This document shows, piece after piece, positions 1-64,000 of a DNA stretch of 64,000 nucleotides. This DNA comes from Spirochaetota bacterium. GTDB lineage: Bacteria; Spirochaetota; UBA12135; COTS27. A program made the position numbers and the translations under genes. The notes beneath the pieces are model-generated. The model made no database searches. It worked only from the letters and a program-made list of their open reading frames with translations, and was not told the origin of the DNA. How positions within the stretch are numbered: the stretch's first letter is position 1; each line of letters begins with the position of its first letter. The stretch is from NCBI GenBank assembly GCA_965249715.1, contig CBDFMP010000047.1, positions 128,362 to 192,361 of the forward strand. The letters are read 5' to 3'.

Positions 1-69
1 CAGAAGTACGTTCCCAGCAACGCGGCTACACTTACAAATATTTATAACCTCAGTGCAGTGCCTTATGCC

Positions 70-1554
70 TTATGGTTTAAGGCCGCCCATCAGGATGTAC
101 TTTGACTGCAAATACTCATTAATGCCTTCCTGTCCGCCTTCACTGCCCATGCCGGATTGTTTATGACCGCCAAATGGGGCATTCTCATAGCTGACAATGC
201 CTTCGTTGATGCCCACAATGCCCGCTTCTAGCTGCTCTGCTACGCGCCAGCTACGACTTATATCTTTGCTGAAAAAATAGGCAGCTAAGCCATATTCAGT
301 ATGATTGGCTGCCCGCAGCACCTCGGCTTCAGTAGCGAATTTGCTGATGCCGCCGATTGGCCCAAAGGTTTCTTCATGGTTGAGCAGTGCATCGGCACTA
401 ACGTCTCTTAATACGGTTGGTTCGTAAAACGTTTGTCCAAGTGCGTGTGCCTTGCCGCCGGTCATCACTTTTGCGCCTTTGCTCACAGCATCTGTGACAT
501 GACTGGCTGCCTTTTCCATTGACGCCCGATTGATGAGCGGACCTATCTGCGCACCTTCTGTAAAACCATCAGCAACTTTAAAGGCACTCACCTGTGCTGT
601 CAATTTCTTAACAAAAGCATCATAAATGCCCTCTTGCACATAAATTCTGTTTGCGCAGATACAGGTCTGACCGCTATTGCGATATTTACACATAGCGGCT
701 CCTTGTACTGCAGCATCTAGGTCTGCATCGTCAAAAACAATAAATGGCGCATTGCCGCCCAGTTCCAACGAGAGCTTCTTCATGCCTTCCGCTGATTGGC
801 GCATAAGAATTTTTCCCACACGCGTGGAGCCGGTTAGTGAAATCTTTTTCACTACAGGGGATTCGCAGAAAACTTTGCCAATAGCAGGCGCGTCACCAAA
901 GATTAACTGAATGACGCCGCCAAGCCCATTGGCAGCTGAGAAACCCACTTCTTCAGCCAGCTTGACCAGCGCAATAGCAGTATAAGGAGTCAGCTCGGAT
1001 GGTTTGATGACCATTGGACAGCCTACGGCAAGTGCGGGAGCGAGCTTGCGTGTAATCATTGCTGCTGGAAAGTTCCATGGAGTAATGGCAGCCGTCACGC
1101 CAACGGGTTGGCGAATGACCAATACACGTGTCTGATTATTCTGTTGTGGAACTTGCCTGCCATACGTACGTCTGCATTCTTCAGCGTACCAACGCACAAA
1201 GTTAGCAGCGTAACGGAGCTCGGTGTGTGCTTCTGTGAGCGGTTTCCCGTTTTCAGCCGTTAAAATTGCCGCAAGATCTTCAATATTTGTTAAGATCCGC
1301 TCATACCATAACATGAGCATATTCGCGCGCTGCAATGCCGTGTGCCCCGCCCAACGTGGAAAAACTTCTGCTGCATTTTTAACTGCTTGCGTGGCTTCTT
1401 CATGGCTCATGAACGGCAGTGTGCCAATAACTTCTCCTGTTGCCGGGTTGCTGACATCGGTAGTCTTAGTGCTGTTGCTGCCTACCCAGCTGCCGCCAAT
1501 AAAGCCTTGGTTGCCAATGAGGGTTTTATTTTGAATTTCTACTGGATAATTCAT
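70..1554 (-). CDS. gabD: NAD(P)+-dependent succinate-semialdehyde / aldehyde dehydrogenase
   Basis: 494-aa ORF with ALDH-family catalytic motifs LELGGNAP (general-base Glu) and RNSGQTCICANR (nucleophile Cys). The N-terminal FIGGSWVGS...NPATGEVIG resembles GabD-type enzymes. Confidence 0.8.
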   Translation of the reverse strand: MNYPVEIQNKTLIGNQGFIGGSWVGSNSTKTTDVSNPATGEVIGTLPFMSHEEATQAVKNAAEVFPRWAGHTALQRANMLMLWYERILTNIEDLAAILTAENGKPLTEAHTELRYAANFVRWYAEECRRTYGRQVPQQNNQTRVLVIRQPVGVTAAITPWNFPAAMITRKLAPALAVGCPMVIKPSELTPYTAIALVKLAEEVGFSAANGLGGVIQLIFGDAPAIGKVFCESPVVKKISLTGSTRVGKILMRQSAEGMKKLSLELGGNAPFIVFDDADLDAAVQGAAMCKYRNSGQTCICANRIYVQEGIYDAFVKKLTAQVSAFKVADGFTEGAQIGPLINRASMEKAASHVTDAVSKGAKVMTGGKAHALGQTFYEPTVLRDVSADALLNHEETFGPIGGISKFATEAEVLRAANHTEYGLAAYFFSKDISRSWRVAEQLEAGIVGINEGIVSYENAPFGGHKQSGMGSEGGQEGINEYLQSKYILMGGLKP

Positions 1555-1982
1555 TGTTTAGCTCCGCGTATTTATTGCAAATTTTAATTTCGTACCTATA
1601 AAACATGGAGCTGCCAAAATCTGAAAATAACCATGGCTGAACCAAGATACTCTAACATAGTATAACTTAGCTTAGCCAATTCAGGAGGACTTATGTTTGC
1701 TAAAAGCTGAATGAAGTGAGGATTGATTGAATAAAATTTTACTAATGTTGGACAGTGGGGACGGAAATAGGCAGAACTTCCTTTGTTTTTGAAGGAATTA
1801 CTGTAAAAAAAAAGCTATTTTTTACACAAATGATAAATTTCACCCATTTAGGGCGTATTGGGTGTTATAATTAACCAATCAGTGGAGGTAAATACCTTCT
1901 TCTCCGTGTCATAAACATCGGAGTGGTGGCGTTTTAACTTTAATATAATCTGAGTACTTTTTGTATATTTGGAGATCGCTAA

Positions 1983-2825
1983 ATGAGAATTAATCATAAT
2001 ATATCTGCTATTAACTCAACACGAGTGTTGAATGCCCGTGATTTGGATATTAGTAAGGGGTTTGCACGTGTGTCATCGGGACAGCGTATTAATACAGCTG
2101 GTGATGATGCTGCTGCATTTGCAGTGTCAGAAAAATTGCGTACGCAGATTAGTTCCTTGGTATCAGCTGGAAAGAACACAAATGATGCTATTTCATTTAT
2201 TCAAACGACTGAGGGATACTTGCAAGAAGCGCAGAATCTTCTGGTTAGAATTAAAGAATTGGCAATTCAAGCTGGTAACGGTATTTATTCAAGTGGGGAT
2301 CGTGTCCTCATTCAAAAGGAAGTTAGCCAATTAGTCGCTGAAATTGATAGAATTTCATCGTTTGCTGAGTTCAATGGTCAGAAGATGCTCGACGGTCGTT
2401 TTGCCCGCGGTGGCGCTGAAAGTGTGCCGGTAGCATCACTATACTTTCATGTTGGCCCGGATGTTGACCAAACTATTCGCGCTTTTATTGCCACATTTAA
2501 TTCACAGGCGCTTGGTTTGGAGAATGTCAGTATTTCTTCGCCTTCAAAGGCGAATCAGGCAATTGCTTCTATTGATGAAGCTATTTCTCGCATTAATGAC
2601 CAACGTACAGACCTTGGTGCTTATCAAAACAGACTGGACAGTGTTTTGTCCACTACTAATGTCACGATTGAGAATTTTGTTGCTGCTGAAGGTAAAATTC
2701 GTGATACAAATATAGCGCAGGAAGTGACCGAGCTGTCTAAGAATTTGTTGGTTAATCAAGCTAATATAGCAATGCTTGCACAGGCGAATGCAAACGCACA
2801 AGGTATTTTGCGAATCTTAGGCTAA
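1983..2825 (+). CDS. flaB: Flagellin, short FlaB-type core flagellin
   Basis: 280 aa. N-terminal MRINHNISA...SSGQRINTAGDDAAAFAVSEKLRTQ and C-terminal DLGAYQNRLD...NIAMLAQANANAQGILRIL form the flagellin D0/D1 helices. There is no D2/D3 insert. The central GRFARG...LYFHVGPDVDQ resembles spirochaetal FlaB. GGAG lies about 9 nt upstream of the ATG. Confidence 0.9.
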   Translation: MRINHNISAINSTRVLNARDLDISKGFARVSSGQRINTAGDDAAAFAVSEKLRTQISSLVSAGKNTNDAISFIQTTEGYLQEAQNLLVRIKELAIQAGNGIYSSGDRVLIQKEVSQLVAEIDRISSFAEFNGQKMLDGRFARGGAESVPVASLYFHVGPDVDQTIRAFIATFNSQALGLENVSISSPSKANQAIASIDEAISRINDQRTDLGAYQNRLDSVLSTTNVTIENFVAAEGKIRDTNIAQEVTELSKNLLVNQANIAMLAQANANAQGILRILG

Positions 2826-2848
2826 GGTTTAATTTTCTGAAAGTCTCG

Positions 2849-2876
2849 CGCGATGATGTTTGAAGACATCGTCGCG
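2849..2876 (+). terminator. Possible intrinsic terminator hairpin after flagellin gene
   Basis: An 11-bp stem (cgcgatgatgt / acatcgtcgcg, one G-U pair) with 6-nt loop ttgaag lies 24 nt after the stop. Only a weak, displaced U-run (attttgt) follows. Confidence 0.35.
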
Positions 2877-3445
2877 GTGCTTGCAGATTTTGTAGAAGTT
2901 GACGGTTGGCTGAAGCTTAGTCTTCAAGCCCGCTCTTAACTTTTCATTTTGTCCATGTTGGAGATGATGTTGATCATCTCATGATGGATTTTTCTTAAAG
3001 CTTGGAATTTCCGAGTGCATGGGGATTCGGGGAAGGTTTTCTCTTGCACTTGGTTTTTTGGGTTTATCACTTTTTATAGAATCCTAATGCTGGATGTCAG
3101 CTGAGCTTGCCTGCAGTAATAATGCTGTCAGCTGGTTGTTTTTCTTGTTTGACTAAGTTAAAGTTTTTGTCACAATGCAATGCTTTGTTATCAATGAACA
3201 ATCATCTTGTTTTTGCCAGCTTAGTTGTGTTTTTTATATAAAAAAACGATACTAAACTAGAAGATTTTCGTTTAATTTCTATAAGTCTGGTTGACCAATA
3301 AAGTTTGGTATTGATTTTTAGGTTTTATTGAGTGGTCGGTTGTTTTTCATTTTATAATTGATCATCGCTTAGGTGTGCCGTGGCATTAAATTGCTCAGCT
3401 GGCAGTAAGTTTTAAATTTCGGTGTGTAATAAACAGTAGCAGCAT

Positions 3446-5479
3446 ATGGATAAAAAAGATAAAGAACAGGAAGAGTTTTTAAAAGAAATCGAGAAGAAGT
3501 TGCATGGGCAGAATTCGCCCAATGGCTCTGAAAAGCCGCCTTTTTCGCGTAATCCTAAAAAGCAACAGGGGCAAGCGTGGAATCGTTTCTCTTATTTTCT
3601 TATCTTTCTACTGGTGATCTTTACATTTCTGGCATTGGACAAACGTCGCACGAAGGATGACCCTACACAAATATCATATTCACAGTTTATGAATGATGTG
3701 GGGGCGGGAGACATTAAAGAGGTATTGATCGTTGAGAATCTCAGTATCATTGAATTTTCTAAGGATGGTGTTGCTTATACCACGCGTATTCCTTATACAG
3801 ATATTAATCTTGTTGAGAAACTATTGGCTGGTCAGGTGGTCATTCATTCTGAGACACGGGAACAATCTAGATTATTACTGATTTTTTTACAATGGCTTCC
3901 ATGGATTGTATTGATGGTCTTTTTTTGGTTTATTATCTCGCGGCAGTTGCGCGGACGCGGCAGTGAGGCCTTTAGTTTTGGCAAAAGTAAGGCACAAATG
4001 ATCTCCAGCCATGACATTAAAGAACGCTTTGATGATGTGAAAGGATGTCAGGAAGCTATTGATGACTTAAAAGATATTGTTGCTTTTTTGCGTAATCCGC
4101 GTCAGTTCAGTACCTTGGGAGCACGTACCCCTAAGGGCGTGTTATTGGTGGGGTTGCCGGGGACGGGCAAAACATTGCTTGCGAAAGCAGTTGCCGGTGA
4201 ATCTAATGTTCCGTTTTTCTCTATTTCCGGTTCTGATTTTGTCGAAATGTTTGTGGGGGTGGGTGCTTCGCGTGTGCGCAGCTTGTTTGAGAATGGCAAG
4301 AAACATTCACCCTGTATTATCTTCATTGATGAAATTGATGCTGTTGGGCGCGCGCGCGGCGCTGGTTATGGCGGCGGGCATGACGAGCGCGAACAGACAC
4401 TTAATCAGCTCTTGGTGGAAATGGACGGGTTTGCCACTGGAGAAGGCATTATATTAATGGCAGCAACGAATCGTCCGGATGTTTTAGATAAAGCACTTTT
4501 GCGTCCAGGACGTTTTGATCGTCAGGTGGTGGTGGAAGTACCGGACATGCTGGGACGTGAAGGCATTTTAGCAGTACATGCCAAAAAGATTAAGTTAAGC
4601 CGTGATGTTAAATTGAATCGTATTGCGCGTTCGACGGCGGGCATGACGGGTGCTGACCTTGCCAATGTTATCAATGAAGCGGCGCTCATTGCCGCTAAAA
4701 ATAATAAACGTTATGTGGAGGTTACAGATCTGGATAAGGCCAAGGATAAAGTCCTCTTGGGTTCAGAACGCCGCTCTATGTTCATTTCCCCGCAGGAGAA
4801 ATTGAATACGGCTTATCATGAAGCAGGGCATGCATTGGTAAGCTTGCTCAGTCCCAATGCCAATGATCTGGATAAGGTGACCATTATTCCGCGCGGGCGT
4901 GCCTTGGGCATTACGCACTTTCTGCCCAAGGACGGCAAACATACCATGAATAAAAAAGCTCTGGAGGCTGAGTTGCGTGTGCTTTACGGTGGACGCGTGG
5001 CAGAAGAACTGATTTTCAAAGATGTTACGAATGGAGCGATGAATGACATTGAGCGCGCCACAGAAATTGCCAAATCGATGGTTTGTGAGTGGGGGCTAAG
5101 CCGACTGGGACCTATTGCCTTTAGCGAAAAGAAAACATCGCTTTATTTGCCAAGTAATGAGTACGGTGCAACGGCTTCTGTGCATTCTGAGGAAGTCACT
5201 AAGAAAATTGATCTTGAAATTAAGCGCATTTTAGATACCGCGTATGCAGAAACAAAGGCCTTGCTCAAAAAGTATAATAAGCAGCTGCGGCAGCTTGCGG
5301 AGCTGTTATTGGAAAAAGAGACGGTAGGTATGGATGAACTGCGCGTCTTATTGAAATTTAAGGCTGCTAAAATAATTCCCGCTAGTCCTGAAGGAACGAA
5401 GATACGTTCACGCAAAGGTTCTAAGAGCGAGAAGGGCAAGGAACTCAAATCCGGACGGGTGGCGCTAAATCCTGCTTAG
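3446..5479 (+). CDS. ftsH: ATP-dependent zinc metalloprotease FtsH
   Basis: 677 aa with two N-terminal TM segments, Walker [18 protein letters not shown], Walker [13 protein letters not shown] region [20 protein letters not shown] and zinc motif HEAGHAL. Confidence 0.95.
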
Positions 5480-5490
5480 GTTCAATAATC

Positions 5491-6618
5491 ATGAGCTTTA
5501 AATATCTTCGTGGCGGTACTGGCTTATTTTTAGCGGGTGTAATCGGTGTTTTGGTTGTCTATTTGGGCATTGAGGTAACACGCGGCTATAAAACGAGGGT
5601 ATTGAGTACTGGATTGGCTGCAGGGAGCGATGAGAAAGTACTACTAACTTCAGCTGAAAATGAACAAACGGATGTCGCTGCCAAGCTTTTGGCATTGGAA
5701 GCAGAATTGATACAAGAAAATTCCCAGCAACCGAATTCATTACCGCTGACATTAGATGCTTTTGAGAAAGAGATTTTTACTTATATTAATGAAGAGTTGG
5801 ATAAAATCCTTGTCACAACAGAAGCTGAAAAAGAATCGTCCACTGTTACGAAAGCAGCATTAAAGGAGCTTGGTATTGTTGTACAGGATAAAATAGCAAA
5901 ATTTCGTGCAGCCGCTTCATTAACACCGGAGCTGGACGCCCGCTTGTCTGAGCTTGAATTTTATGTTTATATCCAGGTCATGCGTGATCGTGAAGCAAGT
6001 GAACGTGCGATCACTGCCATGCCCAATGGTAATGACAAGCTGCTTAGTATCATGAGTTACTTGGAAGCTTTTGCACCACTTGCTGAGCACGATCAACTAA
6101 GAGCTTTTGCGCTCAAACACAAGGCATGGGCCAGGCAGTTGCAAGGTGGTTATGTTAAGCAAATAGATTATGTATTGTTTAAAGTTGCTCCCATTGGGCA
6201 GAAGCTTCCCAACCATTTTAAGGGTATTCAAAGTATTGCAGGAGCTAACCTGGATATGGAGAAATTTAAGGGAAAGGTGCTTTTGCTTGATTTTTGGGCA
6301 ACTTGGTGTGCTCCTTGTTTAGCTGAAATACCCTACCATCAAGAGGCTTATTATAAGTATCATGAGCGAGGTTTCGCTATTATTTACGTTAATATCGACG
6401 CCACTGAGCAGGTTTTTAAGGACTTTTTGCAAACACAAGATATGCCGTGGCACCATGTTTACAGTGGTGCTAATTTTGATGAACGTAAAGAAAATTTGGC
6501 ATTTCAATATGCAGTGGACCGGTTGCCTGCATCATACCTGATATCTAAGGATGGAGTTGTTTTGCTCAGGGATCTTAAGAATACAGGCCTGCGCGAAGCT
6601 TTAGCCGATTTATTTTAA
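5491..6618 (+). CDS. Membrane-anchored thioredoxin-fold thiol:disulfide oxidoreductase (TlpA/ResA-like)
   Basis: 375 aa with an N-terminal TM helix (GLFLAGVIGVLVVYLGI) and a long helical linker. The C-terminal redoxin domain has LLLDFWATWCAPCLAEIP (a CxxC active site). Confidence 0.7.
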   Translation: MSFKYLRGGTGLFLAGVIGVLVVYLGIEVTRGYKTRVLSTGLAAGSDEKVLLTSAENEQTDVAAKLLALEAELIQENSQQPNSLPLTLDAFEKEIFTYINEELDKILVTTEAEKESSTVTKAALKELGIVVQDKIAKFRAAASLTPELDARLSELEFYVYIQVMRDREASERAITAMPNGNDKLLSIMSYLEAFAPLAEHDQLRAFALKHKAWARQLQGGYVKQIDYVLFKVAPIGQKLPNHFKGIQSIAGANLDMEKFKGKVLLLDFWATWCAPCLAEIPYHQEAYYKYHERGFAIIYVNIDATEQVFKDFLQTQDMPWHHVYSGANFDERKENLAFQYAVDRLPASYLISKDGVVLLRDLKNTGLREALADLF

Positions 6619-6638
6619 CTAAGCTGCCTGCTCTGATT

Positions 6639-7349
6639 GTGACAGCACTTCAGACGCGACTGAACGCGTTAAAATCGCGTGTGGCGGCTGCATGTGTGAG
6701 CGCCGGGCGTGCACCAACCGCTGCCAGCTTAGTGGTCGCCACAAAGTATGCCAAGCCTGCGGCAATCTGTGAACTCTTAGCTGCAGGCCCGCTGATTATT
6801 GGCGAGAGTCGTGTTCAAGACGCCATTCCTAAAGCAAAACTGCTAGCAGCTGCCAACACCCAGTCAAATTTTGATTTGCATTTTATCGGGCATTTGCAGA
6901 CGAATAAATTGGCAGCATTGCTCCCGTGGGTGAGCATGTTGCATTCACTTGATAGTTTGAAGCTGGCACACGCACTGGCGCGAAAATTGACTGTATTGGA
7001 GAAGACGTTACCTGTGCTTCTGCAGGTTAACGTCACAGGCGAGGCAAGTAAATTTGGCTTCACTCCAGCTGAACTCAGACAGGCACTGGAAGAACTGAGC
7101 CGCTTACCGCAATTGTCCATTAGTGGACTGATGACCATGGCACCTTTACAGGCTTCAGCAGGTGACTTGAACGCTTGTTTTACGGAAGTAGCACAACTGA
7201 AGAGTGACTTGGCAGCATTAGCCCAGAAATTCGCTTATGCCAATATGAATTTTAAAGAGCTTTCTATGGGCATGTCTCAGGACTTTGAAGCAGCAATTGC
7301 AGCGGGTGCAACATTTGTGCGGATCGGTCGTGCAGTATTCACTCCCTGA
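6639..7349 (+). CDS. yggS: PLP-binding protein YggS/PROSC family
   Basis: 236 aa with a GTG start. It carries VVATKYAKP (PLP-lysine context), IGHLQTNK and the C-terminal LSMGMSQDFEAAIAAGATFVRIGRAVF typical of YggS. Confidence 0.8.
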   Translation: MTALQTRLNALKSRVAAACVSAGRAPTAASLVVATKYAKPAAICELLAAGPLIIGESRVQDAIPKAKLLAAANTQSNFDLHFIGHLQTNKLAALLPWVSMLHSLDSLKLAHALARKLTVLEKTLPVLLQVNVTGEASKFGFTPAELRQALEELSRLPQLSISGLMTMAPLQASAGDLNACFTEVAQLKSDLAALAQKFAYANMNFKELSMGMSQDFEAAIAAGATFVRIGRAVFTP

Positions 7350-7370
7350 TGGAAGTGAACACTGCACGCG

Positions 7371-7937
7371 TTATGATTTATGCATGGATGTAGATTTTGC
7401 TGTATTTTCTAACAGTTCTAAGTAATCGGGGTGCATGTGCTGAATGTTGGCACCGCCAATGAGCTTGCTGTTGTTGATGAGACTTTTAATGATGACTAGG
7501 ATGCGTTCACGATCTTCCTGACTGGAATCACGCCAGAGATTGATGAGCTCCTTTTCCTTATAAGAAATGGCAATTGCCTTATTTTCTTTCTGTCCGTCTT
7601 TTTTTAGCTCAGTTTCGTAATGATGTTTAAGTTTTTGCAGATCCAGATACTTCCTAATATCTACTTGTGCATCCGATTTAAGCGAGTGATAGTCTTCCAA
7701 TAGTGAAGCTGACTCGTTGTCCAGAGTTTCGTTTTTCAGAAACATTGGACCTTCGCCTTCTAAGAGCCATGTATGGCTGAGTGAGAATTTGGCTTGCAGC
7801 GACAATGCTACTGTGATTGGAATACGCGAGCCTTTAAGGTAGCGCGTAATATTAGAATGAGAAATCCCCAATCTTTTGGAAATTTCAATTTGTTTAACGC
7901 CCAAGGTGGTAATGAATAGTTTGAGTCGCTCTGTCAT
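7371..7937 (-). CDS. XRE-family helix-turn-helix transcriptional regulator with uncharacterised C-terminal domain
   Basis: 188 aa. The N-terminal HTH is LGVKQIEISKRLGISHSNITRYLKG, followed by WLLEGEGPMF (a phage-repressor-like motif). The gene is flanked upstream by a 380-bp AT-rich spacer. Confidence 0.65.
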   Translation of the reverse strand: MTERLKLFITTLGVKQIEISKRLGISHSNITRYLKGSRIPITVALSLQAKFSLSHTWLLEGEGPMFLKNETLDNESASLLEDYHSLKSDAQVDIRKYLDLQKLKHHYETELKKDGQKENKAIAISYKEKELINLWRDSSQEDRERILVIIKSLINNSKLIGGANIQHMHPDYLELLENTAKSTSMHKS

Positions 7938-8318
7938 GGTTATGACCTCTTAATATGAGTGATAGTTATATTGTTAAATAATTAAAAGCACAGACCTACT
8001 TTATTAATAAACAGTGCTGATTTATAATACTGAAAGATTAATTTATATTTGAATAATTAATTTAAGTGAAAAAAAACAATTTTTTTTCACTTGGTTCTAT
8101 TTTTATAAAACACCTTAATTTTAGCTTAGCTTAACGAGGTGTAAGCGGTAAACCCGTAATAATCAGGTAATTTTTGTATAAAATGCGTATAGCTCTATAA
8201 ATTTATTGTGATGCCAATATTGTAAAATATTCTCAGCCAATGACTTTTTCGTCCAGAAATTCTAGACGATTAAACTATGTTTATGAAATTAGTGTGTAGA
8301 GGATAAGCAAATATTTCT

Positions 8319-9413
8319 TCATTGGGCAACGGCGGGGGTGCTAAAATGGACTGCTGTGTCGCTTGTACAAGCTTTTACAGCATTCACAATAGTTTTCAAT
8401 GTATGTTCCGGTGTTTCAGGTATGACACCGTGTCCCAAATTCACTATCCACTGTGGGTGTTTGTTGAAAAAACGAAGGTATGTCATTAAGTACTTGGATA
8501 ATTGCGGTTCACTGAACTTAAGCGGATATGCTGGAGGAATATTCCCTTGCAGAACAGTAGGAACAACTCCATCCGCGTTTGTCAGTGCTGTGAGCGCAGC
8601 ATCAAGTGTGACATGATGATCAATGCCAATGGCATCAAATGCATGAACGGGAAGCTTGGCATAATTGGAAAAACCAAGCGGAAAATAAATAACAGGTACG
8701 TGACGACGGATTTCATGGCTGATGCGTAGGATATAGGGGAGCACCGCACTGAGATAGCGGTTACCAGCAAGCAAGCCCGCTCCGCTTTCAAAAATTTGAA
8801 ACGCGTCAATGCCGTTTGCTATTTGCAAGCGAGCATATTCGATGGTACTGACGCAGAGGTGCTCCATCCATGCCTTAAACGTGTCGGGATTACGTTCAAT
8901 AAATGTTAAGGCTTTGCGAAAGTTTCCGCCCTGTCCTTCAAAAAGGTAGAGAAACATCGTTAGGGGGCCGCCGCAAAACCCAATGAGTGGAACCGTGGGG
9001 GCTGCTTTTTTAGTAAGCTGCAGCGTCTGCGCTAAGGCGTTGAGCGCGGGATGTTCACTTTGATAGGGATGGGCGCGCGGGGAGGCCTTGCTTGCGCAGA
9101 GTGCTGGACTGAGCAACGGACTTAGGGGTTTGCGCGCATTGCCGAAGGTGAGGTTAAAGCCCATGGCTTCAGCCAGCACCAGAATATCTGAAAAGACAAT
9201 GGCGGCATCTACGCCCAATTCAGCTACTGGCAGTAAGGTGATTTTGGCAGCCAGTTCAGGGGTCCTGATTAGCGTTTGGAAATCGTACTTGGCTTTAAGC
9301 GTGCGATACGACCTCAGACAGCGCCCGGCTTGCCGCATGAACCACACGGGCGGGCGCGGCGTGCTTTCTTTACGCAGAACTTTTAATAAAAGCGAGTCTG
9401 TTGCAGGGGACAT
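8319..9413 (-). CDS. hemE: Uroporphyrinogen decarboxylase
   Basis: 364 aa. The N-terminal RPPVWFMRQAGRCLRSYR matches the HemE signature (PVWxMRQAGR), and the length and layout are URO-D-like. Confidence 0.85.
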   Translation of the reverse strand: MSPATDSLLLKVLRKESTPRPPVWFMRQAGRCLRSYRTLKAKYDFQTLIRTPELAAKITLLPVAELGVDAAIVFSDILVLAEAMGFNLTFGNARKPLSPLLSPALCASKASPRAHPYQSEHPALNALAQTLQLTKKAAPTVPLIGFCGGPLTMFLYLFEGQGGNFRKALTFIERNPDTFKAWMEHLCVSTIEYARLQIANGIDAFQIFESGAGLLAGNRYLSAVLPYILRISHEIRRHVPVIYFPLGFSNYAKLPVHAFDAIGIDHHVTLDAALTALTNADGVVPTVLQGNIPPAYPLKFSEPQLSKYLMTYLRFFNKHPQWIVNLGHGVIPETPEHTLKTIVNAVKACTSDTAVHFSTPAVAQ

Positions 9414-10093
9414 TGTGGTTATTTTCTATTGCCTGTTCTGTAGGGCTTGAAAAGAGCTTGGAAGCTGTGGTTGCTGATATCCTTTTGGTATATTCCATAA
9501 AAGCATCGCGGCTAATGGTACTTCGTCTGGGCGATTGCCGTTTAAAATTGCCTTTGCTAACTACCAGGATATATTCATGTGTATCGCGCAGGGTGGGATT
9601 GTGGCAGATTGCCCCAGGCACAGGAATTGCCTGCACTGGCGCCCTTAGTCCAAATAATTTCGCCGCGCATGGAGTCGCCTAAGTCGTTAGTTAGCTCTAG
9701 TACATAGAGATGTAGCGGTATATAAGGTTTGCGTCCAACATTGGCTATGTTCACACAGGCGCGTCCGCCTTGCACCAGGACACGATACGTTTCCTGCAAT
9801 ACCTTCACAAGCAAAGCTACACACTCTTGTAAAGATAAATCGGCTTCATACTCTTTGCCAACGTTATAAGGCGGGGACATGATCATCAAATGTATGCAGT
9901 TATCGGGCAGCTGTTGCATGTTGCTGCTGTCCTGCAAATATAGCTTGTTAGTTTCTGTTGGTTCGTTTTTTATGCACTGCGCGTTATCGGGCGGTTTGGC
10001 GATGGTACTGTATATTTTGCGTTTGTAAAAAGAGCTGGCATCATGCCCTTCGCGCTTTGTAGCCCCGAATGCAGCTGTTATGGTACGTCCCAT
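9370..10093 (-). pseudogene. Decayed beta-class N6A/N4C DNA methyltransferase (SPPY motif), frameshifted and 3'-truncated
   Basis: ORF 9575..10093 carries IHLMIMSPPYNVGKEY (catalytic motif IV) and IIWTK...AWG. The reading frame then switches (overlap 9575-9636) to ORF 9370..9636, which continues NPTLRDTHEYILVVSKG...FMEYTK. Homology stops before any FxGxG AdoMet motif, and the ORF runs into the hemE start. Confidence 0.7.
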
Positions 10094-10329
10094 AAGTTGT
10101 TCCCATCTGGGTCTATAATGCTCTTAGTTAACAGAGAACGCTCTCATACCCCCTACCCCTTTAAACAGGTATTCTTTTTATGCTTTCTATATGGTTTTTT
10201 AGAAATTTTTTATGGACACAATTGAAACTGGACCCCTAGATTATATTATAACTTATGAATAGTAAGGTGTTTATCGCTAAGATTTTGCAGTTTAATTAAT
10301 ATTTAAAAATAGGTTTACTCAATAATAAA

Positions 10330-11586
10330 TCAAGCTAGGCTCAATGCCTGTTCCAAATCGCTCAGCAGATCGGAACTTTCTTCAATGCCAATGGAGAGCC
10401 GAATAAGTGTTTCACTAATGCCCAGCTCTTTTCTGCCCTTTATTCCCGCTTCAAAGAAGATGGTGGGGGCAACAGGTATAGCCAGCGAACGCGTATCGCC
10501 TAAGTGAGTGGCGCGGCGGAAAACTTTTAAGGCGTTCATCAGCTTGTACAAATTGTACTGCGGTTTCAATTCAAATGACAGGATGCCGCCGCCGCGTGTG
10601 TACCATTGCAACATACGCGCGTGCTGGGGATGCTGTGGCAGACTGGGATGATGAACGGCGGCTACTTTCGAATGTTTGTTTAAATAAGCAGCAATGCTGT
10701 CACTGCTATCGCAAATACGCTGCAAGCGTAAAGCCATTGTTTCCATGCCCAGCGCGATAGTGGCAGCGGCTTGCGGGGAAAGCACACTTCCCATATCGCG
10801 CATGCCGCGTTTACGCAACTGTGTGAAGACAGGTATAGCCGTGTCGCGATATTGCGAGAGAATGCCGGGATCCTGCTCCCAAGCATAATTGCCCAGCTCT
10901 GTAAGCGCCCCGCCTAAGGCGGCTGCATGTCCGCCAATGTACTTGCTGAGCGAATGGTGGGCAAAGGTAAAACCCAATGTCTTTGGTTTGAAATAATACG
11001 GAGTGGTGATGGTGTTATCGGCAATGGTGATGAGCTTCGCTGCTTCCGCTAACTCTTGGATGCCCGCCAGATCGGGAATGATGGTCAGTGGGTTGGCGAT
11101 GGTTTCAAAAAAGAGTATGCGCGTCTCTTTGCGCAGTTTGGCGGCAATATTCGCTTTTGTACTCATATCGACCAGCTCAACATCAATCCCCACGCGCCTG
11201 AGTGTTTGAAAGAGATTGACCGTATTGCCAAAAATGTGTTTGCTCGCCAGTATATGCTCGCCCTTTCTCAGCAAAACAAGCAAGGGCAGTAAAATAGCCG
11301 CCATACCCGTTGCCATGCAGAGCGTCGCTGTACCCTCTTCTAAGAGAGTCAAACGTTTTTCTAAGCTACTGACGGTAGGCGAATTTGAGCGCGCATAGGT
11401 ATAAGTTTGGCTGCGCCCCTGAAACGCGTCAATGAGCTCTTCTACTTTTGAATAGGTGTAGGTTACAGAAGGTTGTATTGGAGTGTGGACTCCGCCATCA
11501 GTGCTGCTCTGCGCGGGGGGACTGTGCAGAATTTGTGTTGTAAAACCCTGATGGATGACGTTTGTTTGGGAAGCTGTTGGTTTCAT
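10330..11586 (-). CDS. PLP-dependent trans-sulfuration family enzyme (O-acetyl/O-succinylhomoserine sulfhydrylase-like)
   Basis: 418 aa with Cys/Met-metabolism PLP family features: YTYARSNSPTV, GMAAI and the PLP-lysine context HSLSKYIGGH. It sits in a cluster with ahcY and metK. Confidence 0.75.
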   Translation of the reverse strand: MKPTASQTNVIHQGFTTQILHSPPAQSSTDGGVHTPIQPSVTYTYSKVEELIDAFQGRSQTYTYARSNSPTVSSLEKRLTLLEEGTATLCMATGMAAILLPLLVLLRKGEHILASKHIFGNTVNLFQTLRRVGIDVELVDMSTKANIAAKLRKETRILFFETIANPLTIIPDLAGIQELAEAAKLITIADNTITTPYYFKPKTLGFTFAHHSLSKYIGGHAAALGGALTELGNYAWEQDPGILSQYRDTAIPVFTQLRKRGMRDMGSVLSPQAAATIALGMETMALRLQRICDSSDSIAAYLNKHSKVAAVHHPSLPQHPQHARMLQWYTRGGGILSFELKPQYNLYKLMNALKVFRRATHLGDTRSLAIPVAPTIFFEAGIKGRKELGISETLIRLSIGIEESSDLLSDLEQALSLA

Positions 11587-11669
11587 ATGGAGACAAACAT
11601 GAACTATTGTCTAAGCTTTGCGTGCTCTGAAACATACTTGTTTGCAAAAGAATGTTGTTCAATGCCTTA

Positions 11670-13010
11670 TTAATAACGATAGGCTTCGTTTTTGTACGGT
11701 CCATTAATTGGAACGTTGATGTACTGTGCCTGTTTTGCTGTGAGCTCTTCCAACTCTACCGAAAGATGCGCCAAGTGTAAACGTGCTACTTTTTCATCTA
11801 AACTTTTGGCTAAGCGATAAACACGATTTTTATATTTTTTGGGGTGCTGAAAGAGTTCTAATTGCGCTAAGATCTGATTTGTGAATGAATTTGACATCAC
11901 CAGCGATGGATGTCCCGTGGCGCACGCTAAATTAACAAGTCGTCCTTCAGCTAAGAGGATCAATTCCTTTCCAGCTTCTGTAGTATAAAGCTCAACTTGT
12001 GGTTTAATCGTGATTTTGTTTGCACCGTAGAGTTCATTCAACTTAGCGGTATTGATCTCATTATCGAAATGACCGATGTTTGCAAGAATTGCCTTATCTT
12101 TCATTTTGCTAAAATGCCGTTCATTGACAACATTGCAGTTGCCGGTTGCGGTGATAACAATATCGGCTTGTTTGATGGCATTGTCCATACGCATGACTGG
12201 AAATCCGTCCATCACAGCCTGTAAGGCACAGATAGGATCAATTTCTGTTACAATGACACGTGCACCCGCGCCGCTCAGCGATTGTGCAGAGCCTTTGCCA
12301 ACGTCGCCATAACCCGCCACAATGGCAACCTTACCAGCCAGCATAATGTCTGTGGCGCGGCGAATGGCATCGACTAACGATTCACGGCAGCCATATTTGT
12401 TATCGAACTTTGACTTAGTGACAGAATCGTTCACGTTGATAGCGGGCAGGGGCAAGGTGCCGTTTTTAACGCGCTCAGTGAGGCGCATGACCCCTGTTGT
12501 CGTTTCTTCACTAATGCCCTTAATATGGGGAACCAGGTGGGGATAACGGTCTAGCACCATATTGGTGAGGTCACCGCCATCGTCGAGGATCATATTGAGC
12601 GGCTGTTTGTTTTCGCCAAAAAAGAGTGTTTGTTCGATGCACCAGTCAAACTCAGCTTCCGTCATGCCCTTCCAGGCAAAAACTGGAATACCGCGTGCAG
12701 CCATGGCTGCGGCAGCATGATCTTGTGTGGAAAAAATATTGCAGGACGACCAACGGACTTCAGCACCCAGCGAACGCAGTGTTTCAATCAAAACAGCGGT
12801 TTGAATGGTCATATGCAAACACCCGGCAATACGCGCGCCTTTAAGCGGTGTTTGTCCGGCGTGCTCCTGACGCAATGCCATCAGTCCAGGCATTTCTGCC
12901 TCGGCGAGGTGAATTTCATTACGTCCCCATTCAGCCAGTTTGATGTCTTTTACCTTGTGACTGAGCGGAGCAGTCTTTGCTGGGGCAATGGTTTGTGTTT
13001 CTAGGGTCAT
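11670..13010 (-). CDS. ahcY: Adenosylhomocysteinase
   Basis: 446 aa with [29 protein letters not shown] at the N-terminus, NAD-binding [13 protein letters not shown] and HFDNEI. Overall it is a typical SAH hydrolase. Confidence 0.92.
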
Positions 13011-13047
13011 GATATTTTCCTTTGTTAAGCTGTGGCTGTTAAGCTTT

Positions 13048-14223
13048 TTATTTTTTTATGGCTGCTTTTATGGCTGCTACTTTGTTTAATTGTTCCCAGG
13101 GATAAGCGGGATTGGTGAAATGTCCGTAATTAGCTGTTTGCTCGTAAGACCAGCCCTTTGGTGTGTGTAAGTTTAACGCATTGATGATGGCAGCGGGTCT
13201 GAAGTCAAAGATGTTGCGATCATTTAACAGGCTTTCAATGGCTTCTTCTGCAGTGTTTGCCGTTCCATACGTATTCACATTGATTGAAATAGGATGTGAG
13301 ATGCCAATGGCATAAGCGACCTGAATTTCACACTGACTGGCAAGCCCTGCGGCTACTATGTTTTTGGCTGCATAACGCGCGTAGTAGGCTGCTGAGCGAT
13401 CAACTTTTGAGGGGTCTTTACCTGAAAAGGCACCGCCGCCGTGCGCACCCATACCGCCATAGGTATCGACAATAATCTTGCGCCCGGTAAGCCCGGCGTC
13501 GCCATGCGGCCCGCCGATCACAAATTTACCTGTTGGATTGATGTAAAACTGCGTATTGGCAGTGATGAGCTGACTGCCTGCAAAGAAGTTTTTTATTTCT
13601 TTTGTGAGTACTGCCTCTAGCTCCACGCGTTCAATGTCATCGCTTTGGTGCGAGAGCACGATGCTTGTGATGGCAGCTGGTTTGCCGTTTTGATAACGTA
13701 CGGAGACTTGTGATTTGGCATCGGGACGCAAGAACCTAATGGCGCCATTGTGCCGTAGCTTTGAAAAGTGTTTTAATAAATTATGGCTGTAACTCAGGGA
13801 AAGCGGCAGATAATCATTGCTTTCATCGGTGGCATAACCAAACATGATGCCCTGATCTCCTGCACCTAATTCATCGTTTTGCTCCACACCCTGCGCTATT
13901 TCCGGCGATTGTTTATGTAGCTTATTGATGTACTCAAAATCCTTATAATAAAAGAGGTACTCAGGTTTGTTGTAACCAATATCCTTGACCACGCGGCGGG
14001 CGATAGCTTCTGGTTTGATGCTATCCCAGCCTTGCGCACGGATTTCACCGCAGTTGATGACTAAATTTGTCGTGACCATGGTTTCACAGGCAATTCGCGC
14101 CCTTGGATCACGTGCCAACGCGGCGTCTAAAATAGCGTCTGAAATACGATCACAGATCTTATCGGGATGTCCCTCAGATACGGATTCGGAAGTAAAAATA
14201 TGTTCTCGGCTTAGTTTGCTCAT
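13048..14223 (-). CDS. metK: S-adenosylmethionine synthetase
   Basis: 391 aa with [28 protein letters not shown] and [23 protein letters not shown] signatures. Confidence 0.95.
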
Positions 14224-14494
14224 GTTGCTTGTCCAAAGCTAATAGTAAGTACGGCATTAAGGGTTAAATTTCCACGAGTGACGAAGTATTTATTTATTAG
14301 TATATCATAATGTATCAATTAGCGTATCATAATATTAAGCAGCCTTATTCAAAGCTTGTTTGTATAAAAACTGATTTTTATCAGTTTTTAAATGTTATAA
14401 TTCTAAGCTGCTCATTTGGTGTGACTGTTCTTGTCAGTGTTTACATGAAGCACTTAGCTTTTAATTTTGCAGCCTTTAAGCAGGTGAGCAATAA

Positions 14495-14536
14495 TGACTT
14501 ATTAAGAAATTATTGTGACTTATTAAGAAATTATTG
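14495..14536. repeat. Perfect 21-bp tandem duplication (tgacttattaagaaattattg x2) just upstream of icd
   Basis: Copies lie at 14495-14515 and 14516-14536. The second ends about 22 nt before the likely icd ATG at 14559. Confidence 0.9.
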
Positions 14537-14558
14537 ATTGGATTGTTTTGTGATCACT

Positions 14559-15785
14559 ATGAAAAAAATTAATGTTACAAACCCTGTTGTAGAAATAGAT
14601 GGCGATGAAATGACACGCGTCATTTGGCAACTGATCAAAGAAAAATTTATTCATCCGTACTTGGATATTGAGCTGAAGTATTACGACCTGGGAATACTAA
14701 GCAGGGATAAGACTGATGATCAGATTACGATTGATGCTGCTGAGGCCATCAAACAATACAAAGTAGGCATCAAGTGTGCGACCATCACTCCCGATGAGAC
14801 ACGTGTGCAGGAATTTTCACTCAAACGCATGTATCGTTCGCCTAATGGCACCATTAGAAATATCCTCGGCGGAACGGTTTTTCGTGAGCCTATTATGATT
14901 AATAATGTTCCACGGCTTGTCTCGGGGTGGAAAAAACCGATTTGTATCGGTCGGCATGCTTTTGGCGATCAATATCGTGCAACCGATATTTTGGTGGAGA
15001 AGGGCGGTAAACTCAAACTAAGTGTTGAAACAGCTGATGGACAGCTGCAAACACACGATGTTTACACGTTCACGGATAGCGGCGGCATTGCTTTGGCTAT
15101 GTATAATACCGATGTATCCATTCGCGCATTTGCGCGCGCTTCATTTAATCAAGCCTTGGCAAAAGGCTGGCCGCTTTATCTTTCCACAAAAAACACCATC
15201 CTCAAAGCTTACGATGGCCGTTTTAAAGATATTTTTGCCGAAGTGTACGAGCAAGAATTTAAAACTAAAATGGAAGCACAAGGCCTCAGTTATGAACATC
15301 GCCTCATTGATGACATGGTGGCAGCCTGCTTAAAGTGGGAAGGCGGATTTGTCTGGGCTTGTAAAAATTACGATGGTGACGTACAGTCGGACACGGTGGC
15401 ACAGGGGTTCGGCTCATTGGGGCTGATGACATCCACATTGATCACTCCAGAAGGCGATATCATGGAGAGCGAGGCTGCCCATGGTACCGTCACACGCCAT
15501 TATCGCAATCACCAACAAGGAAAAATGACTTCTACCAACTCCATTGCTTCCATTTTTGCATGGACGCGTGGGCTTGCCTTTCGTGGTAAATTGGACAATA
15601 ACGCGGCATTACAGACATTCGCTGAAAAATTGGAACAAGCCTGTATTCAAACTGTAGAGGCAGGCAAAATGACGAAAGATTTAGCATTGCTTATCCATGG
15701 TGCAGAGCTTAAGTCGGAGCACTATCTTAGCACGGAGGCTTACATGGACGCCGTATTGAGCACTTTTAAAGGGCTGCGCCAATGA
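14559..15785 (+). CDS. icd: NADP-dependent isocitrate dehydrogenase, eukaryote-like homodimeric type
   Basis: The ORF track starts at 14538 (TTG). The ATG at 14559 gives [20 protein letters not shown], the canonical N-terminus of IDH1/IDP-type enzymes. It also carries [29 protein letters not shown] and GTVTRHYR. Confidence 0.9.
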
Positions 15786-16420
15786 GCTTAGCGGTGTACG
15801 GTCGCACTGAAAATAAGAGTTTTATGCGCGGCATTTACCTGCTTGTTTTGATAGTTTTAGTCAGTTTACAAGCTTGCGGCAGCGGCAATGATGAACGCTA
15901 TCGTTATTATACCACCACTAACTTAGAACCTACGTCGCTGGAGCTTTCAGTAGCAGACAGCCTGCTCAGTGGGCTAACCATGCCCGGCAAGCTGGAAGCA
16001 TTGCAATGGGAACTGCCGCAGGAATGGAAAACTGTTGAGGCAAGCGGTGTGCGTTTTGCCAACTTTCGCTCTGTTGCCACTAGCGTTGAAACAACGATAG
16101 TGAGTTTTCCGGGTGATGTGGGCACATTGCAAGCTAATGTTGAGCGGTGGCTTAGGCAGATGGAAGCACAGGTATCGCCAACTCTGCTTAATCAGTACCT
16201 GACGCAGCTTATGCCTGCCAGTAATGATCAGGGAATGCGATATGTGAAAATAGATTTAATGGAATTTGCCGCGCAACCGGGCAGTACAGCCATTATTGCA
16301 GTAATCCTCAGGATTGGTGGGCAGAGTGTTTTTATCAAAATGCAAGGCACGCAGCGGCTCTTGACGCGCGAACGCGCTAACTTTGATGTTTTGCTGGCAT
16401 CATTGCAGCTGAGCGTTTAG
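15782..16420 (+). CDS. Hypothetical lipoprotein
   Basis: 212 aa with a 4-bp ATGA overlap onto the icd stop. A signal peptide with lipobox ([15 protein letters not shown]) is present. No recognisable domain. Its last ~36 nt begin the 187-bp repeat array. Confidence 0.55.
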
Positions 16421-17690
16421 GTTGTGCATCCGCGGCAGCTCAACATGTTATTAATGCTTGTTTGCGTTTGGTACGCTGCAAGGTTTTTTTAAACAGGGAA
16501 GACTACGTCTATTGCGGGCAATGAGCTCGTAAACTTGATCACGCAGGCTTGGTTGAATGATGCCTGCTTTTGATGTTTTGCTTGGATCATTGCGGCTGAG
16601 CGTTTAGGTCGTGCATCCGCGGCAGCTCAACATGTTACTAATGTTTGTTTGCGTTTGGCACATTGCAAGGTTTTTTTAAACAGGGAAGACTACGTCTATT
16701 GCGGGCAATGAGCTCGTAAACTTGATCACGCAGACTTGGATGAATGATGCCTGCTTTTGATGTTTTGCTTGGATCATTGCGGCTGAGCGTTTAGGTCGTG
16801 CATCCGCGGCAGCTCAACATGTTATTAATGCTTGTTTGCGTTTGGTACGTTGCAAGTATTTTTTAAACAGGGAAGACTACGTCTATTGCGGGCAATGAGC
16901 TCGTAAACTTGATCGCGCAGGCTTGGAGGCATGATGCCTGCTTTTGATGTTTTGCTTGGATCATTGCGGCTGAGCGTTTAGGTTGTGCATCCGCGGCAGC
17001 TCAACATGTTACTAATGCTTGTTTGCGTTTGGTACGTTGCAAGTGTTTTTTAAACAGGGAAGACTACGTCTATTACGGGCAATGAGCTCGTAAACTTGAT
17101 CGCACAGGCTTGGCTGAATGATGCCTGCTTTTGATGTTTTGCTGGCATCATTGCAGCTGAGCGTTTAGGTTGTGCATCCGCGGCAGCTCAACATGTTATT
17201 AATGCTTGTTTGCGTTTGGTACGCTGCAAGGTTTTTTTAAACAGGGAAGACTACGTCTATTGCGGGCAATGATATCGTAAACTTGATCACGCAGGCTTGG
17301 CTGAATGATGCCTGCTTTTGATGTTTTGCTTGGATCATTGCGGCTGAGCGTTTAGGTTGTGCATCCGCGGCAGCTCAACATGTTACTAATGTTTGTTTGC
17401 GTTTGGCACATTGCAAGGTTTTTTTAAACGGGAAAGACTACGTCTATTGCGGGCAATGAGCTCGTAAACTTGATCACGCAGACTTGGATGAATGATGCCT
17501 GCTTTTGATGTTTTGCTTGCATCATTGCGGCTGAGCGTTTAGGTCGTGCATCCGCGGCAGCTCAACATGTTACTAATACTTGTTTGCGTTTGGCACATTG
17601 CAAGGTTTTTTTAAACGGGAAAGACTACGTCTATTGCGGGCAATGATATCGTAAACTTGATCACGCAGGCTTGAAGGAATGATGCCTGCT
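16385..17690. repeat. Tandem array, 7 copies of a 187-bp unit
   Basis: The unit marker gatgttttgct recurs at 16385, 16572, 16759, 16946, 17133, 17320 and 17507, an exact 187-bp period. Each unit contains the 3' end of the + strand lipoprotein gene and the 3' end of the - strand DCC gene. The copies differ by a few mosaic substitutions. Confidence 0.95.
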
Positions 17691-17983
17691 GCACGCGCAA
17701 AGATCTTCCACCATCCGCCCAGCTCGGTCAGGGCAGCTAAGACCGCTGTACTTTTGGTACGCAGCAGTGAATGTTTACGAAAGACAAGTGTTTGCAATTC
17801 CTGCGTTGGCAGTCCCAAGCTTTTCAGTACTTCGTGACCTTCGGGACTTTGCAATGCCGCATAACTAAGCCGTCTTTTAAGATCACGTTTGCTGAAAAAC
17901 TGGACACTGCTTTGACAAAGCCCGCAATCACTGTCGAAAAAAAGGACAGCAGCTTGAGTGGTTTTACTGGAACGGCGGGTCAT
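17573..17983 (-). CDS. Thiol-disulfide oxidoreductase DCC family (DUF393)
   Basis: 136 aa with N-terminal VLFFDSDCGLCQSSVQFF, the DxxCxxC DCC motif. Its 3' ~115 nt form the last repeat unit. Confidence 0.7.
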   Translation of the reverse strand: MTRRSSKTTQAAVLFFDSDCGLCQSSVQFFSKRDLKRRLSYAALQSPEGHEVLKSLGLPTQELQTLVFRKHSLLRTKSTAVLAALTELGGWWKIFARAAGIIPSSLRDQVYDIIARNRRSLSRLKKPCNVPNANKY

Positions 17984-18118
17984 TTTGTGTTGTTTTATTT
18001 GTCATATAACAGCAAATATTCAGTTCACTGCAGCTAAAGATGCTCAATCATAATATAATATGTTTTATGATTAAAAGCAGAAGCTTTTTACTTTTTATTG
18101 TGAAAGCCTGAGCACTCA

Positions 18119-19423
18119 ATGGAGCAGCAATCGCAGCCGTCACTTCCAGGTGACACCCCGCTCAATACACGTGTTAATACTGAAAGTGCCGTGAGGCATT
18201 TTTTCAGCACCATTACTCTGCAAAAGCTGTTAAAGCAGCTCAGTAGTTTGAACTTGACAGTAATGGCATTGTTTATGCTGTTTTTACTGACACTTCTGGG
18301 CACCTTTTATCAGGTGGAGCATGGGCTGTATGCTGCACAACAACGTTTTTTCTATTCATGGGGGTTTCTGCTCTTCGGATTTATTCCTTTTTTAGGTGCA
18401 AAAACTGTGCTGGGTGTAATGACGGTCAATTTGCTTGCATCGAGTCTTGTGCGTTATAAATTTGAGCCGAAAAAATACGGGATTTTGCTGATTCATTACG
18501 GGCTTAGCTTTTTTTTGGTGGCGTCATTCATTGCCCATTATTTTGTGCGTGAGGCTTATGTTGCTTTGAATGAGGGCGAAAGTACTGGCGCGGCTTATGA
18601 TCATTATGAATCGGAAATTGCTTTATGGGCTGAAACCACTAATGCCAGCGGGCAAATTGAGCGTTCTATGGCAACGTTTGCTGCTGCTGCCATTGTCCCC
18701 GGTCAACCCATTGAACTAAGGGTTCCAGGACACGATGAAATGATTCGCCTTGTCCCCAAGTATTATTATCCGCATGCACGGCCAGCATCCTTTGGTGAAG
18801 CCGATGTGAAAAGTGTAAGTGGATTGACGGCATTGGTTTATGCTCCCCCGCCTAAAAAACGCGAGCAAACTTTCCCCGGTGCGCTTTTTACATTGGAAAC
18901 TGATTATCCACTGAATGTGGATAATGAGAAAAACAATCCCCTGCAAGCTGCAAGGGATGATGTTTTCAGCGCTAAGCTATTGCTCTGGGAGGCTGACCCT
19001 ATTCCTTATGTTCTCACAATGCCCGAAGCTACATTGTATTTGCGCTTGCAACGGAAGCAGTACCCCTTGCCGTTTATTGTGAAGTTAAACGATTTTATCA
19101 AAGAAGATTATTATGGAACAAAACAGGCAAAAAATTACGAAAGTCATGTTGAACTTTTGCGCGGCGATGTGCTTCAGGAAAGTCGTATTTATATGAACAA
19201 CCCCTTGCGTACCGATTATTATACGTTTTTTCAAGCATCATTTGCTCAGGATGCTCAAGGCAATGAGCGCTCTATTTTTGCAGTGGTCTACAATACCGGT
19301 TACTGGGTACCTTATGTTGCAAGTTTGGTGATTGTCCTGGGATTATGTGTGCATTTCATTGTTATGTTTGTTATTCGCATACGCCAGACTGCAATTCAGC
19401 AGCGCGGGGCAACCGCAATGTAG
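18119..19423 (+). CDS. Cytochrome c biogenesis protein ResB/Ccs1 (system II)
   Basis: 434 aa with N-terminal TM helices, a large periplasmic segment and a C-terminal TM helix. It lies immediately upstream of ccsA. The call rests mainly on topology and context. Confidence 0.6.
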   Translation: MEQQSQPSLPGDTPLNTRVNTESAVRHFFSTITLQKLLKQLSSLNLTVMALFMLFLLTLLGTFYQVEHGLYAAQQRFFYSWGFLLFGFIPFLGAKTVLGVMTVNLLASSLVRYKFEPKKYGILLIHYGLSFFLVASFIAHYFVREAYVALNEGESTGAAYDHYESEIALWAETTNASGQIERSMATFAAAAIVPGQPIELRVPGHDEMIRLVPKYYYPHARPASFGEADVKSVSGLTALVYAPPPKKREQTFPGALFTLETDYPLNVDNEKNNPLQAARDDVFSAKLLLWEADPIPYVLTMPEATLYLRLQRKQYPLPFIVKLNDFIKEDYYGTKQAKNYESHVELLRGDVLQESRIYMNNPLRTDYYTFFQASFAQDAQGNERSIFAVVYNTGYWVPYVASLVIVLGLCVHFIVMFVIRIRQTAIQQRGATAM

Positions 19424-19426
19424 CGT

Positions 19427-21646
19427 TTGCCCATGCAAAAGTCACTAACTAACAGCATTAAGCTCATGACGTGCAAGGTCACAGTAGTTGCCGCTATGCG
19501 TAGCGCTGCATTTACAATAACGCTGCTAAAAGCAGCGGTGGTGGTGTTGTTTGCTGTTGTACAGGTTGAAAGCCTTTCTGCTGTTGTATTAGCGGCACAG
19601 ACAGCCCCGACAACGGAAGCGCAAAAGCAACGTTCAAATAGCGATTTTTCCTATTTTAGGGTCAAGCGTCCTGACAAAACAAAAACCGCAGCAGAAATTG
19701 CGCAAACCTTGACGCAAGATGCCAGTATGTTGCCTTACTTGGATGTTAGTGCGCTCCACAACATTTTACTGCATGATGGCGGGCGTGTACAGCCATTTAC
19801 AGCTTATGCACGGAATACATTGCTCAGCTTTAATGGCAGGTCGACGTTTAAAACTGCCGATGGCAAACACTACGATGCAACGGCATGGTTGGCACATACC
19901 ATTTTTGAACCTGAGCTGGCGTTTACCGCGCGTGTGTTTAGGTTGACATATTTAGATGTGTTAAGCGCGCTGGGGTTGACGCCGCATAAGAGCAAACGTT
20001 ATTCTTTTAAGGAACTCAGTCAGAGCGTCAATGAGCTGAAGCGTTTGGCTGAGTTTGCTCAAAGCAAACAAGCAACCCAGCGCAGTTCCTTTGATAAGGA
20101 AGTATTGCGATTGTATGAGAACTATTTATTGTATTATCAGCTACTCAGCTCATTTGTTTATGCCTTGCCCAGCGAAACCTTTGCCATTCCAGCATCGGAG
20201 GTGCGTACACTTTTAGGGCTCAACCCGCAACGCGTACAATTCTCTTATTTAGAACTGATGGAAGTGAGCGAACAGCTTCAAAATATCAGTACTGCAGCTG
20301 TGGAAAAACCGCAGGCAGAGCTCAGTTCGGAAGAACGTATCATCATCACATTGGCGCAGCGTTATCAAAGTTTTCCGCGCAGCTTTGCCGATGTGCCGTT
20401 TCGCTTTTTTCCATCGTATTCCCATGGCGAGGAACGCTGGTTTTCTCCATGGCAACTTTTTTTGGTAAACGCTTGGGAAAATCTTGTTGCGAAAGAAATT
20501 GCTGCGCTTAAGGCAATTGTCAGCGCTTATCGCAATGGTGACCAGGCAGGACTGGACGAGGCTGCCGCCGTTTATAAGGCGTATATTCAAGCAAAATTGC
20601 AGCCGCAAAGTATTGCCACACGTGCTGACTGGGAATGGCGATATTATCAGCTGGATCCATTTTATCGTTCCAGTATTCTTTACGGGCTTGCATTCTTAAC
20701 AATGTTAGGTTTTTTTGCTTTTCCGGGACGCCGCAATGTACAGCGGCGTTTGAAACAAGTAGCAGGCAGCTTCATGTTTATTGCCTTAGTGTTGACATTG
20801 GGCGGGATCATCATGCGCATGGTGATCACAAACAGACCGCCCATTACCAATTTATTCTCCACATTCACCTTTGTTGCATTGATAACAGCACTTGGCGGGT
20901 TGATTTTGGAGCGTTATGAACGCGGCGGGGTAGGCTTGGTCGCAGGTGCTTTGGGAGCAACGCTCCTGCTCTTGACTTCTAATTATTTTGCGATGGAGGG
21001 CGATACATTACACGTTTTAGTAGCAGTCCTCAGAAGTAATTTTTGGTTGACACTGCATGTTATCGCCATTAATTTAGGATATGCCGGCATAGTGCTTTCG
21101 GGATTGATTGCTCATGTATATTTGCTGAAGCGTATTTATTACGAATATTTGTTTAAACGGGCTGCTGTGAAGCCCAGCTCAGCAGCAGCAACATCAGCAC
21201 TGATTGCTGATAAACGTGCCAAGTTGCGGCAAGTGCTTAAGTTAGTTTATGGCGCCCAGGCTTTTGGACTTATTTTCTCAGTTTTTGGCACCATTCTGGG
21301 GGGGGTTTGGGCTGATCAATCCTGGGGACGCTTTTGGGGCTGGGATCCAAAAGAAAATGGTTCACTGCTGATTGTTCTTTGGAGTGCTATTTTATTTCAT
21401 AGCAAATTTGGCGGATTGGTCCGGGATTTGGGTTTTACTGTGGGCGCGGTCATGGGCATTGTGGTGGTCATGTTTGCCTGGTTTGGCATTAATCTCTTAG
21501 GGGTGGGGCTGCATTCTTATGGATTTACTGAGGGCATTGCTTATCCGTTGATACTTTATATATTCCTACAGTTTACAGTGTTATTTTTCTTGATCTATTT
21601 TATTAAGCTTAGTGAACGAATGCGATTGCTCAGCCAGCAGTCCTGA
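19427..21646 (+). CDS. ccsA: Cytochrome c-type biogenesis protein CcsA/ResC with long N-terminal extension
   Basis: 739 aa. The C-terminal polytopic region carries the WWD haem-handling motif WGRFWGWDPKENGSL and flanking conserved His residues. The ~420-aa N-terminal domain is unrecognised. Confidence 0.8.
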   Translation: MPMQKSLTNSIKLMTCKVTVVAAMRSAAFTITLLKAAVVVLFAVVQVESLSAVVLAAQTAPTTEAQKQRSNSDFSYFRVKRPDKTKTAAEIAQTLTQDASMLPYLDVSALHNILLHDGGRVQPFTAYARNTLLSFNGRSTFKTADGKHYDATAWLAHTIFEPELAFTARVFRLTYLDVLSALGLTPHKSKRYSFKELSQSVNELKRLAEFAQSKQATQRSSFDKEVLRLYENYLLYYQLLSSFVYALPSETFAIPASEVRTLLGLNPQRVQFSYLELMEVSEQLQNISTAAVEKPQAELSSEERIIITLAQRYQSFPRSFADVPFRFFPSYSHGEERWFSPWQLFLVNAWENLVAKEIAALKAIVSAYRNGDQAGLDEAAAVYKAYIQAKLQPQSIATRADWEWRYYQLDPFYRSSILYGLAFLTMLGFFAFPGRRNVQRRLKQVAGSFMFIALVLTLGGIIMRMVITNRPPITNLFSTFTFVALITALGGLILERYERGGVGLVAGALGATLLLLTSNYFAMEGDTLHVLVAVLRSNFWLTLHVIAINLGYAGIVLSGLIAHVYLLKRIYYEYLFKRAAVKPSSAAATSALIADKRAKLRQVLKLVYGAQAFGLIFSVFGTILGGVWADQSWGRFWGWDPKENGSLLIVLWSAILFHSKFGGLVRDLGFTVGAVMGIVVVMFAWFGINLLGVGLHSYGFTEGIAYPLILYIFLQFTVLFFLIYFIKLSERMRLLSQQS

Positions 21647-21722
21647 ACTAGGGTGCTGGCTGTCTTTAAATAAAGACCTGGCACTTATTTCCATGGTTTT
21701 ATCAATTCGCAAGAGCTGAGGG

Positions 21723-22745
21723 TTGTTCAGCTCTTGCATTGCAGGTATGTTTATGAATTTACTCGTGCCGCTCAGCGAGTTTGTCCAATACTTTAGAGCT
21801 TTTTTGCGTAGAGACTTCAACTGGGTCGTTTATTTGTACACGGCACTCTTCTTAACTGTAGCCATAATACTGAATTACCGTTATGCTGTTCTGATAACAC
21901 TCTTGAATAACCACAGCGGAAGCGGCTTGGGGTTTGTTTATGGTTGTCTATTTTTTGGCATAGCCTATTATGGAGTAGCCATTCCTAAACTGCTGTTTGC
22001 CGGGAGGTGGCGGCAGCTGTTGACATTTGCCTTTTATGTGCGAACAGGACTGCTTGTCTGTTTGGTCGCTTACGTTGTTTTTTCTAATACATACGATTGG
22101 CTGGTGGCACTGACTAACCAATTTTCGTTAGTGTACACAAAACGCGAGTTGTATTATGTTTTTTATAACCTTTCACATATAAAATTTTTTTTGTTTTGGA
22201 CTTTCGGCAGTTTGATTTTTTATGTGCTGACACCGGTGTATTGGAAAAAACCGCTGTTTTATGGACTAACGTTTCGCCGCTTCAATTTTCGCCTTTATCT
22301 TACATTGTTTGCGTTTATGCTGCCCCTGCTGTACATGGCTTCCTTGCAAGCTGCGTTTTTAAGCACATATCCGATCTTAAAACTCAAACAAAAAGAAGTT
22401 TTATTTAATCTCAGTGCGTTTCAACTATTGTTATTGTTTGAATTCATTTATTCCTTAGCTTTTGTGGGCACAGAGGTTGTTTTCCGCGGAGCCTTTGTAT
22501 TGGGCTTGCGCGATATGCTCGATGAACATGCCGTCCTTCCTATGGCTTCCATTTACTGTTTTATTCACTTTAATAAACCGCTTTTGGAAGCATTGAGCTC
22601 AATTTTCGGTGGATATGTCCTGGGAGTGTTGGTACTGGCTACATATAATGTTATCGGTGGAATTCTTATTCACGTTGGCATTGCCTGGGCGATGGATTTT
22701 CTTTCTTTATGGCGTAAAGGGTTCCAATTTGAGCTGGCAGGATAA
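21723..22745 (+). CDS. Polytopic membrane protein, CPBP (CAAX) intramembrane protease family-like
   Basis: 340 aa with about 8 TM helices. Possible CPBP motifs are GTEVVFRGAF (degenerate EExxxR), YCFIHF and LIHVGIAWAMD. The start codon is uncertain. Confidence 0.45.
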   Translation: MFSSCIAGMFMNLLVPLSEFVQYFRAFLRRDFNWVVYLYTALFLTVAIILNYRYAVLITLLNNHSGSGLGFVYGCLFFGIAYYGVAIPKLLFAGRWRQLLTFAFYVRTGLLVCLVAYVVFSNTYDWLVALTNQFSLVYTKRELYYVFYNLSHIKFFLFWTFGSLIFYVLTPVYWKKPLFYGLTFRRFNFRLYLTLFAFMLPLLYMASLQAAFLSTYPILKLKQKEVLFNLSAFQLLLLFEFIYSLAFVGTEVVFRGAFVLGLRDMLDEHAVLPMASIYCFIHFNKPLLEALSSIFGGYVLGVLVLATYNVIGGILIHVGIAWAMDFLSLWRKGFQFELAG

Positions 22746-22844
22746 ATTGCTTTTATCGCGCGATTATTAATTTTTTACCAGCTGGTTGCCAAAATAATGA
22801 TATAATTATCTATTAGATTTTATGTTTTTTAGCGGTAAAAGCTG

Positions 22845-23192
22845 ATGATTATAGCAGAAATAAAAGGTAAACAATATTCCCTCGAAGCGGGTAAGGCGGT
22901 TGAAGTTGACCACATTGCGGAGCCTGTTGGCAGTGCTGTGAGCGATATTAAAGTCCTTTATTACAATGACGGAGCAGGTGAGATACTTATCGGCAAGCCG
23001 TATTTAGAGAATATTAAAGTGGAAGCGGCTATTGCTGCAGTGACGCGCGGCAAGAAGTTGCGTTCAGTGCGTTATCGCCCGCGCGGCGGTATTCGCAAGG
23101 TGCATGGACATCGTCAGGATTACACATTGGTAAACGTCACGAAAATTGACAAGCTTCCATCAGCTGTTGCAGCAGCGGTGGTACAAGCGTAA
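22845..23192 (+). CDS. rplU: 50S ribosomal protein L21
   Basis: 115 aa. MIIAEIKGKQYSLEAGKAVEVD...RYRPRGGIRKVHGHRQDYT is L21-like, in the conserved rplU-prp-rpmA order. Confidence 0.85.
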   Translation: MIIAEIKGKQYSLEAGKAVEVDHIAEPVGSAVSDIKVLYYNDGAGEILIGKPYLENIKVEAAIAAVTRGKKLRSVRYRPRGGIRKVHGHRQDYTLVNVTKIDKLPSAVAAAVVQA

Positions 23193-23198
23193 GCAAAG

Positions 23199-23600
23199 AT
23201 GATTCATGCCGAGCTGGAATTATTGACCACTGAGCGTGTGCAGGGCTGTATCATTGCCATTGCATCAAAAGGACATGCTGAGACTCAGCTCGGCGATGAA
23301 ACTGCCCGCAGTGTCTGTGCCGCTGTTTCAGCATTGGAACAGCAGTTTTTTCACGCTTTACGCGAGCTGGCGCCACTGGGACAGACGCCTGAGTGTGAAA
23401 TGAAAGCGGGAGCTTTTGCATTTCGTGTACCCAAACAAGTGGAAGTGACGGCGCTTTCAGCTCACACTGTTACGGTTTGGCATACACTTTCGCAAGCTTT
23501 GTTGATTGGCTACAAGCTTATTGCGCTTAGTCATAACAAACATTTTAAGCTGAGCTGGAAACAACAGCAGTTTTTGTCGGCTTCAAACTCAGCCGCTTAG
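23199..23600 (+). CDS. Prp-like (DUF464/YsxB) ribosomal-processing cysteine protease homologue
   Basis: 133 aa between rplU and rpmA. The putative His/Cys dyad context is ASKGHAE...ARSVCAAVSAL. Confidence 0.6.
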   Translation: MIHAELELLTTERVQGCIIAIASKGHAETQLGDETARSVCAAVSALEQQFFHALRELAPLGQTPECEMKAGAFAFRVPKQVEVTALSAHTVTVWHTLSQALLIGYKLIALSHNKHFKLSWKQQQFLSASNSAA

Positions 23601-23660
23601 CTTGATCGTCCTAAATTCTTCATGTTTTAAGTTTTAATTTTTTCTTAACGAGAGGTAGCC

Positions 23661-23918
23661 ATGTCCAGTAAAAAGGGAAAAAGTTCCACAAATAACCTGC
23701 GCGATAGTAATCCTAAATATCTGGGGGTGAAACGTTTTGGCGGTGAGCATGTCACGGGTGGTGCAATCATTGTGCGTCAACGCGGCACACGCTTTTATCC
23801 CAAACACAACGTAGGCCTAGGGCGTGACCATACACTATTTGCACTGAAAGCAGGTACGGTGAGCTTTGAAAAAAGCCGCAATAAGTGCTGGGTAAGTGTC
23901 GAACCAAGCACCGCTTAA
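23661..23918 (+). CDS. rpmA: 50S ribosomal protein L27
   Basis: 85 aa. [31 protein letters not shown]...[13 protein letters not shown]-like sequence, with GAGAGG 6 nt upstream of the ATG. Confidence 0.9.
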
Positions 23919-23939
23919 CAGGGGCTGAGCACTGAGTGG

Positions 23940-25478
23940 GTGCTTCATTTTATGAAAACTTATGCCGTTAAGGCGTATCTTTCTGCACAGGCACTTCCGC
24001 AAACAGCAGAGCTGGCTTACGCGCTGGCAGGGGTGGCGGCGGCACAGGCGCCGCTGGATGCAGCGGCAGTGGCGATGGTGCAAAATCGTATCATTGACAA
24101 TGCTGCAGTAGCGCTTGCAGCCATTAATGATCGTCCTGTTGCGGTTGCGCGCAGCATGGCACTGCGGCATCCTCCGCTAGCTACGCAGGGCGCGGCTATT
24201 ATGGGCGTGCCTGCGCATACCCTGGTTTCAGCCGAGTGGGCTGCTTGGGCTAACGGTACTGCTGTGCGGCAGTTGGATTATCACGATACATTTCTAGCGC
24301 ATGATTATTCGCATCCCGCCGATAACATCCCGCCGCTGCTTGCCGTGGCGCAAAATTTGCGGGAACGTGCCTGCACCGGCACTCAGCTCATTCGCGCAAT
24401 TCTCAGTGCTTATGAAATTCAGGTGGCACTGGTAAAAGGTATTTCACTTCATGCCCATGCTATTGATCACATTGCCCACTTAGGGGTCAGTGCGGCGGCG
24501 GGTTTGGGGACTTTGCTGCAGCTCCCGCAACCGCTTATTTATCAGGCACTTCAGCAGGCGCTGCATGTCACCATCACCACACGCCAGTCGCGCAAAGGAT
24601 TAATTTCATCATGGAAAGCTTACGCGCCCGCCCATGCAGGCAAGCTGGCGATTGAAGCTGTTGATCGTTGTGCACGCGGTGAAGGCGCTCCCAGTCCCAT
24701 TTATGAAGGCGAGGATAGTGTGATCGCCAAAATCCTCGGCGGCATGGACGCCACCTACACCATAATGCTGCCTGCAGCCGATGAGCCGCTTAAAGGCATT
24801 CTTGAAACGTACACAAAGGCGCATTCGGCAGAATATCAATCGCAAGCCATTATTGATCTGGCATTTGAAATTCGTACTGCCGGTATTGATTTAACGGCTA
24901 TTAAAGAGCTTGTTATTCATACTTCCCACCATACGCATAAGGTTATTGGCACGGGCTCGGGCGATCCTCAGAAATTTGACCCCAAAGCCTCACGTGAAAC
25001 CTTGGATCATTCGCTCATGTATATTTTTGCGGTAGCATTGGAGGACGGCAGCTGGCATCACGTTGATTCCTATACTCCCGAACGCGCAGCGCGTTCCAGT
25101 ACACTTGCCTTATGGCGAAAGATCAGTACACGCGAGGATGCACACTGGACAAAACTTTATCATGCCACCGACTCCGCTAAAAAAGCTTTTGGCGCGCGCG
25201 TGGAACTGAAATTTACTGATGGCAACACACGGTTTTTCGCGAAAACAGTAGCAGACGCCCATCCAAATGGCAAAGCTCCGTTTACACGTGACGATTATAT
25301 TCGTAAGTTTAAAATGCTCAGTGCTGAGCTGATCACAGCAGCGGAGCAAGAGCGTTTTATCGAAACGGTCTTGCGGCTGGAGCAACTGAGTGGAACGGAG
25401 TTATTGGAACTGAATGTGCCCATTCCAGCAGCCAAGCTGCGTTCAGCGCCGCCCGTCAAACAGAGTATTTTTGGCTGA
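23940..25478 (+). CDS. prpD: 2-methylcitrate dehydratase (MmgE/PrpD family)
   Basis: 512 aa with PrpD-like length and layout, e.g. YDYHDTFLAHDYSHPADNI-type segment (LDYHDTFLAHDYSHPADNIP), directly upstream of prpB and prpC. The true start may be the ATG at 23952. Confidence 0.8.
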   Translation: MLHFMKTYAVKAYLSAQALPQTAELAYALAGVAAAQAPLDAAAVAMVQNRIIDNAAVALAAINDRPVAVARSMALRHPPLATQGAAIMGVPAHTLVSAEWAAWANGTAVRQLDYHDTFLAHDYSHPADNIPPLLAVAQNLRERACTGTQLIRAILSAYEIQVALVKGISLHAHAIDHIAHLGVSAAAGLGTLLQLPQPLIYQALQQALHVTITTRQSRKGLISSWKAYAPAHAGKLAIEAVDRCARGEGAPSPIYEGEDSVIAKILGGMDATYTIMLPAADEPLKGILETYTKAHSAEYQSQAIIDLAFEIRTAGIDLTAIKELVIHTSHHTHKVIGTGSGDPQKFDPKASRETLDHSLMYIFAVALEDGSWHHVDSYTPERAARSSTLALWRKISTREDAHWTKLYHATDSAKKAFGARVELKFTDGNTRFFAKTVADAHPNGKAPFTRDDYIRKFKMLSAELITAAEQERFIETVLRLEQLSGTELLELNVPIPAAKLRSAPPVKQSIFG

Positions 25479-25524
25479 GCGGACAGGGTGAGCTGCCCAG
25501 AGTGTTAATGCAGAGGAACAGGTT

Positions 25525-26469
25525 ATGTTATTCAATCCTATTGAACCTGCTGCCAAACGGTTAGCACTCAGAAAACAACTAACCGATAAAAAACTACTGC
25601 GTTTTCCCGGTGCTTATGCGCCGCTTATTGCTATGGCTATTGAGCGCATTGGCTTTGAGGGCGTTTATATTTCTGGCGCGGTGATGGCCAATGACTTGGG
25701 GTACCCGGACATTGGGCTTGTGGGTTTGGAGCAGCTGGCGCTGCGCAGCGCGCAGATTGCACGCGTGACGCGGCTGCCGGTTTTGGCGGATATTGATACC
25801 GGTTTTGGCGAAAGTATGAATGTTGCGCGTACGGTGCAGCTGATGGAAGAAGCAGGTGTAGCGGGTGTGCATTTGGAAGATCAGACACATCCCAAACGCT
25901 GCGGGCATTTGGATAATAAGGAATTGGTCAGTATTGAAACAATGCAGCGTAAAATTGCCGCGGGGTTGCGTGCCAAACGCGATCAGAATTTTCTTTTGAT
26001 GATCCGCAGCGATGCACGTAATGTGGAAGGCTTGGACGGAATGCTGAAACGTGTGAAAGCTTATACAGCTGCCGGTGCCGATGCCATCTTTGCAGAAGCA
26101 CTGCAGAATGTGGATGAATTTGCCGCGGTGCGCGCTGCTACTGAGCTGCCACTACTTGCCAATATGACCGAATTTGGCAAGAGTCCGCTTCTGCAGGTCG
26201 CTGAACTGGAACGCTTGGGCTACAATATGGTAATCTACCCTGTGACCACACAACGGCTGGCGGTAAAGAGCGTTGAACAAGGATTGCAAACACTTTTTAC
26301 ACAAGGCTCGCAAAAAAATATTCTGGAGCTCATGCAGACACGGAAAGAACTTTATGAGTTGGTGCGTTATCAGGATTACGATGTGTTTGATAAGAGTATT
26401 TATAACATTGGCATTGACACCTTGGAGCGTAAACGTCAGACGGATGTAGCCGCTTCTGAAAAAATATGA
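25525..26469 (+). CDS. prpB: Methylisocitrate lyase
   Basis: 314 aa. It has the ICL/PEP-mutase family motif GVHLEDQTHPKRCGHLDNKELV and DTGFG. Confidence 0.88.
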   Translation: MLFNPIEPAAKRLALRKQLTDKKLLRFPGAYAPLIAMAIERIGFEGVYISGAVMANDLGYPDIGLVGLEQLALRSAQIARVTRLPVLADIDTGFGESMNVARTVQLMEEAGVAGVHLEDQTHPKRCGHLDNKELVSIETMQRKIAAGLRAKRDQNFLLMIRSDARNVEGLDGMLKRVKAYTAAGADAIFAEALQNVDEFAAVRAATELPLLANMTEFGKSPLLQVAELERLGYNMVIYPVTTQRLAVKSVEQGLQTLFTQGSQKNILELMQTRKELYELVRYQDYDVFDKSIYNIGIDTLERKRQTDVAASEKI

Positions 26470-26493
26470 TGATATGAGGCAAGGCAGTAGGGC

Positions 26494-27636
26494 ATGACAG
26501 CAGAACTTGATATAAAAAAAGGTCTTCAGGGGGTAATAGCCGATACCAGCGCGGTATCACAAGTGATCCCTGAAACCAGTACCTTAACCTATCGCGGTTA
26601 CACAGTAGGCAATTTATGCGAGCAGACTTCATTTGAGGAAGTGTGTTATCTTTTGTTGTACAATGAATTGCCGACAGCGTCCCAGCTTAAGCTTTTTATG
26701 GAAAAGGAACGTGCGGCACGTGAGCTGCCGCACGGGCTGATGAACATGCTGGAGCAATTGCCGCGCACCTGTCATCCGATGGATAGCGTACGCAGTTTTG
26801 TAAGTTTATATGCGCTTTACGATGAAACGCTGAGCGCAGACATGCACGCCTTCACTGAGGACATGGTCATCCGCCTCTTAGGCGCAACACCTGTTTTTGT
26901 AGCGTGGGATTTGGCGCGTCGTAGTGGCCGGCAGTTCACCGCAGCCAATGCAGAACTTTCATTCAGCGCTAATTTTTTTAACATGGCTTTTGGTAGTTTA
27001 CCGGCAGCAGAAGTGGTGCGCGCGTTTGATGTTTCTCTCATTCTTTATGCTGAACACAGTTTCAATGCTTCCACCTTTACCAGTCGTGTGATCACCAGTA
27101 CGCAATCCGATTATTACAGTGCGATAACAGGTGCCATTGCTGCCTTGAAGGGACCCTTGCATGGTGGTGCCAATGAGGCAGTGATGAAAATGTTTCAGAC
27201 AATTTTACAGACCGTGGGGCTTGGTGGCGCTGAACAATGGATTCGTGACGCGTTGGCGTGTAAAACCCGGATTATGGGGTTTGGTCATCGCGTGTACCGC
27301 ACGGGAGATTCGCGTGTGCCTACGATGGAGCAGCATTTTTTTAACGTTGCACAGGTGAAGCAGGATACTGAGCTGGTTAAACTTTATAAGACAGTTGCAG
27401 ACGTGGTTGTGGCGGAGAAGGGCATTCATCCTAATTTAGATTATCCCTCAGCGCCTGCGTATTACCTGATGGGTTTTATGATCGATTTTTTCACACCTAT
27501 TTTTGTGATGAGCCGCATTGCCGGTTGGTCAGCGCATATTATAGAACAGCGTGCCGCCAATCGCCTGATCCGCCCCATTTGCGCCTACACGGGTCCTGCG
27601 CGCAGAGCGGTTGTTCCCATAGCTAAGCGTTCCTGA
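26494..27636 (+). CDS. prpC: 2-methylcitrate synthase / citrate synthase family
   Basis: 380 aa with citrate-synthase signatures LHGGANEAV and GFGHRVYRTGDSR. Operon context is with prpD and prpB. Confidence 0.85.
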   Translation: MTAELDIKKGLQGVIADTSAVSQVIPETSTLTYRGYTVGNLCEQTSFEEVCYLLLYNELPTASQLKLFMEKERAARELPHGLMNMLEQLPRTCHPMDSVRSFVSLYALYDETLSADMHAFTEDMVIRLLGATPVFVAWDLARRSGRQFTAANAELSFSANFFNMAFGSLPAAEVVRAFDVSLILYAEHSFNASTFTSRVITSTQSDYYSAITGAIAALKGPLHGGANEAVMKMFQTILQTVGLGGAEQWIRDALACKTRIMGFGHRVYRTGDSRVPTMEQHFFNVAQVKQDTELVKLYKTVADVVVAEKGIHPNLDYPSAPAYYLMGFMIDFFTPIFVMSRIAGWSAHIIEQRAANRLIRPICAYTGPARRAVVPIAKRS

Positions 27637-27766
27637 CGATGGCTGCGAACAACGCCCGCGGCACTCAGGCTGATTGTTTCAATTTTTTTAACGAAGCTTG
27701 CATGAAGGTGCCTCATGGTAAGCTCACATAAGCCGTTTTTGCTTGTGGGGATGGTAGAATTAATGT

Positions 27767-28684
27767 ATGGCGGAATGGACTAAGCGAGTATTGTATCAGA
27801 TAAAAAAATACCGTTGGTGGATTTGTTATGGGGGTATTTATATTTTTGCGATTTTTCTTATAAGTCTAGGGGTACATTGGATAGCTTTAAGATTTTCTGA
27901 AGAACAAAGAGCTACAATTTATTTTTTTGCTAATATACTTTTACCGATAATCGCTTCTTTAGTCACAATTGTTTTTACTGCACGCAGAGAATATAATTTA
28001 AAAAAATCTCATGATGAAGAGATTAAGGGGCGGAAAAAAAAACTTGAGGAAGAGACTGAGGCTTGGGAAAAGACACTTGAAGAACTTAGTATTAGTACTG
28101 TGAACTCATATCTTAGGAAGATTGTAGGAAACTTACCCCCACAAGGGGAACAAGGTAATGAATTTGGAGCTAATGAAAGAATCTGTATCTATAAGTATGT
28201 CCCTAAAAAGAGTCCTGAAAAAGATATTTTTAAGTGTGTGGGGCGTCATTCGGGTAATGGAGCTTTTCTTAAACTTGTTGATAGAGATTATTCTCGCAGC
28301 CAAGGATTTATCTCAAACATATATGATCGAAAGAATAGGGATTGGGAAGAAGATAAAGCTTTTCCACATATTTCAGATGAAAGCAGGAGTCGCATAAGAC
28401 AATGGCAAGACGGAGAGGCGGATAACAGGACAGAAGATGACATTGTTGCGCTTGACAGCTATCAGGAATATATTAAAGAAAAATATCGCATTCCGCAGGA
28501 TGTTTATAAAAGCTTTCGTATGAATGCTGAGCATATGATTGCTAAGCAATTATGGGATTCTGACAAGAAAATACTTGTTGGTGTGATTGTATTTGAAAGT
28601 TGCCACAAAAATTTTCTTTCATTAGAAAGTATACAAAATGCTTGTACGGAAAATGATATACAATATATAATTAATTTGATGTAA
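27767..28684 (+). CDS. Two-TM membrane protein with unrecognised ~190-aa soluble C-terminal domain (candidate toxin/effector partner of the Panacea protein)
   Basis: 305 aa. TM1 is WWICYGGIYIFAIFLISLGVHWI and TM2 is IYFFANILLPIIASLVTIVF. A charged coiled-coil linker (KKSHDEEIKGRKKKLEEETEAWEKTLEEL) follows, then a C-terminal domain ending KILVGVIVFES...IQYIINL. The gene is markedly AT-rich and contains an A9 run at 28034-28042. Confidence 0.6.
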   Translation: MAEWTKRVLYQIKKYRWWICYGGIYIFAIFLISLGVHWIALRFSEEQRATIYFFANILLPIIASLVTIVFTARREYNLKKSHDEEIKGRKKKLEEETEAWEKTLEELSISTVNSYLRKIVGNLPPQGEQGNEFGANERICIYKYVPKKSPEKDIFKCVGRHSGNGAFLKLVDRDYSRSQGFISNIYDRKNRDWEEDKAFPHISDESRSRIRQWQDGEADNRTEDDIVALDSYQEYIKEKYRIPQDVYKSFRMNAEHMIAKQLWDSDKKILVGVIVFESCHKNFLSLESIQNACTENDIQYIINLM

Positions 28685-28722
28685 GCGATTACTCAGTTTG
28701 TATCAGTTAATAGCTGAAGGTA

Positions 28723-29271
28723 ATGATAACAATGGTAACAGTTACAAAAAGCCCAACGATTCTTATAGATGTTATAGCCTATATTTGTGAAAAGTATCCC
28801 TATGCGGAGGATCTTTCCAAAGCAAAGCTAACAAAAATAATTTACTTGGCAGATTGGAAGTCAGCTAAGGATAGAGGCAGGCAGATTACGGATATAAAAT
28901 GGCACTATAATCATTATGGGCCTTATGTGGATGAGGTGGTGGATGTGATCACTGAGCACCAGGAGCTCTTTAAGCTTGGCCGCGGTACGAATGTTTATGG
29001 CGGTGTGCGTGAGCTTGTGGGACTAAAAAAAGCGGCGAATTACGATCGCAAATATAAACAATTAAAATCGCAAGAAGACAAGGATGATTTGTGTGAAGTT
29101 ATTACTAAGAGTGTAAATTTACATTGGATTAAATTTATTAAGTTAGTCTATTCATCGTACCCAATTAGAGTTTCTGAGCGTTATGCCCATCTTGACTTGC
29201 CAGCTTTAGCTCAAAAATATAAAGAGCTTAAAAGTAAGCCGCATTTTGAGCTTATTGCTGATAACATTTAA
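28723..29271 (+). CDS. Panacea (DUF4065 / SocA-like) domain protein, candidate antitoxin
   Basis: 182 aa, starting 38 nt after the upstream ORF. LSKAKLTKIIYLADWKSA...IKWHYNHYGPYVDEVVDVI matches the Panacea core (KLxKLLYxAxxW ... W..GPV). The C-terminal LSQEDKDDLCEVITKSVNL...LVYSSYPI resembles the second conserved block. Confidence 0.7.
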   Translation: MITMVTVTKSPTILIDVIAYICEKYPYAEDLSKAKLTKIIYLADWKSAKDRGRQITDIKWHYNHYGPYVDEVVDVITEHQELFKLGRGTNVYGGVRELVGLKKAANYDRKYKQLKSQEDKDDLCEVITKSVNLHWIKFIKLVYSSYPIRVSERYAHLDLPALAQKYKELKSKPHFELIADNI

Positions 29272-29332
29272 CCGCTCAGCTGTAATGTTATAGGGTTGTT
29301 CGCTTGTATGAAGCTCAAGTTCACTAAGCACT

Positions 29333-29374
29333 GCGTGGAGCGAAGCTTGTTATGAAACAAAGCCCACTCCACGC
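29333..29374. terminator. Inverted repeat between convergent genes (possible bidirectional terminator)
   Basis: gcgtggag (29333-29340) and ctccacgc (29367-29374) form a perfect 8-bp stem with a 26-nt loop. There is no clear U-tract. Confidence 0.2.
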
Positions 29375-29419
29375 CGCTTAGCCGCACTCAATCAGAGTTA
29401 TTGTTCAGTGCCCAAACAC

Positions 29420-29545
29420 TTAGCGAAACATCCGTGAAATTTGATGCGCTAGTTGTTTGATGGCATACTCAACATAATCATCCTGCTCGATGCGTTTTTT
29501 TAGCTTGGCGATCCTTTTGGGATCGATCTTGACAGCTATTTTCAT
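29420..29545 (-). CDS. Unlisted 41-aa ORF, possible ribbon-helix-helix-like small protein
   Basis: My own translation of the minus strand gives MKIAVKIDPKRIAKLKKRIEQDDYVEYAIKQLAHQISRMFR-stop. AAGGA lies about 10 nt upstream. The pattern is a beta-strand followed by two amphipathic helices. It is below the 60-aa track threshold. Confidence 0.3.
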   Translation of the reverse strand: MKIAVKIDPKRIAKLKKRIEQDDYVEYAIKQLAHQISRMFR

Positions 29546-29679
29546 GGTTCACGTCCTTATGGTTGTCACAACGTCCTTGTTGATGGAGACTAAGAGAAAA
29601 ACGAATGTTTGCGCAATATTTCACCCCGCGCACTAAGGCTTCATTATAGAACTTCATGAGCTTGTCAGTTATGGGCTGC

Positions 29680-30153
29680 TTAAAGGTAAACGGGTTCATT
29701 GTGAGTGAAGATCTGCTTGAAATGTTTCAGGGCAATTTGTGGCTGCTGTGCTGCAGCACAGCGCTCAGCAATGGGCGTAAAGAGTATTAAATCATAACGG
29801 ATAAAATAAGCTTGCAGCTCTGGATGTTCGCTTAAATATTGTTCAGTAGCCTGCATCATGCGTTTCTGTTGCGATGCCATAAAAAGCGTACTGGGTGCCT
29901 GCTCAGGACCAAGTCGCCGATATTTGACTTCAATAAATATTAGTAATTGGTAGGGGGCAACAGCAATTAGATCAATTTCTTTATGGCGTGCATAGTAATT
30001 TCTCGCAATGACCAAGTACCCATGGAGGTGAAGATATTCATTGGCAAGTTGTTCATAATGGCGGCCAAGCGATTTTCTTTTGTTTGGCGTTGTCGTGGAA
30101 GGGGCTACGCTGTTGTGCCTTGCAGGATCGCTGAAGTTTGCGGCAGCGGACAT
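29680..30153 (-). CDS. yraN: YraN family (UPF0102) endonuclease-like protein
   Basis: YEQLANEYLHLHGYLVIARNYYARHKEIDLIAVAP...LIFIEVKYRR matches the YraN core (GEIDLIA...FVEVKxR). The track ORF extends to 30282, but the ATG at 30153 has AAGG upstream and avoids overlap with the upstream gene. Confidence 0.7.
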   Translation of the reverse strand: MSAAANFSDPARHNSVAPSTTTPNKRKSLGRHYEQLANEYLHLHGYLVIARNYYARHKEIDLIAVAPYQLLIFIEVKYRRLGPEQAPSTLFMASQQKRMMQATEQYLSEHPELQAYFIRYDLILFTPIAERCAAAQQPQIALKHFKQIFTHNEPVYL

Positions 30154-30214
30154 GAAAAAACCTTGGACAGCGATTACGATGAATGCCACTTGCATGGACA
30201 GGTGGGGATAACTT

Positions 30215-31387
30215 TTAATTGTGTTGCGAAATTTGACTGTAAACGATGCGAATGAGTTTATAACGCAGTTGGGGTTTGTCAAGCAATGCTATAACTTTTA
30301 AGGTTTCTTCCGCCAGATTAATGGTCTCAGTTCTGCTGCTGTTACCGCGTTTGGGTTGTGTGATCAACTCTATAATAGGACGCTTGGGGTAGCGGTACGT
30401 TGCCTTGATGCTAATGCCTATTTGTTGATTATCAAGCATGAGCACTTCGCCCGGTGGAAAAAAAGAATTGACAGAAAAAAAATTTTTAAGGATAGTTTCA
30501 TCGTAACGTTCTTTATGTTTTAAGAGTAAGAGCATAGCATTGGTGGGCAGGGCAGGGGGGCGAAATGATTTCAGAAATTCCGATGTCAGGTAAACATATT
30601 CGTGCGCCAATGTCAGTATTTGTGCCACGGGCGTAATTGTCTGGGTGCCTATGCCCAATGCCCCGCTTTTGTCTAAATATTCATGGTGTGTGAGTACAAG
30701 ATAAATGAGCTCTTTGGAGGCTTTCATTTCTTTTTGCAGGATTTGACAACTGAGTTTGACGTGAAAAGCCAGCTGCTCAGTTAAGTCCAATGGGAAATTA
30801 TATTTGTCTTTTGAATATGCGGAAGCCTGCTCCATGACCGTTTTTTCTGATTTGCGCTGGAAGCCAATGTCTGCGAAACAGGCAGCATAAAAAAGCTGTT
30901 TCAGCTCATCCTGCTTCAAGTTCATACGCGTTCCCAACATGATGGCATTAAATGCGGTTAAGAGCGCAACACCCTCATAAGTACTGGAATTCACATCAGT
31001 ATTCACATAAAAGGAAAAATAATTATTGGGGTTTTGATAAAAATTCAAGAGTTTTGTGAAGTACTTGTCATAATTCGGCATATTCAGCTTATAACTAAGC
31101 TGGACAGCTTCATAAAATTCTTTCAACTCGGCAAGGAATTCGCGCGTGAAATCACGAAACCCCTTGATTTGCTCATTGAAATAAAGGCTGAACTTTTTTT
31201 CACTTTGTGTATAGCTTTTGATATAAAAATCTTCTAACTTCCATTTTTTGAGTAGTTGCAGATCTTCTGTTGTTGGCGTCATCCCCTTCTCTAAGAAGAT
31301 CAAATCCTTGTCAATAAACAAATTCTCTGTTACCTGTTCGCCGGGGTTGAGTGCACTCAGCTTGATCGTATCATTTTTGGGAGACAT
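30215..31387 (-). CDS. HD-GYP-like domain protein, probably degenerate
   Basis: 390 aa. LTHHEYLDKSGALGIG resembles the HHExxDGSGYP block but lacks GYP. The expected HDIGK is replaced by FADIGF. Confidence 0.45.
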   Translation of the reverse strand: MSPKNDTIKLSALNPGEQVTENLFIDKDLIFLEKGMTPTTEDLQLLKKWKLEDFYIKSYTQSEKKFSLYFNEQIKGFRDFTREFLAELKEFYEAVQLSYKLNMPNYDKYFTKLLNFYQNPNNYFSFYVNTDVNSSTYEGVALLTAFNAIMLGTRMNLKQDELKQLFYAACFADIGFQRKSEKTVMEQASAYSKDKYNFPLDLTEQLAFHVKLSCQILQKEMKASKELIYLVLTHHEYLDKSGALGIGTQTITPVAQILTLAHEYVYLTSEFLKSFRPPALPTNAMLLLLKHKERYDETILKNFFSVNSFFPPGEVLMLDNQQIGISIKATYRYPKRPIIELITQPKRGNSSRTETINLAEETLKVIALLDKPQLRYKLIRIVYSQISQHN

Positions 31388-31548
31388 TGTTTGTTGTTTC
31401 TCTCAATTTATTTGTGGTGCTGAGTTTCACTTGTTATTTGACGGAAATATTATGATCCCGTATGCAACAAGTAGTTTTTCATACACGCCCGCCCATACAA
31501 GCCCCCGCCAATAGGTAAGGTACTGCGTGTAAAGGACTGCGATATAGT

Positions 31549-32028
31549 TCAGGCAGGTTGTTTTGTGCAAAACTTGGACTCGGTAGGGTTAAGCTTCTTC
31601 ACGGTTGTCAGGACATGGCGTGTATGGTGAGTGGGATGATCGGAAATAAGCTGCCATCCTTGACGCGTTGTTTGATTGATAATGACAGGTCCCAGCAAGT
31701 TAACGGTGGGGTCGGCTTCTTCCTCGCGTTGGGTGACAATAGCAAAGTCATGTGTATAAGGCGAAGGCGCATCACAGCTTAGTGTGTAGTCCTTAAAACA
31801 TTCCTGGGGACGCACTAAGACAAAACAGAGTGTTTCATCGGATAATGCCTGCAGGAAATAAAACAATGAATGCTGAGCAGTTTTAAGCAGCAGGTAATGT
31901 TTGATGTCCTCAAAGCCAAGCAGACCTTGCGGGAAATGGATAATGTCTTCTGGGGTGTAGGCTAGCTTGCCTAGTTTGGCGCTTGTGAGCATGGAGGGGG
32001 TTTGCTGAGAGGTGAGCATAATTATCAA
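31549..32028 (-). CDS. fliW: Flagellar assembly factor FliW
   Basis: YTPEDIIHFPQGLLGFEDIKHYLLL...FYFLQAL...CFVLVRP is typical FliW. The true start is probably the internal Met at 31992 (MLTSAKLGKLAY). Confidence 0.8.
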   Translation of the reverse strand: MIIMLTSQQTPSMLTSAKLGKLAYTPEDIIHFPQGLLGFEDIKHYLLLKTAQHSLFYFLQALSDETLCFVLVRPQECFKDYTLSCDAPSPYTHDFAIVTQREEEADPTVNLLGPVIINQTTRQGWQLISDHPTHHTRHVLTTVKKLNPTESKFCTKQPA

Positions 32029-32091
32029 TAAAGCTGAATAGGATTAATTTTTAAATGGTTGACAAACGGTTTCCTGAAGCTCCAAGTAAGC

Positions 32092-33345
32092 TTAAAGGAA
32101 ATCTAAAAGTGTTGTCTCAAGCAGCCGTGAGGCAGTTTGAAGTGTGATGCGATGGAGATAGTTCCATTCGTTAAAAGCTGTTGCCGCTGTGGCAATATCG
32201 GCATCCTCATTGGCTGAGCGCCGTTCAATGACCGTTTGACGTTCATTTGCAAGCGCTTGTTTGGTTAGCTGAGTGCGTGTGGTGAGTGCTGATAATTTTG
32301 CCTGTCCTTTCACAAGGTTATCCAAGCCGCGTGTGATGCCGCCCAAGTGAAGGCCGCCCAGCTCGCGCAGCTGATTGTCAAGCAGCGCGTCACGCAGGCG
32401 GATCACGCGATCAAAAATAGAACCATCAGTCGCTAAGACATTAGCACTGAGGTTATCGTAAGGGACATTACCGGGGGCATCGGCTTTTAGAAAGCCAAGT
32501 TGTCTGAGGAGGGTTCCGCCCTTCAGATCTTCAAGCGCTATTTTATGCGGATAATTGCTTTCAATGGCCAGTGCCAGCTCCCCACTTGGCAATTCTTGTG
32601 AAAATGCTGTCACTGTGGGAATCTTTGTATTAATGGTTTCGGCGATAATGGCTAAATTATCCCCTGCGTTTAGTTGTACGGTAAAACCGTCAATGCGGAT
32701 AGTGGCGGTTTCGGGATTGATAAAATTGCGGCTGTCACGGCGTGGGATGAGCGTTTCCTGGTCAGCCCAGAAGATCTCACTGCCATTGGCTAAGATGCGT
32801 GCATTGTCATTATCGCCAATCTGCACAATATGCGGGCGATAGTCGCCTTCATAGCTCACATGATTGATCAGCGGGCGTCCCAATTCTGTTTGAAAGGCTG
32901 TTGTTGTTTTGAACGGCGCCACAATGTCCTTAGACCCTGCAAAAAGGTACTTAGCTTCATGCTGACTGTTTGCCAGAGTGACCAGCTGCTTTAGCATTTC
33001 TTCTACCTCTAGGGCAATATTATGGCGATCGCTGCGCGTGAGCGGACCATTGGCTGCTTGCAGCGTCAATTCACGGACGCGGCGCACTACATCGTTTGCG
33101 CTGCTCAGCTGGTCGTGGGCAATGCGTAAACGCGTATTGACTTCCGCTATATTCTCCGTATAACGTTCCAACTGATTCAGGCGAATACGACTGTACAGAC
33201 TGGTAATGGTTTTAAGCGGCGCGTCACTGGGGCGACTGAACTGTTTGCCGGTGATCAGCTGGCGTTGCGTCTTCACAACGCCCTGATTATTGCGCATCAT
33301 GTTGTGAATATTGGATTGTTTGAGCTGCAGGTTGGATATTCTCAT
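32092..33345 (-). CDS. flgL: Flagellar hook-associated protein 3 (FlgL)
   Basis: 417 aa. The flagellin-like N-terminus is MRISNLQ...ITGKQFSRPSDAPL and the C-terminal helix is flagellin-like. It is positioned after flgK. Confidence 0.85.
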   Translation of the reverse strand: MRISNLQLKQSNIHNMMRNNQGVVKTQRQLITGKQFSRPSDAPLKTITSLYSRIRLNQLERYTENIAEVNTRLRIAHDQLSSANDVVRRVRELTLQAANGPLTRSDRHNIALEVEEMLKQLVTLANSQHEAKYLFAGSKDIVAPFKTTTAFQTELGRPLINHVSYEGDYRPHIVQIGDNDNARILANGSEIFWADQETLIPRRDSRNFINPETATIRIDGFTVQLNAGDNLAIIAETINTKIPTVTAFSQELPSGELALAIESNYPHKIALEDLKGGTLLRQLGFLKADAPGNVPYDNLSANVLATDGSIFDRVIRLRDALLDNQLRELGGLHLGGITRGLDNLVKGQAKLSALTTRTQLTKQALANERQTVIERRSANEDADIATAATAFNEWNYLHRITLQTASRLLETTLLDFL

Positions 33346-33382
33346 TTCAGTTTCCTGTATGTCTTGTTATGTCAGCGGGATG

Positions 33383-35305
33383 TTATCCTACTTGGGTGAG
33401 TAAAATTTCCAAAAGTTCGTCCATCACTTTTACAATGCGTGCACTTGCTTGATAGCCCTGCTGGTAGGCTATCATATTGGCAAGCTCCTCGTCAATATTG
33501 ACGCCGGAAACAGCTTGGCGCATGGCTTGCAGCGCTTGAAGACTGGCATTGTATTTTTCAATTTCAATAGTCGCGGCTTTGCCGCTGCTGCCCAATGCTA
33601 TAATATTAGCTGTATAATATTCATTGAGTGTGCGGCGATTGTCAAAAAGCGTATTGTCAAAACGCAGCCTGGCAATAGCTGCTGCACTGAAGCTATCTCT
33701 GCTTCCATGTGCCAGCTCGGGCCCTGGTGTGATGTCATAATTGCTGCCGCCGCGTGCGGCAATGAGTCCACCATCGTCGCGCAAGTCTTCACGGACGCGC
33801 ACCCATGCGGAAGGATGCTGCAGGGGGGTTCGTTCAAATGTGGCGGTGTCGGCTAATTGTTCGCTGGCTGTTGGATTGGTGCTGGTGAAGGGAACGTTGC
33901 TGTCGCGGAGAACGGCGCTGATGGATGTAAGGAAGCTGCCCGTGTCTTCCAGATACGGAAGTGCAAAAGCATAACGCGGGGTTTCCGAATAACTTTTAAT
34001 GACCAGCTTACTTTCAAAGTTTAAGTAGGCGTTCACGCCAGCCTCACTATTATTAATCCGCGTCATGAGTGAAGCAATGGTTTCATCTGCACGATAGACC
34101 AGCTGCACGGTGCGCAGACCAGCGTTTCCCGTCCCTGCATTAGCATTAGCCTTGGCATTGGCATGTTGGAATGTCAGGACGCCCTCAGCGCCAATAACAG
34201 CGTCTGCCGCTAAGGGGGTTCCACCAGTCACTTTGAAAAGCAATGTACTATCTACGACTCCATCTTGTGTGGTGTCAAAACTGCCATTGCCATTGACGCC
34301 CGGGTAGGCTGTTGCAAAAAAATTGCCGCCGTTTGCTCCGTAAAGGTTAAAACTTTTGTTATGAATTTCATTGACAGCGGACGAGAGATTGACGGTCAGT
34401 GTGTCCAGCTGGTTAATTTCCTGAGGAATTATTTCATCGCGTAAGCTAAGGTTGGCTAGCAGCTCGCCTTCGGCGGGCGTGAATGCTTCCAGGGTATGCT
34501 GCCACACATACTTATCAGCATATTTGTCTGTAGTGCCCGGTTGGATCATGATTTGATTGGCAATGTGTCCCTGTACCAGAATATTGCCATTGATAAAGAC
34601 AAAGGTTTCATCGGCGTCGTTATGGGAGACGCTTACGGCGCTAATACTTGAAAGCTCTTCAATGAACGCATCACGTTTATCCAGCAGGTCATTGGGATGA
34701 TCGCCTGCAGCCTCGGCGGCTTCAATAAGGTGATTGAGCTCAGCAATGCCTTTGGCAAAATTATTCAGCTGGGATACTTGTTCGTTCAATTTCAGATTGC
34801 TTTCCGCTTTCAAGGCGTTGAGCTGGAAAAATTTGTTGCGGATGTCGCGCGTCAGCAACTCGGTGCTTTGGAGGAGCTCTTCACGAACGGCTGGTTCATT
34901 GCTTCTGAGACTGAGCGCTTGCCAGCTGTCCCAGAACTTATCCAGCTTTTGCTGCAAATTTTGCTCTTCTAAGGCGTGATAAATGCGTTCGAGCTCTTTG
35001 ATATTGTTTTGTGTGCCTTCCCAATAGGCGAGGGCGCTTTTTTCTCTAAAAATGCGGGTGTCCAGATAAACATCACGATCGCGGCGCACAGCAACCACTT
35101 CGCCGCCTTGTCCCAGTTGTCCAGGGCGTTCCACGCGTGTCAGATCATTGCGGTAAAGCGGATCAATGGTGCCTAAAAACACGCGCTGGCGCGAGTATGT
35201 TTCATTATTGCTATTGGCAAGATTGTGCGAAACAACGTTTAACGCCTTGCGGTGTGCGATGAGTGAACGTTTGCCAATTTCTAAACCTAAAAATGTTGAT
35301 TCCAT
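33383..35305 (-). CDS. flgK: Flagellar hook-associated protein 1 (FlgK)
   Basis: The start is reassigned to the ATG at 35305 (MESTFLGLEIGKRSLIAHRKALNVVSHNLANSNNETYSRQRV), with AGGAAAG upstream. The C-terminal GVNIDEELANMIAYQQGYQASARIV is the FlgK signature. Confidence 0.9.
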   Translation of the reverse strand: MESTFLGLEIGKRSLIAHRKALNVVSHNLANSNNETYSRQRVFLGTIDPLYRNDLTRVERPGQLGQGGEVVAVRRDRDVYLDTRIFREKSALAYWEGTQNNIKELERIYHALEEQNLQQKLDKFWDSWQALSLRSNEPAVREELLQSTELLTRDIRNKFFQLNALKAESNLKLNEQVSQLNNFAKGIAELNHLIEAAEAAGDHPNDLLDKRDAFIEELSSISAVSVSHNDADETFVFINGNILVQGHIANQIMIQPGTTDKYADKYVWQHTLEAFTPAEGELLANLSLRDEIIPQEINQLDTLTVNLSSAVNEIHNKSFNLYGANGGNFFATAYPGVNGNGSFDTTQDGVVDSTLLFKVTGGTPLAADAVIGAEGVLTFQHANAKANANAGTGNAGLRTVQLVYRADETIASLMTRINNSEAGVNAYLNFESKLVIKSYSETPRYAFALPYLEDTGSFLTSISAVLRDSNVPFTSTNPTASEQLADTATFERTPLQHPSAWVRVREDLRDDGGLIAARGGSNYDITPGPELAHGSRDSFSAAAIARLRFDNTLFDNRRTLNEYYTANIIALGSSGKAATIEIEKYNASLQALQAMRQAVSGVNIDEELANMIAYQQGYQASARIVKVMDELLEILLTQVG

Positions 35306-35322
35306 AATGTTCTTTCCTGAAT

Positions 35323-35667
35323 TTAAGTGGAACGTGAATATCGTTTGAGCAGAGTTTGCTGTTTTTTGCCTGCTTTTGTGTAGCAGGCGCTTTCTGTATA
35401 AAAAAACTTCTCGCAACTGAGCTGTAGATCTCTAATGATGCTAATGGTGGTCTTACAATGTTGCTGCCAAACCCCTACAAGTGGTGTGAGCTGCGTGTGA
35501 ATAGTTGGCGATTGTGTGGTTAGCTGCTGCCGTAACTGTTTCATTAGGGTTTCTTGTGTGTGCAATAAACGATGGAATAAGGCATTGGGAGGTTTTTGCA
35601 ATAGCTTGTGTTTAAATTTTTCCAAGCGGATGATGCGCTGTAAAAGGCTGTACGGATTGATGAACAT
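35323..35667 (-). CDS. Hypothetical helical protein upstream of flgK (FlgN-like chaperone position)
   Basis: 114 aa, Gln/Leu-rich and predicted helical. It occupies the slot that usually holds flgN. No motif was recognised. Confidence 0.3.
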   Translation of the reverse strand: MFINPYSLLQRIIRLEKFKHKLLQKPPNALFHRLLHTQETLMKQLRQQLTTQSPTIHTQLTPLVGVWQQHCKTTISIIRDLQLSCEKFFYTESACYTKAGKKQQTLLKRYSRST

Positions 35668-36036
35668 TTAAAATAAACTGTGTTGCTAACTGCGGTTTTT
35701 GTGAGTTTGTAGTTTTACTCCTATCGCTATCGCTTAGGTTTATCTACGAGTCATCCTGAGAATGATAAAGCGACTTTAGTACTTGGTGACCTAATGGCAG
35801 CTTGTTCTAAAATTTACTTAAATTTATAACTGAGTTGTAAGCCATAACACTGCCTAAATAGCCGAAAATTTCATAAAATTTGCATTTTTTTTTTTTTATT
35901 GCCCGATTTTGCATAAATTTTTAAGCTGACAGCTTAACTTCTGATAAAATTTATAAGAAAAATTTATGATGAATTTATTTGTATTGAGATGTTTTGTTTA
36001 TTAAAATTCAGTATTGGCGGTAAGTAGTTTTGTATC

Positions 36037-37005
36037 ATGCAGCATTCACATATTGCTGAACTAAGCGGGTTACGCGTTTTGCTAACTAAATTAGCGTCAG
36101 GTGTACTCATAGGAGCACCGCAGTCATTGAAAATGGCGCTGGAACAGTATCCTAAGCTGCTGGGAAAAATTTATAAACCATTGGCAGAGGCGCTGGTACA
36201 TGCAGTCTTAGCGGCTAGGCAGCGTGGGCAGAATTCTCAGGAAGGCAAAATAGCGCCAGCTCCGCTATTGGTGGGCATTAGCGGGGCACAAGGAACAGGC
36301 AAATCTGTGCTTGCAACCATACTGGCTTATTTGCTGAGTACTGGAGCGGGACTACGGACGGCTGTTTTAACATTGGATGATTTTTATCTTAAGAAAGCAG
36401 ATCGCAACAGGCTTGCAGCCACATTGCATCCGCTTTTTCAGACGCGCGGCGTGCCGGGAACACATGATACGGCACTGCTCATGGAAGTTTGGGGCGCACT
36501 CAAACGCGGAAGCCCGCAGCTGTTGGAAGTGCCGATCTTTGCTAAGGGCTTGGATGAGCGCTTAGCGGTCACGCGTAAAATTGAGCTCCCAGTCGAGCTT
36601 GTTTTATTGGAAGGTTGGTGTGTGGGGGCACGTGCGCTCAGTACAGCAGAGCTCACAAAACCCATTAATTCACTGGAAAACAGTGAAGATCGCCTCGGCA
36701 TTTGGCGGCGCACTGTCAATGAGCGCCTTGCTACTCAGTACACGCCCTTGTTCAGTCAGCTGCAATATTTGATCGCCATGCTTCCGCCACGTGCTGACTT
36801 TAATCTGATTTTTCAATATCGCATGGAGCAGGAGCAGTGGCTGCCTGCTAAACAGCGGTTATCACGTAAGACGATGTATCGGTTTATAGCGCATTTTGAA
36901 CGCATTACGCGGCAGCTCTTCAATGACCTGCCCAGACAGGCAGATGCCATTGTCCAGCTGGGAGCCACGCGCGCGGATGCGGAGCTTGTACTAAAGACGG
37001 ACTGA
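36037..37005 (+). CDS. P-loop kinase of the D-glycerate 3-kinase (GLYK/uridine-kinase-like) family
   Basis: 322 aa with Walker A VGISGAQGTGKSVLA, LTLDDFYLKKADR and TRGVPGTHDTALL, resembling plant/cyanobacterial-type glycerate 3-kinases. Confidence 0.6.
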   Translation: MQHSHIAELSGLRVLLTKLASGVLIGAPQSLKMALEQYPKLLGKIYKPLAEALVHAVLAARQRGQNSQEGKIAPAPLLVGISGAQGTGKSVLATILAYLLSTGAGLRTAVLTLDDFYLKKADRNRLAATLHPLFQTRGVPGTHDTALLMEVWGALKRGSPQLLEVPIFAKGLDERLAVTRKIELPVELVLLEGWCVGARALSTAELTKPINSLENSEDRLGIWRRTVNERLATQYTPLFSQLQYLIAMLPPRADFNLIFQYRMEQEQWLPAKQRLSRKTMYRFIAHFERITRQLFNDLPRQADAIVQLGATRADAELVLKTD

Positions 37006-37564
37006 ATGGAAGACAGTTATTTCACTCAAACGCGGAAGCCCGCAGCTGTTGGAAGTGCCGATCTTTGCTAAGGGCTTGGATGAGCGCTTAGCGGTCACGC
37101 GTAAAATTGAGCTCCCAGTCGAGCTTGTTTTATTGGAAGGTTGGTGTGTGGGGGCACGTGCGCTCAGTACAGCAGAGCTCACAAAACCCATTAATTCACT
37201 GGAAAACAGTGAAGATCGCCTCGGCATTTGGCGGCGCACTGTCAATGAGCGCCTTGCTACTCAGTACACGCCCTTGTTCAGTCAGCTGCAATATTTGATC
37301 GCCATGCTTCCGCCACGTGCTGACTTTAAGCAAATTTTTCAATATCGCATGGAGCAGGAGCAGGAGCAGGAGCAGTGGCTGCCTGCTAAACAGCGGTTAT
37401 CACGTAAGACGATGTATCGGTTTATAGCGCATTTTGAACGCATTACGCGGCAGCTCTTCAATGACCTGCCCAGACAGGCAGATGCCATTGTCCAGCTGGG
37501 AGCCACGCGCGCGGATGCGGAGCTTGTACTAAAGACGGACTGAATGGAAGACAGTTATTTCACT
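36497..37564. repeat. Tandem duplication (526 bp + 538 bp) of the 3' half of the kinase gene plus the convergent gene junction
   Basis: Copy 1 is 36497-37022 and copy 2 is 37023-37560. A 4-bp cact lies at both junctions and again at 37561-37564. The copies differ by (GAGCAG)2 versus (GAGCAG)4 and by aatctg versus aagcaa. Confidence 0.95.
37049..37543 (+). pseudogene. Duplicated 3' fragment of the kinase gene
   Basis: This 164-aa ORF is nearly identical to residues ~164-322 of the 36037..37005 product. It carries an EQEQ insertion and lacks the P-loop half. Confidence 0.8.
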
Positions 37565-38163
37565 AAATTATTGATTTTACCGACAGCCGAAAAACATAAA
37601 ACAGCACCCATAAAGTAGCTGATCGTGATGCTTCCCAGTGTTGGGAAGACCACAAAAACCAATCCTATCATCACCAGCAGCAGCGATGAGATTTTTTGCC
37701 ACTGGACGCGCGATAACCGTGCTGGTTTGGCATGCGGACGTTCGTGATCAATCACTCCAGTCGCTTCAGTTGCGGGCGGTTTAAACATACCGACAGCAGA
37801 AAGAAATAACAGGCGAATGACAGCCGCAAAGATGATCAGCAGACCAATGATAATTGAGAAGAGCTTGAGTGATAATAGGGCATTTAAAACTAAAAACAGC
37901 CCTAACAATCCGTCGAATATAGCCGCAAGCGTGTAACCGATATTGCCTTTTCTGAGCCCCTGTACCAAACTGACAATGCTGATGAGCAAGAAGAAGAAAC
38001 CGACGAGCGATATCAAACTTTTTATGCTGCCGACAGGATTGATGAATAAAATGCCGCTGAGTAGGAGAAGAATAATAATCTGCAGCAGTTCCCAGGTGAT
38101 GTCCCAGCTTTTAGTTAAACGCGTACTACGTGATGAGGGAGTTTGTGGTGTTGACATAAACAA
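37555..38163 (-). CDS. Small polytopic membrane protein (HdeD/DUF308-like)
   Basis: 202 aa with 5-6 TM helices of repetitive GxLLxxxG character. No catalytic motif. Confidence 0.4.
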   Translation of the reverse strand: MFMSTPQTPSSRSTRLTKSWDITWELLQIIILLLLSGILFINPVGSIKSLISLVGFFFLLISIVSLVQGLRKGNIGYTLAAIFDGLLGLFLVLNALLSLKLFSIIIGLLIIFAAVIRLLFLSAVGMFKPPATEATGVIDHERPHAKPARLSRVQWQKISSLLLVMIGLVFVVFPTLGSITISYFMGAVLCFSAVGKINNLVK

Positions 38164-38197
38164 TGTGTCTCCGTGAATAATGATAACTTAAAAACAC

Positions 38198-39379
38198 TCA
38201 AGATGAGTAGGCATTAAGTGCTGCCATAAGGTTTTTACACAAGGCATTGAGCTGAGTGAAACGATTGTTGGTATTATTATCGTACAGCAACAGCTTGCCA
38301 TATTGAAAGTTGTTGAGTTGTTGTTTGATTTGTTTTAATTTAACGGCTTCTGTACCGGAAAGTTTTATACGTTGTTCCAATTCAGCTTTGGGGAAACGCG
38401 CAGCTTTATGGAGGCGCTTTTGGCGTTCGGTGCTGTGACAGCTGACAAAAAGGACGAAGCCATTGCTTTCAGCAAGCAGCTGGTACTCAGCAGCTTGCGG
38501 TGCTTCTATAAAAATTACCCCCTCGCAGCCAACGAGTATTTTGCGATAAGTACTGATGATATAGGGACTCATCACAAGCTCAAGGAATTTCAAGTGCGCT
38601 TTTGCCACTGAACGCGATGCTGTCAGTATGTGTTTGCGGATCTCAGCTTTACTGGGCTGTGTTTTGAGCTTGAAATGGACTGTCAGTTGTTGTTTCAATG
38701 TTGGCAACTTACCGGCAGCTAGCTGTTTGTACAGTGTGTCCACGACCGTATCCAGATTGATATAGTGCGCTTTGATGCGATAGTGTTTGGCGATGAATTT
38801 GACGAGCTTGGGAATGATGGTGGATTTGCCCGCGCCAATGCACCCGGTCACAATCACGCGTTGCTGGTTCAGCAGCTTTCTTTCCAGCTGATGTTTGACG
38901 GGCAATGGAACAAACGTCGTCACATCGCCGCCATGGAGCGTGATGTTTTTAACCAGGCTGGAAGAAATGTCCTGATAGGCTTCATCGCAGAGCAGGTAAA
39001 GCGGTTGTACTTGCTGCAAGCTGGGGCTGAGCTGTGCCTGATAGCCCTTGATAAGACTACGTTCATAGTGGAGCTCTGCTGCATTTCTCAGCCCGCGGAT
39101 GACGGTAAAAACGCCTTCTGCCAACATGAGTTCATGCAGCATGCCCTGCCAGGCAATAACGGGCGGCGGTGTTGAGCGCCCAATGTTTCGCCAATGTGTG
39201 GCAAGCACGTCGCGTGTCAGCTGGGCCCGCAATGTCAATGACAATGTATGCTTTTTGGAGTAGTTATCCAAGACAACCACAGTAAGCTGCTGGTTGCAGA
39301 GCCGTTGTGCTTTGGCAATGATATTAATATGTCCGTAAGTAAGCGGATCAGCTGAAATGGGAAAAAGTGCTCGCTCCAT
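38198..39379 (-). CDS. Fusion protein: phosphopantetheine adenylyltransferase-like (CoaD) N-domain + dephospho-CoA kinase-like (CoaE) P-loop C-domain
   Basis: The N-terminal ALFPISADPLTYGHINIIAKAQRL is the cytidylyltransferase (T/H)xGH motif, as in CoaD. The C-terminal half has VIVTGCIGAGKSTI (Walker A) with CoaE-like downstream spacing. Confidence 0.55.
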   Translation of the reverse strand: MERALFPISADPLTYGHINIIAKAQRLCNQQLTVVVLDNYSKKHTLSLTLRAQLTRDVLATHWRNIGRSTPPPVIAWQGMLHELMLAEGVFTVIRGLRNAAELHYERSLIKGYQAQLSPSLQQVQPLYLLCDEAYQDISSSLVKNITLHGGDVTTFVPLPVKHQLERKLLNQQRVIVTGCIGAGKSTIIPKLVKFIAKHYRIKAHYINLDTVVDTLYKQLAAGKLPTLKQQLTVHFKLKTQPSKAEIRKHILTASRSVAKAHLKFLELVMSPYIISTYRKILVGCEGVIFIEAPQAAEYQLLAESNGFVLFVSCHSTERQKRLHKAARFPKAELEQRIKLSGTEAVKLKQIKQQLNNFQYGKLLLYDNNTNNRFTQLNALCKNLMAALNAYSS

Positions 39380-39410
39380 GGAAATAGTCAGCTTAAGTGG
39401 AAGCCGTTAA

Positions 39411-40748
39411 TTAAAAAAATCGCAGCAATGCGTTATGGTAAGGGGGGGTCTGTTCAAAATGCAGCGTTGCGTGGCTATTTGCAGCTTGCCCGGCAGCGGC
39501 GAACTTTTTGCTGCCGCGGCGTTTGGCGATAGGCGTTTTACTGATAAGCAGACTCTCGCAAATAACCCCGCTCAAATGTTGTTTGTTTTCATAAATGAGC
39601 AGATTCATGCAATCGGGATGAGCGGCTGTATAAAATGTTTGAAATTGCTCAGTGTTAAGCGGCTGGAAAGCGGCGCTGGGGCTGCTGAGGAGCTGACTGA
39701 AAAAGCTTATGGGGGATTTATGGCTCAGGTACTGCTCCTGATTTGTCCGTGTTTGCAGGAAACCACTCAATGTAGCTTGAAACTGCTGATAACGTTTACA
39801 AAATTTTACTGGTACGGCGCCTGCTGTTACAGCAACAGTTTTGACAAATGTGACAGTACTGCCCTGCCATTGCAGGTGGACAAAAAGCGTATTCATGGAT
39901 GGGTCGCAGATGGTCTGAGCGGGCGTTGCAGGTGTTTGCTGGGGATTAAGCGGGATGCTTTGCAGGCGCACGCGTATAGGCGCCTTGCAGGCGGTTTTAA
40001 TGGACAGATAATGAGTGCATTCTGTTTCCACTTGTTCTACCGTTGTTTCTGCTTTAAGAAAGCGATACGCGTAAAGTGCAGCCATTTCACAAAGCTCATA
40101 AGCTTCCTGCATACGGTGACAGGCAACAGCTGGGGGCAGCAGCAGCTGTGGCGGCAGTGTGCTAAGCGGGCTTTTTAACGCTAGGGTTAAGCCTTTTGCG
40201 CGGGCTGTGCGCGTTGCTTTTTGTGTTGCCATTTCCAAGGCACTCAGATCGTTTAAGCTGAGCTCAGTACTTGGATAAATGGCTAGCTTTTTATTGCCGT
40301 CAGTGGTGGCTGCCGCGGTCTCCAGCATAGCTGAGAACAGTGCAGCATAACTAACCCCCGTCCATACAAGGTTATGTTCAGTGTTGGCGGCGTCTTGACT
40401 TGTTTGTGCGTTTAGTGGTGACAGCAGCTTTGTATCATGAGCCACTAAGTTTGTATTGCTTGTATTGCCTGCAACATTGTCCAACAGGAAAAAACAATAC
40501 ACAGCTGATGGCTGTGTTAGCTCTAAATAAAACAATATTCCGCTCAGCTCGCAGGTATGCTGATAATGCTGCCAATACTGCAACTGCTGCGAATATTGCA
40601 AGTGCTGCCAGCTGCCAAGGACGCGTCGTAATAGCTGAGGCGCACGGGTGGCGATGAGCATTGGCGGTGGCGGTGATGATGACGGCAGCTGCTTGCTGAC
40701 GTCTGACACGCTTGCTGATGATGCCATAAAATTTTGTACTGATAACAA
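39411..40748 (-). CDS. Hypothetical protein (Gln/Ser/Thr-rich), function unknown
   Basis: 445-aa ORF lying co-directionally between aroQ and the coaD/E fusion. A faint resemblance to the pita-bread (M24) fold around HRMQEAYELCEMAALYAYRFLK is not verifiable by eye. Confidence 0.45.
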   Translation of the reverse strand: MLSVQNFMASSASVSDVSKQLPSSSPPPPMLIATRAPQLLRRVLGSWQHLQYSQQLQYWQHYQHTCELSGILFYLELTQPSAVYCFFLLDNVAGNTSNTNLVAHDTKLLSPLNAQTSQDAANTEHNLVWTGVSYAALFSAMLETAAATTDGNKKLAIYPSTELSLNDLSALEMATQKATRTARAKGLTLALKSPLSTLPPQLLLPPAVACHRMQEAYELCEMAALYAYRFLKAETTVEQVETECTHYLSIKTACKAPIRVRLQSIPLNPQQTPATPAQTICDPSMNTLFVHLQWQGSTVTFVKTVAVTAGAVPVKFCKRYQQFQATLSGFLQTRTNQEQYLSHKSPISFFSQLLSSPSAAFQPLNTEQFQTFYTAAHPDCMNLLIYENKQHLSGVICESLLISKTPIAKRRGSKKFAAAGQAANSHATLHFEQTPPYHNALLRFF

Positions 40749-40777
40749 GCTGAACCGCTTAATGATAAAGGGGTAGT

Positions 40778-41227
40778 TTAGGTTTTTTGCTCAGTTAAAC
40801 GCGCCAGTAAGTAGTCAGCGGCTGCAAGATAAACAAATGACCCCATGCCCATGATGATGCCTGCGGCAAGCGGGGCAACATAAGAATGATGACGAAATGT
40901 TTCGCGTTGATAGATATTACTCAGGTGAACTTCTACAATGGGAACTTTGAGCATGCGTAGCGCATCGTGCAGTGCCAGCGATGTGTGTGTCAAGGCACCG
41001 GGGTTAATGATGAGCCCTATTAATGCTGTTTCTGTGATTAATTGCTGAATGAAGTCAATGAGCTTGCCTTCATGATTGCTCTGACAGCTTAACACGCTGA
41101 CGTGTTGGGCGCGTGCGCGTGCGGTCACGGCGGTGATGATGTCGGCAAGTGTTGTTGAGCCGTAGAGCTTGGGCTCGCGTTTGCCCAGTAAATTTAAATT
41201 CGGGCCATTGATGATTGCTAATTTCAT
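40778..41227 (-). CDS. aroQ: 3-dehydroquinate dehydratase, type II
   Basis: The start is reassigned to the ATG at 41227, giving MKLAIINGPNLNLLGKREPKLYG. It also carries NHEG, INPGALTHTS and VEVHLSNI signatures. Confidence 0.9.
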   Translation of the reverse strand: MKLAIINGPNLNLLGKREPKLYGSTTLADIITAVTARARAQHVSVLSCQSNHEGKLIDFIQQLITETALIGLIINPGALTHTSLALHDALRMLKVPIVEVHLSNIYQRETFRHHSYVAPLAAGIIMGMGSFVYLAAADYLLARLTEQKT

Positions 41228-41344
41228 GGAACAAATTACCTTATGAATAATGGTACAGCTGCAATAATAGTACAGTACTGCCATTAATCCAGTGCTTAGG
41301 ATTATACTATGAATAAGTTAGTGCTGCAAACACTGGCGCAGCAT

Positions 41345-42775
41345 CATGACTGGACCAGTACTTGGGGTGTTTTAAAGTGTGCGCAAATAACGAATGACAA
41401 GGGCTGCTGCTGCAGCCACTTCATTGTAAAGATGCAGCGCTTGTTGGTGGCGTAACTGTTCGAATGTTTGTCGATTTTCTATGCCGGGCGCGGAGAAATC
41501 AATATCGCTGATTTTTGCAGCTCCATAATAGCTTGTTGGAGACGCTGCCTGAGCCGCTGGGGTGTTTGTTGTGTTGGCTGCTGTGATGTTGGTGGGTGTA
41601 ACAACGGCTGCGAGTAAGCTTAGCGGCATTTTGGGCTGCTGCCCGATAGCGGTCAATGCGTTCAATCACGGTTTTTGTCGCTTGCACACCATGACTGGAC
41701 CAGTACTTGGGGTGTTTTAAAGTGTGCGCAAATAACGAATGACAAGGGCTGCTGCTGCAGCCACTTCATTGTAAAGATGCAGCGCTTGTTGGTGGCGCAA
41801 CTGTTCGGATGTTTGCTGATTTTCTATGCCGGGCGCGGAGAAATCAATATCGCTAATTTTTGCAGCTCCATAATAGCTTGTTGGAGACGCCGCCTGAGCC
41901 GCTGGGGTGTTTTAGAGTGTGCGCAAATAACGAATGACAAGGGCTGCTGCTGCAGCCACTTCATTGTAAAGGTGCAGCGCTTGTTGGTGGCGCAACTGTT
42001 CGAATGTTTGTCGATTTTCTGTGCCGGGCGCGGAGAAATCAATATCGCTGATTTGATGAAGTGTCTTTTGCATGACGATTGCCACGAATTCTTTTTCAAT
42101 CGCTGGTTTTTGCAGCTCCATAATAGCTTGTTGGAGACGCTGCCTGAGCCGCTGGGGTGTTTTAGAGTGTGCGCAAATAACGAATGACAAGGGCTGCTGC
42201 TGCAGCCACTTCATTGTAAAGATGCAGCGCTTGTTGGTGGCGTAACTGTTCGGATGTTTGCTGATTTTCTGTGACGGGCGCGGAGAAATCAATATCGCTG
42301 ATTTGATGAAGTGTCTTTTGCATGACGATTGCTACGAATTCTTTTTCAATCGCTGGTTTTTGCAGCTCCATAATAGCTTGTTGGAGACGCTGCCTGAGCT
42401 GACGGGGTGTTTTAGAGTGTGCGCAAATAACGAATGACAAGGGCTGCAGCTGCAGCCACTTCATTGTAAAGGTGCAGCGCTTGTTGGTGGCGCAACTGTT
42501 CGGATGTTTGCTGATTTTCTGTGACGGGCGCGGAGAAATCAATATCGCTGATTTGATGAAGTGTCTTTTGCATGACGATTGCCACGAATTCTTTTTCAAT
42601 CGCTGGTTTTTGCAGCTCCATAATAGCTTGTTGGAGACGCTGCCTGAGCTGACGGGGTGTTTGTTGTGCTGGCTGCTGTGATGCTGGTGGGTGTAACAGG
42701 CTGCGAGTAAGCTTAGCGGCATTTTGGGCTGCTGCCCGATAGCGTTCAATGCGTTCAATCACGGTTTTTGTCGCT
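41345..42775. repeat. Nested tandem repeats of the 3' end of the maf-like gene (five copies of the stop-codon-bearing cassette)
   Basis: The terminal cassette (encoding ...LHLYNEVAAAAALVIRYLRTL-stop) recurs, with stops at 41372, 41717, 41912, 42162 and 42412. The spacings are 345, 195, 250 and 250 bp. The copies differ by presence or absence of sub-modules. Confidence 0.95.
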
Positions 42776-44343
42776 TGTTTAAACTTCTCCATGCGCTGTG
42801 GAAATTCTGCTGCCGCGCTGCCGTGACTCTTGTGATAACTTGCAACGGTGTCCTGCAGCCGCTTTCTGAACGCTGATTTATCGATGTTTGTTTGTGCATG
42901 CTTTTTTATGAATGCCGCTAATGGCAGATAGGGAATTCCACTCAAGGGTTGTGCGCGGAGTGAGTTATGATAAAGTGGGAAACTGAGTCCGCTGCTGTTC
43001 TCTTCAAACCAGCGTTTATAAAGCTGCATGGCAGCATCTGTGTAAGCTTGTTTGCCGGCACGTGTGTGCACGGGAACAACGTCCTTGCCGCGCATTATTG
43101 CGAAGATGCGCGTTTCAAAGTTATCGAGACGTTTGATTGAGGCAAACCAATGTTCTTCATGAAAAGCGCCGCGCAGGTGATAACGTTCGCGTGAGTATGC
43201 CAGATCAATGCCCGCCAATGCCACAGCACAGGGCGCGCTGTGTTTTGCTAGCTCAAAGGCAACGGTGGCAACCGAGCCCCCCACTTTCAATATTCCCTTG
43301 CTGCCAAAGAATCCGCATAAGTAGGCATAGTACGGAGAAAAGTTATCAAACATGAAACACAGCGGAAATTTTTTCAGCGCGTGTTTGCTGATGGATGGTT
43401 CGGCTACAAGGGCTGTTTGTGCGGCTGCCTGCGGAGCGGCAGTTTCCAAGTATTTTGCATTTTTCTTCTGTGGATCAATAGAAACTACAATGTCTGCATG
43501 AATGCCGTACTGCTGGAGCGTGGTGTAAGCCGTATCGACGGCGATGATGATAACGTTATTCTGGTGCTGTTTGAGGATTGAAAAATCATCTTCCAAGGAT
43601 GGTGCTGCTCCTGTAATGACCAGCGGCAATGTCTGCAGCAGTTCTGTAAGCTGTGTACTGGGAACGGCGTCTATAATGAAAGCTGTATTTTTGATGAGGT
43701 TCCGCAGCCATAATTGTTCAAACCGCGCAAAGGTAGCGCGATTGATCGCTTTTTCTTCTTGCACAATGCTGACAGCTGCCTGTGTTTGCTGATAAAATGT
43801 ACTTGCAAGCTGCACTTCACGGGTGTTGGCATAAAAACGAATACGTTTAGTGGAATGCTGTTTGAAGATATTGGTGAGTTCCTGTCTAAACTTGCTGTCA
43901 GCGGCATTGGGTGGGGGCAGGGGTGCTGACGCCGCTGCTGCTTGCAGCAGCGGCGTTTGCCAGAAGCTGTAGAATAAGGGTGGTGACGCTTTTATGCGGG
44001 CACTTATGGTTTTAGCCTTTAGCTGTTGAAGACTGAATTTGAGTAATTCTTCAGTTTGACAGATCAGCAGGATAGCTGTTTTGGGGTAGTGGATGAAAGC
44101 TTCGCGGATAAGAGCAATATTGCCGGCACCCAGGATCATAATGAGTGTGGGCAGCTCTGTTGCTGTTTTTAATCCTGTTTCAGCGGGGGATAATCTGCTT
44201 AAAATGCGCGCGGCTTCTGCTTGCGGTGAGTATTTACTGGATAAATAAATGTTTTTGCCCGTCAGCTCTTTGCAGTAAATAACCGCTGTGGGATCGTCTG
44301 CCAGCTGAGCAGGCTGTGTATGGTAGGGACCTTTAAAAGACAC
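42412..44343 (-). CDS. Motility accessory factor (Maf)-like protein, DUF115/MptE-like domain (putative flagellin glycosyltransferase)
   Basis: 643 aa with a GTG start. The N-terminal YLSSKYSPQAEAARIL and central LPLVITGAAPSLEDD...IIIAVDTAYTTLQQYGIHADIVVSIDPQ match the Maf/DUF115 core (GxGPSL...D...DP). Confidence 0.65.
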   Translation of the reverse strand: MSFKGPYHTQPAQLADDPTAVIYCKELTGKNIYLSSKYSPQAEAARILSRLSPAETGLKTATELPTLIMILGAGNIALIREAFIHYPKTAILLICQTEELLKFSLQQLKAKTISARIKASPPLFYSFWQTPLLQAAAASAPLPPPNAADSKFRQELTNIFKQHSTKRIRFYANTREVQLASTFYQQTQAAVSIVQEEKAINRATFARFEQLWLRNLIKNTAFIIDAVPSTQLTELLQTLPLVITGAAPSLEDDFSILKQHQNNVIIIAVDTAYTTLQQYGIHADIVVSIDPQKKNAKYLETAAPQAAAQTALVAEPSISKHALKKFPLCFMFDNFSPYYAYLCGFFGSKGILKVGGSVATVAFELAKHSAPCAVALAGIDLAYSRERYHLRGAFHEEHWFASIKRLDNFETRIFAIMRGKDVVPVHTRAGKQAYTDAAMQLYKRWFEENSSGLSFPLYHNSLRAQPLSGIPYLPLAAFIKKHAQTNIDKSAFRKRLQDTVASYHKSHGSAAAEFPQRMEKFKQATKTVIERIERYRAAAQNAAKLTRSLLHPPASQQPAQQTPRQLRQRLQQAIMELQKPAIEKEFVAIVMQKTLHQISDIDFSAPVTENQQTSEQLRHQQALHLYNEVAAAAALVIRYLRTL

Positions 44344-44375
44344 AGGTTAGGGGAGTTCTGAAGTCCTGCAATGAT

Positions 44376-46361
44376 TTAGGGAACGGAGAATGTTAAGTTT
44401 ATTTGCATATTACCATCAATGTCTGTAGTGGGTGGAGGAATTTGTTGGGTCACATAACCTTTACCAATGAGTTGGTATGAAATATGGTAGTCTCGTTGTG
44501 CATTAACCAAAATTAACGTGTCCAGCCAATTCAATGTTTGTCGCAGGGAAAGTCCCTTGAAATTTGGAACGCTTCGTGTGGAGCTAAGTGAAGGCAGCGG
44601 CGATGCCGTTGTAAACTGGGGAGTTTGTCCCCCGCTGACAGCAGCTTGCAATGTGGGTAACGCAAAAGTGGCAGGTATCAAATGTTCATGACGACGTTCA
44701 TCATTGAGTTGATAGCTGCGCATAACATCGTCTAAAATCTCAGCAAACAACGGCGCGGCACTGCGTCCGCCATGGTAGTCATAGGTAGGGTTCATAATAA
44801 GCACTAAAACCACAAACTGCGGATCACTTGCGGGATACCCACCGGCAAAAATGGAATGATATTTGTTCTTATAATATCCGCCTGTACGGGTGTTGGCAAT
44901 TTGACTGGTACTGGTTTTGCCAAAGACTTTTTTATAACCGCCCTTTTGCGCGGCGCTGCCAGTACTGGCGGCGCTGACGCTATGGCTTAATAACTTGCGA
45001 ACTTTGGCAGTGGTGGCGGCTTGCAGAACTCGTGTTCGTGAGCGGCGTGCAAGTGTACTTGTGTGGGTGGGGATAGAATCTTCATAATAATGCAGTGTCT
45101 CCACCAGACGCGGCACTTGGCGGATGCCGTCTGTGACGACAGTCGTGAAGGTATTGATCAGCTGAAGCGGAGTGACGCCAATGCCTTGCCCTATGACGCT
45201 GGTGGCTTTTGTGCGAAGTCCCCAGTCTATCAAGGGCGGTAAAATACCGCGTTCTTCACCGGGCAGATCAATGCCTGTAGCCGTACCAATTCCTAAATTT
45301 GCCAGATAACTCCGTATTTCCTGTTTCGGGACAGCTTCCATAAGCGCAATCATTCCAGCATTGCAGGAATAACTGATAATATCGTTCATGGAAACGTCGC
45401 CGTGTGTATCGGTGCAGTTAATGACCTCGCCATTGGGCAATTCGTAAAATCCCTCGCAATGGTGAACCGTTGCATCAAGGTCTAAATCGGGGTTGTTTTC
45501 CAATAAATAGGCCATGAACAATATTTTAAAAATAGACCCCGGTTCAATGATACTGCTGATCGCTATATTGCGGAATTGCTGTGGTTTTGCGGCGGTGAAA
45601 TGATTGGGATTGAAATTCGGATATATGCTGAGTGCACGGATCAACCGTGTTTTTGTGTCTTGTACAATGATCACGCCCGCTTCTGCTGTCTTAGCGATAA
45701 CAGTTGCCTGCAGTTTTTGTGCAAGCTGAGTTTGTAGCTGTTTATCAATCGCTAATTTCATGCGGATATTCTCGCCTGTTGCTGTTCCTACAAATGCCGA
45801 AAGGTGTTTTTCATAATATTGTTCTAACCCGGCAAGACCGTGTTCATCGTGTCCCACAAAACCCAGGGTATGAGCAAGTAATGTGCCGTTTGGATACACA
45901 CGGCGCAGCACGCGATCGGTTAAAAAATGCGGCGCTTTTAATTCATAAAGCAACTTGGCTTGTGATTTGTCTGCAAACCGTTTTAACAGCGTGACGCGAT
46001 CGTTATATAACTTGGCACTCAGCTGAGCAGGATTTATTTCAATGAGCTCAGCAATGCGTGTGACAGAGCTTTCATTGAGCGGCAGCTGTTCCCGCCCATT
46101 GAGGTAAAGGTTGTACAAATAGCTGCTGTATGCAAGGGGGTAGTTATTGCGATCCATGATCATTCCGCGTTGCGTATTGGGCAGCAGCGCGTAACGTTCA
46201 GGGCGTGGGAGACTAGTCTTAGTGGCGGATGCTGCTGGCTTGAGGAGTGCAAGTGGCGATAGCTGGTGCTCATTTATTGCCAGATAAAAACTGCGACTCA
46301 ACAACCCCAACAAACAGAAGATGAAAATACAGGCAATGATATTAAGTTTACTGGTTTTCAT
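44376..46361 (-). CDS. Class B penicillin-binding protein (PBP2/FtsI-type transpeptidase)
   Basis: 661 aa with an N-terminal TM anchor, a dimerisation domain and transpeptidase motifs GSIFK (SxxK), SCN (SxN) and GKTST (KTG-like). A PASTA-like C-terminal tail is present. Confidence 0.85.
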   Translation of the reverse strand: MKTSKLNIIACIFIFCLLGLLSRSFYLAINEHQLSPLALLKPAASATKTSLPRPERYALLPNTQRGMIMDRNNYPLAYSSYLYNLYLNGREQLPLNESSVTRIAELIEINPAQLSAKLYNDRVTLLKRFADKSQAKLLYELKAPHFLTDRVLRRVYPNGTLLAHTLGFVGHDEHGLAGLEQYYEKHLSAFVGTATGENIRMKLAIDKQLQTQLAQKLQATVIAKTAEAGVIIVQDTKTRLIRALSIYPNFNPNHFTAAKPQQFRNIAISSIIEPGSIFKILFMAYLLENNPDLDLDATVHHCEGFYELPNGEVINCTDTHGDVSMNDIISYSCNAGMIALMEAVPKQEIRSYLANLGIGTATGIDLPGEERGILPPLIDWGLRTKATSVIGQGIGVTPLQLINTFTTVVTDGIRQVPRLVETLHYYEDSIPTHTSTLARRSRTRVLQAATTAKVRKLLSHSVSAASTGSAAQKGGYKKVFGKTSTSQIANTRTGGYYKNKYHSIFAGGYPASDPQFVVLVLIMNPTYDYHGGRSAAPLFAEILDDVMRSYQLNDERRHEHLIPATFALPTLQAAVSGGQTPQFTTASPLPSLSSTRSVPNFKGLSLRQTLNWLDTLILVNAQRDYHISYQLIGKGYVTQQIPPPTTDIDGNMQINLTFSVP

Positions 46362-46427
46362 GCTCAGGTACGCGTCAATTTGTTGTTCGTGAAGCTTAAT
46401 TTGATATGAGTTGATAAAGGCTTGTAC

Positions 46428-47780
46428 TCAACCGGGCACGTGAGTTAGTGTGTACATGCTTCCTTGCAGGCTGCTTTCTTTCACGCTGAACCATAAACTT
46501 CCGTAAGGATTAATGCGTTTGGTTTGTGTATTGAGTGCACGGAATGGAACATGTGTCATTTCACCATGCCAATAGCCTATGAGCATGGCTGTTTTGCCCG
46601 CCATGGCGGCATGGACAGCGTTTTGCGCAATGCGTGAGCAAAAGACGCGATCAAAACAGTTGGGACGTGATGAACGAATATAATAACTGGGATCCAGATA
46701 TTTGAGTGAAATTGGAAATTGGCGCTTTTGAAACTCCTGCTCAATGGTTTGTTTCAGAAATATGCCGATGTCTGCAAGAACCTTATTACCGGAGGCATCG
46801 TGCTGCACCTTGTTTTTCTGCTGAGGAATCAATTCTGAACCAGCTCCTTCTGCCACAACAATGACAGCATAACCATTGTTTTGCAGGTGTTTGTGAATAT
46901 AGGGAATAATGCCATTTTTGCCTTTTAATTTAAAGCGAACTTCTGGGATTAGGCATAAATTGACCACACCTGTGGACATTGTGGCATGGGCGGCAATGTA
47001 TCCCGAATGGCGTCCCATCACTTTTACCAAGCCAATACCGTTTTTATGTCCGCGGGCTTCTTCATGAGCGGCCATGATCGTGTCGCTTGCTTTTTCAACG
47101 GCAGTTTCAAACCCGAATGAGGTGATGACATAAGGAATATCGTTATCGATGGTCTTAGGGATGCCAATGATGCTAATGGGCAGTTTGCGTTTTTTCAGCT
47201 CTTCAGCAATGCGTTGCGCACCGCGCATGGTGCCGTCACCGCCGATGGCAAAAAGAATATTCAATTTTTGACGAACGAGGCTATCCACAATTTCCTCAGC
47301 AGGGGGGGTGCCGCGTGAGGTGCCTAAGATAGTACCGCCTAAGAAGTGAATATCGCGCAGTTTCTCGGGCGTAAGCGCGATGGCTTGTGTTTTGGTTTTT
47401 CCAAGTCCGCGGTAGCCAAATTGGATGCCTTTAATGTTTTTGACGTCGTAGCGGTTCCATAACTGTCTGACAAGACCATAAATGATTGAGTTCATGCCCG
47501 GACAGAGACCGCCGCAGGTGATGATGCCTACATTTGTGCGTTTGGGGTTGAAAAAGATATTTTCACGCGGTCCCGATTTTTCAAAAGAACAGGTTGTCAA
47601 TGGACTGCCGGACGCACCTTGTTTAAAGAATTCGGCACGAACGTTCAGCATCACACGTTCTGTGTTATTGATGAAGTTTTGTTTTTCAGTAAGCGGACTT
47701 CTTAGCTTGGGAACGCCAACACTTTCTACAGCAAAATTGCGTTCGTCTTTGGCAGGCTGCGATGATGAGAATGGATGCAT
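46428..47780 (-). CDS. pfk: 6-phosphofructokinase, long (about 48-kDa) clade; phosphoryl-donor specificity unclear
   Basis: 450 aa with GIITCGGLCPGMNSII, FAIGGDGTMRGA, IGIPKTIDNDI and VMGRHSGYIA. GGDG is ATP-type and PKTIDND is PPi-type. Confidence 0.88.
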   Translation of the reverse strand: MHPFSSSQPAKDERNFAVESVGVPKLRSPLTEKQNFINNTERVMLNVRAEFFKQGASGSPLTTCSFEKSGPRENIFFNPKRTNVGIITCGGLCPGMNSIIYGLVRQLWNRYDVKNIKGIQFGYRGLGKTKTQAIALTPEKLRDIHFLGGTILGTSRGTPPAEEIVDSLVRQKLNILFAIGGDGTMRGAQRIAEELKKRKLPISIIGIPKTIDNDIPYVITSFGFETAVEKASDTIMAAHEEARGHKNGIGLVKVMGRHSGYIAAHATMSTGVVNLCLIPEVRFKLKGKNGIIPYIHKHLQNNGYAVIVVAEGAGSELIPQQKNKVQHDASGNKVLADIGIFLKQTIEQEFQKRQFPISLKYLDPSYYIRSSRPNCFDRVFCSRIAQNAVHAAMAGKTAMLIGYWHGEMTHVPFRALNTQTKRINPYGSLWFSVKESSLQGSMYTLTHVPG

Positions 47781-48019
47781 GCAGGTTAGGATGTTGAAAA
47801 TGGCTGATGTTTGAAAGAATAAATTTCTATTTAGTGTCGGTTGATCATTCTAAGCGATAAAGTGTTTTCAAACCGCCGTATAAACAATCACTGCTAATGT
47901 TATTGCTTTTCACTTTATGCCCCCAAAATTATACCGATAACTAACATGATACACAATGTTATCCATAGTATTTGCAATATTCGCATTGGCTGCAAACATA
48001 ATGCCAAAAGAGGTTACTG

Positions 48020-49012
48020 ATGATCGGGCGCAATAAAAACCTGAGTATGGCTTCAAAAGCAGAACACCCTTTGTTTTATCGTTATATTGTTTCGCTGACA
48101 AAACGACGATTGTTTTTGTTGTCATTTGCAACAGTAACAACCGTAGCGGGGGTTTTTTTAAGCGGCTTTTTTTTAGGCGCTGTTTACAATGGGGCGGAGG
48201 CAGCTTATTCGGAGACTGAGTCCCTGGCGTTGCCTGCAGAAACTTTGCCAGTGAATACTGCCGATGGCATGCCGCAAAGTACTGAAGCTGAACCTACTGA
48301 TGTATTCAACAACTTGATCACAAGCAGCGATCCTGTCAATGCTCCCAGTACTTTTAATACCAATGATCTGGTATTTGAAAACATACTTTCGGATGAACAG
48401 CTGGCACAGGAATTCGCTAAAACCAATAATGATCTTCCTCCAAGCAAACAAAACGCTGTCGCTGCCAAACGATCATCAAAATTGTCTAGCAGACAAACAA
48501 CACCAACCACCGGCACGCGCTCAGCTGTGCCTGCTGGTGGCAAACAAGCTAAAACAGCTGTCACTAAGTCTGTTAACCCAACTAAACAAAAGCCTCATGT
48601 AACAAGGTCCATTAAAACGCCTGCCGTTCAGACAGAATATATTAAAGGTGTTTCCGATGTGAATGCACTGAATAAACAACGGGCAGCTTTGTACGAAGAA
48701 TATCCTGTTTCAACAAAAACTTATTATTATCTTCAGCTCATGACCACAAGCGAAGTGGCTAAGGGACGTGTTTTTATAGAAAAATTACGCAACGAAGGTT
48801 TTGCCAGTAAATTAGAAGAAAGTGTTGTAAACGAAACATCACATTATGTTATTTTAATTGGGTTATACAAAGATAAGCTGCAGGCGAAAAAACATCTCAT
48901 GCGTTTTCAGACGGCAGCTCGTTATGGAGGAGCTTTTAAGGACGCATTCATTCGTCCGTACAAACTTGCGCCAGTTTCTGCAGCCAGCTCAAACATTACA
49001 AGCTCTTTGTGA
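48020..49012 (+). CDS. SPOR domain-containing membrane protein
   Basis: 330 aa with an N-terminal TM helix and a low-complexity linker. The C-terminal SPOR-like repeat is YYYLQLMTTSEVAKGRVFIEKLRNEGF...YVILIGLYKDKLQAKKHL. Confidence 0.65.
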   Translation: MIGRNKNLSMASKAEHPLFYRYIVSLTKRRLFLLSFATVTTVAGVFLSGFFLGAVYNGAEAAYSETESLALPAETLPVNTADGMPQSTEAEPTDVFNNLITSSDPVNAPSTFNTNDLVFENILSDEQLAQEFAKTNNDLPPSKQNAVAAKRSSKLSSRQTTPTTGTRSAVPAGGKQAKTAVTKSVNPTKQKPHVTRSIKTPAVQTEYIKGVSDVNALNKQRAALYEEYPVSTKTYYYLQLMTTSEVAKGRVFIEKLRNEGFASKLEESVVNETSHYVILIGLYKDKLQAKKHLMRFQTAARYGGAFKDAFIRPYKLAPVSAASSNITSSL

Positions 49013-49539
49013 ATAACAGCTTAACGGGCACTGCCATAAGTTATCAACATCGCTTGCAGCTGCGGGTTTATTACGGTGATACCGATGCAGGCGGTGTGGT
49101 TTATTATGCCACCTACGGACATTATTTTGAACGCGGCAGAACAGAACTGCTGCGCGCGCTGGATTGCTCCCCCCATGTACTGATGAAAAACTACCACTTG
49201 CTTTTGCCTGTCATAAGCTTAAATGTGCGTTATCATCGTCCCGCCTATTATGAAGATCAGCTCACCTTGGTCACGGAGCTCAACATGCCTACGCCGCTGC
49301 GTTTGCAATATGATTATAAACTTTTCAGAAGTAAGGCTCCCTTGGTGGCAGCAGGCAGCAGCCCGTCGGAGCGCCCGGCAGCTTTAACAAATTCAGCAGC
49401 TTGGGAATTAATTACCAGTGGAAGGACTGTCAATGTGCCCGTTACCGCACAAACAATGCGCCCGCGCCGATTGCCTGCAGAATTGATGACACAGCTGCGG
49501 CAAGCCGCCACGCGTTATTGCGGTAGTTTTCATCGGTGA
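49009..49539 (+). CDS. YbgC/4HBT-family acyl-CoA thioesterase (3' end remodelled by duplication)
   Basis: 176 aa. RVYYGDTDAGGVVYYATYGHYFERGRTELLR is the hotdog thioesterase motif. The last 7 codons (YCGSFHR) derive from antisense sequence of the downstream gene. An ancestral-looking end (...LMTQLQQAATR-stop) survives at 49741-49790. Confidence 0.75.
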   Translation: MNNSLTGTAISYQHRLQLRVYYGDTDAGGVVYYATYGHYFERGRTELLRALDCSPHVLMKNYHLLLPVISLNVRYHRPAYYEDQLTLVTELNMPTPLRLQYDYKLFRSKAPLVAAGSSPSERPAALTNSAAWELITSGRTVNVPVTAQTMRPRRLPAELMTQLRQAATRYCGSFHR

Positions 49540-50205
49540 TCAAGTTGTCTATTGAAATAAAGAGACTCATGCTTTGCAGCTCTTGTTTGAGTAGTTGAAT
49601 AGTATAACGCAGGTCTAAGGTGTTGCGCTTGCGACTGAGCTATTCCGTGACGGTTTGCGCGGCACTGCCATCCATGACAGGGTGAAGTTTGTCGGCATCA
49701 AGAAATGTGTACTGCAATGTGTGGGCAAAAGTAAAAAACGGATTGCCTACAGAATTGATGACACAGCTGCAGCAAGCCGCCACGCGTTAATCTCAGTTGG
49801 TGCTACTTGCAATACAAACTTAGCTTAGAATACATATTCTAAACCCAGTTTCAGTAACCGCAATGTATCGCTCAGGTAAGGGATATTGCGGTAGTTTTCA
49901 TCGGTGATCAAGTTGTCTATTGAAATAAAGAGACTTATGCTTTGCAGCTCTTGTTTGAGTAGTTGAATAGTATAACGCAGGTCTAAGGCGTTACGCTCGC
50001 GACTAATATATTCCGTGACAGTTTGTGCGGCACTGTCATCCAGGACAGCAAAATAGTCGCGGTAACGATAGCGGTAGGTTACCGTCAAGTGTGAGTGTAA
50101 AATATTTTCTTTCAGCTTAAATTCTGTTGTCATTGCCAGGACAGGGTGAAGTTTGTCAGCATCAAGAAATGTGTACTGCAATGTGTGGGCAAATGTAAAA
50201 AACGG
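49469..50205. repeat. Tandem duplication across the thioesterase/OMP convergent junction, with two internal deletions in copy 1
   Basis: 49469-49516 matches 49741-49789. 49516-49672 matches 49885-50043. 49673-49741 matches 50138-50205. Copy 1 lacks the equivalents of 49790-49884 and 50044-50137. Confidence 0.9.
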
Positions 50206-51654
50206 CAAGATGGAAATTCGCAGCTTGTTGAGCAGCTTTGCGCTGTGGTAAGGAGCGCTTAGGCTTGCGGGGATGATATGGAGCACTGCCAGCTGCTCAG
50301 ACGTCAATGCTAAGTGTTCAATGTCGCTCAAATAAAGGCGATGCCCGCCGCTAAGCTCCCAGTGAAGAAGTGTTTGATAACGAACAGCTAAGCTGAAAAA
50401 ATTGCTGAAGTAACGATTGACAATGGGAAATACATTTTCAGCAAATGGCAATGGATGGTGCTCAATGTAAAAATATTCGCCCGCTGTACGTTCAGCAATG
50501 CCATCAATGCCAAAATGCAACTGGACATTGCTGCTAAGCGGTACGGTGAAAGTCATTTGCGGCAGGATGGGGTTGATGCTGTGCCGCTGACTTCCCTCAG
50601 TGTTTTCCAAACGATAAGCCGCGCGGATGCCCAGCTGCAGGGTGAATGCTGAATGCTGAAATTCATAAGTGAATACGGGCGAAAGTAAAAATTCTAAACG
50701 CGTTTCGCCGATAAAACTGCCAAGATCAAGTGCCAACTTGGTTGTGAACGCGTGTTGAATATTTTTATTGAAACTCAGCGCCAGCTGGAAATTGTCTTCA
50801 AAATAATGCATGTTTCGCATAACATCGTCTGTTTGTCCGCGTAAGAATTGGCTTCCATAGTACAGTGTCGATGCTCCGCTTAATAAAAGTTCTGAGACCT
50901 GTGTGCTGGGCAAGGGGATATTGAAATGATAACGAAATGTGGTTTGAAAAAGTGATTGTCTCAGGTTTGTTGCGGGCGACTCTGTGTTTGCGGTGCTAAG
51001 TGTGAAGTCTTGCAGACCGCTGATGGTACTTTGGTGTTTGAGCTGCAGCGTATGGCGATTGTCCGCCAGACTGATGATTTGCTCTAAAAACAATTCAGTC
51101 ACTTCACTGTTTGGAATTGCGTGGATGCCGCCGGTCGTTAATTGGCTGAGCGCCTTGGCATGGCGCGTTGCCAGCTGAAATGCCAGCAGGTTGTTGGAGA
51201 AATAATTGTAAAGCGCCGCTTCAACTACTATTGTGTTTTGCGCACCGAAGGCAATGCTGAGCTCATTGTAGCGCAATTTAGCAGCTTTTTCGTTGTCATC
51301 GCTGGAAGGGCGCTCTGCAATGAAACTCAAGCTGCTTGTGACAAAGTCTAAACTAGCCGCTTCATCTAAGCCCAAATAACGATGTTCGCGTTGATACGGC
51401 GATAATTCCTGCTGATATTCGGTGCGTTTGAGACTTTCCAGCCGCAAGGAACGTTCGGTGAGCGTACTGGCGGCATTAGGCGTTAGTGTAAGTGTATCAA
51501 TGGGCTCCTGAGCGTTTGCTGGCATACTGAGCAATACCAGCAGTACTGACGCGCTTACAACCTTCAGCATGCCGTTGCGTTTGTGTGAAACTACAATGTG
51601 GGAAAAAAATAACATGGCGAGTGTTCGGACGATGCGTGCCAGCTGGAACATCAA
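49825..51654 (-). CDS. Hypothetical outer-membrane beta-barrel-like protein
   Basis: 609 aa with an internal Met at 51570 followed by a signal peptide (MLKVVSASVLLVLLSMPANA-QEP). It shows an alternating-hydrophobic pattern and a C-terminal LKLGLEYVF with terminal Phe. Confidence 0.45.
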   Translation of the reverse strand: MMFQLARIVRTLAMLFFSHIVVSHKRNGMLKVVSASVLLVLLSMPANAQEPIDTLTLTPNAASTLTERSLRLESLKRTEYQQELSPYQREHRYLGLDEAASLDFVTSSLSFIAERPSSDDNEKAAKLRYNELSIAFGAQNTIVVEAALYNYFSNNLLAFQLATRHAKALSQLTTGGIHAIPNSEVTELFLEQIISLADNRHTLQLKHQSTISGLQDFTLSTANTESPATNLRQSLFQTTFRYHFNIPLPSTQVSELLLSGASTLYYGSQFLRGQTDDVMRNMHYFEDNFQLALSFNKNIQHAFTTKLALDLGSFIGETRLEFLLSPVFTYEFQHSAFTLQLGIRAAYRLENTEGSQRHSINPILPQMTFTVPLSSNVQLHFGIDGIAERTAGEYFYIEHHPLPFAENVFPIVNRYFSNFFSLAVRYQTLLHWELSGGHRLYLSDIEHLALTSEQLAVLHIIPASLSAPYHSAKLLNKLRISILPFFTFAHTLQYTFLDADKLHPVLAMTTEFKLKENILHSHLTVTYRYRYRDYFAVLDDSAAQTVTEYISRERNALDLRYTIQLLKQELQSISLFISIDNLITDENYRNIPYLSDTLRLLKLGLEYVF

Positions 51655-53360
51655 TCGAGCTGTTCTAAATAAAGTGATTGTGGAAAACTTGTTTTCAATT
51701 TTTCTTTAAAGCGTGCGCTATCGCGCGCTTTCTGCTGGTGGGTGGCACTCTGTGCGGCAGCGTAGTATAAAAATTCCAAATGCACTTGTTCATCGCCAAA
51801 ATAATCGCTCAGAAAATAAGCTAATGACAATTCATACAGCTTGTCATAGTGTCCGGCACTTAAAAGCGCCTTCATGAGCTCAATAGAAACGACCTTAGCC
51901 ACTGGCCACAGCTCACGGGCATAAACAAGATAAGCCATAGCCTCATCCAATTCCCGTGCAGCAATATGCAAGCGCACAATGCGTTCAGCTCCTTCAGCTT
52001 TCAGTGCAGGTGCATTCAAGGTGCTCAGTTTATCCTTAAGCTCAGCAACTGTCTTCAGGTCAGCAAAGGGACTGCCGGCAGTGAAGCGGTCAATGCGTTC
52101 AATATTTTCTGTCGCTTGTTTATGCAAAGTGTCTATAAATGCAATGCTCTCAGGAAATTGTTTACGGATGGCAGGAACATGTTTGATAATTTTCTGAAAT
52201 TGTCCGTGCGCCACTGTCAAGTTGCCTGCTATTTGTGAATTGAGAATGGCGGCTTCTGTACAAGCTTCCAAGTAAAGCGGTGTGAGCTGCGCAGCGGCTT
52301 CACTTTTGCTGATGACGGCGTGCAGCCAAGTGAGTGCCTCCGCCTGTTCTTGCGATGTTTGCAATTTCAATTTGGCAAGCGCGCCATAAAACCGCGCGTT
52401 GAGTTCCCAACTGAGTTTTTTTGTTGTTTGTGCCTGAGCAATGGACGCTGTGTACACGCGTACAGCAGAGTGCCAGTCCTTGTTGCGATAAAAAAAGTCG
52501 GCAATAGCAGCGTAACTGTCTTCAATGTAAACGCTTTGTGGAAAACGCAGTTCCAATTTGCCGAGAAAATAAAAAGCTTCGCTGGGAGCATTGCTTTTTA
52601 ATTTTACGCGAATGCGTTCGTAATAAGCTTGTTCAAGAATTTCAGCCGGCGGCAGCGTATCGGGATGCTCTTCGGCATTGATAATGCGGATGTATGTTGC
52701 CAGCGCTTTGTTGTACTTGGTTTGATTGAAATAAATATTGGCGAGCTGCAGCAAGGCTTGATAATAGCTGTTGAGGTCTTGCGGGTTCACGCGTTCTAAT
52801 TCTAGGGCGCTGCGTCTGAGCTGATCTGCGCGGAAATAAATTTCTGCGCGTTTGAGCTGTAGGTGATTTTGTGCGGGAATGTCTAACAAGATTTGTGCGG
52901 CGCTGAGCGCTTGCGCGTATTCCGCTAAAGCTTGTTCAGGCTGCGCAAGGTGAATTTCATAAAGCTTGCCCAAGTGTAAGTATGTTTGATAACGTAGCTC
53001 GGTGATGGCACGCGGGGTTAAGGCAGCCGTAACATCATCCGCCAGTGTGGCTGCAGTCGTTAGTAAATTTAAAACTTGACGATAATAAACGATCGCTTTA
53101 TCCGTTGTTCCAGCAATACTGGCAAGTTCTCCCAAGTGGAAAATTGCCTTCACTTGTAAATCCAAGGGTGCGTTGGCTGCGTTGCGTTCATAATAGCGGC
53201 GGGCGGCAGTTGGTTTAGCTTGCCGCAAATAACTAAAGCCGATCAGCTCTGTCAGATAGGCGTACTCACGCGGCTGGTCCAATGCAGCCAGGCGAGGTTC
53301 AAACTTTAGTGCATGGGTTAACGCATCGTTGTAGCGGTTTTTTTTCAATGAACGCTTCAA
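51651..53360 (-). CDS. TPR-repeat protein, C-terminal portion of a probably frameshift-split gene
   Basis: 569 aa, TPR-like (repeated AxxYYxxA/LG patterns). Its only start is a TTG beside the A8 tract, and there is no ATG codon for roughly the first 470 codons. Confidence 0.6.
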   Translation of the reverse strand: MKRSLKKNRYNDALTHALKFEPRLAALDQPREYAYLTELIGFSYLRQAKPTAARRYYERNAANAPLDLQVKAIFHLGELASIAGTTDKAIVYYRQVLNLLTTAATLADDVTAALTPRAITELRYQTYLHLGKLYEIHLAQPEQALAEYAQALSAAQILLDIPAQNHLQLKRAEIYFRADQLRRSALELERVNPQDLNSYYQALLQLANIYFNQTKYNKALATYIRIINAEEHPDTLPPAEILEQAYYERIRVKLKSNAPSEAFYFLGKLELRFPQSVYIEDSYAAIADFFYRNKDWHSAVRVYTASIAQAQTTKKLSWELNARFYGALAKLKLQTSQEQAEALTWLHAVISKSEAAAQLTPLYLEACTEAAILNSQIAGNLTVAHGQFQKIIKHVPAIRKQFPESIAFIDTLHKQATENIERIDRFTAGSPFADLKTVAELKDKLSTLNAPALKAEGAERIVRLHIAARELDEAMAYLVYARELWPVAKVVSIELMKALLSAGHYDKLYELSLAYFLSDYFGDEQVHLEFLYYAAAQSATHQQKARDSARFKEKLKTSFPQSLYLEQLD

Positions 53361-54843
53361 TCAGCGCGAACATAAAACGCGGCTCGCCGCTTAGCTGATG
53401 CCCGGTTATAAAGAAGCGAATAGCCGTGTTTAGCTTGTCATTTTTATAATAATTATTGGCAACCGTAAAATAGAGCTTAGCAAGCTGTGCAGCATCAGTT
53501 TCAAGTGTGGCATATTCCTCCAGTCGGACACGCAAAAGTGCTGTGGGATCGTTTACAAAATCAAAGACACGCCCTGTGCGGCTTATAAATTGAATACTTT
53601 GTTTCAATGCCCGGCGGCGGCGTTCAGCTGTATCCGCCAGGCGCAGCAATTCTTCGGTTGTTTCCAGCAGCGCGGTTTCATCGTTGCTGAGTTTATAAAG
53701 CGTGAGGGCTATTTCATGCGCACGATAGTGATAGGCACGCAGCTCGTAGCTGGTCAATACCTGTTTCAGAGTTTTGACTGCCAGGATGGGTTGCTGGGTT
53801 TGTTGATAAGCAAGGGCAAGCTGCAGCTGCGCTTCCACGGCATAAGAACTTAGTGGCAGCGTGTTTTCATCAGCTGCCAGCTCGCGTAAATATCGTTTAT
53901 ATCCGACAATGGCACGTGCATAGTCTGCGCGCAGATAGCTGAGCTGTACTTGAAAGAACTTCAATTCAGCTTGCAGTGCGGGGTCATCCGTAGCATACAG
54001 CGTCTCGGTGATCACGGTTTCTGCTTGTGCGTAAGCTTTTGCTGCCAAGTAGCTTTTGATGAGTGTGATGCGCGTGGCTGTTTGCGTAAACAGCTTGAGC
54101 GGATAGCTTAATGCCTGCTGGTAGCTGTCCGCGGCGGCTGCAGCATCGCCTTTTTGGGTCAATAAATTTCCCTGCAATACTAAGATATCGCCTGTTGGTA
54201 CGATGTTTGCCGCACGCGCATCCACTGAGAGCTTGCTGCTGATTTTGCTGTTTAATTGTTGCAGCAGCGCATTGAAAGCTTCCAGTTTGGCGGGTGCACT
54301 TTCTATTGCACTGAGTGTTTCCACACTAAGCAGCATGATGCGCAGTACGGTCTTTATCGTTGTTTGTGTGTACCCTGCTGCGGGAGCCGCTGTTTCGGCA
54401 AAAACATTCAGGACAGCGGCGCCATTGCTGAACGCTGCGCTCAGCTTGCCCTGTTCCTGCAATGCTAAGCTGAGGTGGTATTGTGCGGGCAGCTTATAAC
54501 GGGAGGTTGGAAATTCCGTGAGGAAACGGCTAAGCCGCTGTTCCGCTTGTTCTAATGGGAGTTTAGCTGTGCCGGCATTGGCACTTGCAGCAGTGTTGTT
54601 ATAAAGTAGACTCAACGCGCTGTAATACGCAGCTGTTTCTAATTCTGCCAGCGTATGTTGGTGTGGAGCGGCGATGACCTTTTTGTATTGGGTGAATGCA
54701 AAATCGTATAGTCCCTCGGTAAACGCTTTTTCGGCGAGTTTGAAATTAGCCTGCAACAGTTGGGGCAGACTTAGCCAGGTTAGTAAGATCCATAATCCTG
54801 CCAGCCAGCGGTGGTGCCAATTTTTACAAAATATAACGAACAT
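53299..54843 (-). CDS. TPR-repeat protein, N-terminal portion (signal/TM + TPRs) of the split gene
   Basis: 514 aa with an N-terminal hydrophobic segment (WLAGLWILLTWLSLPQLLQA) and TPR-like repeats. It ends 13 codons after the A8 tract. Confidence 0.6.
   Translation of the reverse strand: MFVIFCKNWHHRWLAGLWILLTWLSLPQLLQANFKLAEKAFTEGLYDFAFTQYKKVIAAPHQHTLAELETAAYYSALSLLYNNTAASANAGTAKLPLEQAEQRLSRFLTEFPTSRYKLPAQYHLSLALQEQGKLSAAFSNGAAVLNVFAETAAPAAGYTQTTIKTVLRIMLLSVETLSAIESAPAKLEAFNALLQQLNSKISSKLSVDARAANIVPTGDILVLQGNLLTQKGDAAAAADSYQQALSYPLKLFTQTATRITLIKSYLAAKAYAQAETVITETLYATDDPALQAELKFFQVQLSYLRADYARAIVGYKRYLRELAADENTLPLSSYAVEAQLQLALAYQQTQQPILAVKTLKQVLTSYELRAYHYRAHEIALTLYKLSNDETALLETTEELLRLADTAERRRRALKQSIQFISRTGRVFDFVNDPTALLRVRLEEYATLETDAAQLAKLYFTVANNYYKNDKLNTAIRFFITGHQLSGEPRFMFALIEAFIEKKPLQRCVNPCTKV
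53338..53345 (-). other. A8 homopolymer (T8 on + strand) at the junction of the two TPR ORFs
   Basis: The coding strand reads ATT GAA AAA AAA CCG. Loss of one A gives ATT GAA AAA AAC CGC TAC, which is the frame of the downstream ORF (KNRYNDALT). Confidence 0.85.
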
Positions 54844-54937
54844 CGTGAAACTCAGCTGCTAAAATAAAGTGCAAGCTGTTCATGTTTTATAAGCTTTTTT
54901 ATGTGCAACGAAGTGTTCCCGTTAGTTGCGCACCAGC

Positions 54938-55936
54938 TTAAAGGGTTAAATTGCCTGTGGCGATGAGCTCAGCAGGCCCGGTCATGAACACCGCTGGCAG
55001 CACTGATGTCTGCATTGGCAGAGACAGTCCCGCCCAATCAATAAGCAACTCGCCTCCCAATAACTTCATGTTAAGGGAAGGCAGGGTGTTGGGTGCGGGA
55101 GTTCCAGCGGGGTTAAGTGTTTTAAAGGCTGCGGGCAATTCAGGGATTGCTGAGCGCGCAGCAGGCGGCAGTGTTTGCAAAATGTTCAGAACAACCGCGG
55201 CAGCGCAAGCACCAGTGCCGCAAGCACGCGTTTCACCTACGCCGCGTTCAATCACGCGCAGTGCCGCCGCAGTTGGAGTTTTGTTTTGCCATGTTAGAAA
55301 TCCCACATTGACGCCCTGCGGAAAAAGCTCCTGTTTTTGTTGCAGCATCGCAGCAATGCCCGCAAGCTCTGTCGTTTGCAGCGAAACAACGGGAATGACA
55401 GCATGGGGATTGCCCATGGACACAAAAAAAACTGCGTATTCGTTAAAATTGAAATATTGTAGTGGAGTGGCGGTGACTGTTTGTTTGGTGGGCGGTGTGA
55501 ATGCTGTACTGGTAAAGCTGGGGGCGCCCATCGTCACTTTTACAGTGGCACTGAGTGCATTTTCCGTTAACCGGTTGCAGTGGATAAGTCCAGCAGGGGT
55601 TTCTAAGCTGCAGGCGGCTTCGCATTGCAGCTTGGTAGCGAATAAATAATGACTGACGCAGCGAACGGCATTGCCGCACATTTCGGCGGTACTACCATCA
55701 CCTGCATTGTAAATTTGCAACTTAAAGTTTGCTTGCGGGTGCGTGCTGTGTTGAATGAGCACAAGTCCGTCAGCTCCCAGTCCATGCTCGCGACTGCAGA
55801 CACGGATAATAGTCTCAGGGTTTGCTGCCAGCGTTTCGCCGGCAATGCCTGCTAAATCGCTGATTATGATGAAACTGTTGCCAGTTCCATGCATTTTTGT
55901 GAATGTCAGTTCAAGCGATGGCAAATTCATGGGCAC
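54938..55936 (-). CDS. dapF: Diaminopimelate epimerase
   Basis: 332 aa with FTKMHGTGNSFIII, the first catalytic Cys in AEMCGNAVRC and the second in ETRACGTGACAAA. Confidence 0.88.
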   Translation of the reverse strand: MPMNLPSLELTFTKMHGTGNSFIIISDLAGIAGETLAANPETIIRVCSREHGLGADGLVLIQHSTHPQANFKLQIYNAGDGSTAEMCGNAVRCVSHYLFATKLQCEAACSLETPAGLIHCNRLTENALSATVKVTMGAPSFTSTAFTPPTKQTVTATPLQYFNFNEYAVFFVSMGNPHAVIPVVSLQTTELAGIAAMLQQKQELFPQGVNVGFLTWQNKTPTAAALRVIERGVGETRACGTGACAAAVVLNILQTLPPAARSAIPELPAAFKTLNPAGTPAPNTLPSLNMKLLGGELLIDWAGLSLPMQTSVLPAVFMTGPAELIATGNLTL

Positions 55937-56006
55937 TGCGAAACATAAACATCAATGATCGCTCACCCATTTTGACAATGGAGCAAAATACTAAGCTGAA
56001 GTGCAG

Positions 56007-56606
56007 TTATTTTGAATAGTATTCAATGATCAATGCTTCATTCAGCTTAAACGGGTAATCAATTTCTTCGCGTTCAGGTACACGTTCAAATTTTCCAGTC
56101 AACGTTTGATTATCAATGAAAACATAAGGCGGTAACGAGCGCTCAGGTTTGTTGATATGTTCCTGAACTAACTTCATTTGTCGTGACTTTTCTTTGACGG
56201 CTACTTCATCGCCATCTTTTAAAAGATAAGATGGAATATTCACGCGTTTGCCATTGATCAGAATATGTCCATGGCTAACCAGTTGACGCGCTGCGAAAAT
56301 AGTGACAGCGATGTTGAGCCGATAGACCGCAACATCCAAACGCCGTTCTAGCAACATAAGGAAATTATTACCAACATTTCCACCTTTCCGCCGCGCTTCC
56401 TTGAAATAGCCCTTAAATTGCTTTTCACGAATGCCGCCGTAGAAATAACGCAATTTCTGCTTTTCCTCCAACTGAAGTGAAAAGTCAGATTTCTTACGCC
56501 CGCGCAGAGGTACACGCCTTGTTCCCAAGGGACTGACCGGCCTACCCCAAAGATTTTCTTTGAAACGCTTGGCAATTTTATGCCTGGGACCGTGATATCC
56601 TGCCAT
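56007..56606 (-). CDS. rpsD: 30S ribosomal protein S4
   Basis: 199 aa with MAGYHGPRHKIAKRF..., an S4 RNA-binding domain (RLDVAVYRLNIAVTIFAARQLVSHGHILINGKRVNIPSY). Confidence 0.92.
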   Translation of the reverse strand: MAGYHGPRHKIAKRFKENLWGRPVSPLGTRRVPLRGRKKSDFSLQLEEKQKLRYFYGGIREKQFKGYFKEARRKGGNVGNNFLMLLERRLDVAVYRLNIAVTIFAARQLVSHGHILINGKRVNIPSYLLKDGDEVAVKEKSRQMKLVQEHINKPERSLPPYVFIDNQTLTGKFERVPEREEIDYPFKLNEALIIEYYSK

Positions 56607-57134
56607 TTGTTGTTAGTATCAATAAAAATGCTGTTATAAAATTGTCAATATTTTACGTTGAGTAAACACAACCGCTTACTTACATAATAGATATTATAAT
56701 ATGAAAATGCAATCAGGGTAAAAAAATTGTTGTTTGAGTCATAATATCAGCTAATCGCCAAGCAATTGCTAACTAATCGCCAAGCAATCGGCCGCTAATC
56801 ACCGATTGAGCGATGGTTGAGCGGTAGCGCCAATCACCAGTCAACAGTAGCCGCTTGTTAGCTGAACGACCGTTATCGCTCTGGAACAATTGCTTTTGTC
56901 AGAAAGTCCGTTTGCCATTTTTCTCTCGGTTCGTGTGTTCGTGCTGCTGGCATTAGTTTTGCCAGTATAAAAGTTGACAAACATTGCAGCCTTGGAACTT
57001 CTGCTGACGCTGGTGCAGGGTTAGGCTTTATTGTTTGGGGTTTAGCTTGATCATCTTGCAGCGCGGCTGGGTACGCTCAGTACTGTACCTTCATTGTACA
57101 ATTAATCTATCATTAATCGCTAAGCCCGCTGGTT

Positions 57135-58121
57135 TTGGGGCGTTCCGAGTGGGTGAAATTGACGCACGAAATTAAAATGTTCACAAAACACTCAATTGCT
57201 GTTATTGCTGCAACACTCAGTTTTGTTTCGTATCTGAGTTATACGGTTATGGATATCGGCATCCAACACCTGATCAAAGAACTGAGTCTCTACCAAATCA
57301 TGTTTCTTAATAGTTTTTTTGCACTTGTGTTTATGGTTTTAGCAAGCTTAGGCACTTATTGGCTGAAAAATAACCATAACGGGGAGCTTGTCGCGAAATT
57401 TTGGCGCTTTTTAAGCAATTGGCGTCCGCGGCGTTACGGTCTGCATATTGCCATGGGTGCTGTGCTGCTGCTCTCTGATATTCTTATTTTTCTCAGTCTG
57501 CGCTATCATTCACTGGCAGAAATGTACACCTTGGTGTTAACAACACCACTGTTCGCCGCGCTCCTGGCGCGCTTGATTTATAAGGAAATGATTTCTGTTC
57601 CGAAATGGTTGTGCATCGGCGGCGGTTTTGTGGTATCCGTGTGGGTACTCAGTCCCTCGTACGGAGGTTTTTCATTGGTACTGGCGGGCGTGCTTTTTGC
57701 TGCATTCATGTTTGCCTTGTGGTTCCTGCTGATAAAATATTATGCACCCGATGAGAGTGTTATGGCACTGTTTCTCTCTTCGCGGATTTTGGGCGTTATT
57801 GTTCTGGCGATTCCGAGTTTGTTATTTTGGCAGCCACTCACAGAGGGACAGCTTATCGTGAATATTGGCAACGGCTTATGTTACTTCTTAGGCTACGTTT
57901 TTATCATCGTTGCAACACGTATAGGCGCAGTCAGTACCGTTGCTTCGCTCAATTATACACAGCTGCCTATGGGCATTGCCGCGGATGCACTGCTTTACAG
58001 CATTTATCCCAGTTTGGGGTTACTTTGTGCGGGCACGCTGATTGTGTTTGCGGGGTTGAGCGTGGTGATGATCGATAGCCGTGCTGAACGGCTGCAGCTG
58101 CTTGGGAGCGGCAATAGTTAA
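57135..58121 (+). CDS. EamA/DMT-superfamily transporter
   Basis: About 10 TM helices in two similar halves. The start is uncertain (TTG at 57135 or ATG at 57177). Confidence 0.55.
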   Translation: MGRSEWVKLTHEIKMFTKHSIAVIAATLSFVSYLSYTVMDIGIQHLIKELSLYQIMFLNSFFALVFMVLASLGTYWLKNNHNGELVAKFWRFLSNWRPRRYGLHIAMGAVLLLSDILIFLSLRYHSLAEMYTLVLTTPLFAALLARLIYKEMISVPKWLCIGGGFVVSVWVLSPSYGGFSLVLAGVLFAAFMFALWFLLIKYYAPDESVMALFLSSRILGVIVLAIPSLLFWQPLTEGQLIVNIGNGLCYFLGYVFIIVATRIGAVSTVASLNYTQLPMGIAADALLYSIYPSLGLLCAGTLIVFAGLSVVMIDSRAERLQLLGSGNS

Positions 58122-58142
58122 GAATAGTTAAGAATAGTTAAG
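58113..58142. repeat. 3 x 10-bp tandem repeat (aatagttaag) bridging the DMT stop and the uvrC start
   Basis: Perfect copies lie at 58113-58122, 58123-58132 and 58133-58142. The first contains the DMT TAA stop. The last abuts the GTG at 58143. Confidence 0.9.
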
Positions 58143-60515
58143 GTGAGTGTAACAACAAAACTGCAAACACAAGCGGGCGGTGCTGTCCAGCAAGCATCGA
58201 TCCGTGTTCCCGCAGGTGCAACGGAAGCTGAACGTTTTCAATTCTTTCGTGCGCATATTCGTTTATTCCCGCAAGTGCCCGGTGTTTATAAGATGTTGGA
58301 TGAACAAGAGCTGCTCATTTACATTGGCAAGGCAAAGAATTTACGCCACCGCGTAGCTTCGTATTTTCACAATCGTTTAGAACGCTTGGTGACGCAGATT
58401 CTGGTTGCGCGTATTCATGCCATTGATTATTTGGTGACGATAACTGAACGTGAGGCGCTTATCCTTGAAAATACGCTTATCAAACGGCACCAGCCGTTTT
58501 TTAATATCGATCTGAAAGATAATAAAACTTATCCGTATTTGTGGTTGACGACACATGAAAAGTTTCCGCGATTGCTGAAAACACGGGAATTGACACAACG
58601 CGGTACTTATTTTGGTCCTTTTACCGATGTGAACTTGATCAACATTTATGCAACAGTTATTAATTCGCTTTATCCTCTGAAAAAGTGTACACAAACGCGT
58701 TTTCCGAAAGGGTTCCGACCTTGTCTTTATTATCATATTGGCAAATGTCTGGACTACTGTACTGGCAGTGTTTCCGTACAGCGTGTTGCGGCGATGTATC
58801 GTGAAATTAAAGAGCTGCTTAACGGCAATGTGACGGATTGCATAACACAGCTGGAGACTAAGATGCGCGCGGCAAGCACCGCGCTTCAGTACGAACGCGC
58901 GCTGGCATTGCGTAATGCCATCACTACGCTAAAGGCCATGGGCGCTAAACAAACTGTGAATACACTGAATGACGATAATTTTGACGTGTTTCATTACACG
59001 GCGACAGCGGGTTGGCTTGTGATTGCGGCACTTGCTTTCAGGCAAGGGCGCTTGGTGGACAAGGAGATCTTTCGTTTTAATAACGCATTTTGGACGACTG
59101 AGCCGACAGCTCATGTTGTGCAGGAACCTTTGCCGGAGCTGCAGTTGCAATCAGCTGCCAGTTTGCAATTTGTGGTGGAAGCATTTTCGCAATTTTTCTT
59201 TGAATATTATCAGCGTCCCGCTGAGCCGATTGTTTATATTGTGATTCCAGACGATTTATTTGCCGCCCACGGCGCTTATGCGGCATTGCTGGAGACGATC
59301 ACGGAAGCATTGTATTTGCGTGGCGATGTGGATGCCGCCGCGAAAAAAGTTCAGCTGCGCAGCCGGCAGGCGCAACCTGCGACTGAGTCAGCTAAGCTGA
59401 CGCCGCGGCTTACTCAGGAGTTAAAGGATGCGGCACGCAACCGCCCCAGCCCCAAATCGCCGCCGCTTACACGCGGCACGCGCAGGGCTAAAGACGCGAC
59501 ACCAGTGCCTGCCGCGGCACCAAACAAGCAGCCACTGCGTGTACCCAAATTGCTCACAGCGCTTAAAGGCGCTAAGAAACGGCTTTTGCGTTTGGCGAAA
59601 GCGAATGCCGAGCAATCTTTTCATACACTTATGCAGGAACATCATCAGCAGCTGCAGCTCAAACACCTCAAAGAAAGCTTAAACCTTACGCGGTTGCCAG
59701 AGGTCATCGAGGCTTTTGATGTTGCCAATACGGAAGCGCAGGGTTTGGTGGCAGCCTGTGTGCGGTTTACGAACGGGCGTCCCGATAAAACACATTATCG
59801 GTTGTTTAATATTCGTTCAACCCAGCTGCAGAACGATTTTCTCAGTATTGCAGAAGCTGTCTTTCGCCGCTATCGCAGGTTGCTTGCTGAGCACGGTGCA
59901 GCGCAGCTGCCCGCGCTTATTTTAATAGACGGTGGTAAGGGACAATTGAACGCGGCGGCGAAAAGTCTTCATAAACTTAACGTGACACAGCCGCAGCTTA
60001 TTAGTTTAGCCAAACAGGAAGAAACACTCTTCATTGCTGGACGTAAGCAGCCGCTGCAATTGTCTGAAACCAATCCCGCATTGCGTTATCTTGTGCAAAT
60101 ACGTGATGAAGTACATCGTTTTGTGAACAAACACCATCGCCAGCAACGTGCAAAAGAACTCTTGCAGAGTCGTTTTGCAGAGGTGCCGGGGCTGGGACCG
60201 AAAAAACTGCAAACATTGCTGACCCATTATGATAGTTTAGAAGCACTCAAACAGGCATCGCAGGAAGCGGTGACGAATTTGCCTTATATTGGTGTAAAAG
60301 ACTATCAAGCATTGCAGCGCTATTTTAAGCAGACAACGGCAACGACAGCATTTACTGTTAGCGATGATGCAGTGGATGCAAAAGCTCTTGCTGAATTGGC
60401 GAGAGAACTGCGTCATGAACAACGCACTAAACGCTTGGCACAGCCTGTAAAACGGCAGCAAACAGCAGCTGACGCGGTCTTCAGTGTTAGAACCAATCCG
60501 CGTGGTGGTGAATAA
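58143..60515 (+). CDS. uvrC: Excinuclease ABC subunit C, unusually long
   Basis: 790 aa with GIY-YIG GVYKMLDEQELLIYIGKAKNLRHRVASYF, a UVR domain (QLETKMRAASTALQYERALALRNAI), an endonuclease V-like/RNase H-like region and C-terminal (HhH)2 (VPGLGPKKLQTLL). It also has a basic Pro/Ala/Lys-rich insert and a C-terminal extension. Confidence 0.88.
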   Translation: MSVTTKLQTQAGGAVQQASIRVPAGATEAERFQFFRAHIRLFPQVPGVYKMLDEQELLIYIGKAKNLRHRVASYFHNRLERLVTQILVARIHAIDYLVTITEREALILENTLIKRHQPFFNIDLKDNKTYPYLWLTTHEKFPRLLKTRELTQRGTYFGPFTDVNLINIYATVINSLYPLKKCTQTRFPKGFRPCLYYHIGKCLDYCTGSVSVQRVAAMYREIKELLNGNVTDCITQLETKMRAASTALQYERALALRNAITTLKAMGAKQTVNTLNDDNFDVFHYTATAGWLVIAALAFRQGRLVDKEIFRFNNAFWTTEPTAHVVQEPLPELQLQSAASLQFVVEAFSQFFFEYYQRPAEPIVYIVIPDDLFAAHGAYAALLETITEALYLRGDVDAAAKKVQLRSRQAQPATESAKLTPRLTQELKDAARNRPSPKSPPLTRGTRRAKDATPVPAAAPNKQPLRVPKLLTALKGAKKRLLRLAKANAEQSFHTLMQEHHQQLQLKHLKESLNLTRLPEVIEAFDVANTEAQGLVAACVRFTNGRPDKTHYRLFNIRSTQLQNDFLSIAEAVFRRYRRLLAEHGAAQLPALILIDGGKGQLNAAAKSLHKLNVTQPQLISLAKQEETLFIAGRKQPLQLSETNPALRYLVQIRDEVHRFVNKHHRQQRAKELLQSRFAEVPGLGPKKLQTLLTHYDSLEALKQASQEAVTNLPYIGVKDYQALQRYFKQTTATTAFTVSDDAVDAKALAELARELRHEQRTKRLAQPVKRQQTAADAVFSVRTNPRGGE

Positions 60516-60516
60516 C

Positions 60517-61983
60517 ATGGTGAAAGGAAAAGACATGGCGGCAGCAACCACGTTAAAACTTGATTGGTGGAAGCTTTCAATGGTGATGCAGGAGCGCTTA
60601 TTCCTGCGGATCATGGCAGCGGCGTATGCGCAGGGCTTTAGTGCCGCCTGTTATAGTTTGCCAGTGGCTGTGGTGCAGCGGTTTGGTGCTGCTGGTCATT
60701 CATTGCGGCGGGCGATGCCGGTTTTTTTATTTGCGGGCGAGGAGTTGAACGTAGCAACAGTGGGAGAGTGGCGACGTTATGGCGCTGAACAGCAAGCTTT
60801 TGTCTTTTCACCCTTTGTTTTAGAAAAAACAAAGACAAAACAATTTTATGATTTTCCATTTGCATACTTGATGCCGTTATTGCGATGGGAGCTTCAGCGC
60901 GGTGTGTTGTGGTCAGCTGCGGACGCGCGGCGGGTTGGCGGAGCAGCCGCTGCCGCCAACCCTGCCAGTAAGACGCTGCTTGTTGCCTTTGCGGAGACCT
61001 TGCGGGACTTGGCAGACCGTGCTTTAGCCGGGCGTTTGCGGCCCTTGCCAAAAGCCGCGTTTCATCAAACTTTTCATTTTAGTGCCGGCCCCGGACAGGC
61101 AACGACACGGGCAGCATTTATAAAAAATGTTGAAGCGGCGCTTGCGGAAATTCATCGCGGCCAACTGACTAAGCTGGTTTTATCGCGTGTGGCTGCGCTT
61201 GAACTCAAGCGGCGGCGAGGTGCTCAGTTGGCTGCTGCCGGGGAGCTTGATACTGCCGCCATTGTGCAAAGAACTGCACGCGCGTTTATACGCGCCATGA
61301 ATGCTGCTGAGCAAGCGAATGCCTTTGTTGCCTTAGTCACTGCCAAACACAGCGGCACCTGGTTCACGACCTCGCCTGAACCGCTTGTCATTCAGACACA
61401 AGAAGAGTTTGCCACTGTCTCACTTGCCGGGACGCAGGTCCTGCCTGTGGACCTGAATACCCGTCAACGCAACCCGATGCACTTGCCGCGTCATATTGCC
61501 TGGCACGATAAGGATATTATGGAACAGGCGCTTGTCAGCCGTTATATTGTTGATTGTTTTAAAACCTTGCGTTTGCGGCAATATGTAGAAAGCGGCCCGC
61601 GCACGGTTCGTCATGATAAACTTTTGCATTTGGAGACACGTTTTACAGTGAGCTTGAAACAAACTTATGGACATGATTTGGCATTGGATATGCTGGCATT
61701 ACTGCATCCCACGGCAGCGGTAGCAGGCACGCCGCTTGCAGCGGCGCTCAAGGGGCTTGAGAAACTAGAAGACCACACACGACGTTATTATACAGGCTTT
61801 TTAGGACCTTTACATTTAGTGGGCAACACCGCTTTATACGTGAATTTGCGCTGTGTCGAAATTACTGCACAGCATGTTTGGGCTTATGCCGGTACGGGAA
61901 TTGTGGAGGCATCTATTCCAGCTTTGGAATGGGAAGAAAGTGAAAATAAACTCGACGGCATGCGTAAATATTTTACGATTTAA
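60517..61983 (+). CDS. menF: Isochorismate synthase (chorismate-binding enzyme)
   Basis: C-terminal LLHPTAAVAGTPLAAA...RRYYTGFLGP...NLRC...AGTGIVEASIPALEWEESENK matches the MenF/EntC family. Start candidates are ATG at 60517 or 60535 (AGGAAA upstream). The track ORF starts at 60484, inside uvrC. Confidence 0.8.
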   Translation: MVKGKDMAAATTLKLDWWKLSMVMQERLFLRIMAAAYAQGFSAACYSLPVAVVQRFGAAGHSLRRAMPVFLFAGEELNVATVGEWRRYGAEQQAFVFSPFVLEKTKTKQFYDFPFAYLMPLLRWELQRGVLWSAADARRVGGAAAAANPASKTLLVAFAETLRDLADRALAGRLRPLPKAAFHQTFHFSAGPGQATTRAAFIKNVEAALAEIHRGQLTKLVLSRVAALELKRRRGAQLAAAGELDTAAIVQRTARAFIRAMNAAEQANAFVALVTAKHSGTWFTTSPEPLVIQTQEEFATVSLAGTQVLPVDLNTRQRNPMHLPRHIAWHDKDIMEQALVSRYIVDCFKTLRLRQYVESGPRTVRHDKLLHLETRFTVSLKQTYGHDLALDMLALLHPTAAVAGTPLAAALKGLEKLEDHTRRYYTGFLGPLHLVGNTALYVNLRCVEITAQHVWAYAGTGIVEASIPALEWEESENKLDGMRKYFTI

Positions 61984-62018
61984 TATGCTGATTTGAGCTT
62001 GCCGGGAGAAACTATTAA

Positions 62019-63338
62019 GTGTTAAGAAAGTATCGTATTACAGGGGGGCGTCCGCTTAATGGGAAAGTGCAGATTGCGGGCTCCAAGAACGCAGCTCTGC
62101 CCATTTTTGCGGCAACGCTTTTAACCGATGAAGAAGTGATCCTTCGGAATGTGCCGCGCTTGCGTGATACGGATACAATGGCGCGTTTACTGGAAAACCT
62201 GGGCAAAGCAGTGACGCGGACAGCTGATACGGTGGTCATCAAACCCCAGCGCAAACCAGGAACTGCGCCCATCCGTGCAACTTATGAAATTGTCAAGCAG
62301 ATGCGTGCGTCTATTTCTGTCCTTGGGCCTTTATTAGCACGTCATGGACATGTGGAAGTGTCGCTGCCGGGCGGCTGTGTTTTTGGCCCGCGCCCGGTGG
62401 ATCTGCATTTACGCGGGCTGGCACAATTAGGCGCAGATTTAACACTGCGCCATGGCGATATTATTGCAAGTCCGCACGCTAAGCGCTTATGTGGAGGGAA
62501 AGTTGAACTTTTGGGGCCATTTGGAACATCGGTCTTAGCGACAGATAATGTTTTGAGTGCTGCTGTCCTTGCGGACGGAGCTAGTGTATTAATGCATGCG
62601 GCGCGTGAACCTGAGACCTTGGATCTGATTGGATTTTTGCGCACCTTGGGTGCTAAAATTGATACAACTGCCTTAGCCAAACATGGGCGGTTAACAATAG
62701 AAGGGGTGGATAAATTGGGCGGCGGCGAGTACAGGATTATTCCCGATCGCATAGAAGCGGGCAGCTGGCTTTGTTTTATAGGGCTGACGGGCGGCAAGGT
62801 GACGTTGACGGAGCTCAATACTGAGCACTTAACGTTACCGCTGGCGCGGCTGCGCGCCAGCGGTTTTCAGTATGAAGAAACAAAGGCGGCTGACGGTCTG
62901 AGCCAGTTGCAAGTGACGGCACCGCTGCTTGCTGATACAACGCCGCTGGATATTACAACCGGCGCTTACCCGGGATTTCCAACGGATCTGCAGCCGCTGT
63001 TTATGGCGCTTGCTACCGTTTTTCCCGGGCGTTCGCGATTTTGTGAACGCATTTATCCCAATCGTTTCAATCACGCCCCGGAGTTGACGCGCATGGGTGC
63101 ACAAATTACGGTGACCAGGGATTGTGCCGAGGTGACCGGTGTAACAGGATTGGACGGCGCGCGCGTACAGGCTTCGGATCTGCGTGCAGGTGCAGCCTTA
63201 GTAGGGGCTGCGCTTGCTGCTAGCGGGGAGAGCGAGCTTAAACGGATTTATCACATTGAGCGCGGTTATGAGAATTTATTACCCAAATTACGTTCACTAG
63301 GAGCCAACATTGAGGTGTTTGCTGATCCCGTTTTATGA
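62019..63338 (+). CDS. murA: UDP-N-acetylglucosamine 1-carboxyvinyltransferase
   Basis: 439 aa with a GTG start. ITGGRPLNGKVQIAGSKNAALPI, the EPSP-synthase-fold repeat pattern and the C-terminal HIERGYENLLPKLRSLGA are all typical of MurA. Confidence 0.92.
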   Translation: MLRKYRITGGRPLNGKVQIAGSKNAALPIFAATLLTDEEVILRNVPRLRDTDTMARLLENLGKAVTRTADTVVIKPQRKPGTAPIRATYEIVKQMRASISVLGPLLARHGHVEVSLPGGCVFGPRPVDLHLRGLAQLGADLTLRHGDIIASPHAKRLCGGKVELLGPFGTSVLATDNVLSAAVLADGASVLMHAAREPETLDLIGFLRTLGAKIDTTALAKHGRLTIEGVDKLGGGEYRIIPDRIEAGSWLCFIGLTGGKVTLTELNTEHLTLPLARLRASGFQYEETKAADGLSQLQVTAPLLADTTPLDITTGAYPGFPTDLQPLFMALATVFPGRSRFCERIYPNRFNHAPELTRMGAQITVTRDCAEVTGVTGLDGARVQASDLRAGAALVGAALAASGESELKRIYHIERGYENLLPKLRSLGANIEVFADPVL

Positions 63339-63342
63339 GAGC

Positions 63343-63697
63343 TTAGGCATGAGTTTGTTTCAGCTTTTGAATAAAGTCGCCGAGCGGTTTTAAGTGCTCC
63401 CAGACCGTTTTTTTAAGTGTTGGATCATTGATCAGTTCACGCGGGTGTTCGGTATAAAGAATTTGACTGTTTTCGTACGGCAATAATTGTCCTTGGCTGG
63501 CACTGAAAGCTTTTAAAATACTGCAGGCAAACATTGAGCGCGTCCAGCTGATTGGAGAGCTCTTCAACGGCTGAACATTTGACGGCAGTTGTGATATAAA
63601 CACTGTTGGCGTCGATGCCAAGGGCGCTAATGATTTTTAGCAGTACTTGACCGTCTGCGGTGGTGAACAGCCGCCCTTGCAGTTGATCGCTCCAGTT
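63343..63697 (-). pseudogene. Duplicated, internally deleted 3' fragment of the uracil-DNA glycosylase gene
   Basis: The C-terminal 53 aa of ORF 63343..63621 equal the UDG C-terminus (SQGQLLPYENSQILYTEHPRELINDPTLKKTVWEHL...). Upstream sequence encodes GRLFTTADGQVLLKIISALGIDANSVYITTAVKC in another frame, so it is frameshifted by the deletion. Confidence 0.75.
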
Positions 63698-63726
63698 GGT
63701 GTTTGCTGACCCCGTTTTATGAGAGC

Positions 63727-64000
63727 TTAGGCATGAGTTTGTTTCAGCTTTTGAATAAAGTCGCCGAGCGGTTTTAAGTGCTCCCAGACCGTTTTTTTAA
63801 GTGTTGGATCATTGATCAGTTCACGCGGGTGTTCGGTATAAAGAATTTGACTGTTTTCGTACGGCAATAATTGTCCTTGGCTGGTACTGAAAGCTTTTTT
63901 GCCGCTGAGCAGCCGATAAGTATTTTCACCGAAAGCAATAATAAGCTGAGGTTTGATTAATTTTACTTCGCTATGAAAATACTGCAGACAAACATTGAGC
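63727..64000 (-). CDS. Uracil-DNA glycosylase family 4/5-type, partial (runs off window)
   Basis: My own translation gives ...CLQYFHSEVKLIKPQLIIAFGENTYRLLSGKKAFSTSQGQLLPYENSQILYTEHPRELINDPTLKKTVWEHLKPL...-stop. The layout is UDG family-4-like (LG..A...L ... T.HP..L..P..K...W.DL). Confidence 0.65.
   Translation of the reverse strand, partial: LNVCLQYFHSEVKLIKPQLIIAFGENTYRLLSGKKAFSTSQGQLLPYENSQILYTEHPRELINDPTLKKTVWEHLKPLGDFIQKLKQTHA

Follow-up and report, generated by a model that had tools for sequence, protein, structure and literature searches.

A 187-bp segment made of the facing ends of two genes stands in seven tandem copies in the genome of a host-associated spirochaete, and in the context of that genome, with its approximately 200 tandem duplications at gene boundaries, the array is ordinary. 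We consider it probable (roughly 75%) that the array is a neutral tandem duplication, which was amplified and scrambled by unequal exchange and which survived since no gene was broken by it. The structure, the derivation from gene ends, the mosaicism, the near-neutral substitutions, and the genome-wide excess at gene ends with few arrays inside genes are shown directly, whereas the sequence of events, the mode of recombination, and the absence of function are inferred.

A seven-unit array between two convergent genes

Using Tandem Repeats Finder (TRF), the array was placed at positions 16382-17690 of the window (the whole stretch of 64,000 nucleotides that was analysed), with 7.0 copies, a period of 187 bp, 94% matches, 0% indels, and a score of 2275; its length of 1309 bp is exactly 7 x 187. 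These values agree with the seven copies and the exact 187-bp period that an earlier note on this DNA had claimed, and the unit starts given there (16385 + 187k) differ from this register only by a shift of 3 nt. The units vary at 24 columns in the TRF register and at 27 in the shifted one, the latter including three at the right boundary. The two genes and the main parts of the array are listed below (coordinates, strand, feature).

15782..16420, + strand: putative lipoprotein gene, 212 aa, taken from the ORF list; N-terminal hydrophobic stretch ending in ...SLQAC; last 12 codons and stop in U1
16382-17690, no strand: tandem array of seven units (TRF); U1 16382-16568, U2 16569-16755, U3 16756-16942, U4 16943-17129, U5 17130-17316, U6 17317-17503, U7 17504-17690
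16421..16450 in U1 and repeated in every unit, no strand: spacer, 30 nt; least variable part of the unit (1/30 columns vary)
16569..17503, no strand: inner units U2-U6, joined to neither gene; silent copies of both gene tails, with frames and stops open
17573..17983, - strand: DCC1-like thiol-disulfide oxidoreductase gene, 136 aa; Pfam PF04134, E = 1.1e-23, residues 14-123; last 38 codons and stop in U7

In every unit, the closing 12 codons and stop of the putative lipoprotein ORF on the + strand (15782-16420) are followed by the 30-nt spacer that separates the two stop codons and by the final 38 codons and stop of the DCC1-like ORF on the - strand (17573-17983). As had been described earlier, the full genes are joined to the outermost copies only; based on the translations, U1 also holds a silent DCC tail and U7 a silent lipoprotein tail. 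The silent DCC tails match residues 98-136 of the DCC1-like protein at 72-85% identity (tblastn-type matches), and the two tail peptides quoted in the earlier note, YELIARNRRSLPCLKKPCSVPNANKH (found in U1) and YDIIARNRRSLSRLKKPCNVPNANKY (found in the expressed U7), proved to be exact. All seven copies retain the two reading frames together with their stop codons. Identity between units ranges from 89-98%, and the members of every pair differ by at least three substitutions.

Seven copies of the unit were found genome-wide, all at this single locus. With only one locus and no complete terminal inverted repeats beyond one junction, the array does not have the form of a dispersed repeat or mobile element (REP, MITE, satellite). 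The unit was absent from the 12 relatives searched, including the closest complete relative, its 25-nt invariant core was not found in JGI metagenome contigs, and exact-protein look-ups with the lipoprotein and DCC proteins gave no matches. The lipoprotein ORF has no Pfam match. The DCC1-like protein has no signal peptide by eye and nothing that marks it as a surface antigen; it is a member of a cytoplasmic-type redox family.

Source of the repeat unit

The closest complete relative (COTS27, same genus) shows a conserved locus order of metK, isocitrate dehydrogenase, the lipoprotein gene facing DCC, a ResB-like gene, and a CcsA-like gene, based on the order, size, and strand of the ORFs, with orthology checked for the lipoprotein and DCC only. 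The lipoprotein shares 43% identity with its syntenic counterpart in this relative in an alignment that includes the C-terminus, and the DCC orthologue is 35% identical and aligned through RDQVYDIIARNRRSL...C.VP.A. Because the orthologues align to both C-termini, the unit derives from genuine gene ends, and not from genes that grew into an older repeat; judging from these alignments, it is made from the true 3' ends of both convergent genes, as the earlier note had proposed. Where its lipoprotein and DCC genes meet, the relative has an array of its own (5.3 copies of a 46-bp unit) that overlaps the DCC stop. In another relative of the same family, the sequence stops 314 bp beyond the DCC stop.

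Probable growth of the array by exchange between units

No microhomology was found at the ends of the array (left flank ...GCTAAC/TTTGATG, junction ...CCTGCT/TTTGATG, right end ...CCTGCT/GCACGC), which argues that the first duplication was illegitimate. Young two-copy arrays elsewhere in the genome have 0-19 nt of junction homology, with a median of about 3. Slippage between direct repeats was rejected as the origin, given the lack of end microhomology and the spacing of an imperfect TGATG...TGCTG match near both ends, which at 173-174 bp instead of 187 bp cannot be the breakpoint.

The units are truly mosaic, as 49 of the 136 informative site pairs failed the four-gamete test. The pairs U1/U5 and U2/U6 are 98.4% identical, compared to 92-96% for neighbouring units, implying that a recent event shifted at least two units over a distance of four. 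Short patches are also common to otherwise different units (e.g., GATATC in U5 and U7, and G..A at columns 114/117 in U6 and U7), as are the YDII codons of U5 and U7 and ASLQL of U1 and U5, and this sharing of variants takes in the expressed end copies as well as the inner copies. The exact register kept during growth is the mark of homologous unequal exchange, and the shuffled variants point to repeated unequal exchange or gene conversion. The earlier suggestion of ongoing exchange or conversion among mosaic copies is thus supported. The loss of a repair gene was rejected as a cause of frequent duplication, as the three repair or recombination genes checked (those of MutS, RecA, and the exonuclease VII large subunit) were all found here and in nine relatives.

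In the model that we propose, the array would be a by-product of a genome-wide habit of short tandem duplications of roughly 170-700 bp. One illegitimate event would have duplicated a 187-bp segment running from the lipoprotein 3' end through the 30-nt spacer into the DCC 3' end. As this segment reaches across both facing ends, the first copy would still complete the left gene and the last copy the right gene, and neither gene would be broken. Unequal homologous exchange, together with short-patch gene conversion, would then have raised the array to seven copies in exact register with shuffled variants, and the inner copies would be promoterless pseudo-tails drifting close to neutral.

Tandem arrays across the genome

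The genome (2.42 Mb in 49 contigs, 47% GC, an 85% complete draft) yielded 742 TRF rows, which were reduced to 200 non-redundant arrays with a period of at least 100 bp. These arrays cover 8.96% of the genome, mostly have periods of 170-500 bp, and contain 2-13 copies. In the 155 arrays that reach at least 90% matches, the periods show no preference for any of the three residues modulo 3. The presence of some 200 similar arrays in the same genome had been missed in the earlier note, and the window itself contains the following others.

36497-37567: further array
41849-42662: array of 250 bp x 3.3 at the 3' end of a 643-aa ORF
49516-50205: further array
63314-63898: further array

Each array was collapsed to one unit, and the placement of the resulting 149 units relative to genes was compared to 400 random placements of equal-length segments. 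Gene calls were crude (codon-usage score with greedy choice) and gave 1760 genes and 83% coding sequence, with the known genes around the locus reproduced. Counts in each class, followed by the null expectation, were as follows.

Inside a gene: 13/149; null 89.9 (sd 5.9)
Spanning one 3' end only: 59/149; null 13.2
Spanning a convergent 3'-3' junction: 12/149; null 1.6
Spanning 5' end(s) only: 8/149; null 15.6
With both 3' and 5' ends: 25/149; null 18.2
Intergenic: 32/149; null 10.3

Units that span 3' ends (59 + 12) therefore compare to 14.8 expected. When the last copy of each array was kept instead of the first, 57 + 14 units spanned 3' ends and 11 spanned 5' ends only, and the class pattern was unchanged when arrays were restricted to at least 95% identity. 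The period is divisible by three in 10 of the 13 units inside genes, with no such preference in the other units. About 70 other gene ends, belonging to unrelated genes and including mutS, bear arrays of this kind. Because a duplication across a gene end leaves one intact gene, random duplication combined with purifying selection predicts this pattern, and the scarcity of units at 5' ends is in line with the added burden of extra promoters, truncated N-terminal fragments, and split operons. The value of the case lies at the genome level: gene interiors are depleted about sevenfold, the surviving internal cases are nearly all in frame, and 3' ends outnumber 5' ends by about seven to one, so that the genome can be read as a clean natural record of selection filtering random tandem duplications.

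Enrichment was 7.5x at convergent junctions and 3.1x in plain intergenic DNA. A model of pure tolerance covers this difference only if promoter-bearing spacers are less tolerant.

The duplication process could instead be aimed at 3' ends, above all convergent ones, through transcription-replication or transcription-transcription conflicts and stalled forks. Such a process would yield the same excess of 3'-only and convergent units and the same deficit of 5'-only units, and it gains some weight from the over-representation of convergent junctions among the tolerated classes (about 12 vs. 6.6 expected; chi-square: p ~0.03) and from the independent array at the orthologous junction of the closest relative. 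However, selection accounts for this pattern as well, with convergent spacers lacking promoters and 5' duplications being costly, and the units are unmarked by any terminator or hairpin signal. In addition, tandem repeats occur in almost every intergenic spacer of the relative's 16-kb locus, and an array at the shared junction is therefore unsurprising. We consider an aimed process to be unlikely and retain random duplication filtered by selection as the preferred reading.

In practical terms, arrays of this kind break assemblies and produce false small ORFs and 'partial gene' annotations. Ten contig ends fall in arrays, showing that these do trouble the assembler, and with a draft that is 85% complete and in 49 contigs the true copy number at our locus might differ, the array having been mis-built from repeat reads or strain variants. 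We regard this as very unlikely, as the array lies inside a 229-kb contig and is free of Ns, its units are all distinct and in exact register with no indels, and elsewhere the assembly resolved eight internal arrays of >900 bp with at least 98% identity. Some 200 like arrays with a coherent gene-end bias are also not the product expected of an artefact. The resolution of near-identical arrays and the absence of Ns suggest a long-read assembly.

Substitution pattern of the silent gene tails

The DCC tails carry 6 synonymous and 15 non-synonymous variants, compared to about 23% synonymous under neutrality (p = 0.60), and the lipoprotein tail varies at only two residues among the copies. Given 21 distinct variants, the chance that no new stop arises is 0.47. 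The retention of all frames and stops is thus expected by chance about half the time, and it is no proof of decay.

Genome-wide, 61 of the 65 in-register silent tails are intact, with premature stops in three and the stop lost in two; decayed tail fragments carrying stops also lie beside the mutS gene. Using polarised, distinct variants and an identity filter against out-of-register copies, we counted 41 synonymous and 62 non-synonymous changes among silent copies (omega ~0.6). The synonymous share (0.40) is slightly in excess of the expected 0.295 (kappa ~4.4; p = 0.03), which may reflect conversion by the expressed copy or mutation bias. Based on these counts, the silent copies appear to evolve near neutrally, and amino-acid change is not in excess.

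The earlier note had read the inner copies as alternative C-terminal cassettes, and in its full form this explanation holds that they donate sequence to the C-terminus of DCC and/or the lipoprotein, in the manner of vls or tprK. Spirochaetes are a group with known silent-cassette systems, and the organism belongs to this group; moreover, mosaic variants are common to the inner copies and both expressed end copies, and all silent tails have open frames. Nevertheless, the substitutions are close to neutral and without enrichment for amino-acid change both locally (6/15; p = 0.60) and genome-wide (omega ~0.6), and promoter-like sites are not in excess in the units. The combination of a neutral pattern with no promoter excess leaves the cassette reading unsupported. 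The expressed genes also do not encode a recognisable variable surface protein, one product being a DCC1-like protein of the PF04134 family with cytoplasmic-type character and without surface-antigen signs, and the other a lipoprotein whose tail has two variable residues. The period is not a multiple of three, the unit contains stops and a spacer, and like arrays are found at about 70 ends of unrelated genes. A cassette reservoir is therefore highly improbable in our judgment. A broader scenario, in which duplication is active at the ends of transcription units, especially convergent ones, and silent tails recombine into expressed genes and renew their C-termini, is distinctly unlikely, although it would be compatible with the variants common to inner and end copies and with the enrichment at convergent junctions being stronger than that in plain intergenic DNA. 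Neutral drift of pseudo-tails remains the reading that we prefer for the inner copies.

Inverted repeats, folds, and terminators

In the earlier note, each unit was said to be bracketed by a 9-bp inverted repeat. Both arms do exist, but the left arm GGCATCATT occurs in only two of the seven units (U1 and U5) and the right arm AATGATGCC in six of the seven, so a complete 9-bp junction hairpin is possible only at the junction of U4 and U5.

17117..17152, no strand: U4/U5 junction, the only one with both 9-bp arms intact; AATGATGCC at 17117, GGCATCATT at 17144

The slippage that such a hairpin had been proposed to drive was rejected on three grounds: the counts of the arms, the folds of the junction DNA, which are no better than those of shuffled sequences (z = -0.4 to -0.9), and a genome-wide test of inverted repeats. 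In this test, the 30 nt at one edge of a unit were matched in inverted form to the 30 nt at the other edge, and the longest match averaged 4.51 across 143 arrays, compared to 4.56 in random segments. The 9-mer of the 187-bp array is the single best match of the 143, with about 0.4 cases of this kind expected. Chance is the most likely source of the hairpin, which is no general driver of duplication.

A structured RNA or an array of intrinsic terminators was likewise rejected. Rfam gave no match at E up to 1, terminator-like sites numbered 2 compared to 3.8 in shuffled sequences, and whole-unit RNA folds were ordinary (z = -1.45 and -0.07, not better than shuffles).

The lipoprotein tail and spacer vary at 4 of 69 columns, compared to 20 of 118 in the DCC tail (Fisher's exact test: p = 0.04), and this lower variability could hint at constraint on the spacer. 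As the spacer and left side are the best conserved part of the unit, and convergent junctions are the most enriched class in the genome, the array might serve as a buffer or terminator zone that parts convergent transcripts. This is extremely improbable, given that convergent junctions hold only a minority of the genome's arrays and that the units have no terminator signal above shuffles, no Rfam family, and the unremarkable fold scores given above.

Comparison with known systems

The closest complete relative consists of a single contig of 2,684,921 bp with about 40% GC, the values published for COTS27. The paper on this starfish spirochaete attributes assembly gaps to tandem repeats. The two genomes share the gene order of the locus and the presence of an array at the lipoprotein/DCC junction, but the 187-bp unit is absent from COTS27, the orthologues are only 35-43% identical, and the repeats of COTS27 are mostly of short period (10-40 bp), with periods of at least 100 bp making up about 1.6% of the 400 kb sampled, compared to 9.35% in the genome studied. 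In two more distant relatives, arrays of this period class occupy 0.85% and 2.3%.

Borrelia vls and Treponema tprK resemble our locus in having promoterless partial gene copies beside an expressed gene and in the mosaic distribution of variants. In contrast to these systems, the array described here shows no excess of amino-acid change and no antigen signs, its unit contains the stops and intergenic DNA of two genes, and the same structure is found at dozens of unrelated gene ends in the genome studied.

A closer likeness is to the large tandem repeats of Ehrlichia ruminantium (Collins et al. 2005, Frutos et al. 2006). As here, the arrays of this host-restricted species occupy non-coding DNA and the boundaries of genes, and they are associated with truncated gene fragments. 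Repeats reportedly make up about 8.5% of its genome, the tandem repeats are said to have truncated and duplicated genes, and most of its 32 pseudogenes are said to be truncated fragments tied to repeats. In both genomes, long-period tandem repeats account for several per cent of the sequence; those of E. ruminantium are summarised in a review (PMC10710844). Of the three features that define the E. ruminantium case, two are found here: many long arrays (200, covering 8.96% of 2.42 Mb), and boundary placement with avoidance of gene interiors (13 vs. 89.9 units inside genes; 71 vs. 14.8 at 3' ends). The third, variable copy number, is the defining observation in E. ruminantium, and the copy number given here is that of the assembly. 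The two organisms differ in phylum, E. ruminantium being an alphaproteobacterium and our genome that of a spirochaete, and in base composition, with about 29% GC for the E. ruminantium drafts (PMC7343930) and 47% here. By this analogy, the spirochaete genome would present the Ehrlichia ruminantium pattern in an unrelated symbiont lineage.

Variation along the 187-bp unit

Across the seven copies of the main array (16382-17690), variable columns are less frequent in the lipoprotein tail and 30-nt spacer (4 of 69; unit columns 1-69) than in the DCC tail (20 of 118; unit columns 70-187; Fisher's exact test: p = 0.04). This unevenness may be due to chance, to a gradient in conversion, or to the spacer being under constraint.

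Tandem duplications within the window and across the genome

Further long-period repeats were found in the window:

36497-37567, tandem duplication, spacing 526-538 bp, two blocks 100% identical
41849-42662, long-period tandem array, 250 bp x 3.3, 96% matches
49516-50205, tandem duplication, spacing 368-464 bp, 93-96% identity
63314-63898, tandem duplication, spacing 384 bp, 99% identity, extending toward the window end

The duplication with two identical blocks is very young. In the 250-bp array, the repeated part is the 3' end of a 643-aa ORF (42412-44343, - strand), and the array gives rise to overlapping false ORFs with a common tail (...AAAAALVIRYLRTL) at their ends. Separately, the isocitrate dehydrogenase ORF, which starts at 14538, is immediately preceded by a perfect direct repeat (21 bp x 2; 14495-14536).

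Outside the window, the intact mutS on contig C19 of the same genome matches MutS_V at C19 10848-11405. Beside it (C19 9281-10013), a 296-bp x 2.8 array holds two more MutS_V fragments, both carrying internal stop codons; these derive from the 3' end of mutS and have decayed. Genome-wide, 5'-end-only duplications occurred at about half the frequency expected from random placement of same-length segments (8 observed vs 15.6) and were about seven-fold rarer than 3'-end-only ones. The avoidance of gene breakage alone is insufficient to explain this asymmetry.

The same junction in the closest complete relative

At the orthologous convergent lipoprotein/DCC junction of the closest complete relative (locus L011), a 46-bp x 5.3 array (L011 7906-8152) overlaps the DCC stop codon, and short-period tandem repeats are present in almost all intergenic spacers of this 16-kb locus. 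The 46-bp array is independent of the 187-bp array in the window.

Follow-up and report, generated by a model that had tools for sequence, protein, structure and literature searches.

The duplicated loci and their genes

The window (the whole 64-kb stretch of DNA analysed here) is about 86% coding and contains repeated DNA at exactly five places, in each case as local, head-to-tail copies. All five tandem duplications proposed in a first-pass annotation were recovered at the coordinates it listed by TRF, a repeat search and all-against-all blastn, which together revealed nothing further in the window; the unit sizes it gave (187 to ~530 bp) also agree with those measured, original units being 187 to about 526 bp. 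Copies are about 92–100% identical. At every locus the unit is a piece of adjacent unique sequence, and the outermost copies continue unbroken into intact genes. Mapping of gene positions placed the loci as annotated: four (L1, L2, L4 and L5) span the ends of convergent genes, where ancestral spacers were only 4–34 nt, and the remaining one (L3) belongs to a co-directional gene pair, where it lies at the 3′ end of one member. Every locus contains the 3′ end of a − strand gene.

L1 is an array of seven 187-bp units (16382–17690; TRF and repeat search). In each unit, 39 nt from the 3′ end of a + strand lipoprotein gene are followed by 30 nt of spacer and by the 3′-terminal 118 nt of a − strand DCC1-like gene. 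The true 3′ end of the former, which encodes a predicted lipoprotein of 212 aa (15782–16420; signal peptide and lipobox-like LQAC, but no match in a Pfam search), sits in unit 1; that of the latter, which encodes a thiol-disulfide oxidoreductase of 136 aa (17573–17983), sits in unit 7. PF04134 covers profile positions 1–112 of 113 in the DCC1-like protein, and the gene is therefore full length. The novel junction shows 0 nt of microhomology. Copies are about 92–99% identical, with 24 variable sites and no indels; the variation has the appearance of scattered substitutions, about two-thirds of them transitions, plus a small multi-allelic cluster at unit positions 171–175, in the copied C-terminus of the DCC1-like gene. 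Units 1 and 5, and likewise 2 and 6, differ at just 3 sites, as against 8–17 for other pairs, which indicates a later reduplication of a block within the array. The greatest divergence, 9%, is surprising if homologous recombination quickly removes tandem repeats, and would require weak deletion pressure.

L2 consists of two copies of a 526-bp unit (36497–37567; repeat search and blastn). The left outer gene (36037–37005, + strand) is intact and encodes a P-loop kinase-like protein of 322 aa with weak matches to nucleoside-kinase families, which aligns with its L083 orthologue as far as residue 317; the right outer gene (37555–38163, − strand) encodes a DUF308/HdeD-like membrane protein with orthologues in L082 and L083. 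Copy 1 (36497–37022, 526 bp) comprises the 3′-terminal 509 nt of the kinase-like gene, then 11 nt of spacer and ~10 nt from the end of the DUF308 gene, whereas copy 2 (37023–37567) is a promoterless kinase-like fragment, containing a mechanical ORF at 37049–37543, followed by the real DUF308 gene tail. The novel junction has a microhomology of 4 nt (CACT). The copies differ only by one 5-nt cluster and by a microsatellite change of the kind the annotation had noted, (GGAGCA)2 in copy 1 against (GGAGCA)4 in copy 2.

L4 (49469–50205; repeat search and blastn) has a 465-bp unit and a junction microhomology of 1 nt. It lies between a ybgC-like acyl-CoA thioesterase gene (49009–49539, + strand; profile matches) and an intact gene for an outer-membrane-like protein of 609 aa (49825–51654, − strand; C-terminus ...LEYVF), which aligns to its last residue with the orthologue from the related spirochaete COTS27. 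Copy 2 (49741–50205, 465 bp) is, by comparison with copy 1, undeleted: a 49-nt ybgC-like tail fragment with the original stop, 34 nt of spacer and the genuine 3′-terminal 381 nt of the − strand gene. Copy 1 (49469–49740, 272 bp), in which the real ybgC-like tail is joined directly to part of the outer-membrane-like gene, has been shortened by deletions of 94 bp and 87 bp. The first removed the ybgC-like stop codon, so that the protein now ends with 7 extra residues (YCGSFHR); the second is bounded by imperfect 9-nt repeats (copy 2 has CCAGGACAG, and the version retained reads CCATGACAG).

L5 (period 384; repeat search and blastn) begins at 63314 and continues past the window end at 64000. Copy 1 (63314–63697) is made up of the 3′-terminal 25 nt of murA, 4 nt of spacer and a UDG gene fragment from which about 90 bp are missing, giving an original unit of about 475 bp; in copy 2 (63698–64000), which exits the window, 25 nt from the murA tail precede the genuine 3′ end of UDG. 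Apart from the missing stretch the copies are 99% identical. The junction microhomology is at least 2 nt, its right-hand site being beyond the window. The murA gene (62019–63338, + strand) is intact, with profile positions 3–416 of 419 covered, and PF03167 covers profile positions 70–141 of 141 in UDG.

At L3 (41338–42777, − strand; TRF, repeat search and blastn) one real gene 3′ end is accompanied by four partial copies (41338–42411), each with its own stop codon, which now lie upstream of aroQ, where the original spacer measured about 87 nt. The source is about the last 366 nt of a gene for an MptE-like (Maf/PseD-like) protein of 643 aa (42412–44343, − strand; profile matches), which is intact and aligns to its last residue with the COTS27 orthologue. 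The downstream neighbour aroQ, encoding type II 3-dehydroquinate dehydratase (40778–41284, − strand; profile match), is untouched. Units are of 250 and 346 bp and differ by a 96-bp deletion between ATCGCTG repeats; the junction of the 250-bp unit has 9 nt in common, GGGGTGTTT.

Some of what was first claimed for these loci needs qualification. The duplications were described as recent: this fits L2 and L5 (99–100% identical copies, a near-identity known, like the pattern as a whole, from 64 kb of assembled sequence) but not L1, where copies differ at up to 17 of 187 sites. One intact gene at each outer edge is upheld by orthologue and Pfam alignments except at L4, where the ybgC-like gene lost its stop. 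Internal deletions between short direct repeats hold for two of the four deletions, which are flanked by repeats of 7–9 nt. All four deletions fall in non-functional fragments and none in the body of an outer gene.

Placement, density and relatives

Nothing in the window suggests a mobile or structured element. All-against-all blastn (E≤1e-5) returned no dispersed repeats, inverted repeats or between-locus similarity; no transposase or mobility genes were found in the window, and no Rfam family, tRNA or structured RNA is tied to the five loci. Searches of the loci for a terminator or terminator-like hairpin, and for the shared boundary motif or hairpin that the first reading had raised, were negative: breakpoints have no common motif or structure and no consistent inverted repeats, and fold z-scores are +0.5 to +1.3. 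The genes recA and other repair genes are absent from the 64-kb window.

The proposed enrichment at convergent gene ends is supported within the window, where duplications occupy 4 of 6 convergent junctions and 1 of 43 others (Fisher p = 3.4e-4). So is the proposed excess over a compact chromosome: five duplications in 64 kb compare with three to four comparable ones in 1.22–1.66 Mb of other bacterial loci used as controls, that is, 78 per Mb against 2–3 per Mb, a difference of at least 20-fold (Poisson P between 2e-7 and 3e-6). We defined a duplication as harmless if it breaks no gene and duplicates no 5′ end. Uniform placement of duplications this long would give a harmless outcome in just 9–11% of cases, whereas the five actual events are all of this kind (P about 1e-5). 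Most of the placement is thus accounted for by selection that permits promoterless junction fragments alone, one of two causes originally suggested. Within the harmless class, convergent junctions still occur somewhat more often than expected (P(≥4 of 5) = 0.024), and each of the four convergent loci has one boundary 10–49 nt away from a stop codon (combined p = 0.053). The other suggested cause, slippage or microhomology-based duplication focused on convergence zones, is supported as to slippage by the junctions and by the repeats flanking deletions, while for its focus these last two residual signals are weak.

The organism is a relative of COTS27, the crown-of-thorns starfish spirochaete, within the clade ‘marine spirochaete’: MurA is 63% and PBP 57% identical between the two, and gene order is conserved. 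The COTS27 genome (2.68 Mb, 1650 genes) has no detected transposable elements or prophages (PMC7444263). TRF arrays are present in 15 of the 24 COTS27 intergenic regions examined, and occur in all kinds of spacer, divergent ones included. Both COTS27 and GCA_030621685.1 have a duplication of their own at the end of the DUF308 gene, at the junction matching L2, with units of 111 bp and 134 bp, respectively, as against 526 bp at L2; all three genomes have one boundary no more than about 10 nt from the DUF308 stop codon. The more distant spirochaetes examined contain no such duplications.

Origin of the duplications

The five loci probably represent genuine tandem segmental duplications, each an independent event in ordinary chromosomal DNA, that were produced by slippage, are placed mainly by survivorship and are dense because of a property of the lineage. 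Replication slippage or a template switch between sites with little or no homology, separated by a few hundred bases, would copy the intervening stretch head-to-tail, and the 0–9 nt of microhomology at the novel junctions are as for an illegitimate, RecA-independent origin. The L1 and L3 arrays may then have been enlarged by unequal exchange among copies, and dead copies may have shed pieces by more slippage between direct repeats of 7–9 nt. A duplication with its two ends inside the 3′ portions of a convergent gene pair would leave both members whole, as would, for its single gene, one that runs from a gene 3′ end into the spacer behind; in such placements nothing but gene pieces lacking a promoter or start codon would sit at the new junction. 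Some 90% of the conceivable positions would instead break a gene or give a second copy of a 5′ end along with the signals for its expression. The high density would be a trait of a host-associated clade that generates tandem repeats easily or seldom eliminates them.

The best reading of the positions is that they mainly reflect which duplications are harmless. The residual excess at convergent junctions, the proximity of boundaries to stop codons and the duplication of one junction in three genomes nonetheless leave room for a local mutational bias atop this filter. Pressed further, these signals would make spacer-poor, terminator-less convergent ends a mutational hotspot, at which collisions of RNA polymerases with one another, or of the replication fork with head-on transcription, cause duplications to arise preferentially; forks would stall near stop codons and restart by template switching. 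As the main cause this appears doubtful. In its favour, the ancestral spacers at the four convergent loci are very short and have no terminator-like hairpin, each of the three diverged genomes has one boundary close to the DUF308 stop, and each locus includes a − strand gene end; GC skew is positive over the entire window, so that by the usual rule − strand genes are head-on to replication. However, the statistical signals are marginal and based on five events, and the filter model probably overrates harmlessness at co-directional operon junctions, a correction for which would erase the residual excess. Moreover, two of the six convergent junctions are unduplicated, one of them with a 21-nt spacer, breakpoints have no motif or structure in common, and COTS27 has arrays in divergent as in other spacers.

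It is conceivable, but in our view unlikely, that near-spacerless, terminator-less convergent junctions throughout the ‘marine spirochaete’ clade are true mutational hotspots, reduplicated across separate lineages and seeding the repeat-filled spacers of COTS27, with stalling near stop codons repeatedly setting off template switching. If true, bacteria would have a transcription-linked way of gaining non-coding DNA, governed by a previously undescribed positional rule.

That the duplications are useful, either as buffer DNA that spaces out terminator-less convergent genes, so that read-through would end in dead fragments and not in the partner gene, or as stored alternative C-terminal cassettes, is improbable. 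The spacers of the four convergent junctions have been widened from 4–34 nt to 285–1152 nt, repeats are present in the same spacers of relatives, and L1 has both persisted long enough to diverge and acquired a multi-allelic cluster in a copied C-terminus; but the genes are housekeeping or cytoplasmic (murA, UDG, thioesterase, kinase-like) rather than surface antigens, the unit lengths of 187, 250 and 526 bp are not divisible by three, the arrays are not spanned by any long ORF, the substitutions look scattered, and fragments decay through deletions. An assembly artefact, in which strain variants or mis-joined reads were placed side by side in a metagenome-assembled contig, is very improbable: although the near-identical L2 and L5 copies and the L2 microsatellite-length difference are as expected of two strain alleles, and an independent assembly of the organism was sought and not found, the seven copies at L1 and five at L3 have distinct substitution patterns unlike two collapsed haplotypes, two independently assembled relatives are duplicated at the orthologous junction, and no assembler could know to set boundaries at microhomologies and gene 3′ ends or to spare functional copies from deletion.

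Comparison with known systems

The probable origin by slippage recalls the RecA-independent duplications of Salmonella and E. coli, which are head-to-tail, have 0–10 nt of junction homology, expand by unequal exchange and are lost by deletion. Here, too, unique sequence is joined head-to-tail at short-homology junctions, with later expansion and deletion. Duplications studied in the laboratory typically span kilobases to hundreds of kilobases, are selected for gene dosage and soon disappear; those described here are sub-gene sized, include no whole gene and have persisted to up to 9% divergence.

As repeated DNA in spacers at gene ends, the arrays also bring to mind REP/BIME, MITE and CRISPR sequences, which likewise occur between convergent genes. 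The first-pass annotation held that the features of these, and of transposase-associated elements, are lacking, and the blastn, inverted-repeat and domain searches bore this out. REP/BIME and MITE are rejected by the absence of between-locus similarity, palindromes and terminal inverted repeats and by the fold scores. CRISPR arrays have repeats of 24–48 nt alternating with unique spacers, usually beside cas genes, and are rejected since the units are contiguous and of 187–526 bp, with no unique spacers and no cas domains in the window. Silent cassettes for antigenic variation (of the vls, tprK or msp2 type), which are in-frame partial copies of a single surface-protein gene that vary mostly in hypervariable segments, do not fit five unrelated, mostly housekeeping genes, units made of two gene parts plus spacer, and unit lengths out of frame. 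The possibility, raised by the first-pass annotation, of an undescribed element class falls away: the units are local unique sequence without a common motif, hairpin or structure, and are not an element.

Closer parallels come from host-associated bacteria. For Ehrlichia ruminantium, Collins et al. in 2005 and Frutos et al. in 2006 reportedly described tandem repeats that lengthen and shorten non-coding regions, with units of about 150 bp and truncated gene fragments associated with the repeats; strain-to-strain variation in copy number is the key observation there. To our knowledge, a positional rule for convergent 3′ ends has not been reported for Ehrlichia; a full-text literature search found none, whereas here the units straddle the 3′ ends of two convergent genes. 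Spacer growth via tandem repeats is known in that species (PMC10710844). It is host-associated and without transposable elements, and its spacers, like those here, expand by head-to-tail repeats of the order of 100–500 bp. The likeness extends to five arrays in a 64-kb window without mobility genes and to the many arrayed spacers of COTS27; Ehrlichia, however, belongs to the Alphaproteobacteria and not to the Spirochaetota, and its low coding density, due to long intergenic regions, fits COTS27 but not this window.

In Portiera aleyrodidarum (from Bemisia tabaci), intergenic regions are enlarged and tandem repeats have multiplied in them (Sloan and Moran 2013, PMC3673631). This burst is attributed to a weakened bias towards deletion, to the loss of genes for replication and repair, or to both of these; the authors also raise tolerance versus mutation rate as an open question. 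This lineage-specific intergenic burst in a symbiont without mobile elements closely resembles COTS27, although microsatellites predominate in Portiera, with a peak at 7 bp, in contrast to the 187–526 bp units built from gene ends found here. The growth of spacers by tandem repeats is already known; the closest analogues of the five duplications, which do not constitute a new element class, are those of Ehrlichia ruminantium and Portiera.

Structure of the five duplicated loci

Repeated DNA occurs at exactly five places in the window (E≤1e-5) and in every instance is local and arranged head to tail: TRF, a direct-repeat search and all-against-all blastn agree on both points. The first-pass annotation had described five independent tandem duplications in 64 kb; all three methods recover them, and no similarity was detected between the loci, here called L1 to L5 (all-against-all blastn, E≤1e-5). 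Self-alignment at E≤1e-5 revealed no inverted repeats in the window, neither a tRNA nor an Rfam match was found anywhere in it, and its sequence is free of any N.

L1 (16382-17690) comprises seven copies of a 187-bp unit at the convergent junction of a lipoprotein gene (15782-16420, + strand, left side) and a DCC1-like gene (17573-17983, - strand, right side). In each unit the former contributes its final 39 nt and the latter its final 118 nt, on either side of a 30-nt spacer. Across the units, 24 sites vary and indels are absent; units 1 and 5, and likewise units 2 and 6, differ at only 3 sites, whereas other pairs differ at 8-17, indicating that a block of the array was reduplicated later. 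A small cluster at unit positions 171-175 (window 16552-16556) has three alleles among the seven units and alters the C-terminal peptide encoded by the copies (IIQP, IIHP, IMPP, IIPS); either chance or a mutational hotspot could explain it. Across one unit junction (17117-17152) lies a 12-nt inverted repeat (AATGATGCCTGC / GCTGGCATCATT). Its arms would have adjoined both breakpoints in the single-copy ancestor; a single unit pair has the repeat in this form, and it is probably due to chance.

L2 (36497-37567) consists of two copies of 526 bp at the convergent junction of a kinase-like gene (36037-37005, +, left) and a DUF308/HdeD-like gene (37555-38163, -, right). The unit extends from 509 nt inside the kinase-like gene through an 11-nt spacer to ∼10 nt inside the DUF308 gene, and CACT is common to both sides of the junction. 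Only two features distinguish the copies. One is the microsatellite, (GGAGCA)2 in one copy and (GGAGCA)4 in the other. The second is a cluster of 5 nt, TCTGA (36804-36808) against GCAAA (37330-37334), with four differing positions; it resembles one multi-nucleotide event more than a series of separate substitutions.

At L3 (41338-42777) both neighboring genes are on the - strand. Four partial copies of the MptE-like 3′ end, all with a stop codon, follow the intact gene (42412-44343) and occupy the former ∼87-nt spacer before aroQ (40778-41284). The 9-mer common to the junction of the 250-bp unit, GGGGTGTTT, occurs once within the MptE-like gene and once directly past its stop codon; a 96-bp deletion between ATCGCTG repeats has shortened the older 346-bp units. 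Flagellar genes (flagellin, FliW, a flagellin-like FlgL candidate and FlgK) and this MptE-like/Maf-type gene, the tail of which is repeated at L3, are found in 1983-2825, 31549-35416 and 42412-44343.

L4 (49469-50205) arose from a 465-bp unit across the 34-nt spacer between a convergent ybgC-like thioesterase gene (49009-49539, +, left) and an outer-membrane-like gene (49825-51654, -, right). Its left copy lacks 87 bp, deleted between imperfect 9-nt repeats (copy 2, CCAGGACAG; retained copy, CCATGACAG), and a further 94 bp, a deletion that took the thioesterase stop codon. L5 (63314 to beyond 64000) lies at a convergent murA/UDG junction: the unit takes in the last 25 nt of murA, the 4-nt spacer and ∼440 nt of the UDG gene; the left copy is short by ∼90 bp.

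Unit lengths thus run from 187 bp (L1) to 526 bp (L2), in keeping with the 187 to ∼530 bp initially reported. Deletions between short direct repeats and microsatellite change, both also reported, are evident at L3 and L4 and in the GGAGCA tract of L2, respectively. There are four internal deletions in total, all in non-functional fragments, and the outer gene copies remain whole: murA, aroQ and the DCC1-like gene match Pfam or NCBIfam profiles right to the profile ends, alignments of the MptE-like and outer-membrane-like proteins reach the last residue of their orthologues in the relative COTS27, and the kinase-like protein matches its orthologue in a second relative, GCA_030621685.1 (locus L083), up to residue 317 of 322. 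The earlier statement that one intact copy is kept at each edge needs qualification solely at L4, where the ybgC-like gene now carries 7 extra residues after stop loss. Gene callers will report the fragments as small ORFs (e.g., 37049-37543 and 41912-42292), which should be treated as pseudogene debris.

Density and position of the duplications

A 50-ORF gene map places duplications at 4 of 6 convergent, 1 of 37 co-directional and 0 of 6 divergent junctions (Fisher p = 3.4e-4), bearing out the original count of four loci at convergent gene ends and one at a gene 3′ end. Mechanically called ORFs of same-strand neighbors overlap by 32-94 nt at four places (30215-30282, 35323-35416, 53299-53360 and 60484-60515); their start codons are probably further downstream, which affects only the spacer lengths of the gene map. 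One of the two duplication-free convergent junctions is the site of an unannotated 305-aa ORF that precedes a SocA/Panacea antitoxin-domain protein (27767-29271, +); the two may form a toxin-antitoxin pair.

Density was assessed against two control sets subjected to the same self-alignment. The first, 80 murA neighborhoods from other bacteria (1.22 Mb), yielded four local repeats with an offset of at least 150 bp, at least one of which (locus L067) is an intragenic coding repeat; the second, 80 neighborhoods of kinase-like homologues (0.44 Mb), yielded none. The window therefore carries 78 duplications per Mb against ∼2-3 per Mb in the controls (Poisson P 2e-7 to 3e-6), as anticipated from its unaided reading, although the background is probably underestimated because many control contigs are short-read assemblies prone to break at repeats. 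Long-period TRF matches in Brachyspira control loci are of several kinds: a CRISPR array at a locus edge in B. pulli (L032 10-1109, repeat ATTTATATTCCAGTATGGATAGATTAGAAAC), TPR coding repeats (L029) and one genuine array in non-coding DNA, in B. hampsonii 30446 (L020 8737-9789; 3 x 350 bp, 83% matches), which occupies the divergent spacer directly upstream of murA and has no Rfam match.

A sensitive comparison with the flanks by blastn and tblastx detected no decayed older duplications in 14 other spacers of the window. Detectable events are thus all fairly young, with no more than ∼9% divergence.

Equivalent junctions in related genomes

Beyond identical proteins, the next best match is 'Spirochaetes bacterium COTS27' (AP019861), a crown-of-thorns starfish spirochaete (MurA 63% and PBP 57% identity), which keeps the gene order over at least 30 kb. 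In the 43.5 kb of COTS27 examined (967636-1011141; loci L001/L002 and L082), 15 of 24 intergenic regions contain TRF arrays, with periods mostly of 10-38 bp (overall 10-114 bp). Such arrays make up 11.5% of the 21-kb locus L002, compared with a median of 0.23% in 80 other bacterial loci. The COTS27 genome paper mentions only genic tandem repeats, as a cause of assembly gaps, and leaves intergenic repeats undiscussed.

The comparison with sister genomes proposed in the first-pass annotation shows that the L2-equivalent junction has its own duplication in each of the two relatives. In COTS27 it is 2 x 111 bp, 96% identical (L082 19299-19511), and starts 10 nt before the DUF308 stop codon; in GCA_030621685.1 it is 2 x 134 bp, 91% identical (L083 11532-11802), and begins 8 nt past the DUF308 stop codon, reaching 60 nt into the convergent kinase-like gene. 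Unit lengths and boundaries vary from genome to genome, which makes these separate or remade events. At this junction in COTS27 the kinase-like gene is not called, and ∼1 kb of unannotated DNA is found instead.

The L4-equivalent spacer of COTS27 (outer-membrane-like/thioesterase) is filled by a 23-bp array, and the murA/UDG spacer of GCA_030621685.1, equivalent to L5, contains a 25-bp x 2 repeat. The murA/UDG spacer of COTS27 (83 nt) has no repeat, which marks L5 as derived in the window's lineage. Nothing comparable was seen in four more distant spirochaete loci. Elsewhere in the window, a 172-aa ORF (9575-10093, -) matches only positions 1-89 of 221 of an N6/N4 DNA methylase profile and is thus probably a truncated methylase remnant; a relative (L166) carries a full methylase and a ThaI-like restriction enzyme elsewhere.

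Origin of the pattern and comparison with known systems

The sequence records head-to-tail copies of local unique DNA with junction homology of 0-9 nt, one reduplicated block, and deletions bounded by 7-9 nt repeats. The initial copy most likely arose by RecA-independent slippage or a template switch as the DNA was replicated; unequal exchange within arrays and decay of the dead copies probably followed. To this extent the slippage process first proposed stands. The accompanying proposal, that only promoterless fragments are tolerated, largely stands too. When duplications of the observed sizes were dropped uniformly on the reconstructed ancestral gene map, 50-76% fell within one gene, 15-39% copied a 5′ gene fragment and only 9-11% were harmless (3′/3′ convergent, 3′ end plus spacer, or spacer only). 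Each of the five real events belongs to the harmless class (P about 1e-5 under uniform placement), which suggests that survivorship of harmless placements accounts for most of the position pattern. A convergent junction is the sole type of gene boundary at which a duplication of several hundred bases leaves only promoterless or startless fragments; with convergent spacers of just 4-34 nt, such a duplication necessarily enters both genes.

A mutational hotspot linked to convergent transcription or head-on replication conflicts is kept alive by several residual signals. Convergent sites should make up 15-40% of harmless placements, depending on unit size, so that the 4 of 5 seen slightly exceeds expectation (p = 0.024); all four convergent loci have one boundary 10-49 nt from a stop codon (combined p = 0.053); the DUF308 junction is duplicated in three genomes, always with a boundary close to the DUF308 stop codon; no terminator-like hairpin is present at the convergent junctions of the duplications; and GC skew is positive throughout the window, so that by the usual rule - strand genes are transcribed head-on. 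These signals are weak, however, and the convergent excess would disappear if co-directional intra-operon duplications were not really harmless. No shared motif, hairpin or terminator was found across the L1-L5 breakpoints. A process focused on convergence zones, one of the two alternatives first envisaged, is unproven.

An assembly artefact is unlikely given seven- and five-copy arrays with distinct substitutions, breakpoints that follow gene structure and the same phenomenon in independently assembled relatives, though less clearly so for the near-identical L2 and L5. A functional role, as buffer DNA between terminator-less genes or as alternative C-terminal cassettes, is not supported: the genes are housekeeping genes, reading frames are disrupted and the fragments are in decay, and the cassette reading is rejected. 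No structured RNA was detected in the units (fold z-scores +0.5 to +1.3; no Rfam match). The defining features of mobile elements, REP/MITE and CRISPR are absent. The idea of a new element class is rejected.

Bacterial genomes are normally held compact by deletion bias; long spacers mark a few host-associated lineages, among them Ehrlichia ruminantium, Portiera BT and COTS27. The window appears to represent an early stage of spacer growth in a genome that is still compact: from 4-34 nt, spacers have lengthened to 285-1152 nt in single steps, and the origin of each added base is readable. It is valuable chiefly as a record of the onset of bacterial spacer growth and as a testable lead on recurrent duplication of one junction across a symbiont clade. 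Should the three-genome recurrence reflect a hotspot, spacer growth would be tied to convergent transcription. The window also offers a clean natural case of mutation harmlessness shaping where structural variants appear. A full-text literature search returned no convergent-junction rule for bacterial tandem duplications, which is not proof of its being unreported.

The closest described cases are E. ruminantium, with long intergenic regions in which tandem repeats in non-coding DNA actively expand and contract (review PMC10710844), and Portiera from Bemisia tabaci, where intergenic tandem repeats have proliferated in a lineage-specific way, deletion bias is relaxed, replication and repair genes have been lost, and the authors left tolerance versus mutation rate undecided (PMC3673631). 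The window differs from both: it belongs to another phylum, its genome is still compact (the window is ∼86% coding), its units are made of gene ends, and it follows a clear positional rule at convergent junctions.

Follow-up and report, generated by a model that had tools for sequence, protein, structure and literature searches.

The two-gene insert between prpC and yraN in the 64,000-nucleotide stretch of Spirochaetota DNA analysed here (the window) is a divergent copy of a published toxin-antitoxin family, a real mobile module and not a new kind of system. It encodes a membrane protein of 305 residues followed by a Panacea protein (PanA), and the pair is a real, intact and very divergent member of a known PanAT family, not a new kind of effector. 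The first-pass annotation had described it as a candidate PanT/PanA module with an undescribed effector. The Panacea match and the conserved toxin-then-PanA linkage bear out the PanT/PanA assignment. The claim of a new effector type has to be dropped, as the same combination of transmembrane (TM) helices, GAF domain and downstream PanA was predicted as toxin cluster T13 by Kurata et al. 2022 (PMC8832971) and validated as toxFtsL(D9):PanA by Ernits et al. 2023 (PMC10440598).

The toxin gene, which we assign to a divergent member of the toxFtsL(D9)/T13 PanT family (see below), occupies positions 27767-28684 of the forward strand, and its open reading frame is identical to a database protein of 305 residues (P0001). 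The gene for the PanA antitoxin lies downstream on the same strand at 28732-29271 and encodes 179 residues, or 182 with a start at 28723. The database PanA product (P0003, 179 residues) begins at the ATG at 28732, which is 11 nt from a GAAGG motif (28716-28720), a better spacing than that of the ATG at 28723; the intergenic gap is 47 nt with the former start and 38 nt with the latter. On the 5' side the pair is preceded by prpD, prpB and prpC, the last encoding a citrate synthase (E = 6e-117), and on the 3' side it is followed, on the opposite strand, by a UPF0102/YraN-type gene, an HD-domain gene, fliW and flgL.

The pair lies in a low-GC patch (27700-29300) that marks the presumably acquired cassette, with 300-nt tiles at a GC content of 0.30-0.44 versus ~0.48-0.55 upstream. 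No other 1.5-kb segment of the window is as AT-rich as the two-ORF cassette: its GC content of 0.356 is the minimum among 625 tiles of the same size (mean, 0.462; s.d., 0.033), and GC3 is 0.26 and 0.36 in the two cassette genes compared with 0.43-0.51 in their neighbours. Because of this contrast in GC and GC3, and of the patchy spread of the T13 family across phyla, the cassette was probably acquired horizontally. No integrase gene was found on reading through positions 24000-33000, and a repeat search returned short matches only, none of them bracketing the cassette. The description of the locus in the first-pass annotation is upheld on all these points: two co-directional ORFs 38 nt apart between prpC and yraN, a composition that contrasts with the flanks, probable horizontal acquisition, and no integrase or flanking repeats. 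A scan of the cassette for promoter and terminator consensus sequences found none. Other AT-rich patches of the window were considered as similar islands and rejected, as they contain a flagellin gene and housekeeping genes.

The downstream protein, which had been recognised as Panacea from short sequence motifs, matches the Pfam profile PF13274 (SocA_Panacea) over residues 36-144 with a score of 40.1 bits, above the gathering score of 25.7 (E = 7.6e-10). No further Pfam domain was found in it, and it is therefore a stand-alone PanA. The protein has many relatives, of which the two closest (P0004 and P0005) are 62-64% identical to it, and PF13274 is present in all the listed homologues except the weakest (P0086). 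PanA of the window branch is longer, at 179-180 residues, and carries a C-terminal FELIAD[ND]I tail.

The 305-residue protein has no family match in Pfam, NCBIfam, PADLOC or PHROG. Two TM helices are predicted at residues ~17-39/44 and ~48/51-72/73 (27815-27982, forward strand) by Kyte-Doolittle windows >1.6, and both segments are helical in the full-length model. Five lysine and arginine residues compared with one acidic residue precede the first TM helix, and nine lysine and arginine residues follow the second; because of this positive charge surplus on both outer flanks, the positive-inside rule predicts an N-in/C-in topology with both termini in the cytoplasm. The TM helices lead into a charged helical linker (residues ~73-121; 27983-28129, forward strand), modelled as part of a continuous helix spanning residues 45-121. 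The length and sequence of the linker vary across the family in a 24-sequence alignment, and its position is that of the 'FtsL-like' helix in the published family (Ernits et al. 2023, PMC10440598). Pfam gave no FtsL or DivIC match for the window protein at E<=1, and a comparison of the family profile with Escherichia coli FtsL gave an hhalign probability of 0.2%, a weak test given the single-sequence target and the coiled-coil region. The Xenorhabdus member of the family shows a faint DivIC match (E = 0.046). The FtsL-like signal may not be constant in the toxFtsL/T13 family.

The C-terminal part of the protein (residues ~133-305, ~170 residues; 28163-28681, forward strand) was delimited by an AlphaFold2 model, Foldseek and the alignment as a GAF-like domain, predicted to be cytoplasmic. 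The AlphaFold2 model of the domain, built from a 28-sequence alignment, has a pLDDT of 87.6 and a pTM of 0.83. Its Foldseek matches in the PDB are almost all GAF domains, among them a sensor kinase (3o5y), 4g3w, NreA, Nlh1, YKG9 (1f5m), PDE5/6, phytochromes and fRMsr; the top matches have TM-scores of 0.45-0.57 on the target and E-values from 2.5e-3. The curated GAF sequence profiles of Pfam gave no match for the window protein, the member at locus L006 has a sub-threshold match to GAF_2 (E = 0.019), and an Aliidiomarina T13 member carries a CDD GAF match (Kurata et al. 2022, PMC8832971, Dataset S1). As modelled, the C-terminal domain is a divergent GAF fold, which puts on a firmer footing what the first-pass annotation had called a faintly GAF-like strand; its picture of two N-terminal TM helices, a charged linker and a sensor-like domain on a membrane anchor also agrees with the hydrophobic segments, the long charged helix and the confident GAF model.

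Within the family, conservation is highest in the GAF-like domain and lowest in the TM region and the linker, a pattern which suggests that the key function resides in the soluble domain, as a docking site for PanA or as a sensor. Four residues are invariant in the 24-sequence alignment (R138, R160, G180 and E277) and six are nearly so (Y142, F155, S162, Y175, M252 and S278). The window protein has a tyrosine at position 186, where the family has tryptophan, and its GAF-like domain contains an extra insertion of ~25-35 residues relative to the family.

A word-indexed search of 5.8 billion proteins returned the toxin itself and one relative with >30% identity (P0002, 36%). An exhaustive HMMER search with a two-sequence profile (the toxin and P0002) extended the family to 56 cluster representatives at E<=1e-3, with E-values down to 5.6e-16 for members of the central group and lengths of 125-336 residues, most of them 244-336. 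The motifs ERICIY, GRYS, G.IG.VW, FRMK and AVIVFES are common to the family, and the window toxin is ~22-28% identical to the other members of the 24-sequence alignment. Its BLASTP match to the toxin of L006 has an E-value of 2e-19; the PanA proteins of these two pairs are 46% identical.

Recurrence of toxin homologues beside Panacea genes, a point raised in the first-pass annotation, was found throughout: the toxin-then-PanA layout is present in 9/9 other loci examined, of which L001-L004 and L009 were reached via PanA and L005-L008 via the toxin. Across these loci an upstream gene of 257-332 codons is followed by a Panacea protein of 152-173 residues, usually overlapping or abutting. L005-L008 come from alpha-, gamma- and deltaproteobacterial MAGs and from Paenibacillus, and their PanA proteins of 154-173 residues are encoded directly downstream of the toxin gene, abutting or overlapping it. 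In L001-L004 and L009 the upstream gene encodes 287-332 residues; three of these genes were translated and have the family motifs, and that of L009 aligns by hhalign. In seven of the nine, translation, motifs or alignment showed the upstream gene to belong to the family, and the L004 gene (300 residues) was judged to do so by its size, the lack of a Pfam match and the same geometry as L003. The window pair is 38-47 nt apart, whereas most family pairs overlap. A sister pair, P0002 with P0004/P0005 (presumed adjacent), has kept these domains, with identities of 36% for the toxin and 62-64% for PanA, and this conservation indicates purifying selection. Searches of phage and plasmid collections (tblastn) found no copy, and a scan of viral contigs and two metagenome scans gave no match. 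A scan of a genome collection with the two-sequence alignment also gave no match; a later scan yielded four useful loci, Gelidibacter not among them.

Cluster T13 (Kurata et al. 2022, PNAS, PMC8832971, Dataset S1) comprises about two dozen members, drawn from Firmicutes, Bacteroidetes, Proteobacteria, Actinobacteria and Archaea. All its rows have the toxin gene before the antitoxin gene (T|A), with gaps mostly of -23 to +19 nt and one of +79, and one of the proteins bears the annotation GAF domain protein (PMC8832971). The list includes proteins from Gelidibacter mesophilus (WP_027127282.1) and Xenorhabdus szentirmaii DSM 16338 (T|A, overlap 8). The former is the toxin of the validated toxFtsL(D9):PanA pair (Ernits et al. 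2023, PNAS, PMC10440598), with WP_027127283.1 as antitoxin; it has 281 residues, is annotated 'GAF; FtsL; transmembrane', and is directly neutralised by its stand-alone Panacea protein. In E. coli, toxFtsL causes slow toxicity with filamentation, delocalisation of FtsZ, loss of divisome assembly and later lysis, and no depolarisation or permeabilisation within 10-60 min (PMC10440598).

The window protein is connected to this family through X. szentirmaii. The X. szentirmaii locus (L009), found via its PanA match, reproduces the geometry of the T13 table exactly, and its upstream protein has 332 residues. The profile of the window branch (A1) aligns with this toxin over the whole GAF-like domain (hhalign probability 92.9%, E = 3.6e-7), and the window toxin itself matches it by BLASTP with an E-value of 3e-5. 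The toxin of L006, which belongs to the central group, matches it more strongly (2e-11), and the Shewanella-type branch (A7) aligns with it at an hhalign probability of 93.8%. Direct alignment of A1 and A7 is in register, with E = 0.015, which is not significant, so the link between these two branches rests on the Xenorhabdus intermediate. The window pair also has the toxFtsL/T13 architecture (N-terminal TM region, long helix and C-terminal GAF domain in ~260-330 residues) and gene order (toxin, then stand-alone PanA). Membership of the window toxin in T13/D9 is well supported by sequence comparison with X. szentirmaii, a transitive link, together with the architecture.

Taken with the published work, these results make it likely that the pair was acquired horizontally and is a type II toxin-antitoxin operon of the toxFtsL(D9)/T13-PanA family, in which a membrane-anchored toxin is held by PanA and blocks cell division when freed. 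The two N-terminal helices would anchor the toxin in the inner membrane, leaving its N and C termini both intracellular, and its long helix probably serves in dimerisation, in line with the prediction made for the published member. PanA, encoded just downstream, would bind the toxin directly and keep it inactive. If PanA were lost or triggered, the free toxin would most likely block divisome assembly, leading to filamentation and later lysis rather than to membrane depolarisation. The gene structure, Panacea domain, architecture, T13 homology and linkage come from the present analysis; direct neutralisation, dimerisation and the division-block phenotype we infer from the published G. mesophilus member. 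The division-block mechanism may not carry over to the window copy, because no FtsL/DivIC similarity was found in it. By analogy, the phenotype published for the family speaks against the mode of action implied by the assays of membrane potential and ATP leakage proposed in the first-pass annotation.

Phage defence by abortive infection may instead be the main role of the pair, with PanA sensing infection and releasing or activating the membrane toxin, so that division halts or the cell lyses; we regard this as possible, though rather doubtful. It overlaps with the toxin-antitoxin reading and is not exclusive of it. Several relatives have suggestive neighbours: at L005 the stop of a type I HsdR gene overlaps the start of the pair, behind which comes a gene for a UvrD-like helicase, the L006 pair overlaps the gene of a Type ISP restriction-modification enzyme, the L002 pair lies beside Vsr and a DNA methylase, and that of L003 has an integrase fragment next to it. 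Ernits et al. 2023 (PMC10440598) favour a sensory role for Panacea and report no phage assay for toxFtsL:PanA. In the window, by contrast, the pair is surrounded by housekeeping genes (prpDBC, yraN and flagellar genes); PADLOC models recognise neither protein apart from a weak DarG-type match of PanA, and the searches of phage and plasmid collections gave no copy. A pore-forming or depolarising toxin resembling the small membrane PanTs, or a holin-like protein whose GAF-like domain is a regulatory handle held by PanA as antiholin RI holds holin T, is unlikely. Its two TM helices, the existence of validated membrane PanTs, the late lysis of cultures caused by the published member (PMC10440598) and the resemblance of the domain model to the soluble domain of T4 holin T and to BFVD entries named class III or T holins all fit such a protein. 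Yet that same member neither depolarises nor permeabilises E. coli in 10-60 min, and across the family it is the soluble domain that is best conserved, the TM region being the most variable. Moreover, the GAF-like domain is predicted to be cytoplasmic here and that of T is periplasmic, and in the fold comparison ordinary GAF domains score at least as well as holin T. We give similarly little credence to the more speculative idea that the invariant polar set R138, R160 and E277/S278, with Y142, S162 and Y175, on the central sheet forms a pocket for a small molecule or phage cue, which would make these toxins ligand-gated membrane effectors paralleling T-type holins, with PanA acting like an antiholin until the signal arrives. 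If this were true, the GAF domain and not the 'FtsL-like' helix would be the working heart of the toxin.

Two readings concern whether the genes work at all times, or at all, and both seem very improbable. The linker contains an exact A9 run (28034-28042, forward strand; within the stretch encoding GRKKKLEE), as had been noted from the sequence, and a slip of +1 or -1 in it would leave a product of 93 or 111 residues with the TM helices only. The toxin gene could on this basis be a phase-variable contingency locus switched by slippage, as the first-pass annotation had suggested, and beyond the existence of the run we find no support for it: a run of A or T of at least 9 occurs in 5.3% of mononucleotide shuffles of this AT-rich gene, the window elsewhere holds a second A9 and one T13 run, and the encoded lysines sit in the poorly conserved linker and have no counterpart in the closest homologue (P0002). 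That the cassette is a decaying remnant devoid of present function might be argued from its being a lone, very divergent copy with a wider intergenic gap than most pairs of the family have. Neither reading frame is interrupted, however, 4/4 family-invariant and most near-invariant residues are kept (position 186 being tyrosine for tryptophan), and the sister pair retains the same domains at the identities given above.

The system type having been predicted in 2022 and validated in 2023, the window pair carries little weight as a discovery. Its modest value is as data: the toxFtsL/T13 family gains a very divergent branch, and set against the rest this branch shows which residues are truly invariant (R138, R160, G180 and E277). 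The pairs attached to restriction-modification operons bear on whether PanAT modules are phage defence systems. What remains of interest is the part played by the conserved GAF-like domain, together with its resemblance in fold to the T-type holins.

Among the known systems, the G. mesophilus toxFtsL(D9):PanA pair is one of the closest to the window pair: in both, a toxin of ~280-300 residues combines TM helices, a long helix and a GAF domain, and a stand-alone Panacea protein is encoded immediately downstream. The window genes are separated by 38-47 nt, whereas those of G. mesophilus overlap by 4 nt, and the window toxin is very divergent, with ~22-28% identity to the aligned family members, a GAF insertion of ~25-35 residues and no detected FtsL/DivIC-like signal. 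The T13 cluster of Kurata et al. shares the two-gene layout and includes a homologue of the window protein from X. szentirmaii; neither the window organism nor its sister genome is listed there, and the two form an outlying branch with a longer PanA. The small membrane PanTs (E. coli STEC O31 T3, Bartonella T12/D11 and Helicobacter PanT) are likewise membrane-associated and neutralised by PanA, but they are short peptides with a C-terminal TM segment that depolarise or permeabilise the membrane, whereas the TM helices of the window toxin are N-terminal, it carries a conserved soluble domain of ~170 residues, and its family does not depolarise. At the level of the fold, T4 holin T with its antiholin RI (PDB 6px4/6pxe) and other class III holins are similar, in that a GAF-like alpha/beta domain comes after a TM segment and is bound by a small partner protein, which blocks activity. 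T4 holin T differs in having one TM helix, a periplasmic domain and no sequence similarity to the window toxin, and the published toxFtsL phenotype is not holin-like. Finally, toxins of the CbtA/CbeA type also target cell division and not translation or the membrane, a likeness that for the window family is drawn from the published member; their folds are unrelated, and CbtA is a soluble protein that binds FtsZ and MreB.

PanAT pairs, in which a toxin gene precedes the gene for the stand-alone Panacea antitoxin PanA, were also reached through the toxin at two loci in MAGs, L005 and L006. In L005 (837-5256 of that locus), the start of the toxin gene and the stop of a type I HsdR gene overlap; in L006 (582-5253), the toxin gene's start overlaps the stop of a gene for a Type ISP restriction-modification enzyme. 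Judged from this gene arrangement, the PanAT pair therefore looks to have been appended to restriction-modification operons in both MAGs.

The sole close relative of the window toxin, P0002, is encoded in the sister genome on a contig of 202,120 bp, apparently together with two PanA paralogues, P0004 and P0005, which are 67% identical to each other. Given that only one toxin homologue is detectable for two PanAs, the sister genome may contain a second, more divergent toxin partner or an orphan PanA. The window PanA itself (28723-29271) weakly matches DarG models of PADLOC (E 2e-4) and NCBIfam (E 4e-3) over their C-terminal part, a hint from profile similarity that DarG's toxin-binding part is related to Panacea.

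Further AT-rich tiles of the window, with a GC content below 0.40, lie at 1500-2800 and 6800-7500. Their genes, one for a 280-aa flagellin and others of YggS-like and HTH type, led to their rejection as PanAT-like cassettes. A second run of nine A is found at 1805-1813, and a run of 13 T at 35885-35897.

Beside the cassette, a 41-aa ORF on the minus strand (29420-29545; MKIAVKIDPKRIAKLKKRIEQDDYVEYAIKQLAHQISRMFR) faintly matches the FlgM anti-sigma-28 profile (E 0.062), the match being confined to the C-terminal part of the profile. Given its position next to the yraN/HD/fliW/flgL block, the ORF may be an flgM that is short or has decayed. The 200-aa YraN/UPF0102 ORF (29680-30282, minus strand) matches its family at residues 76-167. 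Its extension of ~75 residues ahead of this match, together with a 68-nt overlap with the end of the HD-domain gene, suggests that the true start may be internal.

When the model of the toxin's GAF-like domain (residues 120-305; window 28124-28681) was compared with PDB and BFVD entries, T4 holin T (PDB 6px4/6pxe) also proved similar in its soluble domain. Phage proteins in BFVD named class III or T holins likewise resemble the model. All these holins are like the toxin in combining a transmembrane part with an alpha/beta-domain and in being restrained by a small partner.
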